A stretch of DNA of 62,538 nucleotides, counting the filler, from Nemertoderma westbladi (taxonomy: Eukaryota > Animalia > Xenacoelomorpha), in assembly GCA_032718475.1 (NCBI GenBank). It is 3 parts of 3 records of this genome, joined end to end, with 100 filler letters (N's around TTAATTAATTAA, not from the genome) between each part and the next. Parts side by side here need not be neighbours in the genome. Positions count along the whole stretch, not along the records: positions 47,782 to 62,538 come from JAUCBJ010008491.1; 2 more parts are not named here. One strand, written 5' to 3'. Shown one piece after another: positions 1 through 62,538 of this stretch. Positions within the stretch are counted from its first letter, which is position 1. Each line of letters starts with the position of its first letter. Made by a program: the position numbers and the translations under genes. The notes beneath the pieces were generated by a model that worked only from the letters and a program-made list of their open reading frames with translations, had not been told where the DNA came from and made no database searches.

Positions 1-2226
1 TCTAATACAGTGTCGGGGCGTTTGTCTTGGCGAGCCCAGTACAACTTCCAGCGGTTAAACTCGCCCTCCACATCATTGACACTCCCTGGTAAGAAGGAAA
101 CGTAGCGTTCAACCCCATCCTTTATAGTATCAAACGCCCTTCCAGTGCACAAACTTGGGATTAAAGAACACAGTTTCAGTGCATGGGCACTTTGCGACTG
201 GAACCTTTCTTTCAATTGAAATATGCAAGAGTCAATGAAAGGATAAAAAACATTTCGTCTGTAATACTGATGGACTGATTCAGATGGAGCGTTGGCGCGG
301 TTTCTTTGTCGTCCAACTACTCTGGGCGTGGTTAGTGGTTCCCCATAGATCTTTTCGGCCTCATCCAACAGTTTCTGAAAGGTGCTATCTTCTTGGTACT
401 GCTTGAGAACATTTACACAATCCTGTACAGATTCCAATGCGGTGTATAGATCTTGAGAACTGCCTTGTAGACTTTGTGATAGTGGCTTGTTTACTGCTAA
501 AACTTTGTTGAGTATTAACATTGACAACAGAAAGCTACCATTGTCTATAGCTCGTAAGTACATTGAAGCTGTTCCAATTGTATCCTTGCCATACTCGGAA
601 CTGAGTGAGTTAGATATATGAGACAAAGAGGCAACTATCGCAGGATACAGTTCGGCAAAGATGCTACTGTAATTGAAGTATGACGCTCTACCCACCTGGT
701 TTCACAGTAGTTATGGAGTCGTGTGTGTGAAGTTGCTGGACAGTGTTCCATTATTTTGCTCTTTAGCAACTTGCGACGTTTTGTGCTATCGTTGAAAAAC
801 ACACATACCTTGTGCATAGTTGTTACTGCTGACCTGATAGATTGTTCTTGGGTTGCATCTGTGAGGCAAAGATTTAAACTATGTGAGATGCAATGTACAA
901 ATGAAGCTGCTGGATAAATACGTATTATATTGCTTTGCACACCATTGTCCTTTCCAGCCATAGAACTGCATCCATCATATCCTTGGCCTACTAAAAACCC
1001 TGCATCTAATTTGCAATTTTTCAATATTTCTAGAATTTGATCTGCCAGGCCAGCCCCAGTTAGATTAGTGGCATGTTCAAATTTAAGAAAACGCTCCTTT
1101 ATAGCTGGACATCCCGCTACTGTAGCAACATACCGAATACAAATTGATAACTGGGACATTCCAGATGTATCTATAATCTCATCTGCCACCACTGAGAAAA
1201 ACTTAGCATCTTCTATCTCTTTAACAATAGTTGCTTGCATTATGTTTGAAATTGAATCTATTAAACTATTTTGTGATTGGTAGGAAATATAGGAAGCATT
1301 TCGACCACAAAAGTGATTTCGCAAAATTTCATCATTGCATATGAAACCATCAATTGTAAAAGTGCACGAAAGTTTCCTTGATTATAATCAATTTCTGATG
1401 AGCTTGCAGTAGGACCTTGTTCTGGTAGGGGGAGAATGCCATCGTCACGATGTCCGCGAAGAGCCAAACCTAATCGTCCAAGATGCTCAATAGCAACTAA
1501 AATTCTTTTGAATTGGAATTTCTGTTTCTCTCCTTTTCAAGAGCCGCTGCTGAATTTAGCCTACAACTAATATCTTTACCAGAAATTACCGTATTTTCAA
1601 AGTCTTGAGATTTAGAAACATTGTCTTCATGAAATTTGTTCTTCATGTGAGAGGAAAGGGAACCACATTTTCCTGTAAGGTTAATGTACTTCTGCAAAGG
1701 ATATTTTACTAATCTGTTGAGTTTCACTCCCCCAACTGTATCGCCACCAAATAAAACACACGCTCTGCAGAACACCCCTTGCTTCAGTGGTGAGTATGAA
1801 AAAACGCCAAAATCTCCAATTAAATGTTGTTTTCCCAAATATTTATTTGTAAGTTTCTCACCAACTTTGCGCTCTGTAAAGGGCCAAATAAAGTCGTTTG
1901 AAGGAGTCCAGGGATTTCGTAGCAACTCGAGACGTTGCAGGTCCGTTAGTTTCTGATCGATTGCAATACCAATATCATTACAGCTGATAGATAGATCGAG
2001 ATACTGCAGGATCGCTACTGTTTTCGCAAAAACTCATTTCAGCATTTGATCCCGACTCCTTAGAATCTCTTCTAATTGAACACTGCAGAGGCAGCGACGG
2101 AGACAGACTACGACAGTTCTGGTCAGTATCTGCTCGAACAGGTGTGCTGGGCTGAGCTTCCGCATCCACACGTGCAATCTTTGTCGCTTTTGCTGGCGCA
2201 CTAAAGAAGTCTGTAATCCATTTCAT
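1..2226 (-). mobile_element. hAT-family transposase remnant (THAP12/PRKRIR/ZMYM1-like), frameshifted, runs off the window start
   Basis: Colinear broken ORFs 1978-2226, 1497-1925, 1261-1467, 635-1324 and a continuing frame below 634. Motifs: ALRGHRDDG, GNFRALL, FFSVVADE, GQGYDG, HCISHSLNL, CETRWVERH, YYRRNVFYPFID. These are typical of this hAT group. Confidence 0.9.
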
Positions 2227-2576
2227 TCTTATGAGAACAGTATGATGAAATCAATTAAACCATCATATCTATGTATCTCTCTCTATCTATTATAATACTT
2301 ACAGATAGTGGCGCAAATTGACCCCATGTGCAAAGAGTAATCAATCTCCTACTCAAATTGACCGCAAGTAAAGAAAAGTTTCGTTTATTGTTTTGGTTAG
2401 AAAACATGGCCACGCGCCACTGTAAAGTAACATTTCTGCCTTTCACATAATGCAGTAATCGAGTAATGCTTGGTATAACTTGTATGGCAGTATATAGTAA
2501 ATGTTTTGACGTTTGTTTGTAGTAAACAACAATGATGAATTGAAAATAGATTTGGATTTCGGGAACCGAAAATATA

Positions 2577-2730
2577 TAATGGCAATGAAAACCAGCGATA
2601 AAACATATAACGATTTCATATTAATGTTATTGCAAAACACATAAAATACACTTTTGATGTGTTTTGCAATAACAACTGCAATATTAAAATAAATCGTTAT
2701 ATGTTTTATCGCTGGTTTTCATTGCCATTA
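2577..2730. mobile_element. Small palindromic MITE-like element (long hairpin)
   Basis: taatggcaatgaaaaccagcgataaaacatataacgattt at 2577 is the reverse complement of the end at 2730. An inner inverted repeat (gttattgcaaaacacat/atgtgttttgcaataac) is also present. Confidence 0.7.
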
Positions 2731-3600
2731 AATGATAAATTGGAACTGGGAAAGGGGGGGGGGGGGATTTGGGATATGATTTTTACGCGCAACGTTATGG
2801 CTTGACGCGTGAAATGCTACTGACCTTTCGTGAAATGCTGCTGACCTTTAAATACCGTATAATATACAGTCGGTGCACGACTGGAGGTACAAAATAAATA
2901 TGCTCGTAAATGTTAAAATACCCCTTTCACGATTTAATGTTTATGTTTTCTGTTTCTATAATTTTCATATTTTAAGAATTTTTTATACTTTCCCATTAGG
3001 CTAGCAATAATCATGTTTGTATTTACATTGCCATATTGTAAAACTTAACTTACAACATCTAAACAATTCGTAGGTAAAGAAAGCGTCAGCAATAAATAAA
3101 TAAATAAAGACCGTATTGCCATCAACTACGCCTTGCAGGGGTATGTTGAATATTATGGTTATACCACTTAAATAAACAAAAAATAATTGGGCGTCATCAT
3201 ATTAATCACATATAATGTGAACCCATTATAAACAGGAGGGAGGGTTTACCCAAAAATGGGTTACCTTGCTTACATACGACAAAACCTAATTAGCCTGATA
3301 AACCCCAATTAGTCACAGAAAGGGCGTCAATTAGGTTCGATCTATCCAAAAACATGGCAAATTTTCTCTTATCACATCTCTTTGATGCTAAATAGACTGT
3401 CATAAACAGTGATGATTCTCCATTACGGCAACTATAATAATTAGCAATTATTGATAACAATAACTCAAAACAAAATCGATAATCTTCATCAAATTGCAAA
3501 GTTTCAAGGATAACAGGCCTAATTAACAATTGAAGATGAAAACAATTCAAAACCTAATCGGAAGTCATCCTCAGCTTGCAAGGCTGAAATAATAAATACT

Positions 3601-5145
3601 TCTGGTATGTTACGGTAATGGAGTTGTGTACCTGGTATGTATGGTAACGGAGTTGTGTACCTGAGAGCTGAACCATCTGGTATGTTACGGTAATGGAGTT
3701 GTGTACCTGCGCGCCGTACCATCTGGTATGTATGGTAACGGAGTTGTGTACCTGAGAGCTGTACCATCTGGTATGTTACGGTAATGGAGTTGTTACCCCT
3801 GCGCGCCGTCCATCTGGTAAGTTATGGTAACGGAGTTGTGTACCTGAGAGCCGTACCATCTGGTATGTTACAGTAATGGATTTGTGTATCTGAGCACCAT
3901 ACCATCTAGTATGTTATGGTAACGGAGTTGTGTACCTGCGCCCCATACCATCTGGTATGTTATGGTAACGGAGTTGTGTACCTGTGTGCCGTATCATCTG
4001 GTATGTTACAGTAATGGAGTTGTTAACCTGAGCGCCGTACCATCTGGTATGTTATGGTAATGGAGTTGTGTACCTGAGCGCCGTACCATCTGGTATGTTA
4101 TGGTAATGGAGTTGTGTACCTGTGCGCCGTACCATCTGGTATGTTACAGTAATGGGGTTGTTAACCTGAGCGCCGTACCATCTGGTATGTTACGGTAACG
4201 GAGTTGTGTACTTGAGAGCTGTACCATCTGGTATGCTATGGTAACAGAGTTGTGTACCTGAGAGCCATACCATCTGGTATGTTATGGTAACAGAGTTGTG
4301 TACCTGAGAGCCATACCATCTGGTATGTTATGGTAATGGAATTGTGTACCTGAGCACCGTACCATCTAGTATGATATGGTAACGGAGTTGTGTACCTGCG
4401 CGCCATACCATCTGGTATGCTACGGTAACGGAGTTGTGTACCTGCGCGCCGTACCATCTGGTATGTTACAGTAACGGAGTTGTGTACCTGAGCGCCGTAC
4501 CATCTGGTATGTTATGGTAACGGAGTTGTGTACCTGTGCGCCGTACCATCTGGTATGTTACAGTAATGGAGTTGTTAACCTGAGCGCCGTACCATCTGGT
4601 ATGTTACGGTAATGGAGTTGTGTACCTGAGCGCCGTACCATCTGGTATGTTATGGTAACGGAGTTGTGTACCTGTGCGCCGTGCCATCTGGTATGTTACA
4701 GTAATGGAGTTGTTAACCTGAGCGCCGTACCATCTGGTATGTTACGGTAACGGAGTTGTGTACTTGAGAGCTGTACCATCTGGTATGTTATGGTAACGGA
4801 GTTGTGTACCTGAGAGCTGTACCATCTGGTATGCTATGGTAACAGAGTTGTGTACCTGAGAGCCATACCATCTGGTATGTTATGGTAACAGAGTTGTGTA
4901 CCTGAGAGCCATACCATCTGGTATGTTATGGTAATGGAATTGTGTACCTGAGCACCGTACCATCTAGTATGATATGGTAACGGAGTTGTGTACCTGCGCA
5001 CCATACCATCTGGTATGCTACGGTAACGGAGTTGTGTACCTGCCCGCCGTACCATCTGGTATGTTACAGTAACGGAGTTGTGTACCTGAGAGCCATACCA
5101 TCTGGTATGTTATGGTAACTGAGTTGTGTACCTGCGCGCCGTACA
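3601..5145. repeat. 46-bp minisatellite, ~33 copies
   Basis: Unit ATCTGGTATGTTATGGTAACGGAGTTGTGTACCTGAGCGCCGTACC. Period checked between 4041 and 4087. Confidence 0.95.
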
Positions 5146-5528
5146 ATAAGCGTGTGATTGAGCGTCTACGCGGTCAGTCAGATGTTGATGGTAAATAGAG
5201 TGATAAAGAGTCTGATGTTTCAACTATAATATATATAGTGTTCGCTAATGGAGTTTACTAATGATAGATTGTCAACTTGATAATGCAATAATACCCGACT
5301 GTAACTGTACTAACTTGACCGTGAAAACATACTTACTAAACCGAGTGGTAGAAGTAATTTCACTAACACACCTTATCAATCTAATGCTTGCACACAACTG
5401 AACTAATAATGGGATTACAGTGGTTTATATAGCTATACCCAATATGTACGCTACTGGCCTCCCAAGATGAGTCAGCTGTTAGTGTTCAGCTGCCAAACCT
5501 TGCCGTTCTCTGTTTATGACACAGGGAT

Positions 5529-5770
5529 GTGGGGCGAGCGACGAAAGTAAGCGAGCTTAGCATACAGGTACGACTAACTCTATCGGGTGTGTCTGTTGTT
5601 CTGTTGATCTGTTGTTCTGTTGTTCTGTTGATCTGTTGTGTCCAATTTTAAACGTTAATAACTCGTTAATGAAATAAAACGTTAATGAAATTTAACCAAA
5701 CTTGGGTACACATGTAGTCTGGCCAAAGTTTAGAAATTTTCCAAGTTTAATTTCCGTGTGGCCTTCAAGA
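5529..5770 (+). mobile_element. Helentron-associated/DINE-1-like non-autonomous repeat
   Basis: Starts gtggggcgagcgacgaaagtaagcgag, then a (tctgttg)n microsatellite, then aaccaaacttgggtacacatgtagtc. Related copies occur at ~10800-11180(-), 17848-18060, 18080-18400, 37297, 39798 and 44278. The HINE assignment is from architecture only. Confidence 0.6.
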
Positions 5771-6322
5771 AGCTAAGATAATAGCAGTTAATTAGTTAAT
5801 TAAGTTGATTAGGGTAAAAACAGCAATTTCAACCTGCCTCCTTAAAGGATATTAATTATTTTCTAGTATAAGATTTAAATAAGTATACTTAAAAGTTATA
5901 CAGCTGTAATCCCCATACACCATCCCATTATAGTTTTTAATTAGTTCAAGAGATTTGCTTTAAGAAATGTGTTTTTAATTGATCTAAACGTAATTAAGTT
6001 AAAATTCTTTCCATCACACTATACTTCCAGTCTCGGCATTCTTGATATTGCCTATAGATGGGAAACATTCCAATCATCCTTTCACTGAGCTTGCTCTATC
6101 TAGCACACTGATTGGCTGAATTTAATGGTGATTATTTAAATATTAGTTAGCTAAATGATTTCGTTGAGGCATTGACATGATAAATTAATATTTTAGTATC
6201 AATACTATCGGCATAATGTAAGTTTTAATAATTTTTACAAATTGGGTTGCCTCCGCACATAAAAATATATTTCTTTTAATTAATCCTTTGTGCTCCTTTG
6301 CGGTTGGGGTGGTGCAGATTAA

Positions 6323-8933
6323 CCCTTTGAGGACCGCAAGGGTACCAGAAGTGCCACATTTGATTCAAGTGAATATTTGGGGTCAAGACCCATATAAAAA
6401 CATAAAAACAAAAGGACTTTGAAAAATTTCAATGCCTTCATAGAAATCTGAGCCGGGATCCTGGAGTCCCTATGGTCCTTAAGGTGAACCTGGGCATTTT
6501 TCAATAAAATCAACGAAAAGGTAGAAATTGTTGGAAATTATGATGAACTGGTCAGTCCAAAATAGTTGGCAGTAATTTGTACACAAAAACGTGCCAAGAA
6601 GAAGGTCCAAGGTTTTAGGAATTCCTGGAAATTCTGAAAAACAGCAGAAATTTCTGAAAAAAAATTAAAAAAAATTAACGATTGCGAAAATAGCTAAAAT
6701 TATTATTAACTGGAAAGTGGAAATGCAAGCTAGAGTAGGGCCATTATATTATATATCAAAGTAACAACTATTTTTAGTTAAACTAAATTTAGCACAGGTA
6801 GGCCGATAAACAATATAGGCTACTGAAAAAATTACAAAATAATGAAATTATGAAAATTATTTATAACTGGAAATTCCCACTAAGAACTATTATATACAGG
6901 TACCGCCGGGTACCAATGTAACAATTATTGCACATTATAATAGTAGAATCAATCTAGGCCCTATATAGTATAGATCTATATAGAAACCTATATAATCAAA
7001 TTAGGCCTATACAACAGTTAAAGTTTAGACTAATTATGGTACTCTTCGAAGCAATTGCGAGCATTGATTCCGGGATTAACGTGTTTGGGGGCTCCACGTA
7101 ATACAGCAAAACTGTCAGGCTGTTAGCCTAATATATAAGTAACACACGTCATACTGTAAACCAATTGAGGGAAAGGAGCAAGTTACAGAGGCAGGCTTTT
7201 CTAACCAAAACAATAAACGGCCACTTTTTGACTTTACCACAGTCTGACAGTACCGTTACAGTACGTGGAGGCCCTGCAACACGTTAGTCCTGCGATTCCA
7301 GATATAGAGATACACTGCAAAAATGTACTTGACAGGCTTTACATCTAATATTATCGATCTTCTGCTTAGCACACTGGGCACATCTGCCTCGCCCATCATC
7401 TAGCTGAGGCATGTGGGCATTCAGAGCATAAGAAACAATTGGTGGAAGAATCTTCTTGCGGTAATTGGTGGGAGCTTCCCTAGTATGGCTGCAGAAGTTT
7501 CCAATAGACACTGTTCGAGATTAAGTTTATAATCTAGCAGTCGGGACTTTTCACTGGTTAGTTGTTCCTGGACTCGGAAGGAATTAACAACACTGACATC
7601 CAATAGATCAAATATTAATCGTAAATAAAACCGGAACCTGGACTTTCGATACAACTCGTAGCTGGCCTTCATCTGATCACAGAGTTCTACCCCACTCACG
7701 ACTTGGTTGTAGACTTGGACTGATTTTGGACAATAAGGACAGCTTATCAGAAGTCCCAGCTTGGTGCTTGGCGCCTCTTTACAACTACAGTTTCTCTAGG
7801 GTTGATGAAATTATCCACCATATAAACAGAACGATTATCAACCCACTTGGTGGCGACGAGTGATCCTAAGCAACGCCAATCAATATCTCCTCTCTTAATT
7901 TCCTTTATCATCTTTGAGCATATCAACAGGAAATTGTATACGGTTTACTCGACAAGTACCCACTTGATTACAAGTTAATTTCAGTTAATTTTTGGACAAG
8001 ATTAGGACTAGTGAATAATTTATCAGAGCCAGAGGCAATGTAATGTAATGAATACCAGTAGTATAGCCTAGGCTGCTAACCTATGTCCTGTATGAATAGA
8101 ATATCTGAACATAGGCCTATATAACATTAAGTTACTAATAGTTGGGCCAAATTATTACCTACAGCCTGCCCGGCCCTACTTAGCAGCCCTGGTTAGGCTG
8201 TTTAGCTACTAACACTGTAACAAGTAGCTAATTCCAGAATTCAGTAGGCCTAATTGAATTCCGTCCGCAATAGGCCTGACTGCCAGACAGCTGATACAGT
8301 GACCGGTAAAGATGATTGAGAAAACGAACCACCTTAAATGAACGGGTAGGCTAGATTTGTAGACAATGAATGTATCTGTAAGGGCCATTAAACGCAGCCA
8401 ATCATCGCCGATACCTTGAAAACACTGTCCAGTGTTCAGACAGGCATGTGCATTGAACAACAAGATGATGCAACCAAGCACATCCTGACTTTGGAGAACA
8501 AGGTACTGATGGCGACAGAAGTCCTGTTATTTCAGCTCATTTGATTAAAAAGTTACTTACGGACAGCGGGACTCCCAGATCCCGCAAACGGAAACAGCTG
8601 GCATTTTTTCCCTGTAATATGTATAAAAATTTTGTTTGTTGTTTTGAATAAAGGGAAGGTGTGTCTATTTAATTTCAGTAATTACTGCACGTAATGACTT
8701 TTTGTATCAGAACTACAGTTCTCCAAACATTGTCAAAGTAAAAAAAATATTATTCAAATTTGAGATTATACAAAAACTTAACAAATAATAAAATTTGTGA
8801 AATTTCGCTGGGATGAGTTGCTCTCATCTATAATTAGTCCACTAAAACAAATATTTCGTCCGATGTGCGAAAATCAACTTCAGGAGCTTAGCTTTTGTGT
8901 TTGGGACTCCGGAGTCCCGCAGTCCTCAAAGGG
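6323..8933 (-). mobile_element. piggyBac DNA transposon, degenerate, with both TIRs and TTAA TSDs
   Basis: TTAA(6319-6322)+CCCTTTGAGGAC at the left end and GTCCTCAAAGGG+TTAA(8934-8937) at the right end. Minus-strand remnants SGVELCDQMKASY..FYLRLIFDLLDVSVVNSF and Cys-rich tail GRCAQC..RCKACQVHFC (7284-7699) match the PGBD C-terminus. Confidence 0.92.
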
Positions 8934-9459
8934 TTAAGAGGGCGGTTGAAGCAAGGGGGGAACTTTCCTCTCTTCTTTGATTTATTCTTATAGGCGGTTT
9001 GGTTAAATGTCTTATTTATTTATTTAAATTTCTTAAGTACCGATTTTGGGATAGAATTGCTCAATAATTTGATTAATTAATTTGTATCTGATAACTGAGC
9101 CTTGTCCTGCGCGATGGCCCCACGAACGTGTTATATATTACCTACAGTATAATTGCACCTAAACTTCCCGTGTGGTTTAATGGGTGAGATTCTTTACCTT
9201 ACTTGGATGGTAGATTCAGTACCGAACGAATCTATCATTGTTGTTCTTGGGTTGCCAATCTGGGTTGGTTTCCCTCTGTGGCCGCTTTGTTTATTGCTAA
9301 AATTATCCTGTATCCTTAGTCGCTACGGTAACATGGTATAGATAGAATCACAAATATTGGTAAGAATATTTTCACAGTATGGTAATTATTTCATTATCAT
9401 GTAGAATCTAAAAACAAATATTAGATATATTTTTAAGATATTTTTCCCATTACATAATA

Positions 9460-10190
9460 TAAGTACCAGGATATTGTTCCACTTAAATGCTGACGTGTAC
9501 CAATTGATATGTACCCTGATATTTTTTTGCCATTATATAAATATGTACCAAGATATTTTTTTCCCATTATGTAAATATGTACCAAGATATTGTTCCACTT
9601 ATGTACTGACATGTACCAATTGATATGTACCCTGATATTTTTTTGCCATTATATAAATATGTACCAAGATATTTTTTTCCCATTATGTAAATATGTACCA
9701 AGATATTGTTCCACTTATGTACTGACATGTACCAATTGATATGTACCCTGATATTTTTTTGCCATTATATAAATATGTACCAAGATATTTTTTTCCCATT
9801 ATGTAAATATGTACCAAGATATTGTTCCACTTATGTACTGACATGTACCAATTGATATGTACCCTGATATTTTTTTGCCATTATATAAATATGTACCAAG
9901 ATATTTTTCCCAGTATAAAAATATGTACCAAGATATTTTTCCCAGTATAAAAATATGTACCAAGATATTTTTCCAGTTATATAAATATGTACCAAGATAT
10001 TTTTCCAGTTATATAAATATGTACCAAGATATTTTTCCCAGTATAAAAATATGTACCAAGATATTTTTCCTGTTATATAAATATGTACCAAGATATTTTT
10101 CCCATTATATAAATGTGTACCAAGATAATTTCCATTATATATTTTTTTTCATTATATATTGATATGTACCAGGATATTTTTTTCACATTA
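9460..10190. repeat. AT-rich compound tandem repeat (~116-bp higher-order unit decaying into ~34-bp units)
   Basis: Repeated ATATGTACCAAGATATTTTT core. tgacatgtaccaattg recurs at about 116-bp spacing. Confidence 0.85.
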
Positions 10191-10799
10191 GCCAAGTTAT
10201 TTCCCTTTTTAGAAAAATAAAAAGATATTTTTTCCATTATATTTTTCCCATTATATAATGTTTATTAAAGTTACTTTTGCAAGTATAATCGTAGTTTATA
10301 GAATTATATTCTCATTAACCCTTAAACTGAACTAAATATGGTAATATAAGACGATAGATTGTTAATCTGATATGCAAGTAAATAGTCTGACTAAATCACT
10401 ATGTGCCGTAGGCCACCAGCAGTACCGGTTTAAGTATCATTTAACTGTTTCGCTTTCTTGAAGTCTTTATCTATAATATATTGTAATTCTACATAGGTAA
10501 TTGGGTGGGGCAGTTTTGCTGCTTTACCTCGGTTAGTGTGTTCATTCTGTTTGCATTATTTATATGTTCGTGGGGCCTTCGCGCAGCACAAGAGTCTATA
10601 TTAGAAAGTACATTATACGTATCTCTATTATATATACGAAAACTGTCTTTCCTAAAATATGAGTGAAGGCGATGCTATCAGTTTGTGATAAACTAGTTGT
10701 AAAAATAGAGAACCATTTCAGTTTGCCCTTACACACTTTCACTGTCATTTGTAAACCATATAACTAGGGCAATTTAAGTTAAGTATGACATTTTTAGTT

Positions 10800-11180
10800 T
10801 TACAATACTCTTCTCCTTCATTAGCCTCGTTGCGCTCGTCCTGTTTTGTCTTAAAATAATTTCCCTAAACGGAGACTAACGACCTTTATAACTGTGCAAA
10901 GTATCGAAACTGTGAGAGTAACTGCTGATTTATGGCAGATGGATACTCGTATCCACTGTAAACTCGTTGCGTTCGTTCGTTTTTGACCAAACTTGAGATT
11001 CTTTCTAAACTTTTGCCGGACTACATACGTACGAAGTTTCGTTTAATTTCATCTAGGCATAACCGAGTTATTAGCGATCAAAAATTTACGACGACGACGA
11101 CGACAGACTACGACGTTGACAGACAACTCGTTAATGGTACCCATATGCTAAGGCTTTGCTCACTTCGTGGCTCGCCCCAC
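10800..11180 (-). mobile_element. HINE/DINE-1-like repeat copy
   Basis: Reverse complement of the 17848-18060 copy (cacttcgtggctcgccccac end, (acg)n microsatellite). Confidence 0.65.
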
Positions 11181-11567
11181 AATTCAGTACCCGGGCCCAT
11201 ACAGACTTAAAAATCTGAACGAAAGTGATGTGTCAGTATAAATAGAAACCCAACCTGAGGGTAAGAAGACGATTCTGAGAAAATCAAATTTAAAGGGTGT
11301 AAACGCTTTGCTGAGGACAGTGTGCCAACAGTGTCGGCATTGTGTTGTGCTAAAGGTATCGACGTTATGTTGTGCAGATGGTGTCGGCGTTATGTTGTGC
11401 CGACAATGTCAAAAGTTTAATTTCTCATTTCATTTTCAACATTTTGCGGCATTTAAAAAAAAATTGCAAATTTCAGTGATGAAAAAGAAATGAGAATAAA
11501 AAAGAAAAGCTGAGTGTGAAACAGGGCGAGAAGAAATGTAGGAACAATAGGTGATTAACCATTAAGA

Positions 11568-13540
11568 TGGTACGTATATAGACATAATAATACGAGCATA
11601 CAATGTTCAAATGTTCTATACTGCCCCTGACATGTAACAATATGATACGGTACCAGTAGGGCTACAGACAAAACAAAATCCATACAAAATCAATACAAAA
11701 TCATATCCCCAACCAAAGTATAATATGAGTACTGTACCGGTACTACAGTATATCAGAATACCAGAATACCAATTGACTGACTCCCAGCTATCTCACCACC
11801 CCCCAATATTGGTTCGTTCAGGATTACTCAGACCTCGAATCAAGTCTATAGTCCCTGAACAACCATGTCGCGGTAGCTTAATCGAGTCAGTCCTGTCATC
11901 ATCCCCATTATTCCCATGATTCATAGCAACTAGTCTAACATAGTCATTATATCGAGATGTCAGGCCCTTGTTGGATCGTGTTGATTGTTGTTCATTCGGA
12001 TACACAGGAAGATCTCGTAGATTGTCGGAGATTTTGGGGAACTTACAGCATTATCGACAGGGCCACTATTTGGTTGCTGGGATGGTTCAGCAGGAATAGT
12101 TGGATGGTGTTCTAAATATCATCATCCATGGCAACTTGATCATCGCCCTTTTGATCAGTGTGGCTGGGTTGTTTTTGGTGAAAGTGTTACTGGTGTAGCT
12201 GCTGAGCTATCACAGCTCTGAGCTATTGTGATTGGCGGTGATTTAGAGTTGATGTCCGTGCCTGCCCACTTTGAGTGATTGGAATTTTCTATGACTGGTG
12301 CAACAAATGGTTCTTCAGTAAAATGGTGGCATTTGCGTAAGAACTTTATTTTCCGAAGTATCAATACACGAGAAACATCAATCTGGATTCGATACTGATT
12401 TTAAGGCAGTGTTTCAACCACAACGTCACGACGGTCCCATTTTCGTGGGCAGTTTCCAGTCTGATTCTGAACATCACCCATTTCAAGTGACTGCAAATCT
12501 TTTTGATTTTTGATGACCATTTCTCATGATCCCTGGGTGATCTAGCAGCCAAAGCATTTTCACGATGAAGAGCAACCTGCTTCCAGATCCCGGGGGAGTA
12601 TCCTTGATTGATCTGGTGCTTTGCAGAACTATCATACAATGATGGTAAGAAGTCTCGTAGAGAGTCTGCCATATAATGCCATGGCTGGTGATAGGCCAGT
12701 ATCTCGATCCGGTGTATTGCAATGGGTGAGTAATGCCCGCGAGAACTTTATCGTATCTATAGCAACTGTGACAGTTAAATTATTTATGAATCATTCTTTT
12801 GGCTGTCTTCACGCCAATTTCTGCTCGAAAATTTGAATGAGGATTGGCTACTGATGACAGCCTATGGGTTATACCATAGTTCTTAAAGAATTTCTTGGTT
12901 GCACCTGAGGTGTATTTCGAGTCACCATCAGTGGAACAGGTGACAGGTACCCCATAGACCTGACATAATCGTGTCAGTACTGTCAATAATGAATGAGCAT
13001 AATCTCCGCTATATACTCCGATCCAATTGGAAAATCAGTCAACAAAGATTCCATTTTTGTAACCATTCTGCTGCATATAATCGAGGCATATGTGCTCAAA
13101 TGGGTACTGCGGTGTTATGGTAGTAACGGGTGGAAGATTGTAGTGTGATGGAGCATTGGGGTTTCCACAGTGATCACGAACTCTCTTAATGTCCTTTGTG
13201 ATATCTGGCCAAAAGACAGTGTTCTGCTCGAAGAGTCATGACTGTAATGCCCTGATGAGCATAATGCAAGGTCTTTAATGTAACCTCACATAGAAATGTA
13301 GGGATGACCACTCTACCTTTGTACAAAGGGACTCTATCAATAACCAACAGGTTGTTCTAAGTCGGAGATATTCAATTAAAGGCTGTGCCTCTATATAATC
13401 TTGAAACTCACTGGTGATTAACATGATAAGCGCTTTGGGTGATTGGATCATCAGTACAGGTTTGTTTGACCTTACACCATGTAATTGCTTGGACATCTGA
13501 ATCGAATGCAGCCAGAATCTCAGATTCACTGTCAATTTAT
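11568..13540 (-). mobile_element. Gypsy LTR retrotransposon remnant (integrase, pol C-terminus, possible PPT and 3' LTR)
   Basis: Integrase fragment YGVPVTCSTDG..YGITHRLSSVANPHSNFRAEIGVKTAKR (12780-12986) and C-terminal STRSNKGLTSRYNDYV. A purine-rich tract lies near 11791-11805 on the minus strand. Many stops and frameshifts. The LTR boundary is tentative. Confidence 0.8.
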
Positions 13541-14397
13541 ACAGTATATCAGTTACTATGAATCATGCACCACAGATCTCAAGAAAAAATGTTCAATATA
13601 AATTAATCAGATTAACGAAAACGTACAAAAAAATAGCACAATATGTAGAGATTCTAAATAAACTATAATTTGATAAATCAGAAGCAATATATTTATATTC
13701 TATAATACTATAACTTTATCAAAATTACTTTCCTATAGATTATAAATACTATTATAATTGCTATATTACTACAGTTCATATTACATGATTGATCGAAGTA
13801 TTACTATAACTTTGTCATAAATATATAATTCATATACATGATTGTTGTACTGACCGGATAATACTGTAGTTCACGAAATACCTATTGTTAATATTTAAAT
13901 TAAACTCGTCGGAATGTAAATAGCTATTACGATTCTAAAAGTTCTAGAACATCAAAGGCACACTTCATAGATAGGCCAAGATCGGTGGACCCAAGGACAG
14001 TCGCAAGGGAAGAATAATACAGATCGGTAGGACGAGAAACAAGTTGGCATTGGCGGAGGCTATGGTATTCCGTTGATATAGAACCGTATTTACATATACA
14101 CGGGATTCTGGAGGGATAGACCTCCAACGTCCAACCTCTACTGGGAGTTGTGTAGAGCCTAGTCGAAACCTTGACCAAGCGATACGGTTCCTTTCATTAA
14201 TACCAGGGATGCGGGTCGTGTATATAGGGTGCGGGTCTAGATCGGGGTTTCATTGCTTATACACAGAGCGGCGGGTAGAAGAAACTTCGGCTAGAAGTTT
14301 TTCTTACAGGACAAATCTCTACCTATCGGGTCAACCATATCGTTAAGGATTTCTGCAACGGCTACCCCCATAGGCGTACGGTTAATAACACACAGAT

Positions 14398-14850
14398 CTA
14401 AAGCAAAGAGCAGAGGTTTGTGAAGAACTTTATTCTCGAACATTTTCCCCAAAAGTCATACTGTTTCTTTCTTATTAAAACGTTAGAGACTGGAAAATTT
14501 GTTTCAACATGTAAAATAATATCCTTGCAAATATTAAACCTTACACCGACTACACCGCACAACATTTCATAAACTTGGCTTCTAACTATATTAGTATTAC
14601 CACAGATCCAAGTTTCTGCACTGTACAATATACAAGACAATTCCGGCAAGTAGCACCTCTAGCTTAAACTAAAGCGGGCTTAAATAATGCTTAGCTAAGA
14701 ACGCGTGGTATTTAGAGACATGTTTCGCTTTTTCTTTCACATGTGCACGAATAGAACCGTTAAGTCCACCTTTCTGTGTAATAATATAACCTAAATCAGT
14801 GTAGGCCGCACAATTTGATATGATCACATACGTAGATGAATAATCAGGGT
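14398..14850 (-). mobile_element. Degraded LINE reverse-transcriptase C-terminal fragment
   Basis: YTDLGYII (cf. YKYLG) and ILYSAETW motifs in broken frames. Confidence 0.65.
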
Positions 14851-15029
14851 ACTGGGGTCTAACTGCAGAGGATACCAAATCTCTGGATGGTACATTCAAA
14901 AAGCAGCAACGTAATTAAATACGTATTTTACCGTTTTTAATATTCGTGCGCTGTTGTCTATTTTACTATGGCTTGATATTAATTTGTGTAATTAATAAAT
15001 TAATTGTTACCTGAATATATGATAAATAA

Positions 15030-16586
15030 GCAAGAATTAGGAGATGTGTTTATTGTATCAACTATCAAGTACAATAAACACAAGAATTAGGGATGTGTTT
15101 ATTGTATCAAGTACAATAAACACAAGAATTAGGAGATGTGTTTATTGTATCAAGTACAATAAACACAAGAATTAGGAGATGTGTTTACTGTATCAAGTAC
15201 AATAAACACAAGAATTAGGAGATGTGTTTACTGTATCAAGTACAATAAACACAAGAATTAGGAGATGTGTTTACTGTATCAAGTACAATAAACACAAGAA
15301 TTAGGGGATGTGTTTATTGTATCAAGTACAATAAACACAAGAATTAGGAGATGTGTTTACTGTATCAAGTACAATAAACACAAGAATTAGGAGATGTGTT
15401 TACTGTATCAAGTACAATAAACACAAGAATTAGGAGATGTGTTTACTGTATCAAGTACAATAAACACAAGAATTAGGAGATGTGTTTACTGTATCAAGTA
15501 CAATAAACACAAGAATTAGGAGATGTGTTTACTGTATCAAGTACAATAAACACAAGAATTAGGAGATGTGTTTACTGTATCAAGTACAATAAACACAAGA
15601 ATTAGGAGATGTGTTTACTGTATCAAGTACAATAAACACAAGAATTAGGAGATGTGTTTACTGTATCAAGTACAATAAACACAAGAATTAGGAGATGTGT
15701 TTATTGTATCAAGTACAATAAACACAAGAATTAGGGGATGTGTTTATTGTATCAAGTACAATAAACACAAGAATTAGGAGATGTGTTTATTGTATCAAGT
15801 ACAATAAACACAAGAATTAGGAGATGTGTTTACTGTATCAAGTACAATAAACACAAGAATTAGAAGATGTGTTTATTGTATCAAGTACAATAAACACAAG
15901 AATTAGGGGATGTGTTTATTGTATCAAGTACAATAAACACAAGAATTGGGAGATGTGTTTATTGTATCAAGTACAATAAACACAAGAATTAGGGGATGTG
16001 TTTATTGTATCAAGTACAATAAACACAAGAATTGGGAGATGTGTTTATTGTATCAAGTACAATAAACACAAGAATTAGGAGATGTGTTTATTGTATCAAG
16101 TACAATAAACACAAGAATTAGGAGATGTGTTTACTGTATCAAGTACAATAAACACAAGAATTATGAGATGTGTTTATTGTATCAAGTACAATAAACACAA
16201 GAATTAGGATATGTGTTTATTGTATCAAGTACAATAAACACAAGAATTAGGAGATGTGTTTATTGTATCAAGTACAATAAACACAAGAATTGGGAGATGT
16301 GTTTATTGTATCAAGTACAATAAACACAAGAATTAGGAGATGGGTTTATTGTATCAAGTACAATAAACACAAGAATTAGGGTTTATTGTATCAAGTACAA
16401 TAAACACAAGAATTAGGATATGTGTTTATTGTATCAAGTACAATAAACACAAGAATTAGGAGATGTGTTTACTGTATCAAGTACAATAAACACAAGAATT
16501 ATGAGATGTGTTTATTGTATCAAGTACAATAAACACAAGAATTGGGAGATGTGTTTATTGTATCAAGTACAATAAACACAAGAATT
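15030..16586. repeat. 43-bp minisatellite with an internal hairpin, ~36 copies
   Basis: Unit AAGAATTAGGAGATGTGTTTA(T/C)TGTATCAAGTACAATAAACAC. It contains TGTGTTTATTGTA-tcaag-TACAATAAACACA. Confidence 0.95.
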
Positions 16587-16811
16587 ACAGCAAAATAAAA
16601 ATCAGACGTGTTTTCGTGTTTGAAATATTGAAATTTGGATATATTGCTCAATTATTTAACACTAATAAATGGGATATGTTTCATCTTCATTTTTAAATTT
16701 TTTTCATTCCATTTTATTTCACTCGCTGAAATAGTTAAAAGTTAATACCATCTTTATTAAATATTAAGACATATTTCAGGAATGGAATAAAATATTAATT
16801 TCGCTAATTTC

Positions 16812-16981
16812 TTATTGGATCGGGGTATTGCTTAGAGTTATTCCAATTACCCTATTCGGACCAACCAATGTAAAGCCTCCATCAACTGAAACATATGCCT
16901 TCTTTCCATCCAATAGGAACCAATTCGTCATTGGATTAAAGAACTCCTGCACTACTGTGGAGTCCTTGTGGAGTTTCAGTC
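16812..16981 (-). other. Possible orphan coding exon (unidentified)
   Basis: tttatag acceptor followed by 55 open codons, LKLHKDSTVVQEFFNPMTNWFLLDGKKAYVSVDGGFTLVGPNR..., ending in TAA. No recognised homology and no convincing partner exon. Confidence 0.3.
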
Positions 16982-17847
16982 CTATAAATTTTGATATTCA
17001 TGAATCTTATTGTTTATTCTTTAATTTATAAATAATTAACTTGCAGGCTATTGGGCCACGGGTTTTAAATTAAATGTCATTATTGACTATTTACATATTG
17101 TAATATTATATTGTAATACAATACTAGATGGCACCCGGATTTCGAATCGCCTCCCACAGTAATATAATCTTAATTAAATTCTAGAGTTTATGCCTATGCC
17201 TAAGCCATGCTAAGAACGAAATCATGCTACAGTTTATACTAACTAAACTAATTCTTACCTTTTTTCCCACTAAGTACTGTACCGTCAATTTATTCCAAAT
17301 TAGTGAAAATGGCTGTTAATATTAGCAGAGCATTTAGATCGCACTACAATAGACATACATCATCCAACTCTTAATATTGGTGAAATCTATCTCAATGGGG
17401 CATTAGAGTCACAGAATTTTACATTGCTAGGCATCGTGTGTACTGTGGCGTCATAATGCTATATGATATGGTGTCCTGTATAGTGTATATGTATGTATGT
17501 ATGTATGTATGTATAATATTGACTATTAAGCATGGAAAACAAATGCACTACAAATTAATAAATTTAAATAATAATTACAGTGAAACAAAGGAATAAATGG
17601 AATAAGTAAAGTAAAACAGTAGACGTGTAAGAAATAACTAATAGTCCAAGTAAATAATGTTTATATTGGGTTAAATATAATTAATAGTGAATCGTAGGTA
17701 TAAATAAGTTATGCATTTGAGGAAATAACATACGTTAACATTTAAATAGTATACTAAGTGATATTATTAATGAAACTGTCCATTGTGGGGGAGCGATATG
17801 GTGTCCTGTAATAGTGTATACATTTTTGGGGAGCGATATGGTGTCCT

Positions 17848-18400
17848 GTGGGGCGAGCCACGAAGTGAGCGAAGCCTTAGCATATGGGTGCCATTGGCGA
17901 GTTGTCTGTCGTCGTCGTCGCCTATCGTCGTAAATTTTTCATCGCTAATATCTCGGTTATTCCTCGATGAAATTAAACGAAACTTGGTACGTATGTAGTC
18001 CGTCAAAAGTATAGAAAGAATCTGAAGTTTGGTCAAAAACGAACGAACGCACGAGGCACAAGAGGAGGACGAGTATTCTGTTGAAGACTTCTGACTAACG
18101 GCAGACAACTCGTTAATGGTGCCCATATGCTAAAGGCTTTGCTCACTTCGTGCTGCGCGAAGGCCCCTCGAACGTGTAATAGTGTATACATTGTGAGGGA
18201 GCCATGTAAGTCCAGGCGAGCCAGGCGAGTCCGTGTCGTTGTCGTAAATGTTTGAACGCTAGTAAGTCGGTCAATCTCAGATGAAATGGAACCAAACTTG
18301 GTACACAACACATGTAGTCTATAAAACGTTTAGAAATTCTACATACTAATAGACTTCTATAGTTCATCTGTCGACTGCTAGGGGGCGCATGACTAAGTGT
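17848..18400. mobile_element. Cluster of HINE/DINE-1-like repeat copies in both orientations
   Basis: gtggggcgagccacgaagtgagcgaagccttagcatatggg, (gtc)n, aaacttggtacgtatgtagtc. Inverted partial copy at ~18080-18160 and a further copy from ~18200. Confidence 0.65.
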
Positions 18401-20189
18401 ACTATTTGTACCTCAATGGACTTACGTGTATGCGAAGGCCCTAGGAGTGTGTTAGTTAAGTTCTCCGAATATAACTTACAGTATAAGTTATTCAATTACG
18501 GTTTGTGTTCACTGTGTATTAGATGGTTACTGACTGACCTTGTGGTATTAGAAACACGAGTATGGGACCTCCATATAGCAGAACCTGCAACCCATCTCAG
18601 CGTACAATTATAATTATGCTATAGCTAATTATATACTCTGATATTGGCTTCCGACACACATTCACTACTGACACACACAAGGATTTTTGAAAACAGCCAT
18701 AGTATAATTATGACAGTTCGCTGATAGCTCGCAGTTTTGACTCGTCCCACATTCAGTAGGTACTGTGATGCAAGGGCTAATTTAAATGAATTTTGTGAAG
18801 GATGGATAGCCTAGGATTGATCCGTTTAAATTAATTATACAAACATACCTACAAAATCCTCTAAGATCTGAAACTTCGATATCAGGGTACACGAATTCAC
18901 GGGTAGAGAATTTCAATTCAAATTACGTATTAAGATTGTTCGGTCTGAGCAGAGAATTATCTGTTCCAGAATGGACATTGAGTCACTCACAATAACGTAG
19001 TTCAATTATTCACGAATACTTTGTAGTAATTTTCACGGCTACCTTTCTCCTTTGCCTTCATATAGATAACTTTTCCTAGACTTTGCCTCCATTATTATTG
19101 TACATCGACATGTGGCCAAACAAATGTTGAACATTATAATCCATAAAACAGTAATAGCACTGAAACTACGGTGGGAGAGCAGGACCAGTTCTCCTAGATA
19201 ATAGTCCATCGATCTCATGTAACACTCTGACAGGACTCCTACTCTTCTTCTACTCTACTATCTTCTACTTCTACTATAACTACTAATTGTTTCGAGTCAA
19301 TGCAATGGCATAAAATGACCGCAAACACCAAATCTTTGTTTTATGGGTTTGAAAAATGAATTTATTTAATATAAAACATAAGGGGAAAGGAGGAGCATGT
19401 TACTGTGGCGCTGTTGTCTAACCAAAACACCAAAACAATAAACGATACTTTATTTCCCTTGCGGTCAATTTGCGCTGAAGATCATAATTTCAACTTGCGG
19501 TCAATGTGAGCACACTATATATATGTTTCACCACATTCAATGTTTGGAGACAAAGTTAAAATTAACTATTAATGTAATTAATTGTAATTTAATTGTAATT
19601 AATACAAACTATATACAAGTAAGGTAGCATGCCAAAATAGAATTTCCTTTATATTATTTTCATAAATGGTTTATGATGCCAAGTTTAGATCCTAATTTTC
19701 CAAAAAATGTCTCAGAGAATCTAAATCTTTTTGTGGTTTTGGCTGATAGAATTCCAAGTTCGTTCTTCTTCAGGTTACATTGTTTATATCCGATGAAATT
19801 CCTCAGGCATTGTTTCTCATTAAACACCCACACGGTGCTTCATTACTCTCTCAACCTGCTGAGATGTGATCATTAGTGCCCACTGTGTTTCCAACCATGT
19901 CAATCCTACCATATCCTGTTTAATGCTAGCTTATTTGTAATTATTTAATGTAATTTCTTAACAAAGTCCTCAAAGTTCAACTTCATAGATGGAAGTAGCG
20001 GTTGTTCATAGGTCAATAAAAATTATGAAATTTTTAACTAAATTTCTTTATGTAAAACATTACCAATCTAAAGTTTACCAATATACCAAACGAATCTTAA
20101 ACTAATGGACTTCCAATCTAAAAAAACATCCCTTTTATTGGTAATACACAACACACTCTACATACCTAGCTAGTTACATCACAAGACTT

Positions 20190-21830
20190 CGAGATTTATT
20201 GCCAAACGACATATCATCACAATTAGTTAAGAAAAGACAAAGAAACAGCAGAAACGAAAGTGACAACCGCCTTCGTGGGAGGAACCCAGAGAGAGCCTGA
20301 ATGGCCAGACTATTCACCGGATTCCATCCACAGTTGCGAGTAAGACTGGGCTTCTGCGGAACCACATTGCAGGATTCCCACGCCACAGACAAACAGACAG
20401 ACGTTGGAACAGATGCCTGACTGATCCGACATGAGAATGCTGCATGCATGCTCTGCAGACTCGCTATTTCCCGCAAGATGGCGCTGGAAGTGCAGGTCCC
20501 AGCCACCAAGAGCCTCTCCACCACGAGTGGGGTGAACCCAACCCCGGAGCTGTGACACTCCTCGGCGTGGACCACGATCTTATGCTCCCGGGTGACAGTG
20601 AGGGCATGTCCAGGCGCAGAATGGTCGCAAGGGACAGTGTTCGGGACTGGAGAGGAGGAGATAATAGTTGAGTAACATGGGTTGACCCCTCTTCCAGTTG
20701 GGGAGGTACACATCAGCCGGGCGGCTGCGGAAACCTGAGATCAAGCCAGGAACTTCACTCCAGGGCGCTAGAGCAGCTGATTTTGGCTGCTGGAATATAG
20801 CATTCCTGTATAGCTGTCCAAGAAGTGTAGGAAGTATGGTGTACGTCACCATTGAGCCATCTGCGGAGACGGGATTTACCCATGTCAGTGTCATGTTCAG
20901 TGTCCTTCCAGTGACACTTTCTTGCCCGTTTGGGGTTGGCGAGGATGCAAGGGGCGATAAGGAAGGCGTATACCCAAGAGGTGGGGTTGATGAGGTCATT
21001 GGAGATTCTGTTGAAAACCCCACTGACAGCATCATCCCAGAGGTCACGGGTGGCCTTGGGAATTTGACTGAGAGTGGGGATTTTTTGCTATATTTCAATA
21101 GATGGTAGATTGGGCGTGAGTTGGGTTTGAGAAATGGGGTTGCGTTGGGAATGGAAAATTGGAGAAGGTTGTGAGGGTGCGAGGAGGGTGGGTTGAAAAT
21201 TGGAAATGGGAAAGGGTTCAGAATGGGAAATGGTGGTAGTTAGGGTTTGTTGGTTTGTTGAAATTGGAAATATGAGCTGGATTGTGACTTGGAGACATGT
21301 GAAGTTGAAATGGTGGGCGGTAAGAGCACATTAGGCTGTTGAAGAGGGATTGGGGATAAACCCATTCATGCAGACAACCGAGCACATAAGTCAGCCTCAT
21401 TGCCTCGTATTGGAAGCCCCTTGCCTTCAAGAGGGGTTTGAGATCGGCTACCCTGAGGTGGTTCAGGGATTGAAGGGAGGAGATTGGTACGGGAGGGGAA
21501 GGGAGGGAGGGTTCATAGATACAGGCGATTTAGAAGAATTGTGAGATGTGGAAGTGCTGGTGGGTGAACCAGGCTGGAGGTTGCAGAGGGTGGAAGTTTG
21601 AGGATGTAGTGGTTTTGGGTAGTGGGGACTGCCTGAGCAGCCTTCAGGTGGGAGTTATCACTTTCATTGCCGGGTTTACATATATTGCACAAAATATTGT
21701 TAGAATATCTACAATTACAAACAGAAAGACTACTACTAAGATGAGCTACTGGATTTCCTAGTGAACTCTGAGTAAGTTGCGGATTCGCACATGAACTCGG
21801 AGAAACTCGTGGACTCAGAGTGACGGACTG
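20190..21830 (-). mobile_element. Internally deleted RLE-type (CRE-like) non-LTR retrotransposon remnant with N-terminal SAP-like domain
   Basis: Restriction-like endonuclease motifs RSRPADVYLPNWKRGQP and GFTPLVVE. Pre-RT segment IPTLSQIPKATRDLW..APCILANPKR..RLRRWLNG. SAP-like LNHLRVADLKPLLKARG/LPIRGNEADLCARL at ~21375-21468. No RT core between these segments. Confidence 0.7.
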
Positions 21831-21961
21831 GTTAAAATGCTTCCAATCTTGAGGTCCTTGCTTCTCTTCTAACCATATATGGACCAGAAGTACTTGGGCG
21901 CAGTACTGTACTTTAAACTCTCCATGGGAAATGAAAACTACTATTGTAAACTGTAAACTAC

Positions 21962-22061
21962 NNNNNNNNNNNNNNNNNNNNNNNNNNNNNNNNNNNNNNN
22001 NNNNNTTAATTAATTAANNNNNNNNNNNNNNNNNNNNNNNNNNNNNNNNNNNNNNNNNNNN
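21962..22061. other. Assembly gap with artificial all-frame stop linker
   Basis: 100 bp: 44 N + TTAATTAATTAA (22006-22017) + 44 N. Confidence 0.98.
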
Positions 22062-22205
22062 ATCTGTGACACGACAATGACTAATTATACTTAACTAAAC
22101 TATAAAAACTCAATGTAAAAACATAATTAATCAACTAATTAAACGTGCCAAATTCCGAAACGTATTTAAATGAATAAACAAACTCGCAAGTAATTTAAGT
22201 TGATA

Positions 22206-23630
22206 AGTTAAGTAGAAGGGGGGCGAGTTAAGTAGAAGGTGGGCGAGTTAAGTAGAAGGTGGGCGAGTTAAGTAGTAGGTGGGCGAGTTAAGTAGAAGGG
22301 GGGCGAGTTAAGTAGAAGGGGGGGGGGGCGAGTTAAGTAGAAGGGGGGCGAGTTAAGTAGAAGGGGGGGCGAGTTAAGTAGAAGGGGGGCGAGTTAAGTA
22401 GTAGGTGGGCGAGTTAAGTAGAATGGGGGCGAGTTAAGTAGAAGGAGGGCGAGTTAAGTAGAAGGTGGGCGAGGTAAGTAGTAGGTGGGCGAGTTAAGTA
22501 GAAGGGGGCGAGTTAAGTAGAAGGGGGGCGAGTTAAGTAGAAAGGGGGGCGATTAAGTAGAAGGAGGGCGAGTTAAGTAGTAGGTGGGCGAGTTAAGTAG
22601 TAGGTGGGCGAGTTAAGTAGTAGGTGGGCGAGTTAAGTAGAAGGGGGGCGAGTTAAGTAGAAGGGGGGCGAGTTAAGTAGAAGGGGGGGGGGGGGGCGAG
22701 TTAAGTAGAAGGGGGGCGAGTTAAGTAGAAGGGGGGCGAGTTAAGTAGAAGGGGGGCGAGTTAAGTAGAAGGTGGGCGAGTTAAGTAGAAGGGGGCGAGT
22801 TAAGTAGTAGGTGGGCGAGTTAAGTAGAAGGGGGGCGAGTTAAGTAGAAGGGGGGCGAGTTAAGTAGAATGTGGGCGATTTAAGTAGTAGGTGGGCGAGT
22901 TAAGTAGAAGGGGGGCGTGTAAGTAGAGGGGGGCGATTTAAGTAGAAGGGGGGTGAGTTAAGTAGAAGGTGGGCGAGTAAAATAGAAGGGGGGCGAGTTA
23001 AGTAGAAGGTGGGCGAGTTAAGTAGAAGGGGGGCGAGTTAAGTAGAAGGGGGGCGAGTTAAGTAGAATGTGGGCGATTTAAGTAGAAGGTGGGCGAGTTA
23101 AGTAGAAGGGGGGCGTGTTAAGTAGAAGGGGGCGATTTAAGTAGAAGGGGGGTGAGTTAAGTAGAAGGGGGGCGAGTTAAGTAGAAGGGGGGCGAGTTAA
23201 GTAGAAGGGGGGCGAGTTAAGTAGAAGGGGGGCGAGTTAAGTAGAAGGGGGGCGAGTTAAGTAGAAGGGGGGCGAGTTAAGTAGAAGGGGGGCGAGTTAA
23301 GTAGAAGGGGGGCGAGTTAAGTAGAAGGGGGGCGAGTTAAGTAGAAGGGGGGTGAGTTAAGTAGAAGGGGGGCGAGTTAAGTAGAAGGGGGGGCGAGTTA
23401 AGTAGAAGGGGGGCGAGTTAAGTAGAAGGGGGGCGAGTTAAGTAGAAGGGGGGCGAGTTAAGTAGAAGGGGGGCGAGTTAAGTAGAAGGTGGGCGAGTTA
23501 AGTAGAAGGGGGGCGAGTTAAGTAGAAGGGGGGCGATTTAAGTAGAAGGGGGGCGAGTTAAGTAGAAGGGGGGCTAGTTAATTAGAAGGGGGGCGAGTTA
23601 ATTAGAAGGGGGGCGAGTTAAGTATAAGGT
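22206..23630. repeat. 20-bp G-rich minisatellite, ~70 copies
   Basis: Unit GAGTTAAGTAGAAGGGGGGC with variable G-run length. Confidence 0.95.
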
Positions 23631-23825
23631 GATGAAACTAATATAAAATCTGCAACATTTCATAATATTCACCCGTAAAAATGACAATAAACAAAAAAAT
23701 AAGAAACCTGTGTGAATAAAGAAAATATTTAAGGTACAGTACTGCAACTCATAACATACTGTATTAAATGATTGAATACGTCGCCATATATCACTGTGAG
23801 TGTGAGTGTGGGCACTATATGACTG

Positions 23826-25670
23826 CTAGACACCGTCGAAGGTGGGGAATTTCCCTGTTAGTAATATCTCCTCGGCTTTATAAGAGGGGAACACCCCAGT
23901 TCTACCGGTGCGGAGATTATCCGCCTTCGAGTAACCGTTCCAATGGTTCCCGGCTATGTGCAACTTATCCCCAATCTCGATGTCCAACTCCCCGGCGCGC
24001 CGCGCCTTGTGCGCCCAAATCGCACGCAAATCGTGGCTCTGCTGCCCCCCGAAGTAAAAAATATCGTCCAACGAGCGGTAACTCGCATAGCCGTCGACGT
24101 TGCGCGTCTGCATCACCTCGTAAGCGAGCCGGCAGACCTGGGAGGAGAACGTGCAGACGAGGTAATCGCACTGCCCCAAGAAGAATAAGTCCAACACGAT
24201 GCCGTGGAGGGAGGCCTCGGTGAATCGGGAGCCGAGCGAGGCGGTCCGCGCGAAATCGGGGTCGCCTAGGAAGCGATACCGCGGGAACCTGTTCCTCGCG
24301 TCGGCCAAAAGATTGGGGTCGTCCGTGGCCAGATACACCCGGCGTTCCGTCACGTTCTCCCGCAGTTCCAACTGGTAGTACCAGTCGTCTACGTGACGCA
24401 TGTACTCGGATACATCGTGGAAGGAAGCCTCGGTGCCGACCTTGTCGGTTCGTCGTACATGAACTCCGACTATCGGGTTAGCGAACCCGATGTCTGAGCT
24501 CATCTCGCGGATAGCGGAACGAGTCGCGTTGGAGTAACGCATGATGTAGCGAACCAGCTGGCCGAGCCACCAGATGGGCGGGTCCCCGTGGATCGCGGAG
24601 AGAACCTCCGCGAATTCCCCGGGGATCGCGAGCGGGAGGTAGTCCGGTCGGTTGTTTATCGCGTCTACGATCGGGAGTTCCACGACCTGGGCGTGACGCA
24701 TCGAGCGATGGCTGCCCCACGGGCGACGGTTGTAGGACCCCGCGACGCTAACGCAACTCGCGCTCAGCGGCGCGAACACGCTGTCCCAACCGCGCTTAGT
24801 GTAGCGCCAACTAGCGGACTCCAACACCAGCGTGCGCTGCGTCCCCAAGGCGACCATCAGACAGTAGACCAGATGGTGTATCTGGCAGCCCAACCCGCAG
24901 GCTTTGTTCACCGAGCATACTAACTTCCTGGCGTTCACGCAATCCGGCGGGTTCTGTAACGCAAAAAGTCTGCGTTGTATGACGTCACTGAGTCTGTCTG
25001 CGACGCCCTGCCGCCAGGCGGCGTTCAACCCCCCCAGTCTGGTGAACCCGTCTCGTATCACTCTGTTGTGCTCCTTCGCTCGTTCTAAGAAGTCCCCCAA
25101 CGCCTCCTGCGGAAGGCTACCCAGCTTCGCCTGGCGTTGCAACTCAGACACTTCAGAATTTATGAGCCACCAAAAACTAGTCACGTCTTCGTCTAACTTC
25201 CGTCGGAGTTTCTCATACTCTCCGGACCGCAAAAGACTTAAACCGGAAGGCAACTGGATGCTATCGAGGGGGGACGAGTCGGGTTTACCGGTAGCAACTG
25301 GAATCGGAACCGGGGATACTACAACTGCCCCAACTACTGTAGACTCGTTTGTCACCGCCGATAACTGGCGAGTTAATATCTTGAGTTGTTTGTTCTCCTG
25401 GCTGAGTTTATCGAACTGTAACTTGAGTTGGAGGTAGTCGTCGCGGATTCCGCTGGGTTGTCTGTGCGACGGACCGGTGGGGTCGGTGGACTGCGGTACC
25501 ACGGGAGTCTGTTTGAATAGCACGATCAGGAAGACGACCCACAGCACTGTCAGGATTCCTAGAAGATTCCATAGCGAGGATTTTAAACAGCAGTAAATCA
25601 ACGATAATTTCATCGCACGATCTACGATGATGTTACAGTCAGACAGTGTTATAGGAACCGGAAGTTGCAT
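23826..25670 (-). CDS. FUT8: Alpha-1,6-fucosyltransferase (GT23), intronless CDS
   Basis: 614-aa ORF with an N-terminal TM anchor, coiled coil, LQNPPDC..KLVC..NKACGLGCQIHH, VGVHVRRTDKVGTEA, YLATDDP, DYLVCTFSSQVCR and a C-terminal SH3 (GNHWNGYSK..GVFPSYK). The true start may be the second Met (25613). Confidence 0.97.
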   Translation of the reverse strand: MQLPVPITLSDCNIIVDRAMKLSLIYCCLKSSLWNLLGILTVLWVVFLIVLFKQTPVVPQSTDPTGPSHRQPSGIRDDYLQLKLQFDKLSQENKQLKILTRQLSAVTNESTVVGAVVVSPVPIPVATGKPDSSPLDSIQLPSGLSLLRSGEYEKLRRKLDEDVTSFWWLINSEVSELQRQAKLGSLPQEALGDFLERAKEHNRVIRDGFTRLGGLNAAWRQGVADRLSDVIQRRLFALQNPPDCVNARKLVCSVNKACGLGCQIHHLVYCLMVALGTQRTLVLESASWRYTKRGWDSVFAPLSASCVSVAGSYNRRPWGSHRSMRHAQVVELPIVDAINNRPDYLPLAIPGEFAEVLSAIHGDPPIWWLGQLVRYIMRYSNATRSAIREMSSDIGFANPIVGVHVRRTDKVGTEASFHDVSEYMRHVDDWYYQLELRENVTERRVYLATDDPNLLADARNRFPRYRFLGDPDFARTASLGSRFTEASLHGIVLDLFFLGQCDYLVCTFSSQVCRLAYEVMQTRNVDGYASYRSLDDIFYFGGQQSHDLRAIWAHKARRAGELDIEIGDKLHIAGNHWNGYSKADNLRTGRTGVFPSYKAEEILLTGKFPTFDGV

Positions 25671-25736
25671 GCAATAACCTCCATCACAGATGATATAGGC
25701 CTACAGATATTACAGCATTATCAGATATACAGATCT

Positions 25737-26327
25737 GCGCCCATGTGAAGAATAGGCCTACCAGGATTTCACTTTTCGGTCGACTTTTTATTGGAATTTT
25801 ATATATGAAGATTTTTTATCTTTTTTAATTTATCTTTATGAAGTGTTTTATACAGTTATAGCGCTTATTTCTGTCTTATAACAGTATAACCTGTACATAT
25901 AGGCCTACTAATTTGTTTTGGTTAGTGGTTTGTGTTGCTGTAACCTGTGATTTTGGTGAAAACCTGGTATTCTTCACATGGCTGCATGGTGGTAACTGCA
26001 AAGTGATATATAACGGCAGAAAGTCTGGTATTCTTCACATGGGCCCAGATATATGGGGCATCAGATGAAGGGTCCATGTGAAGAATACAAGACTTTCTGC
26101 CATTATATTTCACTTTGCAGTTACACCCCCATGTGAGCTGAATCTAACCAAAACAATAAACGAATTAGAATATGTACAGGTTATAAGACAGAAATAAGCG
26201 CTATAAAACACTTAATAAAGATAAATTAAAAAAATAAAAAATCTTCATAAAATTCCAATAAAATTGTAAAAGGTCGACCGAAAAGTGAAATACCGGTACT
26301 GGTATTCTTCACATGCAGACATGGGCG
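25737..26327. mobile_element. Two inverted copies of a MITE (TIR ~GCCCATGTGAAGAATAC) forming a ~590-bp palindrome
   Basis: 25737-26046 and 26069-26327 are mutually reverse-complementary (e.g. atttcacttttcggtcgac / gtcgaccgaaaagtgaaat). Each copy ends in CATGTGAAGAATA termini. Confidence 0.8.
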
Positions 26328-27841
26328 AGATAGGGAGACTTTCGCTACCGGCAACCGGCCACTGCCTACAGACAGACTGACAAACCTAACCTAAGTTTAC
26401 ACATACGTCATACTGACATAAACTAAGCTACATGCAGACATGACCTACTGCCATGACCAACGGTTTCTTGGCTCTATCGCACTACAGACAGACAGGCAGG
26501 CGCCTCTAGTCTGATATCCCCGGTTTTCTCCTGCAGGACAGGCAGACAGGTTTCGTGGTGAGTTAGCTACAACAAAGTACCGGTGTGGATTACAAATTTA
26601 AACTACAAGAAAATAAAAGTGACAAAAAGGAAGGGGACAAAAAATCGACGTTAAACATGTAGGCCCATCGTAACCTAAATATTTGTTATTAAAATCAGAA
26701 AATATCATGAAAAATATAATTCGACAATGTTTCCTTTAAAACTAAATCCTCTATAAATAGAATCTCTGCTTTTCTCCAACCAACGTGTTACCCAAATGAA
26801 ATTAGTTAACAATAATTCAATTCAATTATTTAAAAAAACGAAATTATTATTGAATGAGGAAGACTTGTTTTCCGGATACTCAACATCTCCAAGTTATTGA
26901 TTGGCAGTAGCTGTAATATCAATTCATTTGAACAAAAATTCCTCAATTATAAATTCAAAAAGACAAATCATTACTCATCGACCTGTCAAGAAACCCAAGT
27001 TAAATGGTGTAAACAGGAACAAACGCACCAACACCACCAACTCCTATATTAATAGTGTCCATCTTGGAGGTTCTTACCTTGACAACCAATGGGGAGCACA
27101 GCAACCGTGGGGTGCCCACTGCCAACCTTCTACATGTCTCCTCCCAATCAAACTACTCTACTTTGGTGAATTACAAAGTTTTCGATCCATATTAGCAGCA
27201 ATACAACCCGGAACCATGATGTGGGGGCGTGTTGTGGAGATTTCTCTATCTCGCTAGTGCGATTGAATTTGAATTACATAGAATTCAACAACAAAAATTG
27301 ACAGCGATGATTTTGTGAAAACTAATTGATCGTGACGGCAGGGTTGTTGGCCAATATTCTGTCATAATTTGATGTTAATAAGTGCAGTGCTGAGGCTGAC
27401 ATGTGAAACAGTAACATGGGTGTCATAGTCAAGTGGGGTATGGGGTTGAGTTTATGTAAGTGCGTGTGAGCGTGTCGCCAAACATGTACTCAATCACCCA
27501 CAGGCGCTCAGCGCATAGCAGCCACGGCTGTAACTATACAATACGATTAGCGATCAAATCATCCCAAGACATTTCACCCGCTAGGTAAACTAGTTAAATT
27601 TTTTTTTACATGAAGATACACCCCCAGTCGGGGTAAATATAAATTATAATATTATTGATAATAGGTATGTACGCGCACAGTAAATCATAATTAGACTAAT
27701 AGTTTAAGGTAAAACTAGATAAATGCAGACTGATTAGCTGACTGAAGGGCGTTACTTGAATTAACTGGTATGGGGGGGGGGGGGGGGGGGGGGGTATTCG
27801 AGTCACGGCGTTTATTAGGGTAATTAAAAAGATAAAACTTA

Positions 27842-28687
27842 CGGTGGCTGATTGTGGCCAATTATTTCAATTTTTTTAAATGGTCATCTGGGTGAAAAAC
27901 ATTTATCACCCGGGTTAAAAACCTTTTTCACCCAGGTGAAAACTATCTGGAAATCAGATCTCTCCAGGCACCTGAAGACTAAGTTCTTTCGAGCCACAGT
28001 GGAAAGTGTATTTTATACGGGGGTGAGACCTGGACACTGACTATAAATCACTTGAACAACGAATTGATGGTTGCTACGCAAGACTACTAAGGGCAGCCCT
28101 AAACATCAGCTGGAGACAACACATGACAAACGCCGAGCTTTATGGTACAATACCACCCGTATCAACCACCCTCCGTGAACGCAGATTACGATTCAGTGGG
28201 CACTGCTGGCGAAGTAAAGACGAGGTCATACCAGATCTACTTTTCTGGCAACCAACTCATGGAAAGCGTAGACGTGGACGATATATAGATCAACTTGAAA
28301 GGGATACTGAACTTGGGAGAAACGAAATTGCGACAACTATGGAGAATCGGGAAGCCTGGAAGGATCTCATTTCCACTGTCCGAGTCCGCTCGACCTAGTA
28401 GTCACCCAGGTGAAAAACATTTATCGCCCGGGTGAAAAACATGTACCACATCAGAACTCTGAATACATGTGGTCAGAAATAGGCCTAATATAGAAAGCTA
28501 ATTTTGATACATATTCACTCTTGGCGAATTAATATCTCGACCGCTGTTAATAATCAATTAAGGGAAAGGATCAGGTTACAGTGGCATGTAATTCTAACCA
28601 AAACAATAAACGAAAGACAATAGTTAAACATTTAAATATTTTTCACCATGGTGAAAAATGGAAATAATTGGCCGCAATCAGCCACCG
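27842..28687. mobile_element. TA-flanked non-autonomous DNA transposon (MITE) interrupted by an RTE LINE
   Basis: TIR CGGTGGCTGATTG(T/C)GGCCAATTATTTC at both ends, flanked by TA. Internal caccc(a/g)ggtgaaaa repeats. Confidence 0.8.
27943..28401 (+). mobile_element. 5'-truncated RTE-clade LINE
   Basis: IWKSDLSRHLKTKFFRATVESV..RLRFSGHCWR..LFWQPTHGKRRRGR, a TAGTAG tail and a 15-bp TSD tcacccaggtgaaaa (27928-27942 / 28402-28416). Confidence 0.88.
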
Positions 28688-29320
28688 TAGAAAACTAAAA
28701 TTTAATTTTCACACGTTTCTCTTAACCTAGCCTATAAGATAGAACCCGCGTTGAAAGAAAGATCATGAAAACAAGGAAAATAAGTATCGTTGTCGCTTAC
28801 TAAATAATAGCTAACTAGCTACTCGGGAGTCGGGAATAAAGAAAACATTTCAGAATCGATAAAACCACTTAACCAAACTCAAATATGTAGGGCGGGCGTG
28901 GGCGTGGGCGTGGGTGCAATAAAATCCCCTATTAAACTTATATTTTCGCTAATAAAACACGATAATCTAACTAGGAACGGGCTATAAAACCATTCAGCAG
29001 AACTCCAGAAATAATTAGTATTCGCTGGAGCCGGGATTGTAAGCAGGTTTACAGTTTCCGAGGGAAAACTCGCGCATTGTAATCAACTATTTAAATTCGA
29101 TTTCAAGAGAGGCCGGACTTGGAGTGGAATTCCCACACTTGGGGGGTACCTTCTATACGGTGGAGATAGCGCATACAATTGATCGCTGTTGAGCTGTCGC
29201 ACGGTTGTATAAGTAGTAAGAGAACCGCCCCTGTTGCCTATTTATTAAACGCCATCGCTATATGCCGCCATTATGAACAATCTTTATAGTTTCCAACACA
29301 AAAATATAACGCAAACTCAC

Positions 29321-29598
29321 CTAGGCCCGAAACGACAGCAACCAGTTCGCATGTAGAACATGCATTGTTGGATTCCCCGAGGCGGTTCCTTTGAGTTAAA
29401 TCCATCGCTTTTTATTGTCTGTTGTTCCTTCTGTGCCACCGCATCGCTATTTATTGACAGTGGGACTGCGGCATGCCGTGTGGTATAGGGTGGTTCGTCT
29501 TTCCACCCGGTGGTGGAACTGTCACCATCAGTGGGGTGGATCGATGGGGTAGGGGGTGTTCGTGTTGTGGGGGGTGACTGAGGTTGTTGGGTGGCAAC
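29321..29598 (-). CDS. ZRSR2: ZRSR2-like splicing factor, exon D (start of CCCH zinc finger 1)
   Basis: cttctctag|GTT..CCT AG|gtgagt, 278 bp. VATQQPQSPP...GIQQCMFYMRTGCCRFGP(R) resembles CPFYSKTGACRFGDR of ZRSR2. In frame with the upstream exons. Confidence 0.88.
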
Positions 29599-29809
29599 CT
29601 AGAGAAGGGTGCAGTCGCCGTGACTAAGTAATACAAACCTAGGAGTGTTAATAACTGAAGTTGGATAATTACTGTTAAGGACTATTATACAATTATAGAT
29701 TTTATCAAAATAAGCAAGCTGATGAATTAATTTCACAAACATGACTAAAATCCACTGATAGGTACAGTATAAGCATATAAACCTTAAGTAATAAGTTAAT
29801 TAAGTATAA

Positions 29810-30051
29810 GGAGGCGGGGTAGCTCAGTTGGTTGAGCGCCGGGCCTGCAATCTATTGGTTGTAGGTTCAGCCCCGCCAGGGTCCACTCAGCCTTTCATCC
29901 ACTGGGCGGGGTCGATGAAATGAGTACCAGTTATATAACTGGGAGCAAATCTTGGGATAGGAGTAGCGCCCACCCCTACCCTCGGGTAGCAGCTATCGAA
30001 CGAGGAGCCTTCGGGTCGCCTCCGGCTTCGGCCGACTGTTTGCTTTTTTTA
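29810..30051 (+). mobile_element. tRNA-derived SINE
   Basis: A box TAGCTCAGTTGG, degenerate B box GGTTCAGCCCC, central ACTCAGCCTTTCATCC..GGTCGATGAAATGAGTACCAG, 3' hairpins and a T tail. Approximate TSD aagttaattaag (29793-29804 / 30052-30063). Confidence 0.85.
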
Positions 30052-31045
30052 AAGTTAATTAAGATATGTAGTAGTTCATTATTATTCAAACAATGGTGTT
30101 AATAAAAGTTTGGTACATTGAACGCCGTTTTCGGGGTGTATACGACATTTTAATTCAGTTAAGGGGTTATTCACCACCGCGACTGATAGCCGGTATTGTA
30201 GACCCTAACTGAATTAATATGATAATAAAAGTAATTTAAAGCCGTGAAAAATAAAATATTATTTTATTTATTTGTATAGAATTAATTTCGCACTACCAAA
30301 TCGCCAGGGCGACATATTTTCCAACTTTACATCGCAGTGCGACATTTATTTCTCAGTATGTCCCTACGCCATACAATTACTATCTATATCCAGTATGTCA
30401 CCGTGTTATTCTGAATTAAATCACATAATAAGTATTAATTCACAATTATACAACTTATTACAAAAATTAAATAAGTCAGAATCGAACCAGCGACCTTTAC
30501 ATTCATAACTCGCCGCGTTATCCACTACGCTTATTTAGTACAAAATGAATGTTTAAATAATTAACATGTCATGCTTTCCTTTTACAAGGTTATTCTAGAA
30601 ATGTTAAGTGCATAATTACAAATAATTCCCCAAAAAAAAAATAAAAATAGATTCGGCAATTTTCAAAATTAGCGCTTTAAAGCCTTTACACTGCACGGCC
30701 CTCGTTTTGTTATTTCCCTCGTACCGTAACGCTATAAACTGCTATTTTATGAACCCTGACGTATATAGTTAAATTACTTAATGTTGAGCACAGCTTAGCA
30801 ATATCGGCTTTGAGCCAAGTTGCAAGTCTATCGATTCCGAAACCCCCCCACCTGGTGCGAGTTTAGCGGGTCTACTACTAACCTTCCCCCTATGGCCCCA
30901 ATAGCGCAAACACAATGCTCGCCCAACCTTTTGGTTGTTAGATCCCAGTAAGGTCTATTATACAGCAGCAAAGGCCCCATTAATGTACGTAAAAGCCCAA
31001 CCTTTTAGGGGGATGTATTTAACTGATCTTATTGCACCAATATCT

Positions 31046-32175
31046 ACACCAGGTGTCTGCACCAGGTTGCTGTGGCACCAATGTTTGCACCAGTGTCTGC
31101 ACCAGGTGTCTGCACAAGTGTCTGCACCAGTGTCTGAACCAGGTGTCTGCACCAGTGTCTGAACCAGGTGTCTGCACCAGTGTCTGTACGAGTGTCTGGA
31201 CCAGGTGTCTGCACCAGGTGTCTGCACCAGGTGTCTGCACCAGGTGTCAGCACCAGGTGTCTGCACAAGTGTCTGCACCAGTGTCTGAACCAGGTGTCTG
31301 CACCAGTGTCTGTACGAGTGTCTGGACCAGGTGTCTGCACCAGGTGTCTGCACCAGGTGTCTGCACCAGGTGTCTGCACCAGTGTCTGAACCAGGTGTCT
31401 GCACCAGTGTCTGAACCAGGTGTCTGCACCAGTGTCTGTGCGAGTGTCTGGACCAGTTGTCTGCAGCAGGTGTCTGCACCAGTGTCTGAACCAGGTGTCT
31501 GCAGCAGGTGTCTGTACCAGTGTCTGAACCAGGTGTCTGCACCAGTGTCTGAACCAGGTGTCTGCACCAGTGTCTGTACGAGTGTATGTACCAGGTATCG
31601 CACCAATGTCTGCACCAGGTGTCTGAACTAGGGGTCTGCACCAGTGTCTGTACCAGGTGTCTGCACCAGGTGTCAGCACCAGTGTCTGCACCAGTGTCTG
31701 CACCAAGTGTCTGCACCAGCGTCTGCACCAGGTTTCTGTACCAGTTTCTGCACCAGGTGTCTGCATCAGTGTCTGCACTAGGTCTTTGCACCAAGTGTCT
31801 GCACCAGGTGTCTGCACCAGGTGTCAGCACCAGTATCTGCACCAGTGTCTGACCAGTGTCTGCACCAGGTGTCTGGACCAGGTGTCTGCAAAGTGTCTGC
31901 ACCAGTGTCTGCACTAGGTGTCAGCACTAGTGTCTGGCCAGGTGTCTGCACAAGTATGCACAAGGTGTCTGCACCAGTGTCTGCAAAAGTGCTTGCAACA
32001 GGTTTCAGCACCAGTGTCTGCATCAGGTGTCTCAGTGTCTGCACCATTGTCTGCACAGGTGTCTGCATCAGTGTCTGCACTAGGTGTTTGCATCAGTAAC
32101 TGCACCAGAGTGTGCACCAGAGTGTTCACCAGTGTCTGCATCAGTTTCTGCACCAGGTGTCCGCACCAGGTGTTT
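31046..32175. repeat. 12/13-bp minisatellite (TGTCTGCACCAG[G])
   Basis: Degenerate tandem array. It produces the many overlapping spurious ORFs in this interval. Confidence 0.92.
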
Positions 32176-32525
32176 ACTTAACTTTTAGGCACTTTCACAC
32201 ACTTTGTTTAATTGCCGCGACTTTTATCTAGCCTTGAATTTTAGTTTGTTTGATCAGACTGCCTGTCTGCTGGTATCTGGTCTGTGCTGTTGTGGTGCGC
32301 TGTTCTGTTCTGTACTGATATAGTTAATACGGAACTAGACTTGAATGTGACTTGATGACAGGATTATATAGGCCCAGTGGATAGTCCGAATCTGCAAACG
32401 AGAAAACAAGGAATCTTTATTTAGCTTGGTTGGTACCGGTACTGGTACAGCAGTAGTACCGCCACTGAAGTTGAAATCACCTGTTCGACTGGATTTGTTA
32501 ACAACAACTGATCAATAATCAGATA

Positions 32526-33032
32526 ATGGCGAGTTACTTGAGAAATATTTCGTTTCTCATTCACAGACTGAATCTATCTCAACCTTTATACCAGCCCACG
32601 TATACACAAACCCGGAGCCTTGCCGGTCGTAAAACTCCCTCGAAACGCCGCATAAGACTCGCCCGAGAACGCCAAGAGGAGGACCGTAAACTAGCGGCGA
32701 CAGCGGCATCGAACCCGTACGCTAAACCTCCGGTAAGGTGCTACCTCTGCGACAACCCACACCTCGAGGTGAACTACAAGAACACCCAACTGTTGAGCCA
32801 GTTCATAGCCCCCCAGACAGGCCGCATAATGGCGGGCCGTGTGACGGGACTGTGTCGGGAGCAACAGGCCCGTGTTCGAACTCATATAATGTGGGCCCGA
32901 CTGTGCGGATACCTCCCTTATATGCACAAGGAAACGGAGTACATGGAGGACAAAGTCTATCACAGCGGCAGTGGTAGATGGACAACATTTACCCGTAAAG
33001 CGCACCCACATAAATTCATTAATAAATCCTAG
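32526..33032 (+). CDS. MRPS18C: Mitochondrial ribosomal protein S18c (bS18m), intronless CDS
   Basis: 168 aa. Arg-rich targeting-like N-terminus, then NPYAKPPVRCYLC..VNYKNTQLLSQFIAPQTGRI..VTGLC..GYLPYMHK, matching the S18c pattern NPY..C.LC..DYKNVQLLSQF..ITGLC. Confidence 0.9.
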   Translation: MASYLRNISFLIHRLNLSQPLYQPTYTQTRSLAGRKTPSKRRIRLARERQEEDRKLAATAASNPYAKPPVRCYLCDNPHLEVNYKNTQLLSQFIAPQTGRIMAGRVTGLCREQQARVRTHIMWARLCGYLPYMHKETEYMEDKVYHSGSGRWTTFTRKAHPHKFINKS

Positions 33033-33143
33033 ATGATTTTTTGACATGCAATAATTTATACCTCACAAGGCAAATTATAAAGGTAACGTAGTTTTCTGTA
33101 TTAACGTAAAAAAAAGCTGTGTCCCTATCACCTAAACTGTAAA

Positions 33144-33342
33144 GGGCCCCATGACAAATAGAGGCAGACTTTCTGCTGTTGTATTTCACTTGGCTGTTTA
33201 CCCCCCATGTGAAGAATACAGGTAATAAGATAGAAATAAGAAATATAGTATATATATACCCTATAAAACATTTAATAAGGAGAATTTCAAAGAATACAGA
33301 TGCTTCAAATTTTATGAAAACCTGCTATTCTTCACAAGGGCG
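33144..33342. mobile_element. MITE of the same family as 25737-26327
   Basis: cccccatgtgaagaatacagg...aagatagaaataag...tattcttcacaagggcg. A further terminal fragment lies at 42906-42947. Confidence 0.7.
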
Positions 33343-34205
33343 TGTTCTAGAATGTACCGGTACACATTTTTACAATTTGGGTATCATGATGAGGAGATAT
33401 TGCTGAATTTTAGTCAATCACTCCTAGAATGTAGAATTCTAAAATAGTAAGTTACTTGTTTTATTTTACAGTGCGTTCTGGCTTTCATGACCAGGGTTGA
33501 CAAAAAAAAAATATAAAAACAGGTTTTATTATTAAATTGTTACTTTTCCGCTCGAATATACCCCAAAATCGCGAGAAAAGGTTTTACTTTTTCCCCAGAG
33601 AAAAAACGTAACCCATATATGATTGATTTGTATTGACTGATTGGATTGTATTGATTTTACTTTTTCTCCCCATAAAAGTAAAATAAAATATTTTTGGTGT
33701 AATTTCTTAAATTTTATTACATGTGTTGAAAGAGCATCGAAGTAGAAAAGGTTTATGTACGTAATTTTAATGTGTACGTAAATAATAATATTTTTCAATA
33801 ATAGTGAAAAAAGTTATACCTTTTTCCCATGTAATAAATAATTATTATAACATTGCTGAGACCATGCAAAACCAATGCGCCTTCATATTCGCATAAAAAC
33901 AAAGAATAGGCGGCTACAATGGAATTAATAGTAATATAGTACAGTACAATGTATTCTAACTATTGTAAAAATTATTTACAATTACTGCATTGTAAAACTT
34001 TTATATTGAAGTGATACGAACAAAAAATGTTATGTTTATTTGCATTACCATAGGCATTACAAATTTTGGTACTGATAGTCGATATCATAAACTTCACTAT
34101 TAATTAATTAATCTATATTATAAAATAATTTCAATGATAGATTAATATAAGGATACTAGAATGAAAAAGGATATCAATCTCCAGGTAACAATGTAACTGT
34201 GGCAC

Positions 34206-34328
34206 CTCGGATCCTGGTTTAAGGGTTATCCGTGGTGGTTTTGCCTCGCCATTTTCCGTATCATCCGCCCTTCCTCTCGTCGTAGGTTCTGCCGCCTTAG
34301 TTGCTTCCCATTCTTCTATGATTTTTAT
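34206..34328 (-). CDS. ZRSR2: ZRSR2-like, exon C
   Basis: ttgtctttag|ATA..GAG|gtgcca, 123 bp. IKIIEEWEATKAAEP... (cf. RKLKEQWEE). Phase 0/0 fits its neighbours, but the donor is weak. Confidence 0.72.
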
Positions 34329-35228
34329 CTAAAGACAAATAAATAGCTAGAAAATAGCTAAGATAAAACCAGAACCGAGAAATGATCTTATTTTTAGGCC
34401 CGGTTTACACGTGACGTGAGCTAAACCCTATCTGGCCCGGGCTATTTTACAACGTAATTGGCGGGGGGGGGGGGGGGGTTTTAGAAATCTTTCTCTCTTT
34501 GAAGTCTTGGCTCAAAAATTACAATGTTGATACAAATGTTTTGTGGCAGTTCCATAATTTTTGGAGCTATTTTGGTCCCCCAGGATGTAAAGTACAAGTA
34601 ATAAAGAAAGTCAAACTAAAACATTATGTGGTTGGTTTGAGAATTCTGAAAGTGTACGTGTTTTCGAGGTCGCTGTTCACGATCAAACTAGTTATAAATA
34701 TTTATGGTAATGCAAATCCAATTTTTGTGCCCTTCTGGTGCCCCAGAACGAAAAGTACAAGTAGCAAAAAATTACAAACTGTTAAATTTTGCCTCTGGTT
34801 TTGTAATTCTGAAGCTGTACTGGTTTTCACCAGTAAATACAAGTAGCATACAATTTCAAACAGCAAAAATTGAATTTGGTTGGATAATACAGGTGGATTT
34901 GTTAATAATTTTTGATTATCAAATTTGTGCTATTTGTAGTTTGCGTGCCGCGCATTGACACATATCTAGAAAGGCCTAATCAACAAGGTACGCTATATTT
35001 CAGTGACATATTCGTGATCAGCATCTCAAAAAACCTATATATGGTCATAAAATGGTACCGGGTTCGAGCCCCAATTGGGTCTGTTGATATTTTTCGCTAT
35101 GGAGAGCATTTTAGGGCTATCATATAGTCCTACTAGCAACATTGCTATAATCGTGATCAGCATCCAAAAAAACCGCTATATATACATACACCATGTCCTG
35201 GAATATAGGAACAATAAATAATATGTAA

Positions 35229-35831
35229 CAAATATGTAACATAATATAAATTTCGTCTTAAAATAGCTGAGATATCAGCGTTTAAAACTTGTATGGTTTT
35301 ACATATGAGCGAGGCTATTTTATTCTATTAAAAAACTACAACATATTCTGGAATATTTTGTTTATCCCATAAGTTGCTTGGGAACAATGCAATACCTCTT
35401 TAATCATACTATTACATAGCTACGTATTAGACGGCCTAATATAGACGGCCAAGTACTGTAGGGTTGAGCACAGTGGCAGCAGATGATGGTATGACAGATG
35501 GGAGGCCATGAGGAGGTAAATTGCGGGCATACAAGGTATCATATAGTATTTCCAGGTCTATCTTTTACCTGAGCCGCTAGCTGAATGGTTAGAGCGTCAG
35601 GCTTCCAACCCGGAGGTCACCAGTTCGATCCCACCTGGACGTCATTGCCGTCTTTGCAAAAGCTGTGCCCAACATAAAGTTATAATAGCTACTCATGCAT
35701 TAACAAAATGTTCCAGAATGTTGTATTTTTTTAATAGAATAAAATAGCCTCGCTCATATGCAAAACCATACAAGTTTTAAACGCTGATTTCTCAGCTATT
35801 TTAAGACGAAATTTAGATTATGTTACATATT
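35229..35831. repeat. ~130-bp inverted repeat pair enclosing a tRNA-like SINE head
   Basis: 35229-35361 is the reverse complement of 35702-35831. Interior 35572-35645 has TAGCTGAATGG and GTTCGATCCC (A/B boxes) but no complete acceptor stem. Confidence 0.75.
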
Positions 35832-38159
35832 TGGAATCCTTGCACAACCAGCTTTCCACAAGTACCTACAAATCACTATAAGGTTGAAGAATAACTGCGG
35901 TGTAACTGGTGCAATTTTGCCGGAGACGCTTTTTTCAAACGCTTGTAGCTAAATAATTAAAGCGAAAATAAAAATTCTGGCTCACCCAGCAAGGAGGAGG
36001 GAGGTGAAACTATCTCTGTTTCAAATTTCATGCAATCTCATTACGATTTGTAGAAAAATTTGGGGTGGGGGGGGGGGGGGGGTGGGGGCAGGTACCGGTA
36101 CCTGAATAAAGACACTATATTCCAGGACACGGTGTATATATACCGCAAATAAATTATTTTAGTGAGCCATAAAAACGTTTTGACAATTTTAGACGAAAAA
36201 TACTGGAGATGGGAAGAAAGAGAGCAGAAAGGGACCAAAGTACGAATACTAACAGCCATGTAAATGGCGTTTGCTCTGTTGGATAGTCCATTACATTTTA
36301 GGAAAAGCCAATAAATCTCAGTTTTCCCAACAAACCTGACTCAAAGATACAGATGAATTACAAAAAATTTCGAAAATGACCCCCCCCCCCTGGCCCAATA
36401 GGATTAAACTATCAATTATGGTGAATTATCAGGGTTAAAAATTGCAATTCTGCCGTGCTATATGAAAAGACCATAGGTAAAAAAAGGTCATTTCGAGTAA
36501 AACGTAAAATACTGTTGCCTTCAGATTGTTGGTTTAAAATGTCCGTAAATTAGTATTTTTTTAAACAACCCTTCTATTTTTCTACGTGATTATTTTTCAA
36601 ATTCCATTAATATTTTGACTTCAGGGCTATTTTTTGTACTTCGGTGTTTTTGAATTTTTCAACCTGTATGTAAATACATTCAATGCAATGCAAAAAATTG
36701 TCACAATGATAAAACACCGCAAGTTTGTCAGTTGCGGTGTTTTTAAATTGTGTAAATTTATTGTAATAATTATGTAAGTAAGTAATTCCCCCCCCCCCCC
36801 CGCCGTTTTTAATTTGTAAACAACACGAAAGTGGTTGCATAAACGAAAAACTGCCCGAAATTAATAGAAGCTTATTAAATTACAGTATCATTATGAAGCG
36901 AAAATTACAAAAATTTAAGAAATGGCAGAGGAGTAGTATTTTTTTGCGTGAAAATATTTAATTTCGAGAAAAGTGCTTTCAACGTTTATACCTTTACGCC
37001 CAAAACTATCTGTCTTGGGTCTGGTTGGTTATTCCATTCAATCACCTATGTTGGCCGCCTTAACTACTATACCTCGGGGTCATAATGGTGCAACGGGGCA
37101 CAACACAGACCTTTTTAACCGAGAGATAGCCTCCTGTATACACAGGCCCGTATGGTGACCATTATATCTGGGGGGGGGGGGGGGGGGGGCAGAGGCCAAA
37201 TCTGGGGGGGCAAACCCATAACTGGGTTTGGGGGGCATACAGCAAAGTGAGAGTTAATTTCGTACATAAAGAAAAATCAATATTGTTGAAGAGTGTGTGG
37301 GGCGAGCCACGAAGTTGGAGGACCCTTGTTGAACTGGCACTGTTAAGGGAGTGGGCCAATAATAGCAAATAGTATATACAATTCCCGACTAGGGTCAGCA
37401 ATGTAGGCGCTTTTTCCGTGGTACTCCGTGCACGCACCTACTGGTGCGGCATTGGACCCGTCTGATGCTGATATCACTCACTACTGCCTCACATCACTAA
37501 GGTGCGGATGGAGTAAGTTCGCTATAGACAGTCCGCAACACCTGTTGGGTCGCCGCAGACGGGTGGGTGCCCTGATGGACTGCCCAGTTCGTGCACCCCT
37601 CGCGCAGCGCAAGCTCGCGTCCTTCCCCGACAGTCGAACAGTTGTGACAAATAACCCAAATCGTCTTCAGCTCTCACCCTTTATTTTCATTATTCTTATT
37701 ATTTATAATATTTCAATTATTTTAATATATTAATAAATTTACATTGTAATGATTAATTACTTTTTAATTTACCCTTTTAACCAGCTCTCACCCTGGCAAT
37801 TCATCTTAAATTTTAAGAATAGTGCCCTTTTACTCTCTTTTTATCTTTTCTTAATTTAGAGTTTATATAGGTGGGTTTAAATTTTTTGAGCTTATTTTTA
37901 CTTATCGATTACTAAGTAGTCCTTGTTTTGTTTGTTAAATCAGTCGTCAGTGTAGGACTGTAACACTACTTGCCCGTTGGGCGAATTAAAAACTAATTAT
38001 CATTATTATTAATATCTGAATTTCATTGAGAAAGACCTGAAATATATGCGTTCAAAGATTGCAAGAATTATCGTTCAATGGAGACCAATTATTATATTTA
38101 ATAAGTACACAACATTCTAGAATGCATTTATAATGTTGTCCTACTTATTTCATGAGCGC

Positions 38160-39190
38160 TTATGGTCAAATGTTCCACAGGGTCAAAGCTTCCACAATCC
38201 ACAACTGGGTCAAAGGTTCCACACATTTGTCAAACGCTTAAATCACTCCTGGGTCAAAGCTTACATAAAATGTGTCAAAGGATTCACACATTGGTCAAAG
38301 GTTTCACAGATGGGTTAAAGGTTCTACAAAATGTGTCAAAGGTTCCACACAGTGGTCAAAGGTTCCACAGCTGGGTCAAAGGTTCTACAAAATATGTCAA
38401 AGGTTACACACAGTGGTGAAAGGTTCCACAGCTGGGTCAAAGTTTCCACAAAATGTGTCAAAGGTTCCAGAGCTGGGTCAAAGTTTCTACAAAATATGTC
38501 AAAGGTTCCACAAAATGTGTGAAAGGTTCCCCAGCTGGGTCAAAGGTTCAACACTGGATCAAAGGTTCTAGAAAATGTGTCAAAGGTTCTACAAAATGTG
38601 TCAAAGTTTCCACAGAGTGGTCAAAGGTTCCACAGTTGGGTCAAACAGCTGGGTCAAAGGTTCCACAAAATATGTCAAAGGTTCTACAAAATGTGTCAAA
38701 GTTTCACACAGTGGTCAAAGGTTCCACAGGTGCGTCACAGGTTCTACAAAATATGTCAAAGGTTCCACACAGTGGTCAAAGGTTCCACAGTTGGGTCAAA
38801 GGTTCAACAGCTGGGTCAAAGGTTCTACAAAATGTGTCAAAGGTTCCACACAGAAGTCAAAGGTTCCCCAGCTGGGTCAAAGATTCAACACTGGATCAAA
38901 GGTTCTAGAAAATGTGTCAAAGGTTCTACAAAATGTGTCAAAGTTTCCACACAGTGGTCAAAGGTTCCACAGCTGGGTCAAAGGTTCCACAGCTGGGTCA
39001 AAGGTTCCACAAAATGTGTCGAAGGTTCCACACAGTGGTCAAAGGTTCCACAGGTGGGTCAAAGGTTCCACAGATGGGTCAAAGGTTCCACAAAATGTGT
39101 CGAAGGTTCCACACAGTGGTCAAAGGTTCCACAGCTGCGTCAAAGGTTCCACAAAATGTGTCAAAGTTTCCACACAGTAGTCAAAGGTTC
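38160..39190. repeat. ~20-21-bp minisatellite (GTCAAAGGTTCCACA core)
   Basis: Alternating variants ending gctgg / aaatgt / cagtg. Source of the repetitive ORFs here. Confidence 0.92.
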
Positions 39191-40224
39191 CTGTTATTCA
39201 CATTGTTTTGTGACCAGTTTTTGATAATGGTCAACCATTTTTTTTACTGTGGTTGAGTGTTGTCCATTTTAAGGTGTTGTCACAAATTCCACCTTTCTTG
39301 TATAAAGGCGAATATTCGCAGCGTGAATTGAAACGAAGCCGGTAGGTAGTAGGTGGTCCGCGTTTATATAAATCATATACTCGAAGTGGGGCATTCGCGC
39401 AGCACGTGACATAAACTTATGTTAAGTGTTAACTCGCAAGAATTATAAGCAAAATATAAGCAGAGGTACCCTAATCACTTTACCACCTAAGAGGCAGACT
39501 GGATAACTGCAGTCGAATCACAACATGCAGACATCACAAAACTCATTATGATGTCTAGATTGTATGTGCCAGGAATCAATCAGGAAGAACGGATTATAAA
39601 CAATATTACTAAGCGACAGAAGGTTTTAATTTTAGATATTTCTAAAATATTTTCTACTACACTGTTCAGCTACAAATTACACTGTATAGTATACCAGCTA
39701 TATTTTAAAATAATCTTTATATAAAAACATATATAACAAGAACAGCAGTTAGTCAGTTTATAAAATAAAAGACAAAAAATGAACTAAAATGCAGGTATAT
39801 GGGGCGAGCTACGATGCTACGAAGTAAGAGAGCGTTAGCTTATGGGTACCATTAACCAGTTGTCGGTCGTCGTAAATTATTGATCGTTAATAACTCTGAA
39901 TAATGGGTCTGTAGCAGTTGGCTTTTAAGTGAACTTTTAACTTTACCTATTAGGTGGGATATAATGGTATTGCCCAGGCAGCTTGGAACCTCTCCTAAAC
40001 GTATGCAGATATTGAGTGAGTATGTTTGAAATAGCCATGCAGGGTTGTTTCTGGATTAGAGTGTAGTATGTGTTCTATTAATTGATGGACTTTTAAGTCT
40101 GTAGTAACTTTAGTACATTTAATAAGTAATTATTATGTTGCTATGCAATAAGCAAAATGTATATATAAATAAACAATTTATATCTAAAATGATTAGAGCA
40201 AGCGAAGCCCAAGTTTATATAATA

Positions 40225-41930
40225 TTATGTATAAAATCGATTAATATTATAGTTAAAAAAGTTAAAATCACTATCACCTCTATCATAATCTTTGACATAG
40301 AATTGTTGCAACTTACTGCATCTTCTCCACACGAAGTCACAAAATTGCTCAATGAAATGCACATCTTCGTTATAGCTGTTCTCATCCGTGACACGACAAC
40401 TTATTACTCCTTTCATATTACCGGCATTGAAAATGTTCTCGAAATCAACAAATGATTGCTCTTCCAGACGGTGGGGTCCAACTAAACCAAATTCAACTAT
40501 AAGTGTAGTCAGAGAGAATAGAGATCGCAATGCCATTACCACACTTCCGTAGCTACATCTCTTCATAACCAGTGTCGAAACTGACTCTGTTAATGGGGTG
40601 CTCTCGACTCTTAATCCGCAATGATGTAGAGCCAATGATTGTAGATTCGGAAACAGTTTAACAGATCTACCAATGACAGGAGACTTCCATGAAGCTGCAA
40701 TTTCAAATACATTATTCCGGATAAAACAACGCCGTTTTGGGCGGCTGTGGTAATGATGTTATGAACAACGTACGAAAACTTATCACAAAGAGTCAACGAA
40801 GATAGTTTCTGGAATTTATTCATTACATTGAATAAACTTTGATCACGTAGCAGATCTGCTTTCGACGGATGGTTCCGCCAATTTAACTTGAGGCTTTCCA
40901 ATGAATCTTTGGAAATAGGAATAACAAACTCATTAAGGGTATCAACCATAGACACACTGGTGTGGAGACCGCGAAGAATATATCGGTTGTAAAGATTGAA
41001 ATTGGCGAAGTTTAATCCGATTTTATGAAGGTCGCATTCCGTCAGGTTGAATTGTTGGTCCCTAGTTAATATGTTGAGTAATTCCATAGACATGTTTGTG
41101 ACTATGGAAACATTGGGATATTTTAAAAGGAAGTTATCAAATCTTTTAATCATTTCCCCTGTAGAAAAGTTGGGAATGTTAATGCTTATTCTTTCCAGCT
41201 TTTTCATTTCGGGCAGGAAATTGGTAGAAAATAAGCTGTAATCAGTAGAACAATAACTCGCGACGTGGAGATTTACCAGATTAGGGCAACAGCGAGCAAT
41301 ACCTTTTACAGTACTGGAACTGAGACTCGTACCAGAGATGCTTAAGGAAGTGAGTTGAGGGAACACAACGGATTGCGCTAAAACTTCATTCAAGTCTGTA
41401 AAACCGGATGTATCGAGAGTCTCCAATGCAGCGGCCATCTTAGGAAGCCAACTTACTAAAACCGGGATGATATCAGAAGGGAACTCGTCTAGAAAGAAGT
41501 CATCAATAATAACGTTGACAGGCCACTGAGGCAGCATACAATCCCAAGGGAAGATACATGAATACGTTTCCATAATACCTTTCAAGGTTGGTGTGTCTGT
41601 ATGCTCCATTTTAGATTCATTACTTATCGATAATTCGTTATGTAACAACTTCAGCTGGTTGAATGCGATGATGTAGGAATGAAGATAGAACTTCCATAGA
41701 TTGTTGCGGAGTTTGGGAGCCAACCTTTTCAGCCACTGTGAGACAGATGTCCAATGGTCACTCTCTGCACTATCAGAATAATTGTTGTCCCATTTCTTTC
41801 GTTCAGCTGTTACAATACTGTTAACCAACAATCGAGTCAGATTGACAATACCGATTTCTTGGAGCGACAATAATCGACAGTTCTCTCGGAGTATAACGGG
41901 TCCTTCCCCTAAACATTTACTGGAGTACAT
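40225..41930 (-). CDS. Intronless leucine-rich-repeat protein with one apparent 1-nt frameshift near 40651-40653 (sequencing error or young pseudogene)
   Basis: The 439-aa ORF has LRRs (LETLDTSG, FPQLTSLSISGT, CCPNLVNLHVA, FQKLSSLTL). The next frame continues as FPNLQSLALHHCGL..LFSLTTLIV..CSKLQQFYV to the stop at 40225. The N-terminal LLSLQEIG is BC-box-like (inference). Confidence 0.75.
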
Positions 41931-44599
41931 CGTTAGATAATTATGCAGCTTCTGGGGGTAGATTTAACGCAGAAGTAGGCCTACTTACCGCTACGTACGT
42001 GTACATAGGTTTTTAAATAATTTTTTAATTATAGGTACAGGTAGTTTGATTTATTTATCTGTTTATCGTATCTTTACCATATAATAAGTGTTGACATCGC
42101 CTGGAGTGGAGTTTGGAACTGGTTTATTCCCAAACCCCGTACATCCATACGGTCTCAGCACTTATCCTTATACCTTATCTACTGTTACTGTTCCTACTGT
42201 TACTGCTACTGTTATTGTTCCACAGTTTGGTGTAGTATGATATGATAGTACAGTACAGATGTAATCTATCTAACTTAGGCGATGCTTTGAAGACGACACC
42301 GATGAAGCACATCTCTGCGCCAGCCCCTCCAGCGTATGCAATCCGACATAGCACATCCATTTTAGCACCAGTCGAAATGCTGCGCCGAACGTGTTCGGCG
42401 ACCTTATATAACTTTCAAAAGGACAGACCTTACCTTACTACAGCTTGACAACGCATTCAGATCTGAATCATTCTAAAATCTAACGGCAGCCAAGCCAAGT
42501 ACAACTGTAGTACAATCGCAGTCGTCCTACCTCTGACAACGTATTCCAGTAATAATGCTCAACTAGCCATTCATTAAATGAATCTAATATATAAATAACG
42601 TCGTGAAAATAATGTTCCATTTAAAAATAAAATTACTGTACGTATTACATGTTAAATAACGTGGAACATATTTTCACTGTGATCTCGATTCTTTATTAAC
42701 CTCGCTCTGCGCTCGGTAAATAAAATACCGAGTATAGCAGTCAAAATAATATTCTACATTATACTACCATGCAATAAATAATTACTACTTTTACCGCATT
42801 GTAAAGGATAATGACACTAAATATACTGTTGCTAGGTAATCGAATCCCCACAAAAGAGTTGGCAAGGGTTATCCAATATCCATCACTATCGATGGGAGAA
42901 CTGAAGTCGACTGAAAAGTGAAATCCTGGTATTCTTCAAATGGGCGCTTTGGTGTGGATGAGCTATAACATCATGAACATGAAAAATTACCCCCAGATCG
43001 CACGTATCCCCTGGGTGAACATTTCAAAGAACACATTTAGGACTTCGGCTGTAATAATATCACCTATTAAATTACTAACGTATTCCAGTAAATAATAATA
43101 TTACAAATACTAGAGTATGTAAGAGAATGTGCAACACGGTAGAACTCCAACTCGCGGGATGTTGCATTGATAACAGATAGAATTAATACACATTCGTTCA
43201 CGTTCGTTAATGTTCTACACCTGGTAAATATAATAGCCAAAGCGATGTTGTCAATAACAACCTCAATAATATCAAACAATAACTGGAAAACAAGCAGCGC
43301 TTTATTTCCCCAGAATTTCCCCATTATTTGAGTAAGTAACGATAATTGTACAAAGGGGCCATAAATAAGGGATATAAATCTAATTATCTTAGGCCGATAT
43401 GTAAATGTCAATATCCCTCCTCCATATCGGTTAAATCCGAAATAAGTTTAATTTTAAATAAAAGCACTCACGAGTGTTGGAATACTTTAATATTAATTAA
43501 ATATTTTTATAAGGTACCTTTTTGGGCTGGTGGACTCTTCTATCGGGAATACACTTTTTAGATTTAGCTCTTTGGGGCATCTTTCTTTGCCATTTATTCA
43601 ATTGTTTTATATTTAAAATGTATAATTAATCTGTTTTTATCTTTAATTTAACAAGATTTTAATATAGCCGCTGGAGGCGTAAGTCCGATGATAAATTAAA
43701 ATTAAAAAAATATGAAATTACCAAAAAATACCAAAGTCAGCAGTTTATGTGAAACTTTAGCAAGTTTATAATAAATTAATGTTCCTAAACGACATGAAAG
43801 TGTGATCACACTCAGCCTTATGTTGTAACTTGTAATTGCCGTCAGACATGAGACCTGTTCGAAATCTTGAGCACGACAACCCGAACGGAACTGTTAGTAC
43901 ATTCCCTGTAAGCCCGTATCATTGTCAGGAATAATAATATTGCGATAATCAATCGACTGATAACACAGGATTCAAGGGGCCTATTTTGCCACCAGACGCC
44001 CCACCGCAGCGCAAGTTTGATTTATGTTTTGATGTTACTAGCTAAATTTGAGTTACGATTCTAAAGTTGCACAAATTGTTTGTTAGTAAACGTCATTGAA
44101 GTTAAAAGCGCGAACAGAAGGGTAGCACGAACTTAGTTCCTATTGAAACGAATTTAGTTCCAAAATAAATTTTATAAAGCGAACTTGGTTCTAATCGGGG
44201 CGAACTTAGTTATAATCCCAGAATATCAAAACGAATTTGGTTCCAGTGGTGGCGAATTTGGTTCCAATGTTTCAATCTGGGGCGAGCCACGAAGTAGGCT
44301 ACGCCTTTGAAGAAATATAGTATCAATATTCAGTATGTCTTTATCTTTCACTAAATTTCGGTTCATTAGATCATGAAAATTCTGGTCGATCCTCCACTGT
44401 AACTATACGTTAGTTACCTTTACCTTATATGGGATGGTAAACAGTTTAAAGCAATTGGATAACTCAACTCGCATATGGCATACTTTATATTATACTAATA
44501 TTAATGATATTTACTATCTTGTATGACAACCTCGTACTAAACTCCTGTCTGTCTTACTATCTGCAAATAGTAAGTGAAAGCCAAACAGACAATAATTAC

Positions 44600-44716
44600 C
44601 TCATCTTCATTCTTCCTCCTGATTATCTCCTGTTGCCATAGGAACTGTTGCTGAGCAACGCGTTCTCTTTCCAACCATTGCTGGTGTTGGCGCCTACTTT
44701 CTATTTCTTCCGACAT
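44600..44716 (-). CDS. ZRSR2: ZRSR2-like, exon B
   Basis: catttag|ATG..GAG|gtaatt, 117 bp. MSEEIESRRQHQQWLERERVAQQQFLWQQEIIRRKNEDE resembles ERQRLHEEWLLREQKAQEEF. Confidence 0.88.
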
Positions 44717-44773
44717 CTAAATGAGTAAAGAATGGACACAACCTAGTAATAGTATGTATGAGCTAATACACTT

Positions 44774-46088
44774 AGTTCCAAAACGTTTTTCTTGAATTCC
44801 AAAACGTACCTGGTTAAGTTCCAAAACGTTTTTCTTGAGTTCCAAAACGTACCTGGTTAAGTTCCAAAACGTTTTTCTTGAGTTCCAAAACGTACCTGGT
44901 TAAGTTCCAAAACGTTTTTCTTGAATTCCAAAACGTACCTGGTTAAGTTCCAAAACGTTTTTCTTGAGTTCCAAAACGTACCTGGTTAAGTTCCAAAACG
45001 TTTTTCTTGAGTTCCAAAACGTACCTGGTTGAGTTCCAAAACGTACCTGTTTAAGTCCCAAAACGTACCGGTACCTGGTTAAATTCCAAAACGTACCTTG
45101 TTAAGTCCCAAAACGTACCTGGTTAAGTTCCAAAACGTACCTGGTTAAGTTCCAAAACGTACCGGTACCTGGTTAAATTCCAAAACGTACCTTGTTAAGT
45201 CCCAAAACGTACCTGGTTAAGTTCCAAAACGTACCGGGTTGAGTTCCAAAACGTACCTGTTTAAGTCCCAAAACGTACCGGTACCTGGTTAAATTCCAAA
45301 ACGTACCTTGTTAAGTCCCAAAACGTACCTGGTTAAGTTCCAAAACGTACCTGGTTAAGTTCCAAAACGTACCTGGTCAAGTTCCAAGACGTACCTGGTT
45401 AAGTTCCAAAACGTTTTTCTTAAGTTCCAAAACGTACCTGGTTGAGTTCCAAAACGTACCTGGTTAAGTCCCAAAACGTACCTGGTTAAGTTCCAAAACG
45501 TACCTGTTTAAGTCCCAAAACGTACCGGTACCTGATTAAATTCCAAAACGTACCTTGTTAAGTCCCAAAACGTACCTGGTCAAGTTCCAAAACGTACCTG
45601 GTTAAGTTCCAAAACGTACCTGTTAAGTTCCAAAACGTACCTTGTTAAGTCCCAAAACGTACCTGGTTAAGTCCCAAAACGTACCTGGTTAAGTTCCAAA
45701 ACGTACCTGGTTAAGTTCCAAAACGTACCTGGTTAAGTTCCAAAACGTACCTGGTTAAGTTCCAAGACGTACCTGGTCAAGTCCCAAAACGTACCTGGTT
45801 AAGTTCCAAAACGTACCTGGTTAAGTTCCAAAACGTACCTGGTTGAGTTCCAAAACGTACCTGGTTAAGTCCCAAAACGTACCTGGTTGAGTTCCAAAAC
45901 GTACCTGTTTAAGTCCCAAAACGTACCTGGTTAAGTCCCAAAACGTACCTGGTTAATTTCCAAAACGTACCTGGTTAGGTTTCAAAAACTACCTGGTTAG
46001 GTTCCAAAACGTACCTGGTTAAGTTCCAAAACGTACCTGGTTAAGTTCCAAAACGTACCTGGTTAAGTTCCAAAACGTACCTGGTTAA
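44774..46088 (-). repeat. 22-bp tandem array made of the ZRSR2 exon A splice-donor junction, ~60 units
   Basis: Minus-strand unit TTAACCAG|GTACGTTTTGGAAC: the last 8 exon nt plus the first 14 intron nt. The first unit is the real donor at 46081/46080. Confidence 0.93.
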
Positions 46089-46201
46089 TGTCCGACTCTT
46101 TGTGTCCCGGTAACTGAGGTACAAGGTATCTTCTCTGCGCTAGCCTTTGTCGTATTAATTTACGGCGCATTTTCTTCCAATGTTTTTTGTACTCTTTTCG
46201 A
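46081..46201 (-). CDS. ZRSR2: ZRSR2-like, exon A (first coding exon not located)
   Basis: ttttttttag|T CGA..CAG|gtacgt, 121 bp. RKEYKKHWKKMRRKLIRQRLAQRR.. resembles HKKYRAALKKEKRKKRRQELARLR. Confidence 0.85.
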
Positions 46202-47681
46202 CTAAAAAAAAACGTAAAAAAAAGCGTTAGAAAATTTCGACGAATTACATATGGTAAATAATTATGTGGTAATATTATTTAGTGCTACAAAACATCGCCT
46301 GAGTTTATTTTCACAATGCTCGGGAATAACATAACGTTCTCATAATGATTATGGATGGGCTAATGTTTATCAATGGGCCAAAAATGGTTCCTTAGTGGCC
46401 AAAAATGACATCCATTTTCGCACCACAGTTTTCGAACAATGGGGTTTGTGCGCGAAAAAAATGTTGGGTTAGAAACAATTAAATAAGGGGTAACACGGTG
46501 CCCTGAATCAAGAGGCGGGGTCTGTTTTTTGTAAAAACACGAGGACACGGTCTAAATGGCGGGTTTAAGTAAGCCCGGGAAACCTATTTTGAAAATCGAC
46601 TGTGATTGGATGCTACATATTTAACGTCACTACGCAGTGGTCCGATAATTTTATATATTGGTTTCTATGGACGGTGATTTTAGATCCATTCAATTACAAA
46701 TTTAATCTCAATTATTTCACACGTGGTTTATATCAATTGAAAGCTGAGAGTGTTGTGCGTCTTTTACCACTACAAATTAATTAAATTCATGATGAGGAAC
46801 ATTGATAAAATGCTGTGTGCAAATTTAATTATTTATTACAAATAATATTATTTAAATAAATTATGTTTACGTTTTCATAAATTCTGGCCCAAATTATGTG
46901 CGGCTATTTCATTTTAAATGCGTCGATTTTGCCCTGCAACAAATAATTATTATTAATAATTAAATAATTCAATATAATTAATAATTTTTTAATAATAAAC
47001 ATTAATAATTTAATAATTCAAATTTAATTGCGTCAACCGTAATTTCTAACAAGACGTGATAAAGACAATGATATATTATTATCGATACATTTTTTTTATC
47101 GAAATTGCAAATTGTCCCGTTCACGGCCGAATATCACGGTAACAAGCAACCATGTTACTGGTAAACCTATAAAGCCTTCCAATCTTGCCTATGCTTAATA
47201 ACCATAATAACGAACCTGCCTATTAATAGGCCAGGGTAGTTATTGTCAAGAGTTGAGCTGTTCAAAAACACGATGTGGTTATGTGTGTGTGTATGTATAT
47301 ATGTATAACCATCCAATATCTCAAAAACTCAAGCAGGTACGCAAAAATTTTAATAACAAACTCTACATAAATTTTGGTTGCGCACAAGACTGTATATTTT
47401 TTATGACGTTTCGATCACAGGGTCACTGAAAAATAGCGGCTTTGAAAATTTAAAGTCAAATTTCACCGATTTCAACTCGTCGAGTATGCACCAACTTTTC
47501 TATTTGGGCTATTCAGTCATTTGAGCAACATATTTGAGCCTCAGAATCTTGTCAAATATCGCCAATCTCGCACAGAACGTCGCCAAAATTTGTTAGTCCG
47601 GCAAAAAAACGCACAAATTCGTCTAAAAGAGTAAATTATTGGTTGCAGAATAATATGATTCAACTAGAAAAGCCAGTAAGC

Positions 47682-47781
47682 NNNNNNNNNNNNNNNNNNN
47701 NNNNNNNNNNNNNNNNNNNNNNNNNTTAATTAATTAANNNNNNNNNNNNNNNNNNNNNNNNNNNNNNNNNNNNNNNNNNNN
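47682..47781. other. Assembly gap with artificial all-frame stop linker
   Basis: 44 N + TTAATTAATTAA (47726-47737) + 44 N. Confidence 0.98.
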
Positions 47782-50700
47782 GAATATAATACGTCGTAGT
47801 GTGTTTTTAGGCTATAAGCGGCGTTTTTTCATGTTACTTCCTACAGAACCAGTTAAAAGGTTATAACTTTCGAGGAGACAGTGCCAGTGACTTGAGAAAG
47901 TGTGAGACAATTGGGGTTACTATTCCCAATTTGTACACAGTGTTACAACTCAGAAAACACAGGGCTTCCAGAGTTATTTAACTATATTCGAATATATTAC
48001 GTCGTAGTGTGTTTTTAGGCTATAAGCGGCGTTTTTTCATGTTACTTCCTACAGAACCAGTTAAAAGGTTATAACTTTCGACGAGACAGTGCCAGTGACT
48101 TGAGAAAGTGTGAGACAATTGGGGTTACTATTCCCAATTTGTACACAGTGTTACAACTCAGAAAACACAGGGCTTCCAGAGTTATTTAACTATATTCGAA
48201 TATATTACGTCGTAGTGTGTTTTTAGGCTATAAGCGGCGTTTTTTCATGTCACTTCCTACAGAACCAGTTAAAAGGTTATAACTTTCGACGAGACAGTGC
48301 CAGTGACTTGAGAAAGTGTGAGACAATTGGGGTTACTATTCCCAATTTGTACACAGTGTTACAACTCAGAAAACACAGGGCTTCCAGAGTTATTTAACTA
48401 TATTCGAATATATTACGTCGTAGTGTGTTTTTAGGCTATAAGCGGCGTTTTTTCATGTTACTTCCTACAGAACCAGTTAAAAGGTTATAACTTTCGACGA
48501 GACAGTGCCAGTGACTTGAGAAAGTGTGAGACAATTGGGGTTACTATTCCCAATTTGTACACAGTGTTACAACTCAGAAAACACAGGGCTTCCAGAGTTA
48601 TTTAACTATATTCGAATACATTACGTCGTAGTGTGTTTTTAGGCTATAAGCGGCGTTTTTTCATGTTACTTCCTACAGAACCAGTTAAAAGGTTATAACT
48701 TTCGACGAGACAGTGCCAGTGACTTGAGAAAGTGTGAGATAATTGGGGTTACTATTCCCAATTTGTACACAGTGTTACAACTCAGAAAACACAGGGCTTC
48801 CAGAGTTATTTAACTATATTCGAATATAATACGTCGTAGTGTTTTTAGGCTATAAGCGGCGTTTTTTCATGTTACTACCTACAGAACCAGTTAAAAGGTT
48901 ATAACTTTCGACGAGACAGTGCCAGTGACTTGAGAAAGTGTGAGACAATTGGGGTTACTATTCCCAATTTGTACACAGTGTTACAACTCAGAAAACACAG
49001 GGCTTCCAGAGTTATTTAACTATATTCGAATATATTACGTCGTAGTGTGTTTTTAGGCTATAAGCGGCGTTTTTTCATGTTACTTCCTACAGAACCAGTT
49101 AAAAGGTTATAACTTTCGAGGAGACAGTGCCAGTGACTTGAGAAAGTGTGAGACAATTGGGGTTACTATTCCCAATTTGTACACAGTGTTACAACTCAGA
49201 AAACACAGGGCTTCCAGAGTTATTTAACTATATTCGAATATATTACGTCGTAGTGTGTTTTTAGGCTATAAGCGGCGTTTTTTCATGTTACTTCCTACAG
49301 AACCAGTTAAAAGGTTATAACTTTCGACGAGACAGTGCCAGTGACTTGAGAAAGTGTGAGACAATTGGGGTTACTATTCCCAATTTGTACACAGTGTTAC
49401 AACTCAGAAAACACAGGGCTTCCAGAGTTATTTAACTATATTCGAATATATTACGTCGTAGTGTGTTTTTAGGCTATAAGCGGCGTTTTTTCATGTTACT
49501 TCCTACAGAACCAGTTAAAAGGTTATAACTTTCGACGAGACAGTGCCAGTGACTTGAGAAAGTGTGAGACAATTGGGGTTACTATTCCCAATTTGTACAC
49601 AGTGTTACAACTCAGAAAACACAGGGCTTCCAGAGTTATTTAACTATATTCGAATACAATACGTCGTAGTGTGTTTTTAGGCTATAAGCGGCGTTTTTTC
49701 ATGTTACTTCCTACAGAACCAGTTAAAAGGTTATAACTTTCGACGAGACAGTGCCAGTGACTTGAGAAAGTGTGAGATAATTGGGGTTACTATTCCCAAT
49801 TTGTACACAGTGTTACAACTCAGAAAACACAGGGCTTCCAGAGTTATTTAACTATATTCGAATATAATACGTCGTAGTGTGTTTTTAGGCTATAAGCGGC
49901 GTTTTTTCATGTTACTTCCTACAGAACCAGTTAAAAGGTTATAACTTTCGAGGAGACAGTGCCAGTGACTTGAGAAAGTGTGAGACAATTGGGGTTACTA
50001 TTCCCAATTTGTACACAGTGTTACAACTCAGAAAACACAGGGCTTCCAGAGTTATTTAACTATATTCGAATATATTACGTCGTAGTGTGTTTTTAGGCTA
50101 TAAGCGGCGTTTTTTCATGTTACTTCCTACAGAACCAGTTAAAAGGTTATAACTTTCGAGGAGACAGTGCCAGTGACTTGAGAAAGTGTGAGACAATTGG
50201 GGTTACTATTCCCAATTTGTACACAGTGTTACAACTCAGAAAACACAGGGCTTCCAGAGTTATTTAACTATATTCGAATATAATACGTCGTAGTGTGTTT
50301 TTAGGCTATAAGCGGCGTTTTTTCATGTTACTTCCTACAGAACCAGTTAAAAGGTTATAACTTTCGAGGAGACAGTGCCAGTGACTTGAGAAAGTGTGAG
50401 ACAATTGGGGTTACTATTCCCAATTTGTACACAGTGTTACAACTCAGAAAACACAGGGCTTCCAGAGTTATTTAACTATATTCGAATATATTACGTCGTA
50501 GTGTGTTTTTAGGCTATAAGCGGCGTTTTTTCATGTTACTTCCTACAGAACCAGTTAAAAGGTTATAACTTTCGAGGAGACAGTGCCAGTGACTTGAGAA
50601 AGTGTGAGACAATTGGGGTTACTATTCCCAATTTGTACACAGTGTTACAACTCAGAAAACACAGGGCTTCCAGAGTTATTTAACTATATTCGAATATAAT

Positions 50701-51159
50701 ACGTCGTAGTGTGTTTTTAGGCTATAAGCGGCGTTTTTTCATGTTACTTCCTACAGAACCAGTTAAAAGGTTATAACTTTCGAGGAGACAGTGCCAGTGA
50801 CTTGAGAAAGTGTGAGACAATTGGGGTTACTATTCCCAATTTGTACACAGTGTTACAACTCAGAAAACACAGGGCTTCCAGAGTTATTTAACTATATTCG
50901 AATATATTACGTCGTAGTGTGTTTTTAGGCTATAAGCGGCGTTTTTTCATGTTACTTCCTACAGAACCAGTTAAAAGGTTATAACTTTCGACGAGACAGT
51001 GCCAGTGACTTGAGAAAGTGTGAGACAATTGGGGTTACTATTCCCAATTTGTACACAGTGTTACAACTCAGAAAACACAGGGCTTCCAGAGTTATTTAAC
51101 TATATTCGAATATATTACGTCGTAGTGTGTTTTTAGGCTATAAGCGGCGTTTTTTCATG
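47782..51159. repeat. 208-bp satellite, ~16 near-identical copies, truncated by the gap
   Basis: Period measured from 47782 to 47990. Internal inverted repeats aaaggttataacttt and aattggg..cccaatt. Confidence 0.95.
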
Positions 51160-51270
51160 ATCTAGCTAATGTCATGGGTGAAAGGGAGTTGTGGCGGTGC
51201 AATTTTGTTGACAAGCCGGCACAGCATTCTTAAAAATGCAGCTGCAATGCAGCATGCCGATCCTAGTAGT
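51158..51270 (+). mobile_element. RTE LINE 3'-end fragment
   Basis: Nearly identical to 60058-60170 (gatctagc..ttcttaaaaatgcagctgcaatgcagcatgccgatcctagtagt). Confidence 0.9.
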
Positions 51271-53168
51271 GTATGGCTGGCCGCGAGATCTGGAGGCGCT
51301 ATGTTGCTGGGTCCGCCGACACTGTGTATGGCTGGCCGCAAGATCTGGAGGCGCTATGTTGCTGGGTGCGCCAGCACTGTGTATGGCTGGCCGCGAGATC
51401 TGGGGGCGCTATGTTGCTGGGACCGCCGGCACTGTGTGTGGCTGACCGTGAGATCTGGGGGCGCTATGTTCAATTCAATTCAATTCAATATATATTTTCC
51501 AAATGCTTAACAAATGCTTAACAAATGATACAATAAATTGCACAATAATTACTGTACAATATATATTGTAAATACGTATTATAAAGTAAATTATAAAGTA
51601 AATGGGGGATTTAGCACAGGACAGGACACCAGCGAATAGCTGTAATAGCTAGTAGCGTGCTGGTGCCCTGGGGGGGGGGGGGGGGGGGGGGGGGGTACGT
51701 TACGTTTGCTACTAGTGTTACATGATATAATTTTAATATACATAGATATGAGTATTGAAATTTATATTTATTACTTCGTGCAACACCAATCGTAATACGT
51801 GGACGGACGCTACACTGCCGCCAAGGAAAAACAGGATTTGTATAATAAAACTAATTTAAATTTAAATACTGGATGATTTAATTTTTCGAAGTTGATAATA
51901 ATGGAGGAGAATATTGCAAGGTAATTCCAAATATCTATATAGTTTCAAGTAGATATCTCTTAAGATTTTTAGCAAATGTTGATTTGGTTTTCTTTTGTTT
52001 AATTATACGTGGGATAGAATTCCACACGGACGGGCCCCGAAAACTGATGGTTTGTTGCTGGGTCCGCCGGCACTGTGTATGGCTGACCGCGAGATCTGGG
52101 GGCACTATGTTGCTGGGACCACCGGCACTGTGTATGGCTGACCGTGAGATCTGGAGGCGCTATGTTGCTGGGTCCGCCGACACTGTGTATGGCTGGCCGC
52201 GAGATCTGGAGGCGCTATGTTGCTGGGTGCGCCGGCACTGTGTATGGCTGGCCGCGAGATCTGGGGGCGCTATGTTGCTGGGACCGCCGGCACTGTGTAT
52301 GGCTGACCGCGAGATCTGGGGGCACTATGTTGCTGGGACCACCGGCACTGTGTATGGCTGACCGTGAGATCTGGAGGCGCTATGTTGCTGGGACCACCGG
52401 CACTGTGTATGGCTGACCGTGAGATCTGGAGGCGCTATGTTGCTGGGTCCACCGACACTGTGTATGGCTGGCCGCGAGATCTGGAGGCGCTATGTTGCTG
52501 GGTGCGCCGGCACTGTGTATGGCTGGCCGCGAGATCTGGGGGCGCTATGTTGCTGGTACCGCCGGCACTGTGTGTGGCTGACCGTGAGATCTGGGGGCGC
52601 TATGTTGCTGGGTCCGCCGGCACTGTGTATGGCTGGCCGCGAGATCTGGAGGCGCTATGTTGCTGGGTGCGCCGACACTGTGTGTGGCTGACCGTGAGAT
52701 CTGGGGGCTGCTATGTTGCTGGGTCCGCCGGCACTGTGTGTGGCTGACCGCGAGATCTGGAGGCACTATGATGCTGGGTGCGCCGACACTGTGTGTGGCT
52801 GACCGTGAGATCTGGGGGCACTATGTTGCTGGGTGCGCCGACACTGTGTATGGCTGGCCGCGAGATCTGGAGGCGCTATGATGCTGGGTGCGCCGACACT
52901 GTGTGTGGCTGACCGTGAGATCTGGGGGCTGCTATGTTGCTGGGTCCGCCGGCACTGTGTATGGCTGGCCGCGAGATCTGGAGGCGCTATGATGCTGGGT
53001 GCGCCGACACTGTGTGTGGCTGACCGTGAGATCTGGGGGCACTATGTTGCTGGGTGCGCCGACACTGTGTATGGCTGGCCGCGAGATCTGGGGGCGCTAT
53101 GTTGCTGGGTCCGCCGGCACTGTGTGTGGCTGACCGCGAGATCTGGAGGCGCTATGTTGCTGGGACCG
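51271..53168. repeat. 55-bp GC-rich minisatellite interrupted by a LINE tail
   Basis: Unit GCGAGATCTGGAGGCGCTATGTTGCTGGGTCCGCCGACACTGTGTATGGCTGGCC. Confidence 0.93.
51471..52052 (-). mobile_element. 5'-truncated CR1/L2-type LINE 3' end
   Basis: Minus-strand SFRGPSVWNSIPRIIKQKKTKSTFAKNLKRYLLETI* (stop 51935-51937), then a 3'UTR and an (ATTGA)n tail. Confidence 0.75.
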
Positions 53169-53312
53169 CATGCACTGCACCAATACAATCCGATTACCAT
53201 GCATTCCTATATTATAACTTATTTTTCTGTACTAAATCTTCTAACTGTATTAAATATTTAAACTCTTACTCTTTAAACCTCTTACTGTTCGATTGTTTAA
53301 TAGTGTACTTAC

Positions 53313-53604
53313 TGACAGCCACATAATGGATAACATATTATCCTTATCTTCTAGTGGACATTTCATCGCCAATGATTCTCCAACATATGCATCCGTGACT
53401 GTAGCTTTTTCCTCCAGCTTTTCTATCTTAAATATATTGTAGGATATAATGTTGGAAAAGGAAATTCCATATTGATTCTCTGCTTTGCATTGGTATTCGG
53501 AGATTCCCTCTTTATTCTTATCTTCGTTCAACTTAAAATAATCACCGCCGCCGGTAGTAATATCTGTAGCCGACAATTCAACCCCATTCCTAAGTAAGGT
53601 CACA
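53313..53604 (-). CDS. Ig-superfamily cell-surface/secreted protein (L1CAM/neuroglian/contactin-like), exon 3
   Basis: ttttgtttcag|T GTG..TCA|gtaagt, 292 bp. VTLLRNGVEL..EYQCKAENQYGISFSN..VGESLAMKCP..SIMWLS covers the end of Ig1 and the start of Ig2. Confidence 0.85.
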
Positions 53605-56600
53605 CTGAAACAAAATAATACATCTTCAACAACCACCGAATATCCTAAGTAAGGTCACAATGAAATAAAATAATACATCTTCAACAACCACCGAATATCC
53701 TAAGTAAGGTCACACTGAAATAAAATAATACATCTTCAACAACCACCGAATATCCTAAGTAAGGTAACACTGAAATAAAATAATACAACTTCAACAACCA
53801 CCGAATATCCTAAGTAAGGTCACACTGAAACAAAATAATACATCTTCAACAACCACCGAATATCCTAAGTAAGGTCACACTGAAACAAAATAATACATCT
53901 TCAACAACCACCGAATATCCTAAGTAAGGTCACACTGAAATAAAATAATACATCTTCAACAACCAAAGAATATCCTAAGTAAGGTCACACTGAAATAAAA
54001 TAATACATCTTCAACAACCACCGAATATCCTAAGTAAGGTCACAATGAAATAAAATAATACATCTTCAACAACCAAAGAATATCCTAAGTAAGGTCACAA
54101 TGAAATAAAATAATACATCTTCAACAACCACCGAATATCCTAAGTAAGGTCACACTGAAATAAAATAATACATCTTCAACAACCACCGAATATCCTAAGT
54201 AAGGTCACAATGAAATAAAATAATACATCTTCAACAACCACCGAATATCCTAAGTAAGGTCACACTGAAACAAAATAATACATCTTCAACAACCACCGAA
54301 TATCCTAAGTAAGGTCACACTGAAATAAAATAATACATCTTCAACAACCAAAGAATATCCTAAGTAAGGTCACACTGAAATAAAATAATACATCTTCAAC
54401 AACCACCGAATATCCTAAGTAAGGTCACAATGAAATAAAATAATACATCTTCAACAACCAAAGAATATCCTAAGTAAGGTCACAATGAAATAAAATAATA
54501 CATCTTCAACAACCACCGAATATCCTAAGTAAGGTCACACTGAAATAAAATAATACATCTTCAACAACCACCGAATATCCTAAGTAAGGTCACAATGAAA
54601 TAAAATAATACATCTTCAACAACCAAAGAATATCCTAAGTAAGGTCACAATGAAATAAAATAATACATCTTCAACAACCACCGAATATCCTAAGTAAGGT
54701 CACAATGAAATAAAATAATACATCTTCAACAACCACCGAATATCCTAAGTAAGGTCACAATGAAATAAAATAATACATCTTCAACAACCACCGAATATCC
54801 TAAGTAAGGTCACACTGAAATAAAATAATACATCTTCAACAACCAAAGAATATCCTAAGTAAGGTCACACTGAAATAAAATAATACATCTTCAACAACCA
54901 CCGAATATCCTAAGTAAGGTCACAATGAAATAAAATAATACATCTTCAACAACCACCGAATATCCTAAGTAAGGTCACAATGAAATAAAATAATACATCT
55001 TCAACAACCAAAGAATATCCTAAGTAAGGTCACAATGAAATAAAATAATACATCTTCAACAACCACCGAATATCCTAAGTAAGGTCACACTGAAATAAAA
55101 TAATACATCTTCAACAACCACCGAATATCCTAAGTAAGGTCACAATGAAATAAAATAATACATCTTCAACAACCAAAGAATATCCTAAGTAAGGTCACAA
55201 TGAAATAAAATAATACATCTTCAACAACCACCGAATATCCTAAGTAAGGTCACAATGAAATAAAATAATACATCTTCAACAACCACCGAATATCCTAAGT
55301 AAGGTCACAATGAAATAAAATAATACATCTTCAACAACCACCGAATATCCTAAGTAAGGTCACACTGAAATAAAATAATACATCTTCAACAACCACCGAA
55401 TATCCTAAGTAAGGTCACACTGAAATAAAATAATACATCTTCAACAACCAAAGAATATCCTAAGTAAGGTCACAATGAAATAAAATAATACATCTTCAAC
55501 AACCAAAGAATATCCTAAGTAAGGTCACACTGAAATAAAATAATACATCTTCAACAACCACCGAATATCCTAAGTAAGGTCACACTGAAATAAAATAATA
55601 CATCTTCAACAACCACCGAATATCCTAAGTAAGGTCACAATGAAATAAAATAATACATCTTCAACAACCACCGAATATCCTAAGTAAGGTCACAATGAAA
55701 TAAAATAATACATCTTCAACAACCAAAGAATATCCTAAGTAAGGTCACACTGAAATAAAATAATACATCTTCAACAACCACCGAATATCCTAAGTAAGGT
55801 CACAATGAAATAAAATAATACATCTTCAACAACCACCGAATATCCTAAGTAAGGTCACAATGAAATAAAATAATACATCTTCAACATCCAAAGAATATCC
55901 TAAGTAAGGTCACACTGAAATAAAATAATACATCTTCAACAACCACCGAATATCCTAAGTAAGGTCACAATGAAATAAAATAATACATCTTCAACAACCA
56001 AAGAATATCCTAAGTAAGGTCACACTGAAATAAAATAATACATCTTCAACAACCACCGAATATCCTAAGTAAGGTCACACTGAAATAAAATAATACATCT
56101 TCAACAACCAAAGAATATCCTAAGTAAGGTCACAATGAAATAAAATAATACATCTTCAACAACCAAAGAATATCCTAAGTAAGGTCACACTGAAATAAAA
56201 TAATACATCTTCAACAACCACCGAATATCCTAAGTAAGGTCACACTGAAATAAAATAATACATCTTCAACAACCACCGAATATCCTAAGTAAGGTCACAA
56301 TGAAATAAAATAATACATCTTCAACAACCAAAGAATATCCTAAGTAAGGTCACACTGAAATAAAATAATACATCTTCAACAACCACCGAATATCCTAAGT
56401 AAGGTCACACTGAAATAAAATAATACATCTTCAACAACCACCGAATATCCTAAGTAAGGTCACAATGAAATAAAATAATACATCTTCAACAACCACCGAA
56501 TATCCTAAGTAAGGTCACAATGAAATAAAATAATACATCTTCAACAACCAAAGAATATCCTAAGTAAGGTCACACTGAAATAAAATAATACATCTTCAAC

Positions 56601-58822
56601 AACCACCGAATATCCTAAGTAAGGTCACAATGAAATAAAATAATACATCTTCAACAACCAAAGAATATCCTAAGTAAGGTCACACTGAAATAAAATAATA
56701 CATCTTCAACAACCACCGAATATCCTAAGTAAGGTCACACTGAAATAAAATAATACATCTTCAACAACCAAAGAATATCCTAAGTAAGGTCACAATGAAA
56801 TAAAATAATACATCTTCAACAACCACCGAATATCCTAAGTAAGGTCACAATGAAATAAAATAATAGATCTTCAACAACCACCGAATATCCTAAGTAAGGT
56901 CACAATGAAATAAAATAATACATCTTCAACAACCACCGAATATCCTAAGTAAGGTCACACTGAAATAAAATAATACATCTTCAACAACCAAAGAATATCC
57001 TAAGTAAGGTCACACTGAAATAAAATAATACATCTTCAACAACCACCGAATATCCTAAGTAAGGTCACACTGAAATAAAATAATACATCTTCAACAACCA
57101 CCGAATATCCTAAGTAAGGTCACACTGAAATAAAATAATACATCTTCAACAACCACCGAATATCCTAAGTAAGGTCACAATGAAATAAAATAATAGATCT
57201 TCAACAACCACCGAATATCCTAAGTAAGGTCACAATGAAATAAAATAATACATCTTCAACAACCACCGAATATCCTAAGTAAGGTCACACTGAAATAAAA
57301 TAATACATCTTCAACAACCAAAGAATATCCTAAGTAAGGTCACACTGAAATAAAATAATACATCTTCAACAACCACCGAATATCCTAAGTAAGGTCACAC
57401 TGAAATAAAATAATACATCTTCAACAACCACCGAATATCCTAAGTAAGGTCACACTGAAATAAAATAATACATCTTCAACAACCAAAGAATATCCTAAGT
57501 AAGGTCACAATGAAATAAAATAATACATCTTCAACAACCACCGAATATCCTAAGTAAGGTCACAATGAAATAAAATAATACATCTTCAACAACCACCGAA
57601 TATCCTAAGTAAGGTCACAATGAAATAAAATAATAGATCTTCAACAACCAAAGAATATCCTAAGTAAGGTCACACTGAAATAAAATAATACATCTTCAAC
57701 AACCACCGAATATCCTAAGTAAGGTCACACTGAAATAAAATAATACATCTTCAACAACCACCGAATATCCTAAGTAAGGTCACAATGAAATAAAATAATA
57801 GATCTTCAACAACCACCGAATATCCTAAGTAAGGTCACAATGAAATAAAATAATAGATCTTCAACAACCAAAGAATATCCTAAGTAAGGTCACACTGAAA
57901 TAAAATAATACATCTTCAACAACCACCGAATATCCTAAGTAAGGTCACAATGAAATAAAATAATAGATCTTCAACAACCACCGAATATCCTAAGTAAGGT
58001 CACAATGAAATAAAATAATAGATCTTCAACAACCAAAGAATATCCTAAGTAAGGTCACACTGAAATAAAATAATACATCTTCAACAACCACCGAATATCC
58101 TAAGTAAGGTCACAATGAAATAAAATAATAGATCTTCAACAACCACCGAATATCCTAAGTAAGGTCACAATGAAATAAAATAATACATCTTCAACAACCA
58201 CCGAATATCCTAAGTAAGGTCACACTGAAATAAAATAATACATCTTCAACAACCACCGAATATCCTAAGTAAGGTCACACTGAAATAAAATAATACATCT
58301 TCAACAACCAAAGAATATCCTAAGTAAGGTCACAATGAAATAAAATAATACATCTTCAACAACCACCGAATATCCTAAGTAAGGTCACAATGAAATAAAA
58401 TAATAGATCTTCAACAACCACCGAATATCCTAAGTAAGGTCACAATGAAATAAAATAATACATCTTCAACAACCACCGAATATCCTAAGTAAGGTCACAC
58501 TGAAATAAAATAATACATCTTCAACAACCAAAGAATATCCTAAGTAAGGTCACACTGAAATAAAATAATACATCTTCAACAACCAAAGAATATCCTAAGT
58601 AAGGTCACACTGAAATAAAATAATACATCTTCAACAACCACCGAATATCCTAAGTAAGGTCACACTGAAATAAAATAATACATCTTCAACAACCACCGAA
58701 TATCCTAAGTAAGGTCACACTGAAATAAAATAATACATCTTCAACAACCAAAGAATATCCTAAGTAAGGTCACAATGAAATAAAATAATACATCTTTAAC
58801 AACCAAAAAATATCCTAAGTAA
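53588..58822 (-). repeat. 55-bp tandem array made of the exon-3 splice-acceptor junction, ~95 copies
   Basis: Minus-strand unit tattcggtggttgttgaagatgtattattttatttcAG|TGTGACCTTACTTAGGA: 38 intron nt plus 17 exon nt. The last unit is the real acceptor. Confidence 0.95.
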
Positions 58823-58829
58823 TCTAAGA

Positions 58830-60170
58830 TCTCGATTGCTGCAAAGCTATACAATAGAATTCTATTAAATCGCATCAGGGATCCCATTGAGAGACTGCTC
58901 CGTGGAAATCAGAATGGGTTCCGTAAAGGTCGTGGGACCATGGAGCCCATTTTGGCACTTAGAAGGATAATTGAAGAGTTATCAAAAAAGAAAGACAGGC
59001 ATCTGGCTGTTATCTTTGTTGACTTCTTCAAGGCCTTTGATTCAATCTCTCGCTCACGTATGTTCAGCATACTTTCATTATATTGGATTCCTGATGAAAT
59101 TATTGCAGCAATAAGATCAGTATACGATGGTTCGACAACATTTGTGTCTACTGTTGACGGTGACACAGAACCATTTGAAGTGTCATGGGGCGTCCTCCAG
59201 GGAGACACACTTGCACCATTCTTGTTCATAATTGTTGTTGACTATGTTTTACGCATGTCCTTAGATCATCATAATGATGATGGGGTGATGATAACTTCAC
59301 CATCTGGCTCCAGAAGTCGAGGAAATCCTGCCAAGTACCTAACTGATCTAGACTTTGCTGATGACTTAGGAGTACTCTCAGAATCACTAGAGGGAGCCCA
59401 ACGGCTCCTCAGTTCATTAGAGCATGCTGCTTCTAGTGTTGTTCTTTTTATTAACTCCAGAAAGACCAAAATTTTGACAGTTAACTTTGAAAGTCCTCAG
59501 CAAGTCTCTGATCGGATGAGCATAAGCTCAAAAGATGGTATGCTTGAGCATGTGGATGACTTCTGTTACCTGGGATCATGGATCCGGAAGTCAGGTGAGG
59601 ACCTTCGAATACGTAAGGGGAAGGCATGGGCAGCCTTGAATAGGCTTTCCAGGATTTGGAAGTCACCGAGAATTAATCGGAAACTTAAGGTCCGATTATT
59701 TAGAGCAGCAGTAGTTCCAGTACTCCTCTATGGGATTCCATGCTGGGCTCTAACTGCTGAGGACACCAAATCTCTGGATGGCACATTCACAAAAATGCTA
59801 CGCCGGGTTCATTGTGTCAAGTACAATGCACACATCTCCAACCAGACACTATATAACATTGGAGGTGTCTCATTGGTTCCCCCTAGCTTGACTCTAGAAC
59901 AAAATCGCCTCCGCTTTGCAGGACATTGCTTTCGCCGTGAGGACCAGCCAGTGCATAATCTTGTACTTTGGCAGCCTCATGGAGTGAATAAGCATGGTGG
60001 ACAGCCCATGACTTTCTTGAGACGCATCTTAAAGGACACTGGCCTTGAAGATGCGGATGATCTAGCAAATGCCATGGGTGATAGGGAGTTGTGGCGGTGC
60101 AATTTTGTCGATAAGCCGGCACAGCATTCTTAAAAATGCAGCTGCAATGCAGCATGCCGATCCTAGTAGT
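58830..60170 (+). mobile_element. 5'-truncated RTE-clade LINE with an uninterrupted RT reading frame
   Basis: SIAAKLYNRILLNRI..QNGFRKGR, FVDFFKAFDSI, GVLQGDTLAPFLF, LDFADD, FCYLGSW, RLRFAGHC. Stop at 60133, short 3'UTR and TAGTAGT tail. No TSD. Confidence 0.95.
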
Positions 60171-60552
60171 GACTCACTTGCTACGTTCGTTGCTGTTGTA
60201 GAGTAAGCTCAGGGCTCTGTGGCAACCCTAGAGTGCAGTGCTTCCTACGTTCGGTGTGGTTGTAGAGTAAGCTCAGGGCTCTGTTGCAACCCTAGAGTGT
60301 AGTAGTGACTCACTTGCTACGTTCGGTGCGGTTGTAGAGTAAGCTCAGGGCCTTGTTGCAACCCTAGAGTGCAGTAGTGACTCACTTGCTACGTTCGATG
60401 CGGTTGTAGAGTAAGCTCAGGGCTCTGTTGCAACCCTAGAGTGCAGTAGTGACTCACTTGCTACGTTCAGTGCGGTTGTAGAGTAAGCTCAGGGCGTTGT
60501 TGCGACCCTAGAGTGCAGTAGTGACTCACTTGCTACTTTCGGTGCGGTTGTA
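60165..60552 (-). repeat. 72-bp tandem array made of the exon-2 splice-donor junction, ~5 copies
   Basis: Minus-strand unit TACAACCGCACCGAA(A/C)GTAGCAA|GTGAGTcactactgcactctaggg..cttactc: 23 exon nt plus 49 intron nt. Confidence 0.92.
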
Positions 60553-60659
60553 ATCACACCCGACTCTTTCTTTCATTGTTATTTTATATTCATTATTGTA
60601 TATGAGAGCCGATGACCTCCAGTGATCCGGTACGATTGATACTTTCACTGGCGCCTCTC
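60530..60659 (-). CDS. Ig-superfamily protein, exon 2
   Basis: ttttctttccag|GA..AA|gtgagt, 130 bp. EAPVKVSIVPDHW..ERVGCDYNRTESS. Phase 1/2 joins exon 1 and exon 3 in frame and supplies the Ig1 B-strand Cys. Confidence 0.82.
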
Positions 60660-61026
60660 CTGGAAAGAAAATATAATAAAATTAATAATGAAATAGGTCG
60701 AACATCTAACAACTGACAATGTACATAGGCCTCCCTATATATATCGTATCTGCATAAAAAATATATATAATAAACATCCCAAAGTGTTTATAATTGCAAC
60801 TAAATGGGTTTGCCATTATTGATACAATACAGCAGCCATCATTAATCGATCATGTAACTGTAAGTAGCTGTAATTAACAATTATTAAATTGGCATATTCG
60901 ATTGTGTCTCTATTCAGTGGTTGTGACTGACTGACTGACTGACTGACACCACATTGGTTAGTATAACAGCAGACATTCTAGACAACAGTACAAATATAAT
61001 TGTTTCTAGAACTTGAATTAACTTAC

Positions 61027-61144
61027 CTTCTAACTTTATAGACGAACCATCTCTATAATTAATGATAAACGATTCGCTTACAATAAAGCCCAAGTTCAAA
61101 ATAACAACTGCAACGATACAAATACACTTACAGATTAATCTCAT
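61027..61144 (-). CDS. Ig-superfamily protein, exon 1 (signal peptide)
   Basis: MRLICKCICIVAVVILNLGFIVSESFIINYRDGSSIKLE G|gtaagt, a hydrophobic leader with a phase-1 donor. An alternative in-frame ATG lies at 61165. Confidence 0.8.
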
Positions 61145-61566
61145 CTTCCAATAATTCTCAAACATCTCGGGCGTAGGCCTATCGCTATTTGTATTCAATC
61201 AGTTGAAGAACACGGTTAGAAGGCAAACAGATTAACTTAAACTTTGGTATAGACCCCACGTTGGTATTTGGTACGTTGATAATGACAACAAATTATGGTG
61301 GACTTTATTTAAATGTTATTTTTTAATTAGTTTGGCTTTTCTTGATGCCATAAAAAATTACGGTGCAATAAATAGTTTATAATCACCAGTGAACATTTCA
61401 AAACACCAGAACCAGAAAACACAACCATTAGACTTCTAACGGACTTCTAACTGCATGTATGTGATTTTCAACAAAATTACGCTTCAACAACACCATGACT
61501 TTCGCAAGAAAGGCCAGTGTCCTTTAAGAAGCTTCTCAAGAAAGTGAATAAGTTCTAAATAAGCAA

Positions 61567-62325
61567 TTAAATCGTATCAGAGATCCCATTGAGAGACTGC
61601 TCCGTGGAAATCAGAATGGGTTCCGTAAAGGTCGGGGGACCATGGAGCCCATTTTGGCACTTAGACGGATAATTGAAGAGTTATCAAAAAAGAAAGACAG
61701 GCATCTGGCTGTATCTTTGTTGACCTCTTCAAGGTCTTTGATTCAGTCTCTCGCTCACGTATGTGCAGCATACTTTCATTATATGGGATTCCTGATGAAA
61801 TTATTGCAGCAATCAGATCAGTATACGATGGTTCGACAACATTTGTGTCTACTGTTGACGGTGACACAGAACCATTTGAAGTGTTATGGGGCGTCCTCCA
61901 GGGAGACACACTTGCACCATTCTTGTTCATAATTGTGGCATACTCCTCCTATACGGGAGCCAATGATGGGCTGCTTGATGATTCCATGGCCTGGTTCACT
62001 GTGTCAAGTACAATGCACACATCTACAACCAGCCACTATATAGTATTGGATGTATCCAATTATTGATCCCCTAAGCTTGAGACTTGAACAGAACCGCCTC
62101 CGCTTTGCAGGATAATTATTTCGCCGCGTGGAACAGCTTGTGCACAATCTTATGCTTTTTCAGGCTCATTGAGACAATAAGATGGTGGATCTGGATAGAC
62201 CCCGATTTTCTTTAGACGCCTCCTCTTAAAGGACCACTGGCTTTGAAGATGGGGATAATCTCGCGAATGTGAAGGGGGATAATAGTGAGTTGTGGCGGCG
62301 CAAATCTGTCGACAAGCCGACATAG
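61567..62325 (+). mobile_element. Degraded, internally deleted copy of the same RTE family
   Basis: Close match to 58866-59236, then jumps to sequence resembling 59790-60120. Frameshifts and stops present. Confidence 0.9.
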
Positions 62326-62538
62326 GTGTCAGAATTTTTTTTTTGTCAAACTATTTTTATTTCGTAATAAATATATACTTACATTTTAGGTGCAGCATTA
62401 TTTGTTTAATTACTCAAAATTCTATCGCCCTACCCTTGTTTTGAAGGTGTCAACACTCACTAAGTCGATAATTGAGTTTCAAATTAGGATAATGTCAGTG
62501 CATTAAGGGGCATCTAAGGTTGGACATTAGCAAAATGC

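Follow-up and report, generated by a model that had tools for sequence, protein, structure and literature searches.

Can a single spliced gene carry an unrelated, intronless gene in one intron after another, and if so, how would each of them be expressed? We set this question against a stretch of 62,538 nucleotides from Nemertoderma westbladi (the window), in which a spliced gene on the minus strand appears to enclose up to three other protein-coding genes.

The locus and the sequence runs

Two N runs interrupt the window, each of the form N44-TTAATTAATTAA-N44 and carrying a stop in all six frames:

21962..22061, with a second copy at 47682-47781, no strand: linker at a contig end, presumably an artificial join

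The window is probably three contigs joined, and the supposed gap beyond the last host exon found in the earlier, sequence-only reading is actually a stop-codon linker between two of them. The contig that holds the nest is short (25.6 kb) and probably contains at least one base error; the assembly does span 5-kb tandem arrays. All coordinates of the sequence-only reading hold.

Four runs (X1-X4), in the form of short-read contigs, were compared with the window; such contigs lack strand, start and end, and rare joins drop out of them. X3 is a single run tagged 'DNA?' and is not on record as RNA, and it behaves like spliced cDNA: its contigs sit exactly on host exons B and D, with lengths that match B+C+D, and they begin and end at predicted splice sites more than expected by chance. 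Its depth is zero in nine unique intron bins (26482-27090, 27294-27496, 28715-28917, 42045-42410, 42960-43508 and 43692-43874), and X1 and X2 cover all 60 bins.

A spliced host gene

Four host exons were placed in the window:

46081..46201, minus strand: exon A, open frame with AG/GT ends, basic, 42% charged, starting in phase 2
44600..44716, minus strand: exon B, open frame with AG/GT ends; the sole placement of X3 record 23 is 44596-44718
34206..34328, minus strand: exon C, open frame with AG/GT ends, 123 letters; length and first letters deduced from X3 records 23 and 24
29321..29598, minus strand: exon D, a Pro/Thr-rich linker plus the opening half of a CCCH finger (C-x8-C), ending in phase 2; X3 record 24 lies on 29318-29600 only

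These exons follow one another in order over 17 kb, separated by introns of 1364 bp (A-B), 10271 bp (B-C) and 4607 bp (C-D). Each is flanked by AG and GT, and joined they form one open frame of 212 codons, which bears out the proposal that they splice in frame. Exon A starts in phase 2, and therefore at least one further exon must lie upstream; among 13 ATG-donor candidates in 46241-47681 none was convincing as the first host exon.

Joining in cDNA was one of the points on which the sequence-only reading stood or fell, and exons B, C and D are joined in the cDNA-like run X3. In record 23 (505 letters, placed on exon B alone), exon B is preceded by 263 letters that end in AG; they are compatible with exon A and are no proof of it. 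Past exon B come 125 letters, which are exon C (123) followed by GT. Record 24 (862 letters, placed on exon D alone) has 28 letters ahead of exon D and overlaps record 23 by 30, which is k-1 for 31-mers. The break between the two sits where the spliced (GTT) and unspliced (GTG) forms diverge. In length the two records agree exactly with B+C+D, and they cross the donors of B and D unbroken. The host message goes on past exon D, in this one run, for 556 letters, none of which could be placed on 23640-29720 and which are absent from the rest of the contig.

Record 24 agrees with the window for three letters (GTG) past exon D and then stops. As the start of the next exon, GTG fits Arg followed by Cys (or Trp), and would thus supply the third cysteine of the finger. 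No exon with the expected C-x3-H start was found in 22062-29320, where the one AG|GTG site lies within a LINE fragment and has no His at +4. The stretch 25670-29320, in which downstream exons would have taken FUT8 out of the nest, accordingly contains none. In the neighbouring pieces, 2 of 18 AG|GTG sites carry His at +4, and both were set aside as frames that close within 19 codons and do not resemble the finger.

Identity of the host

The host is likely ZRSR2, an assignment made from the half CCCH finger, without a database match. What stands of the name proposed earlier is this half finger and a charged N-terminal region (39-42% charged across 120 residues), but every sequence search left it unconfirmed. 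Exon D matched PF00642 (CCCH) at E=0.017, below the cut-off, and its sequence searches returned only unrelated or generic CCCH matches. Exon A had no homologue at E<=0.001 among 1.84 billion representatives and none in the PDB, and a word search gave no candidate.

As far as the source describes it, ZRSR2/URP, a U2AF1-related splicing factor, has a CCCH finger preceded by a long, charged N-terminal region (10.64898/2026.10.05.756190), a layout that the host appears to share. The C-x8-C spacing is alike in the two, and the residue pattern that follows fits C-x5-C. Against the human numbering, the host has approximately 50 additional Pro/Thr-rich residues before the finger, and the UHM, the second finger (Zn2) and the RS region fall outside the window, so that the comparison covers a half finger. 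In the human protein Zn1 includes C181 and H191 (10.64898/2026.10.05.756190), and a published donor lies at c.312. The phase-2 intron after exon D falls 14 codons past the first Cys, at codon 186 in human numbering. We take human ZRSR2 to have introns at codon 186 (c.557) and at c.41; our literature search found no paper giving either c.557 or c.41.

Genes within the introns

Three coding regions lie between or beyond the host exons:

40225..41930, minus strand (that of the host): LRR-type gene in intron B-C, two overlapping frames in the window
32526..33032, plus strand (opposite to the host): MRPS18C (bS18m) frame in intron C-D, a single open frame of 168 aa
23826..25670, minus strand (that of the host): FUT8 alpha-1,6-fucosyltransferase, a single open frame of 614 aa, probably in the intron after exon D

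In one run, the exons on either side of the LRR gene and of MRPS18C are spliced to each other, and both coding regions sit entirely between such exons. The B-C and C-D joins, deduced from records 23 and 24, place the LRR gene in intron B-C on the host strand and MRPS18C, on the opposite strand, in intron C-D.

The MRPS18C frame matches PF01084 (E=9.4e-16). Its best PDB matches are bS18m/MRPS18C (E of approximately 1e-16, compared with 4e-8 for S18B and 1e-7 for S18A), and it is closer to bS18m (61-65 bits) than to mS40 or mL66 (37 and 35). A word search, with 39 candidates and none at E<=0.001, was uninformative. MRPS18C is intron-rich in other lineages.

The LRR gene comprises 568 codons if a one-base gap is an assembly error, and the frameshift probably is one; X2 and X4 contigs have 892 letters over 891 window bases within it. 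Its match to Pfam LRR is weak (E=2.5e-4), with Atlas look-alikes at 0.96, and the fold predicted without an alignment, with a mean pLDDT of 41.9, was set aside. X3 record 20 (39614-41963) covers the coding region unbroken. The gene varies as much as intron sequence, 20 of the 27 listed changes being non-synonymous, and clear purifying selection was not found in it. We infer a fast-evolving lineage gene of the kind that is ordinarily nested. The idea of a conserved gene in each intron therefore has to be given up, since the LRR gene is variable at intron level and intron A-B has no gene. AATAAA is absent from the 3' flanks of both the LRR gene and FUT8. At 39630, 3' of the LRR gene and near the end of the X3 contig at 39614, there is an ATTAAA, a weak signal.

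FUT8 matches PF19745 over residues 34-539 (E=2.5e-165) and SH3_9 over 550-597, and has the parts of a GT23 enzyme: its own N-terminal type II membrane anchor, the N/catalytic domain and a C-terminal SH3. Of 7994 scored candidates 592 were homologous at E<=0.001, the best 120 of them at 40-54% identity; against these 120 the longest gap has a median of 2 and 4 residues. The database searched yielded no close relative of this FUT8. X3 record 17 spans 23640-25734 with 0 gaps and covers the coding region unbroken. X4 hardly covers FUT8. The gene is under strong constraint here, with 2 differences over 2093 bases, where 2188 bases nearby have 18 (p=4e-4). No second copy was found at >=82% likeness in X1 or X2, a threshold below which a parent gene would escape notice, and depth is flat at the one-contig level. 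A quick tree of the window sequence with 55 of the 120 listed homologues put FUT8 on a branch of length 2.09, far above the median of 0.22. A possible splice at the AG at 25735, upstream of FUT8, was ruled out by X2, which reads a different letter at this position. Introns of fut8 are ancestral and occur in placozoans and cnidarians through to vertebrates; of 56 orthologues, the part of the source available names a single one as intronless (PMC4204859). In its coding region the present FUT8 is intronless where its orthologues carry introns, being a single frame with no long gaps.

Repeats and the placement of FUT8

Repeats fill much of the sequence around these genes:

44797..46088, minus strand: minisatellite, 58 copies of 22 bp, most of intron A-B, derived from the exon A donor site
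27945..28402, plus strand: LINE-type fragment of high copy number within the intron that follows exon D, with an RT-tail-like frame at 28027-28398
25742..26315, no strand: MITE-like element of high copy number that contains nested inverted repeats and precedes the FUT8 start by 72 bp

Intron A-B holds 44 CAGGTAC and 5 AAGGTAC copies. In X1 the LINE fragment has a depth of 3.5e5-6.6e5 compared with 9-13 in unique flanks, and a LINE reverse transcriptase is present within the window (RVT_1, E=4e-23). The MITE-like element, at a depth of approximately 1e5 against 5-13, has related pieces at 33165-33347 and 42904-42951, so that one family lies near all three genes, being also 130 bp downstream of MRPS18C and approximately 1 kb upstream of the LRR gene. 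The unique blocks 23640-25769, 26220-27630 and 28678-29720 are set apart by repeats of high copy number, and none of the short-read contigs listed spans these.

Provided that the contig is colinear, FUT8 is likely nested in the intron that follows exon D. In favour of this proposal, made in the earlier reading, the host continues for 556 letters and no candidate exon lies in 22062-29320; against it, the exon that follows D falls outside this contig, and the intervening repeats are unbridged. There could instead be two nested genes only, with FUT8 misassembled onto this contig at a repeat or the remaining host exons joined in trans. The unbridged repeats and the short, probably imperfect contig speak for this, but the repeat blocks are 0.5-1 kb each in an assembly that spans 5-kb arrays, the first block has intact, matching inverted ends, and exons A-D keep their order across 17 kb; we consider it quite improbable.

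Transcription and origin of the nest

The nested architecture is real. Our preferred account, which we hold to be probable, is of a host, likely ZRSR2, and of genes whose coding regions are intron-free: the LRR gene in intron B-C, an MRPS18C frame in intron C-D and likely FUT8 in the next, each likely with its own transcript, FUT8 and MRPS18C being old retroposed copies. X3 covers FUT8 and the LRR gene and not the unique intron sequence around them, and each nested gene would be transcribed independently rather than from host exons. The host polymerase would read through both same-strand genes (LRR and FUT8), which, having no introns, would offer no competing splice sites; their poly(A) sites would be ignored within the host intron and used on their own messages. 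U1 and exon definition suppress intronic polyadenylation.

The same-strand genes might instead serve as alternative terminal exons that make use of exons or the promoter of the host. Between exon B and the start of the LRR gene, the AG at 41952 is in frame and has a short pyrimidine run. It is the only good in-frame AG, and record 20 runs colinear past it to 41963, 12 bases upstream. Record 23 crosses the exon B donor unbroken, although contigs drop rare joins, and FUT8 has its own anchor, while of the six AG sites upstream of it none keeps the frame of exon D. Since records 23 and 24 cross the donors and the LRR contig passes the AG at 41952, borrowing is not the main form, and we judge it very improbable overall.

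As to origin, FUT8 and MRPS18C may be old processed copies that landed in introns and replaced their intron-bearing parents, as orphan retrogenes. Nesting often comes about through RNA-mediated insertion, according to the part of the source available (PMC5174743). No poly(A) remnant was found near the 3' ends of the three nested genes, so retroposition is something we infer; in old copies such decay is expected. The same nest could have had another origin, in which introns were lost in place from many genes before DNA-level events, either aided by transposons or through rearrangement, carried the short intronless genes into introns. This fits the missing remnant equally well. It would also suit the MITE family beside all three genes, the very long FUT8 branch, which may be typical of rearranged genomes, and Hormiphora, in which a transposon flanks 1109 of the 2357 nested genes on one side or both in the text available (PMC8527503). 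The MITE is, however, of very high copy number, hence its adjacency is expected; the host retains its introns; and losing all introns in a 1.8-kb frame would be simplest as a single RNA-mediated event. We regard a DNA-level move as unlikely, and prefer retroposition.

Significance and comparison with known nested genes

The locus offers a clean natural experiment on the passage of a host polymerase through two poly(A) sites on its own strand. A splicing factor, a mitoribosomal protein and a core fucosyltransferase are broadly needed and must be co-expressed, which contradicts the rule in flies that host and nested gene tend not to be expressed together. A broader reading, that most large introns hold a gene and that intron-rich housekeeping genes were replaced lineage-wide by intronless copies nested in spliced genes, is possible but less likely than not; on it, orphan retrogenes and nesting would be normal genome architecture in this fast-evolving lineage. 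If genome-wide, the pattern would be a strong example of gene architecture reshaped through replacement by retrogenes, and hosts would be missed or truncated by gene callers in this genome. If confined to a single locus, it is another multi-gene nest.

Nested genes are common in animals and multi-gene nests are already known. Nor is co-orientation with the host unusual, as had been thought: single-exon genes are what one expects to find nested on the host strand, 72.53% of same-strand nested genes in Drosophila being single-exon (PMC3814207). For fly and Hormiphora a nested share of roughly 10-12% is reported. As far as the available parts of two sources go (PMC3814207, PMC5174743), the fly genes also evolve fast, as the LRR gene does, but they are typically young, narrowly expressed duplicates, whereas FUT8 and MRPS18C are ancient. 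Hormiphora californensis, with 2357 nested genes in 1654 hosts, has several genes per host (one example with four), many of them parallel and often transposon-flanked, as here; intronless housekeeping genes, one per successive intron, are not described in the portion of text available (PMC8527503). In the partial library searched we found no lineage with intronless nested housekeeping genes, which is a weak negative. Orphan retrogenes offer a further likeness, since they are strongly conserved, lack introns and are the sole copies of genes that otherwise have several exons, but these are 25 scattered human cases, and the text available uses neither 'nested' nor 'host gene' (PMC3548309). Among human hosts, according to the part of the source available, MOB2 has 13 nested genes, and NF1, with OMG, EVI2A and EVI2B, resembles the present host in enclosing three unrelated coding genes (PMC4394429). 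Those three share one intron of a 283-kb gene and are all antisense (PMC4394429), unlike the arrangement here, with one gene per intron, introns of 4.6-10 kb and two of three genes on the host strand. What is distinctive is that two ancient housekeeping genes, at least one of them intron-rich elsewhere, are intronless in successive introns of one host, the placement of FUT8 being likely.

Results

The host gene

The 100-base stretches at 21962-22061 and 47682-47781 are identical and carry stops in all six frames, and the three pieces that they separate have only three short repeat matches in common. These pieces are probably unrelated contigs, artificially joined, which makes the 25.6-kb piece at 22062-47681 the unit of evidence, and the three-contig make-up bears on any finding that spans a linker. 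This piece carries:

46081-46201, minus, host exon A
44600-44716, minus, host exon B
40225-41930, minus, LRR gene
34206-34328, minus, host exon C
32526-33032, plus, MRPS18C
29321-29598, minus, host exon D
23826-25670, minus, FUT8

On inspection of the sequence, each host exon has AG before it and GT after it, and together they splice into a single open frame of 212 codons, in agreement with the exon coordinates and in-frame splicing of the sequence-only reading. Introns A-B, B-C and C-D measure 1364, 10271 and 4607 bp, with a further 7259 bp from exon D to the contig end. Residues 1-120 are 39-42% charged, and exon D encodes a Pro/Thr-rich stretch with C-x8-C at its end, before a phase-2 donor.

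This layout, an N-terminal domain and then the first CCCH zinc finger (Zn1), fits ZRSR2, and exon A probably resembles the ZRSR2 N-terminus. By cysteine spacing, the phase-2 intron within the finger falls at human codon 186, where human ZRSR2 presumably has a matching intron. Published sources place a human ZRSR2 donor at c.312 (PMC12173198) and C181 and H191 within Zn1 (10.64898/2026.10.05.756190). The proposed identity thus agrees with the layout, but none of the single-exon sequence searches named the host; we consider ZRSR2 a likely assignment. Exon A had no PDB match, which may be because ZRSR2 is not visible in minor spliceosome structures (PMC11874965).

Intron A-B is nearly all 22-bp minisatellite (44797-46088, 58 copies) derived from the exon A donor, with 44 CAGGTAC and five AAGGTAC donor-like sites; the frame stays open with the first alone. 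It is one of two splice-site minisatellites in 62 kb. The other, at 53588-58822 (55-bp unit, 95 copies, 96% identity), appears to have been made from an Ig-domain exon's acceptor (53253-53654, minus; Ig_2, E=8e-4). The window also holds transposon sequences:

1-2033, minus, hAT-type transposase, broken frames (DUF4371, E=6.5e-10, first piece)
58823-60133, plus, LINE reverse transcriptase frame, 436 aa, immediately following the 55-bp array
61552-62066, plus, second, broken LINE reverse transcriptase copy, 2.7 kb on from the first

Splicing of the host message

Of six sequencing runs listed, none of them on record as RNA, four (X1-X4) were compared as contigs. X1, X2 and X4 behaved like DNA. 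X3 had zero depth in unique intron bins covered by X1 and X2, and two of its contigs are each confined to one exon:

record 23, 505 letters, aligns at 44596-44718 (exon B)
record 24, 862 letters, aligns at 29318-29600 (exon D)

Record 23 runs 125 letters beyond exon B, and record 24 begins 28 letters ahead of exon D; with the 123 bases of exon C between, they would overlap by 30, as adjacent 31-mer contigs do. This break sits two letters inside exon D, at the point where the spliced form (GTT) diverges from the unspliced donor (GTG). Overhangs carry AG ahead of exons B and D, and past exon B there is one mismatch followed by three matches, as predicted from the start of exon C. Past exon D, GTG matches before the match ends, giving Arg and then Cys or Trp; Cys would be the finger's third ligand. 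The remaining 556 letters of record 24, which alone accounts for X3 depth over exon D, have no alignment on 23640-29720, and no candidate for the next host exon was found in 22062-29320.

We infer that X3 is cDNA despite its 'DNA?' label. The exon-confined contigs, the fit of their overhangs, the unaligned 556 letters and the lack of a candidate exon in 22062-29320 all argue that B, C, D and the next exon are joined in the host message. Neither outcome that would have counted against the sequence-only reading was seen: exons B, C and D are joined in this cDNA-like run, and no downstream host exon turned up in 25670-29320. Other runs labelled 'DNA?' may likewise be overlooked RNA evidence.

The nested genes

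The LRR gene (intron B-C) and MRPS18C (intron C-D) sit between exons that X3 joins to each other. FUT8 is downstream of exon D, and the host message carries on elsewhere; provided that the contig is colinear and the host exons are spliced in cis, this gene is nested too. Its earlier placement in the following intron gains from the continuing message and the lack of a closer exon, but depends on that colinearity, and the two repeat blocks between FUT8 and exon D are bridged by no listed short-read contig.

X3 covers FUT8 at 23640-25734 with zero gaps and the LRR gene at 39614-41963 in two overlapping contigs; given this unbroken cover, neither coding region contains an intron, and X3 carries both. 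Borrowing of host exons was considered for both. The sole in-frame AG for the LRR gene is at 41952, but the LRR contig extends beyond it and record 23 crosses the exon B donor unbroken; for FUT8, none of six upstream AG sites is in frame. This comparison used contigs, from which rare joins would drop out.

FUT8 is complete, with membrane anchor, PF19745 and SH3. The best 120 of 592 homologues align without long gaps at only 40-54% identity. A 56-row quick tree left FUT8 unplaced, on a branch of length 2.09 where the median is 0.22. The divergence marks a fast-evolving animal without a close relative in the searched database. In X2, only 2 of 2093 bases differ, both upstream of the start (p=4e-4 against nearby intron), so FUT8 is under constraint. 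Neither X1 nor X2 showed a second copy at 82% likeness. The gene is GC- and CpG-rich (GC 0.57, GC3 0.71, CpG o/e 1.22; intron 0.40, host exons GC3 0.46), and its coding region has zero differences in X2 and X3.

The open frame at 32526-33032 encodes MRPS18C rather than S18A or S18B. Pfam LRR matches to the LRR gene are weak, and its Atlas look-alikes are unnamed arthropod and chordate LRR clusters (0.94-0.96). In the window it is divided between two frames. X2 and X4 contigs, from the same sample, have 892 letters against 891 window bases (40323-41213), and an X1 contig at 40716-41544 has no gap, so the assembly probably lacks one base within 40352-40716, where the frames overlap; the X3 contig has a compensating gap pair. 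Joined, the frames give 568 codons. A one-base deletion also lies within 39614-40351, inside or outside the frame, and three runs share a 6-base in-frame deletion. At 41313-41495, X2 depth reaches 1046 against about 26, with no such spike in X1 or X3.

Of 212 differences, 40 were available in detail and 27 of these lie in the LRR frames: 7 are synonymous and 20 are not, and none creates a stop codon (expected synonymous share 0.215; P=0.36). In X2, 17 of 1298 bases differ, compared with 18 of 2188 in nearby intron pieces (p=0.16). With an intron-like rate and a near-expected synonymous share, the gene is intact but fast-evolving, and the claim of one conserved gene per intron fails here.

Discussion

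Each nested gene would have its own start within a host intron. Genes on the host strand that lack introns would offer few splice sites able to compete with those of the host, and their poly(A) signals may be suppressed inside the host intron and active on their own messages. FUT8 and MRPS18C are, we infer, processed copies that replaced their parents. From placozoans through to vertebrates, fut8 retains ancestral introns, and of 56 orthologues one is named as intronless (PMC4204859). LINE reverse transcriptase in the window counts for retroposition; against this origin count a MITE family close to each of the three genes, a search that found no A-tail remnants of them, and the chance that an old parent persists.

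The nest is real and better supported than in the sequence-only reading, which called the architecture unusual; it is of a known kind and only modestly surprising. Modestly notable are its density, with a gene in each of the two large introns and in the third, open one, and two ancient housekeeping genes as guests. Literature listings showed no report of such an arrangement. A genome-wide pattern in this lineage seems rather unlikely. A single window, chosen from many, would not establish a lineage-wide rule. Among fly genes, about 10% are nested, and one intron of NF1 contains three coding genes (PMC4394429). In Hormiphora, 2357 nested genes are spread over 1654 hosts, and many run parallel (PMC8527503); 72.53% of fly same-strand nested genes are single-exon (PMC3814207). 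Nested genes are described as mostly young, fast, RNA-derived duplicates (PMC5174743), and orphan retrogenes are known, with 25 in human (PMC3548309).

Follow-up and report, generated by a model that had tools for sequence, protein, structure and literature searches.

A 22-nt minisatellite spanning an exon–intron boundary of a ZRSR2-like gene in Nemertoderma westbladi: a probably neutral array, with a predicted U2/U12 twintron elsewhere in the gene

The locus described here raises the question of why an intron of a probable splicing-factor gene should be made almost entirely of repeated AG|GT junctions, each of which looks like an acceptor placed directly against a donor. The intron lies in a 62,538-nt stretch of the genome of the xenacoelomorph Nemertoderma westbladi (GCA_032718475.1), referred to below as the window, in which three parts of three records are joined by filler. 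A first-pass annotation made from the sequence proposed that the repeats could act as recursive splice points or as an NMD-coupled sensor of the splicing factor ZRSR2, and allowed that they may be neutral.

The intron in question (46080–44717, minus strand, 1,364 nt) separates exon A (46081..46201, minus strand, 121 nt, starting in phase 2) from exon B (44600..44716, minus strand, 117 nt), whose first codon is an in-frame ATG. TRF calls an array of period 22 at 44797–46088 with 58 copies and 84% matches, and direct parsing gives 59 unit starts; from both, a 22-nt minisatellite is placed at 44775..46088 (minus strand), taking up about 95% of the intron. The array begins 8 nt inside exon A, each unit being composed of the 8 nt that end exon A, TTAACCAG, and the 14 nt that start the intron. 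The units show a mean identity of 92% to the modal unit and fall into 19 distinct types arranged in ordered higher-order blocks. AGGT occurs 51 times in the intron, 50 times in the array and once in the unique tail, and the 50 array junctions comprise 40 CAG|GTACGT, 5 AAG|GTACGT, 4 CAG|GTACCG and 1 CAG|GTAGTT, i.e., 45 CAG|GT of the YAG|GT type and 5 AAG|GT. Forty of them are exact copies of the authentic U2 donor CAG|GTACGT (46075..46083, minus strand), which matches the CAG|GTAAGT consensus at 8/9 positions. The initial description of an intron consisting nearly wholly of AG|GT repeats is borne out by these 59 units and 50 internal junctions, and so is its statement that read-through meets a TAA at the sixth codon, the translation being V-R-F-G-T-stop.

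The description of the single unit stands in part. The branch-like CTTAAC (32 occurrences for 59 units) and the juxtaposed AG|GT are both present, but the order of signals is not the one described, since the U tract of the unit lies upstream of CTTAAC and not between CTTAAC and AG. The branch-like A is 5–6 nt from the AG of its own unit and 27–28 nt from that of the next. AG|GT and CTTAAC recur from unit to unit because the unit copies a CAG|GTACGT donor together with its exon end: CTTAAC consists of one intron base followed by exon sequence, and the acceptor-like CAG is the usual exonic portion of a strong donor. The motifs are derived from the end of exon A itself and are therefore not independent signals. 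The alternating loss of donors towards the 3′ end of the intron, also pointed out at first pass, was found at six junctions. In total, seven junctions are donor-less (45416 and then, in alternation, 45003, 44960, 44917, 44874, 44831 and 44788), and at all seven the CAG is gone together with the GT; the 3′ part of the array (44775..45024, minus strand) correspondingly consists of 21+22-nt dimers, with CAG and GT missing from every second junction. The last intact array donor, at 44809, is 93 nt from the acceptor. The array is followed by a 72-nt tail (44717..44788, minus strand) formed by the last partial unit and unique sequence with the real acceptor, and if every full unit is taken out, what remains is a 72-nt intron that ends in this acceptor. 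The exon–array junction shows nothing special in predicted RNA structure (z 0.68), an Rfam scan of 43000–47680 gave no match, and the 23-nt junction pattern had 0 matches among metagenome contigs.

Evidence on which donor is used came from six sequencing runs, compared as assembled contigs only, of which four were mapped on 43300–44800; assembled contigs drop rare forms and so report the main product. In run X4, a 505-nt contig with a depth of 104 covers exon B, and its loose ends correspond on one side to the end of exon A and on the other to the beginning of exon C (34206..34328, minus strand, 123 nt), so that exon B is joined to both neighbours, the first donor is used and the 46081–44716 junction expected at first pass is confirmed in a spliced contig. 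This A–B junction is read from one contig of one run, among the loose ends listed. The type "DNA?" attached to X4 is a guess, and the exact skipping of two GT-AG introns indicates that the contig is derived from a transcript despite this label. In that run, the mRNA thus uses the most upstream donor. The word share of X4 (0.14 vs. about 0.12 from exons alone) and that of X3 (0.19 vs. 0.16–0.22 from multi-copy array words) are small and assume sampling over distinct words. Cover is lacking at 44728–44800 in X4 and at 44371–44800 in X3, and these gaps carry no evidential weight.

The same comparison bears on whether the array was inflated during assembly or is present in the sequenced individual only, a reading that we regard as extremely improbable. 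The window does contain scaffold gaps, and no listed contig crosses the array to fix its length. However, 19 distinct unit types in ordered higher-order blocks are hard to reconcile with such an origin, and the DNA contigs of runs X1 and X2 extend from exon B across the tail up to the array edge. The word share of the query was 0.50 in X1 and 0.48 in X2 (two studies), above the roughly 0.36 that the flanks alone supply, which implies that array words occur outside the assembly; one of the two runs may be the assembly's source. A short distance away, 44116–44268 is a very high-copy repeat in the DNA runs, with a summed depth of up to about 85,000, whose core GGAAC[CT]AA is similar to the intron-derived portion of the 22-nt unit.

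Repeats that straddle a splice boundary have been described before. Human minisatellites with the first monomer across an exon–intron boundary are reported for F7, 6-16, CBS, lamin B2 and PDGF (PMC1557585), with 5–9 copies of a 37-bp unit in F7 intron 7, 25 pseudo-sites in 6-16 intron 2 and 15–20 repeats in CBS intron 13. According to the same source, the F7 pseudo-donors are functional, yet the most upstream donor alone is chosen, and two extra donors are in use in 6-16 and CBS. The present array shares the features of the F7 type as described there, i.e., the first monomer spans the boundary, identical donors recur unchanged into the intron and the most upstream one is used. It differs in its shorter unit (22 nt), its greater number of copies (59) and its occupation of about 95% of the intron; moreover, exon A ends in CAG, which places an acceptor-like triplet before each donor, whereas F7 has UGG/gu. 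In amphioxus, "mirage" repeats were reported at donor and acceptor boundaries of Adh3 and the globins BflGb6 and BflGb9, with splicing undisturbed (PMC3087553). The likeness to these, as far as that account goes, lies in tandem copies at a boundary in an invertebrate, in the existence of donor and acceptor types, and in AG/GT being kept by many but not all units; the differences are the lineage and the copy number, 59 and 95 at the two arrays treated here vs. 3–6 in BflGb6. The array is thus best regarded, with good though not full confidence, as an unusually long member of this known class that is most likely neutral, in agreement with the neutral option of the first-pass annotation, which is the best supported of its proposals in view of the unit anatomy, the first-donor contig, the weak acceptors and the abundance of arrays in the window.

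Under this neutral reading, the approximately 50 extra donors are likely ignored, with the spliceosome committing to the first. Such a choice is not self-evident, since the array donors are strong (8/9) and the last one is 93 nt from the acceptor, and a mammalian model cited in PMC5933811 holds that the downstream site wins when U1 occupies both. First-donor choice could be achieved by exon definition or by 5′-to-3′ scanning, as in human F7 intron 7. If the second or third donor were used now and then, the reading frame would run into the TAA and the transcript would be wasted; a leak of this kind is plausible, as in human 6-16 and CBS, and would represent loss rather than control. With about 50 near-consensus donors spaced by 22 nt, the array is a natural case, in an invertebrate, in which first-come or scanning selection can be set against proximity as the basis of donor choice.

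The juxtaposed AG|GT sites also invite a reading in which the intron is removed stepwise through CAG|GT sites within it. Joining donor 1 to an AG of the array would rebuild a perfect donor, and joining one of the inner donors to the true acceptor would leave CAG beside exon B, so either direction of error would be repairable by a second round, giving a self-repairing ladder. Fifty AG|GT sites are available for it, the CTTAAC of the previous unit stands 27–28 nt before each AG with TTTT between them, within the 10–60 nt branch filter of PMC10156609, and that source also reports recursive sites from short introns, with recursion there a minor, stochastic route; the intermediates would be seamless and the final mRNA identical to the X4 contig. 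The array likewise resembles the recursive sites in the mouse and human sets, as those are described, in its YAG|GT junctions with a strong rebuilt donor. It departs from them in having no pyrimidine tract, a short intron and a 22-nt spacing. The unit has pyrimidines at 4/10 of positions −14 to −5, compared with 8/10 in all four real acceptors of the gene (4/4), and the repeated acceptors fall below even the background mean of 5.0 over 1,270 YAG sites. The mouse recursive sites are reported from introns over 51 kb with pyrimidine tracts (PMC8797253), as against 1.36 kb here. In addition, a CAG intervenes 3–4 nt after each branch-like A, the AG is not significantly protected within the array (P 0.29), units bearing AGGT are common in unrelated arrays of the window, and variants that kill the donor have themselves been amplified. 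A limited literature search turned up no case in which recursive splicing was demonstrated for a minisatellite of the boundary type. Stepwise removal is accordingly very unlikely, and the proposal of recursive splice points is disfavoured by the weak acceptors, the short intron and the amplified donor-killing variants; the self-repairing ladder is much less likely than the U12-based switch discussed below.

The neutral reading also accounts for how the array may have arisen. The minisatellite is made from the gene's own exon–intron boundary and has likely expanded, through tandem duplication, out of an intron of 72 nt. The two edges of the duplicated segment resemble each other over a short GGA..T(T)AA stretch, and slippage or unequal exchange between two such stretches flanking the donor could have started the process, to be followed by ordinary repeat turnover, as the 19 unit types in higher-order blocks suggest. 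We infer a short ancestral intron of which the 72-nt tail is the remnant. Intron gain by exon duplication (the Rogers model) was considered and ruled out, the 3′ end of the intron being unique sequence and not a copy of exon B. Selection on the repeated sites was assessed from variant classes sorted by hand: 1 of 13 single-site classes affects AG/GT where 2.4 are expected (P 0.29), i.e., there is no significant protection, and a variant killing both AG and GT has spread to seven junctions. Variants in the donor 9-mer are borderline scarce (2 of 13 single-site classes, 5.3 expected, P 0.051), with P 0.20 when multi-site events are counted.

The surroundings of the gene show how ordinary such arrays are in the window, which holds 11 locus-specific tandem arrays of unrelated units, 0.4–5.2 kb long (six of them 1.0–1.5 kb) and together covering 30%; six of the other ten carry 16–95 AGGT on one strand. 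One further array spans a boundary, that of a neighbouring Ig-domain gene (53588..58822, minus strand, 55 nt × 95), and copies an intron end with its acceptor plus the first 17 nt of the exon. This acceptor-type array, the mirror case of the ZRSR2-like one, is located 7.5 kb from the latter. Its boundary is predicted from sequence, with the Ig-domain exon beginning at 53604 and a reading phase that fits the upstream exon. AG is kept in 49 of its 95 units and lost in 46. The presence of a second boundary-spanning array in another gene makes a ZRSR2-specific cause unnecessary. One more such array among ten is no significant excess (P about 0.16–0.21). A 46-nt array at 3602–5144 (minus strand) carries about 30 CAG|GTACAC on the gene's strand and is tied to no exon found, from which it follows that AG|GT units can arise without a boundary. 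A LINE-like reverse transcriptase fragment (58823–60130) abuts the far end of the array in the Ig-domain gene, and the upstream exon of that gene (60659–60560, minus strand) is followed by a 72-nt array, 60552–60165, that starts a few bases past the predicted donor.

Whether the array could nevertheless serve a splicing factor depends on what the gene encodes, which is probably ZRSR2. Exons A–C presumably resemble the ZRSR2 N-terminus. Exon D (29321..29598, minus strand) carries at its end the first half of a zinc finger of the CCCH type, a partial match to Pfam PF00642 with an E of 0.0055, below the curated cut-off. This finger, at codon 199, sits behind a long charged region; it gives a weak match to that of U2AF23 (E 8.5), in which it is located at residue 17. 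Searches brought no closer relative: exon A had no named relative in the Atlas, exon B had 0 hits among 1.84 billion representatives, the exon D finger had no usable match in the protein collection, exon D gave generic CCCH clusters only, under 0.9, and the whole exon gave chance matches only against the PDB. The downstream exons (UHM/RRM, second finger and RS tail) were looked for in 1–29320, and none was found. The predicted twintron described below adds indirect support for the identity.

With a ZRSR2 identity, the array could be a regulated decoy or NMD sensor, in which the extra donors rival the first donor or soak up U1 and so tune the ZRSR2 level with array length. All 55 downstream donors (55/55) meet a stop before the junction, the array donors match the consensus at 8/9, the shortage of donor 9-mer variants is borderline, and the extra donors of human 6-16 and CBS provide a precedent. 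However, a stop is what chance would give, since 4,124 of 5,369 22-mers of the next intron (77%) produce one when repeated. ZRSR2 acts at U12-type 3′ sites (PMC9501576, PMC3584512), and the A–B intron contains 0 CCTTAAC and 0 RTATCCTT; an array without U12 signals has no evident tie to ZRSR2 activity. A better-formed switch is, moreover, found at another intron of the gene. We therefore consider the decoy or sensor unlikely, and the earlier idea of an array run by ZRSR2 as an NMD sensor is disfavoured by the missing U12 donor and branch motifs and by the expected stops. As a separate and speculative observation, the ATG that opens exon B (44716–44714, minus strand) would in principle permit re-initiation after an upstream stop; one isoform of zebrafish zrsr2 is without the first 152 residues (PMC9501576).

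The better-formed switch is a predicted U2/U12 twintron after exon C, 10 kb downstream of the array. Its outer U2 intron (29599..34205, minus strand) begins at a weak donor, GAG|GTGCCA (4/9), and keeps the frame open, the C–D join resting on the frame and on the end of the X4 contig. A U12-type AT-AC donor, ATATCCTTT (34166..34174, minus strand), lies 31 nt downstream of the U2 donor, and a second U12-type donor motif, GTATCCTT (34149..34156, minus strand), follows 18 nt past the first. At the other end, a U12-type branch sequence, TCCTTAAC (29681–29674), and an AC acceptor with its last intron base at 29660 (29660..29681, minus strand) are located 61 nt (counted from the AC) upstream of the U2 acceptor. 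The predicted AT-AC U12 intron would therefore run from 34174 to 29660 (minus strand, 4.5 kb), nested in the U2 intron. The distance from TCCTTAAC to the AC is 14 nt, just above the reported U12 branch-to-acceptor optimum of 11–13 nt (PMC3584512). In the window, RTATCCTTT occurs three times on the minus strand and 0 times on the plus strand, and TCCTTAAC occurs twice, both on the minus strand. The joint chance of a perfect ATATCCTTT and a perfect TCCTTAAC with AC is about 1e-6 per intron, a figure to be read with the fact that the search windows were set after the sites had been seen.

The two routes differ in their predicted products. The U2 route A–B–C–D stays open for 212 codons, whereas all donor–acceptor combinations from the U12 donors (8/8) lead to a premature stop and loss of the zinc finger. 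By the AT-AC route the transcript would gain 92 nt, with a stop falling 130 nt short of the exon D end. Past exon B, the X4 contig continues for 125 nt, i.e., through exon C and the two bases common to the intron and exon D, and neither the C–D junction nor the U12 junction is seen in it. If two forms were present, the assembly graph would branch here, exactly at the point where exon D departs from the genomic path, and the contig end would mark that point; intron retention or alleles could also cause it. The minor spliceosome depends on ZRSR2, and at high activity it would favour the U12 route and hence a frameshift before the zinc finger; the transcript would be directed to NMD. On these motifs and frames, the feedback switch of the gene is likely the predicted AT-AC U12 intron within the U2 intron, separate from the array. 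The earlier proposal of self-regulation by unproductive splicing is thus likely right for the gene, at the predicted twintron (34205–29599), but not for the array.

A precedent exists in Drosophila, where Urp/CG3294, the fly ZRSR2, contains a GT-AG twintron that truncates the protein at residue 314 of 456 and makes the transcript an NMD target (PMC2831892); this twintron is described as Diptera-specific (PMC2831892, PMC3291851). The likeness, as far as the fly case is described, is that the U12 donor lies shortly downstream of the U2 donor (29 nt in the fly, 31 nt here) and that splicing by the U2 route yields the full protein while the U12 route introduces a premature stop, which for the present gene is a prediction. 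Unlike the GT-AG intron of Urp, the candidate is of the AT-AC type, 4.5 kb long and fully nested, and its place is ahead of the first zinc finger, some 120 codons on from the beginning of exon A, with the positions compared by residue numbers. The two tandem U12 donor motifs, at 34174 and 34156, also recall the USSE of the minor-spliceosome genes SNRNP48 and RNPC3 (PMC8329584). As presented there, however, the USSE sites are no donors and activate an upstream acceptor, whereas here a matching U12 branch and an AC acceptor lie downstream. A limited literature search yielded no ZRSR2 twintron described from outside Diptera, and the available portion of PMC9501576 does not mention autoregulation of ZRSR2.

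That ZRSR2 limits itself through a U12 "poison" intron that is actually used outside Diptera, with a subtype, layout and position unlike those of the fly, appears slightly better than an even bet on the predicted sites. If the nested U12 intron is used, the minor spliceosome would exert feedback on its own 3′-site factor outside Diptera. The feedback loop would then be older than thought or have been invented more than once, and the intron would be a candidate for a further gain of a U12 intron, an event called unique in the fly papers.

Other genes are nested in introns of the ZRSR2-like gene, and all three recognised are intron-less: FUT8 (23829–25700, minus strand), mitochondrial ribosomal S18 (32502–33029, plus strand) and an LRR-type gene (40228–41963, minus strand), which lies in two frames. 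Mitochondrial ribosomal S18 lies within the twintron on the opposite strand, and a search for mRpS18 gave no relative at E 1e-10. The nested FUT8 has at most 54% identity among the best 120 matches listed, and in a quick tree of 44 of these 120 it forms a long unplaced branch. In a 12-row test, its grouping with two dipterans was narrowly rejected (p-AU 0.044), under a simple model and with this long branch.

Follow-up and report, generated by a model that had tools for sequence, protein, structure and literature searches.

Three tandem arrays in the window (the whole stretch of DNA analysed, 62,538 nt) are best read as 'mirages', minisatellites of introns in which the original unit reaches across the border of an exon. 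They are most likely neutral products of a genome in which short tandem repeats are amplified throughout, and would have persisted because the splice site next to the exon likely continues to be preferred. The phenomenon is already described, in the amphioxus mirages and the human F7 VNTR, and the present arrays are real, partly transcript-confirmed and unusually long. In amphioxus, mirage minisatellites of donor and acceptor types occur in Adh3 and in the globin genes BflGb6 and BflGb9 (accessible text of PMC3087553), troponin C and PGBD5 also carry them (accessible text of PMC3902484), and lancelet mirages are reported in both sources to leave splicing normal. The 37-bp VNTR of human F7 intron 7 contains 5–9 identical donors, only the most upstream of which is used, while the others work once it is mutated (accessible text of PMC1557585).

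The window is animal DNA of about 39% GC outside the arrays, with transposon remains and many tandem arrays. Tandem Repeats Finder (TRF) returned 53 rows over its full length, from which 11 larger array families were tallied, covering 19,027 of 62,538 nt (30%). Their units are unrelated in sequence, the longest common word being 4–9 nt among the seven units compared, and all copy numbers given here are counts in the assembly. The junction arrays reported in a preliminary description all exist, with head-to-tail units of 22, 55 and 72 bp (TRF), and the terminal unit of each holds a minus-strand splice site beside an open exon. The real sites are the 22-mer donor at 46081/46080, the 72-mer donor at 60530/60529 and the 55-mer acceptor at 53605/53604. 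The arrays had been called independent; two of them share one intron, so that two introns are concerned.

The 22-bp donor array (44774..46088, minus strand, ~59 units) lies in a gene designated gene A. TRF delimits it at 44797-46088 with 58.0 copies, and self-BLAST extends it to 44774. The array occupies 1,307 of the 1,364 intron nucleotides, leaving a 57-nt non-array remainder (44717..44773, minus) with the real acceptor, a separate site 57 nt past the array end; without the array, the intron would be shorter than ~100 nt. The last bases of the 121-nt internal exon (46081..46201, minus, phase 2 to 0) are those of the terminal 22-mer unit, with the donor CAG/GTACGT, and the next exon has 117 nt (44600..44716, minus, phase 0-0). 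There are 51 GTACGT motifs in the array, 41 of them preceded by CAG (1 real, 40 decoys), and these 40 copies match the real donor exactly from -3 to +6. Seven units lack the GT and are mostly grouped at the far end.

Together with 34328-34206 and 29598-29321, the exons 46201-46081 and 44716-44600 form one frame with 0 stops. The third (34206..34328, minus) is a predicted candidate exon with a weak donor, and the fourth (29321..29598, minus), likewise a candidate, ends midway through a CCCH zinc finger, of which it holds the first half (Pfam zf-CCCH, E=0.0055, a score under the curated threshold). Homologue searches with gene A gave no matches, and PDB searches gave none or a weak CCCH match. 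The window yielded neither the first exon, expected from a loose end of the contig described below, nor the exons for the RRM and the second finger farther downstream. Judged by its motifs, gene A is probably a ZRSR2/U2AF1-like splicing factor.

Of six short-read sequencing runs, none of them recorded as RNA, four (X1–X4) supplied contigs that were compared with the regions 46035-46340 and 58765-60250; X1, X2 and X3 represent two studies, one of which may be the source of the window. A single 505-nt contig of X4 (record 22) lies on 46081-46203 with loose spliced ends on both sides, and its letters past 46081 match 44687-44716 at 29/30. The contig thus jumps from 46081 to the exon at 44716, indicating that the message is spliced exactly at the terminal 22-mer donor. 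The label of X4, 'DNA?', was a guess; the absence of cover in the intron and a LINE depth rising toward the 3' end are what an RNA run would show, and the message of the spliced contig could equally be read from a processed copy. None of the X4 contigs covers intronic 22-mer units; contigs drop rare forms, and a single contig is no proof that the decoys go unused, nor does it exclude their rare use. In X1, X2 and X3, the region 46035-46340 shows go-back joints inside the 22-mer repeat, with summed depth on the units of ~1034, 226 and 313, respectively; the exon itself drew 9.6, 23 and 21. Such depths are not copy numbers. One X3 contig with 4 exon differences crosses from the exon into the array, indicating that a second haplotype carries it.

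The other two arrays lie at opposite ends of one 6,925-nt intron in gene B. The predicted exons 61165-61027, 60659-60530 and 53604-53313 chain into 187 aa with 0 stops. The predicted first coding exon (61027..61165, minus) has an ATG, a signal-peptide-like hydrophobic stretch (the Kyte–Doolittle 12-residue window peaks at 3.08 at residue 14) and a strong phase-1 donor. The second (60530..60659, minus, 130 nt, phase 1 to 2) would encode the N-terminal half of an Ig domain, has its last 23 nt inside the terminal 72-mer unit and ends at the donor CAA/GTGAGT. The third (53313..53604, minus, 292 nt, phase 2 to 0) would supply the rest of the Ig domain and the start of the next, and its first 17 nt are inside the terminal 55-mer unit; it matches Pfam Ig_2 (E=8e-4) and titin, contactin and DSCAM, with 54 multi-domain hits. 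Against a profile built from 96 domains of these 54 Ig hits, Cys34 of the joined exons aligns gap-free to the first Cys, and adding exon 60659-60530 left the score no higher than that of shuffles of this exon, 80 of 300 of which reached it. The 55-mer and 72-mer junctions are accordingly described as predicted, from open frame, matching phase, strong sites and Ig homology. The preliminary description had every unit straddling a real boundary and every terminal copy functional; the spliced contig bears out both statements for the 22-mer donor, and for the other two arrays they stand as predictions.

Donor mirage, LINE and acceptor mirage together make up the whole gene B intron, whose donor and acceptor units are unrelated to each other. 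The 55-bp acceptor array (53588..58822, minus, 95.2 copies by TRF, ~5.2 kb) comprises 95 units of two interleaved kinds, 49 with TTTCAG (1 real, 48 decoys) and 46 with TTTCAT. The AG is thus intact in 48 of the 94 decoy copies, and the copy adjoining the real acceptor is an AT copy without it. The 72-bp donor array (60165..60552, minus) has 6 donor positions, 1 real and 5 others, of which 4 are intact decoys and 1 is deleted. Summed depth on one 55-mer unit was 2495 in X1 and 1099 in X2, with none in X3 and X4, where gaps in cover are uninformative; the depth in the 72-mer bin was 9.5 (X1), 266.5 (X2), 482.1 (X3) and 0 (X4, where the gap is likewise uninformative). The dozens of near-identical decoys claimed earlier are present as 40 exact copies in the 22-mer and 48 with an intact AG in the 55-mer array; the AG is missing from 46 of the 95 55-mers, and intact decoys number only 4 in the 72-mer array. 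Decoy signals are partly decayed in all three arrays (7 units in the 22-mer, 46 in the 55-mer, 1 in the 72-mer), and the decayed acceptors and donors have spread within the arrays.

Such arrays could have begun with the duplication of 22–72 nt through slippage, or through repair, between short words of similar sequence. In the 22-mer array, the sequence at the joint of the units, GGAACTTAA, is similar to GGACATTAA in the exon, and these may be the duplication words. Nested variant patterns suggest that later expansion proceeded by slippage or unequal exchange. Wherever the first donor or the last acceptor is used, geometry leaves all other copies intronic, so that one-sided growth needs no junction-targeted process. 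Extension of the arrays only into the intron, which the preliminary description had singled out, follows from this duplication geometry once the terminal site is used and is no special feature. The terminal site is used in the 22-mer array and would be used in the 55-mer and 72-mer arrays, as in F7 intron 7 and the lancelet mirages. In translation, every decoy of all three arrays meets a stop within 11 codons: the 22-mer decoy reads VRFGT and stops after 5 codons, the 72-mer decoy reads K and stops after 1, and the 55-mer decoy stops at codon 11. Since decoy products carry stops, the transcripts would probably be degraded, lowering the cost of errors, and the array may cost little. The alternative put forward with the preliminary description, that junction arrays are the exon-overlapping expansions that survive selection, fits this account.

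The 22-mer array resembles the F7 VNTR in that its first unit spans the exon–intron boundary and is followed by identical downstream pseudo-donors and, by the one contig, in that the terminal donor is used, as only the most upstream donor is in F7 (PMC1557585, accessible text). F7 differs in having 5–9 sites, donors only, with pseudo-sites tested by mutation in the same source, whereas here there are 41 sites and also an acceptor array, read from sequence. An unusual spliceosome that ignores decoys, as had been supposed, is unneeded, given that human F7 uses only the first of 5–9 identical donors and that lancelet mirages are reported to leave splicing normal. The F7 donor experiments do not explain the choice of an acceptor past 48 intact upstream AGs; for the 55-mer acceptor, this choice may come from exon definition by the downstream donor. 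Compared with amphioxus, the arrays reach ~59 and 95 copies (5.2 kb), as against 3 and 6 units in BflGb6 (accessible text of PMC3087553), and one intron is made solely of donor mirage, LINE and acceptor mirage. The host lineage also differs, since the single-exon FUT8 of the window (23826-25700) is 40–54% identical to the 120 animal homologues listed, which span phyla, include the lancelet and contain no close relative.

With the present arrays, the oddity known from the lancelet mirages and the human F7 VNTR appears in a further animal lineage and at a much greater length, and the 95-copy acceptor array offers a natural test of 3' splice-site choice between first-AG scanning and exon definition. 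Such arrays can enlarge an intron of ~100 nt more than 10-fold and mislead gene annotation. A lineage-wide survey of junction arrays was not found in the largely open-access literature searched, and the accessible parts of PMC10078293 and PMC12783039 hold nothing specific on such arrays. Intron gain by AGGT tandem duplication (the Rogers model, cited in the accessible text of PMC3087553) was considered and set aside: it needs both intron ends from one exonic unit, whereas the acceptor of the 22-mer intron is separate from the array and the donor and acceptor units of the gene B intron are unrelated.

A different origin, rather unlikely in our judgement, is a junction-biased mutation process, in which breaks linked to transcription or splicing, R-loops, or a change in GC where exons end would start tandem duplications preferentially at splice junctions, with selection acting on them afterwards. 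It draws support from the arrays found on junctions, 3 of 11 against 0.16–0.54 expected under uniform placement, an expectation that assumes 12–40 junctions in 43 kb of non-array DNA. The corresponding P(>=3) is 0.0006–0.018, and P(>=2) is 0.012–0.10 with the shared intron counted once. Both ends of the single gene B intron are affected, which also favours such a process, and the lancelet authors considered mirages possibly general in the lancelet lineage (accessible text of PMC3087553). Nevertheless, the pattern itself was the reason for choosing the window, the number of junctions is an assumption, and short ancestral introns raise the expected overlap; in an intron of less than ~100 nt without its array, such as that of the 22-mer with its 57-nt remainder, a repeat can hardly arise without touching a junction. 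A crude splice-site scan, which listed 35 candidate exons, placed none of the other 8 array families in the window on a junction; it picked up the junctions of the 22-mer and the 72-mer, gave one antisense artefact at the 55-mer, and missed two exons of the gene A and gene B chains, where donors are weak. The in-window enrichment over random placement is hence only suggestive, and some modest bias may be real. The special amplifier at junctions proposed earlier appears unneeded, as geometry suffices, minisatellites occupy 30% of the window and the crude scan put none of the other eight arrays on a junction; nothing here points to R-loop or break repair. Slightly less probable again is the broader form of the idea, in which tandem amplification is truly junction-biased genome-wide in this isolated lineage, whole introns come to be made of copies of their own splice sites, and exon definition alone selects the last AG in spite of 48 intact copies ahead of it. 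The arrays would matter more only if such a genome-wide mutational bias were real, in which case they would provide natural titrations, by the hundred, of how splice sites compete, and a route by which introns grow and slide that could be measured.

The LINE in the gene B intron (58828..60170, plus strand) is 5'-truncated, encodes reverse transcriptase (Pfam RVT_1, E=4e-23) and has an (AGT)n tail; it is antisense to gene B and joins the 55-mer and 72-mer arrays without a target-site duplication. That LINE insertion or repair machinery made the arrays, by reiterative copying of target flanks, is very improbable. The suggestion comes from two fragments of the same family lying exactly between unrelated arrays without target-site duplication: this LINE and a 115-nt 3' fragment (51157..51271, plus) found by self-comparison, which is wedged between a 208-mer and a GC-rich 55-mer array. 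Against it stands the anatomy of the junctions. The LINE tail overlaps AGTAG within a 72-mer unit, the 5' end meets an internal 55-mer copy via a 5-nt filler, the distal intron part of the 72-mer sits on that side of the LINE which faces the exon, and letters derived from an exon directly adjoin the LINE 5' end. Because each end of the LINE falls within an internal copy of a repeat, both arrays would predate it, and the LINE was rejected as their origin. There is also no LINE beside the 22-mer, the family fragments at 61566-62325 and 14852-14902 have no arrays beside them, and the family is of very high copy number (loose ends at 58828 and 60170, summed depth ~1e6), with 4 of 8 family ends in arrays as against 30% array cover. 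A LINE-free joint was absent among the 15 joints listed (491 more exist), a result uninformative either way where the multi-copy LINE swamps the signal. With the arrays as older minisatellites, the LINE may have landed in the 72-mer by tail microhomology after they had formed, with the middle of the intron lost and the arrays fused. The 208-bp array (16 copies) and the GC-rich 55-bp array (two blocks) together span 47782..53177 (no strand assigned) downstream of the last gene B exon found; the left end of the former falls in an assembly gap, and neither was placed on a junction.

Still less credible is a functional reading, in which decoy or recursive (AG/GT) sites tune expression through unproductive splicing and decay, like splicing-factor autoregulation. 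The 22-mer unit does contain YAG/GT, including the AG/GT motif of recursive-splicing ratchet points, gene A is presumably a splicing factor, and all decoys bear stops. However, splice signals decay freely inside the arrays, the X4 contigs (which drop rare forms) leave the intronic units uncovered, and the F7 pseudo-sites remain silent (PMC1557585, accessible text). An assembly artefact or unreal gene B exons, for which assembly gaps at 47682-47781 and 21962-22061, the predicted status of these exons and the shuffles reaching the Ig score could be cited, is the least likely reading, given that two studies have contigs with recurring go-back joints and unit variants, that X1 and X2 show multi-copy depth on the 55-mer unit, and given structured unit variation together with three phase-matched open exons with a signal-like start and Ig matches.

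Elsewhere in the window, a mitochondrial-type S18 ORF lies at 32502-33032, and a fourth mirage is possible at a 43-mer (15031).

A possible fourth mirage, that is, a minisatellite whose unit straddles an exon-intron boundary, is offered by the 43-mer array at 15031-16587. On the minus strand, a candidate exon-like stretch of 51 nt (15011-15061), open in phase 1 and followed by the donor CAG|GTAACA, has its putative acceptor within the terminal 43-mer unit, and the AG is missing from the internal copies of the array. The crude splice-site scan of the window did not pick out this stretch. Putative acceptor sites were also seen at 3583 (-) and 32189 (+), 16-18 nt past the ends of a 46-mer and a 12/13-mer array, respectively, close to the array ends and with no unit straddling the boundary. 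In a 208-bp array (47782-51159; 99% identity), the left end of which is missing and falls in a gap, the unit includes a plus-strand short open frame together with a sequence resembling an acceptor.

Two LINE fragments of the same family, at 51157-51271 and 58828-60170, each lie exactly between two unrelated tandem arrays, and target-site duplications are absent at both; by appearance they resemble LINE-patched deletions. Two further fragments of this family (61566-62325 and 14852-14902) have no flanking arrays. A distinct LINE-like 3′ fragment at 27960-28400 (+) likewise ends in an AGT tail, and is hosted by a small 22-bp repeat with a target-site duplication of 15 nt. At 51471-52052, the GC-rich 55-mer array is interrupted by an AT-rich insert that terminates in (TTCAA)n and contains a stretch of poly-G; it is probably another retroelement that landed in the array. 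Long imperfect palindromes at 25742-26315 and 2574-2733 are possibly MITE-like elements.

The exon joined ahead of 46201 of gene A in the spliced contig from sequencing run X4, upstream of 46203, has no match within the window, and may lie within the gap 47682-47781 or past gene B, the predicted gene with Ig-domain exons; were it located past gene B, gene B would be nested. Around gene A, a single-exon ribosomal S18 ORF (32502-33032, +) and a single-exon LRR-like ORF (40225-41963, -), the latter divided between two frames, are located between predicted exons, and single-exon FUT8 (23826-25700, -) is located downstream of the last gene A exon found; given this placement, the three ORFs may be nested genes or retrogenes.

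Follow-up and report, generated by a model that had tools for sequence, protein, structure and literature searches.

A 95-unit mirage-type minisatellite at a predicted immunoglobulin-domain acceptor, with a second array at the donor of the same intron, in Nemertoderma westbladi

Introduction

Tandem arrays whose repeat unit lies across an intron–exon boundary have been described in amphioxus as mirages, in which the splice signal is present in 'many, but not all' units, and the available text of these reports describes normal mRNA by RT-PCR, with no aberrant product, at the amphioxus loci (PMC3087553, PMC3902484). In human CBS, c.844_845ins68 duplicates 52 intron and 16 exon nucleotides, and the accessible part of the source describes the downstream copy as the acceptor and the extra sequence as spliced out (PMC7490669). 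The 37-bp VNTR of human F7 IVS7 has a first unit that spans the exon–intron boundary and carries 5–9 identical donors, and in the part of the paper available to us the outermost alone is used (PMC1557585). Our literature search, conducted mostly without subscription journals, found no paper on mirages in invertebrates beyond amphioxus.

Here we describe a locus in Nemertoderma westbladi (GCA_032718475.1), lying in a window of 62,538 nt, filler included, which is the whole stretch of DNA analysed. A 55-nt array stands at the acceptor end, and a 72-nt array at the donor end, of one predicted intron in a gene of the immunoglobulin (Ig) superfamily (Table 1). The kind of structure is already known, as the mirage; what is notable is the size and the presence of twin arrays on a single intron.

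Table 1. Features of the predicted Ig-gene intron and its flanks, in window coordinates.
Feature	Position	Strand	Description
Donor of exon B	53307..53312	-	GTAAGT at end of exon B; GT = 53312-53311
Exon B (predicted)	53313..53604	-	292 nt; covers the end (C-terminal part) of one Ig domain and the beginning of another, the next one; purine-/GAA-rich
Acceptor mirage array	53588..58822	-	95 units of 55 nt, each with 39 intron and 16 exon nt
AG of last unit, predicted real acceptor	53605..53606	-	sole CAG giving an uninterrupted frame
Predicted intron	53605..60529	-	phase 2, 6,925 nt; last donor exon base 60530, first acceptor exon base 53604
Filler at array/retroelement junction	58823..58827	.	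5 nt; similar to part of the 55-nt unit
Non-LTR retrotransposon	58828..60170	+	5'-truncated; 436-aa open RT frame; tail of TAG repeats at 60170; antisense to Ig gene
Donor mirage array	60165..60552	-	~5 units of 72 nt, each with 22 exon and 50 intron nt
Exon A (predicted)	60530..60659	-	130 nt; has first Cys of the Ig domain completed by exon B

Results

A boundary-spanning array at a predicted acceptor

Tandem Repeats Finder gave 95.2 copies of the 55-nt repeat with 96% matches, and when split by script the array resolved into 95 units, all exactly 55 nt long and falling into 10 variants. On the minus strand the unit joins the end of an intron, with a T-rich tract and TTTCAG, to the start of the next exon, and the last copy includes 17 rather than 16 exon nucleotides owing to a shared A. 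The initial annotation had counted ~95 copies of the 3' splice site; the 95 units are real, whereas TTTCAG is kept in only 49 of them (48 decoys and the real acceptor) and the other 46 read TTTCAT, among them the unit directly preceding the real site. Its description of the unit as a U-rich tract, AG and the first 17 exon nucleotides agrees with our dissection for the tract and the exon start, and for the AG where CAG is retained, and its estimate that repeats fill 5.2 kb of a 6.9-kb intron matches our 5,218 of 6,925 nt. The downstream donor that it placed at 53312 is likewise found there, and the downstream exon is Ig-like, as it had claimed, by the Atlas, PDB and distant protein matches given below.

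A second YAG, in the form TAG, lies within the exon-derived part of all 95 units and has 7–8 T in the 17 nt preceding it, as against 11 for the CAG, and the array as a whole carries 144 YAGs. Among 55-nt windows outside the array, 19 of 1,573 contained a YAG with at least 11 T in the preceding 17 nt, a threshold that was chosen post hoc, once the unit was known. The association of the 55-nt array with an acceptor exceeds chance. The order of the 10 variants along the array appeared non-periodic by eye, with some restricted to one end; at the retroelement end stands a unit with changes of its own, and variant F is confined to the last 13 units, again by eye and without a statistical test. The repeat is thus a head-to-tail minisatellite with a unit that spans the boundary of a predicted exon, partial retention of the splice signal and diverged edges, and at the level of sequence features it belongs with the mirage class.

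An intron composed of two arrays and a retroelement

The predicted intron consists of 359 nt of donor array, 1,343 nt of retroelement, 5 nt of filler and 5,218 nt of acceptor array, and contains no unique sequence. Within the 72-nt array GTGAGT donors occur at 60529 (the predicted real site), 60457, 60385, 60313 and 60177, and use of a later one would bring a stop one codon on. The retrotransposon frame matches RVT_1 in Pfam (E 4e-23), and the element, which we take to be RTE-like, belongs to a very abundant family, with a summed contig depth mostly of 1.3–2.8 million in run X1 versus 26.8 for the exon A contig. The donor-side array and the antisense retroelement had both been overlooked in the initial annotation.

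Because both retroelement junctions fall within units, the acceptor and donor arrays are probably older than the position of the element between them. A unique middle part of the intron may have been lost when the element inserted with a deletion, or through recombination between two copies of it. We do not favour the retroelement as creator of both arrays, given that both junctions lie inside units.

Tandem arrays make up 30% of the window (18,938 nt in 12 segments), most of them without an evident tie to an exon. In a second gene, a 22-nt array of 58 copies at 44797-46088 repeats the gene's donor, giving 52 donor-like sites of which 41 are CAG/GTACGT; the intron that holds it is 1,364 nt long, and its outer sites join in frame. 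An array-rich window with a second donor array is what a genome-wide repeat process would give. A GC-rich array at 51470-52053 is split by another insertion and is the same array on either side, which also counts against the retroelement as creator of the two Ig-gene arrays. The window also holds a FUT8 gene, with 49–55% identity to the best 120 of 975 matches, drawn from many bilaterian phyla, and a zinc-finger gene identified by a zf-CCCH match only, the later exons of which were not located.

The predicted host gene

Exon B matches Ig_2 in Pfam weakly and below the cut-off (E 0.022). In the ESM Atlas it has a feature score of 0.95, and 10 of its 10 best matches belong to the Ig clan, while against the PDB it matches titin (E 2.6e-06) as well as contactin and DSCAM. 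One protein search, over 122 candidates, returned none at E 0.01; another gave 54 distant matches at 20–41% identity, of which the best five, when scanned, were all multi-Ig proteins, and none of the 54 is a close relative able to show the junction of exons A and B. Joined through the phase-2 intron, the two exons encode 140 aa in frame and without a stop. In the joined product Cys34 and Cys82 lie 48 residues apart, which is the spacing expected of Ig domains. Ig alignments crossed the junction in 6 stretches; when exon A was shuffled 40 times, 5 of the shuffles reached the same number. The paired cysteines, the tryptophan and the Ig matches identify the host gene, through its predicted exons, as a member of the immunoglobulin superfamily.

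Choice of the acceptor

The initial annotation had reasoned that a first-AG rule would select a decoy. The premise does not hold: the branch point is where scanning for the first AG begins (PMC1431707), and this intron in any case has 125 AGs upstream of the acceptor array. Since candidate branch sites are present in every unit (CTTAC at -49, TTGAA at -25), first-AG scanning predicts nothing here, and the key question for splicing is which T-rich tract becomes committed.

In long introns, the splice sites that lie closest across an exon are favoured, according to the available part of the source (PMC9225289). Measured to the donor at 53312, the exon would be 292 nt from the real CAG, 402 nt from the nearest CAG decoy and 5,407 nt from the farthest. 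Splicing is therefore predicted to use the last copy alone, as the CAG acceptor nearest to the downstream donor. Donor proximity alone does not fix the acceptor, because an in-frame TAG 15 nt into exon B is nearer still (277 nt), and this TAG is a possible minor acceptor. GAA occurs 4.8 times per 100 nt in exon B versus 1.8 in the array. No 9-mer of the array agrees with the donor consensus at more than 5 of 9 positions, whereas the two real donors agree at 8 and 6. RNA folding revealed nothing unusual at the real acceptor and two decoys (z +1.18, +0.46 and +1.12) and weak structure at the donor (z -1.80), and masking of decoys by RNA structure was set aside.

Transcripts spliced at a decoy would be easy to dispose of. 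All 48 CAG decoys lead to a stop after 11 codons, whatever the frame, and all 95 TAG decoys to a stop after 6. The prediction that decoy use, adding multiples of 55 nt, would usually shift the frame is consequently beside the point: with a stop after every decoy, the frame effect is immaterial. Coding tandem exon duplication, or intron gain by tandem duplication, was rejected on the same stops and on the lack of a donor in the unit.

We consider it probable that the 55-nt array is a mirage, produced by local duplication together with unequal exchange, of which only the last copy is spliced, through exon definition. Under this reading the Ig gene would be transcribed and spliced from 60530 to 53604, with U1 at 53312 and the enhancer-like, purine-rich exon sequence stabilising U2AF/U2 on the last unit only. 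Rare decoy products would be cleared by nonsense-mediated decay, and the array itself would have no function. The alternatives offered initially, strict exon definition or stepwise removal, thus divide: exon definition is likely, in the form of the ordinary rule for long introns, and stepwise removal is without support.

Is the gene intact?

Because only two exons were found in the window, the Ig gene may be a cut fragment. If it were dead or truncated, no choice of acceptor would be needed and the arrays would have grown free of selection. Neither inspection by eye nor the ORF list showed a further exon in the stretch from 53312 to the assembly gap near 47780, and at 51157-51271 the stub of a retroelement links two dissimilar arrays, which is compatible with a deletion. 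On the other hand, both exons are open and in frame, have canonical splice sites and retain the Ig Cys, Cys and Trp, and the window contains long introns and nested genes, so that later exons may sit in or beyond the gap.

Contigs from DNA sequencing runs bear on the same matter. Exon B was compared in runs X1, X2, X3 and X5, and the retroelement and exon A in X1–X4, all of them DNA-type contigs. Exon B was found in contigs of X1 (depth 36–45) and X2 (depth 9.5) without difference, and as neither exon contig of X2 differs from the assembly, this run may be the assembly's own source. Part of exon B also has a related copy in both runs, at ~89% identity and with at least 14 differences, of which 12 of the 14 listed fall at first or second codon positions by hand arithmetic. 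That skew, like the distance of the 54 protein matches, speaks for a fragment. The copy is nonetheless free of stops and keeps Cys, Trp and donor in the compared part, a weak argument against a dead fragment with 14 changes. The changes appear neutral or diversifying; purifying selection is not evident and function is not proven. On balance we regard a dead or cut fragment as unlikely, although it is the best placed of the alternatives to a mirage spliced at its last copy.

Could the decoys regulate the gene?

A functional reading would have the number of CAG units, or the CAG:CAT ratio, tune the output of a fast-evolving Ig receptor through decoy splicing and nonsense-mediated decay, with CAG-to-CAT changes switching units off. 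Several features suit it: the 48 decoys share the tract of the real site and are transcribed earlier, each of them would end in an early stop, and a common unit variant abolishes the AG in 46 of 95 units. Repeat depth relative to the exon also differs several-fold between X1 and X2, and length that varies between alleles or cells is a mark of mirages, but contig depth is not a copy number. The array moreover lacks a donor partner, and its published counterparts are silent in the text available, amphioxus loci giving no aberrant mRNA by RT-PCR (PMC3087553, PMC3902484) and F7 using the outermost site only (PMC1557585). With 48 intact decoys here versus 3–9 units at those loci, as the accessible reports give them, their silence need not carry over. 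Hand arithmetic further suggests that ~4 recurring variant events per 55 nt would hit the AG by chance about once in 7, and selection for the AG-destroying variant is unsupported. Taken together, these points make regulation by decoys improbable.

Is the copy number real?

We see still less reason to think that the true array is far shorter and its copy number an assembly artefact. Assembly gaps do adjoin other arrays, and no contig spans the 55-nt array. Among the contigs listed for runs X1–X5 none bridged the intron and none showed an allele whose intron has a unique middle, although contigs cannot show absence. Against an artefact stand the ten unit variants in non-periodic order, some at one end only as judged by eye, and the high depth to which the unit sums in each of two samples (1,144–1,523 in X1 and 2,620–3,354 in X2, where depth is not copy number). 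Because this depth is far above that of the exon in both, the unit is unlikely to be an invention of the assembly, with the proviso that the assembly may itself derive from X2. Two unit variants in X2 have depths of 778 and 776, compatible with the 49:46 split but no demonstration of it; in the same comparison X3 had one repeat contig and X5 none.

Stepwise intron removal

Ratchet points of recursive splicing are AG/GT sites; like the array described here they place acceptor-like sites in a long intron, but the decoys read CAG/TG and TAG/GA. Because AG/GT ratchet sites are absent, stepwise removal along the array, for all its 144 YAGs in series, is the least credible of the readings considered: no decoy precedes GT, the best donor-like site reaches 5 of 9 positions, and decoy splicing would leave 16 exon nucleotides and no new donor.

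Discussion

If the preferred reading is true, namely a mirage of which the last copy alone is spliced, the locus adds one more member to a known class, larger than the published examples compared and with arrays at both ends of one intron. With 48 near-identical acceptors preceding the real one, the locus would then be a natural test of how strictly exon definition operates in an invertebrate. Little new biology would follow unless RNA reveals decoy use that tracks array length. For annotation the lesson is more immediate, as arrays in this genome occupy the edges of exons and call for caution.

The closest relatives of the locus are the amphioxus mirages at Adh3, troponin C, the globins BflGb6 and BflGb9, and PGBD5, which share with it a unit that spans the intron–exon boundary, as far as the available text of the reports goes (PMC3087553, PMC3902484). 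In that text both donor and acceptor types exist, as they do here, and the 55-nt and 72-nt units fall within the 10–160 nt range given for amphioxus. Edge units are more diverged than inner ones in the amphioxus arrays described there and, by eye, in the 55-nt array. The scale is different, with 95 units here versus the 3–6 given for BflGb6, and, unlike the amphioxus mirages as described in the accessible text, this intron has arrays at both ends with only a retroelement between them, and its splicing is predicted.

The human systems offer the nearest parallels for each end of the intron. CBS 844ins68 resembles the acceptor array in that the end of the intron and the exon's first 16 bases are duplicated and the copy adjoining the exon body is used, and differs, on the portion of the source available, in having one extra copy of 68 nt versus 94 extra copies of 55 nt here. 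The F7 IVS7 VNTR resembles the 72-nt donor array; in the available part of its description it is confined to the donor side, has been tested in minigenes and has fewer units than the locus described here.

A second array at a predicted splice site

The window holds a second mirage, that is, a tandem minisatellite whose unit spans an exon–intron boundary, in this case at the donor of a predicted CCCH zinc-finger gene (see table). The array contains 52 donor-like sites, 41 of which read CAG/GTACGT, and it makes up 1,284 nt of an intron of 1,364 nt. Searches with this gene, which may be ZRSR2-like, gave only a zf-CCCH match (E 0.0055). The ribosomal protein S18 and LRR genes both lie inside its predicted introns.

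Coordinates of features in the window
Feature	Position	Strand	Detail
Second mirage, donor array, 22 nt x 58	44797-46088	-	repeats zinc-finger gene donor at 46080
CCCH zinc-finger gene, candidate exons	near 46080; 44716-44600; 34328; 29600-29320	-	
FUT8	23826-25700	-	intronless; GC about 54% against 39% background
Ribosomal protein S18 gene	32502-33032	+	intronless
LRR gene	40225-41963	-	two overlapping frames
46-nt array, x 33	3632-5144	-	
43-nt array, x 35.6	15063-16587	-	
208-nt array, x 16	47782-51159		99% identical
GC-rich 55-nt array	51269-51470; 52053-53177		two pieces
580-nt insertion	51470-52053		
Retroelement stub	51157-51271	+	
Broken mobile-element pieces	130-2250; 7280-8530; 12100-13560; 20170-21240	-	
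Broken mobile-element pieces	28027-28398; 61510-62325	+	
100-nt gaps	about 21960-22060; 47680-47780		

Related copy of the Ig-domain exon

DNA-type contigs from two sequencing runs, compared with window positions 53276-53414, carry a related copy of exon B (the predicted Ig-domain exon) and its donor at about 89% identity. Twelve of the 14 listed changes fall at first or second codon positions, and the sequence possibly reflects a fast-evolving Ig receptor family.

Other arrays, gaps and mobile elements

Three further arrays have splice-like units. Most units of the 46-nt array carry CAG/GTACAC, and no adjoining coding exon was recognised. The 43-nt unit comprises CTAAT, a T-rich tract and then CAG or CAA; judged by its motifs it is acceptor-like, the CAA form being an AG-destroying variant, and no coding exon was seen beside this array. 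The 208-nt array, with one end at the join near 47780, has acceptor-like tracts on both strands, and no exon was identified there.

Each of the two assembly gaps has N runs on either side of a 12-nt linker, which contains stop codons in every one of the six frames; these are scaffold joins, and genes may be cut there. The six mobile-element regions include a DUF4371 transposase (presumably hAT-type), a stretch that we label piggyBac-like, an rve integrase core and other fragments of RT. The insertion that divides the GC-rich array carries GAATT repeats at one end and also includes a short reading frame, which we assume to be a CR1/L2-type RT C-terminus; a Pfam search of this frame gave no match.

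The stub, a 3' piece of the Ig-intron retroelement (95.7% identical), bridges the dissimilar 208-nt and GC-rich arrays and may be the trace of a deletion. Like the long, 5'-truncated non-LTR copy in the Ig intron, it links two unlike arrays.
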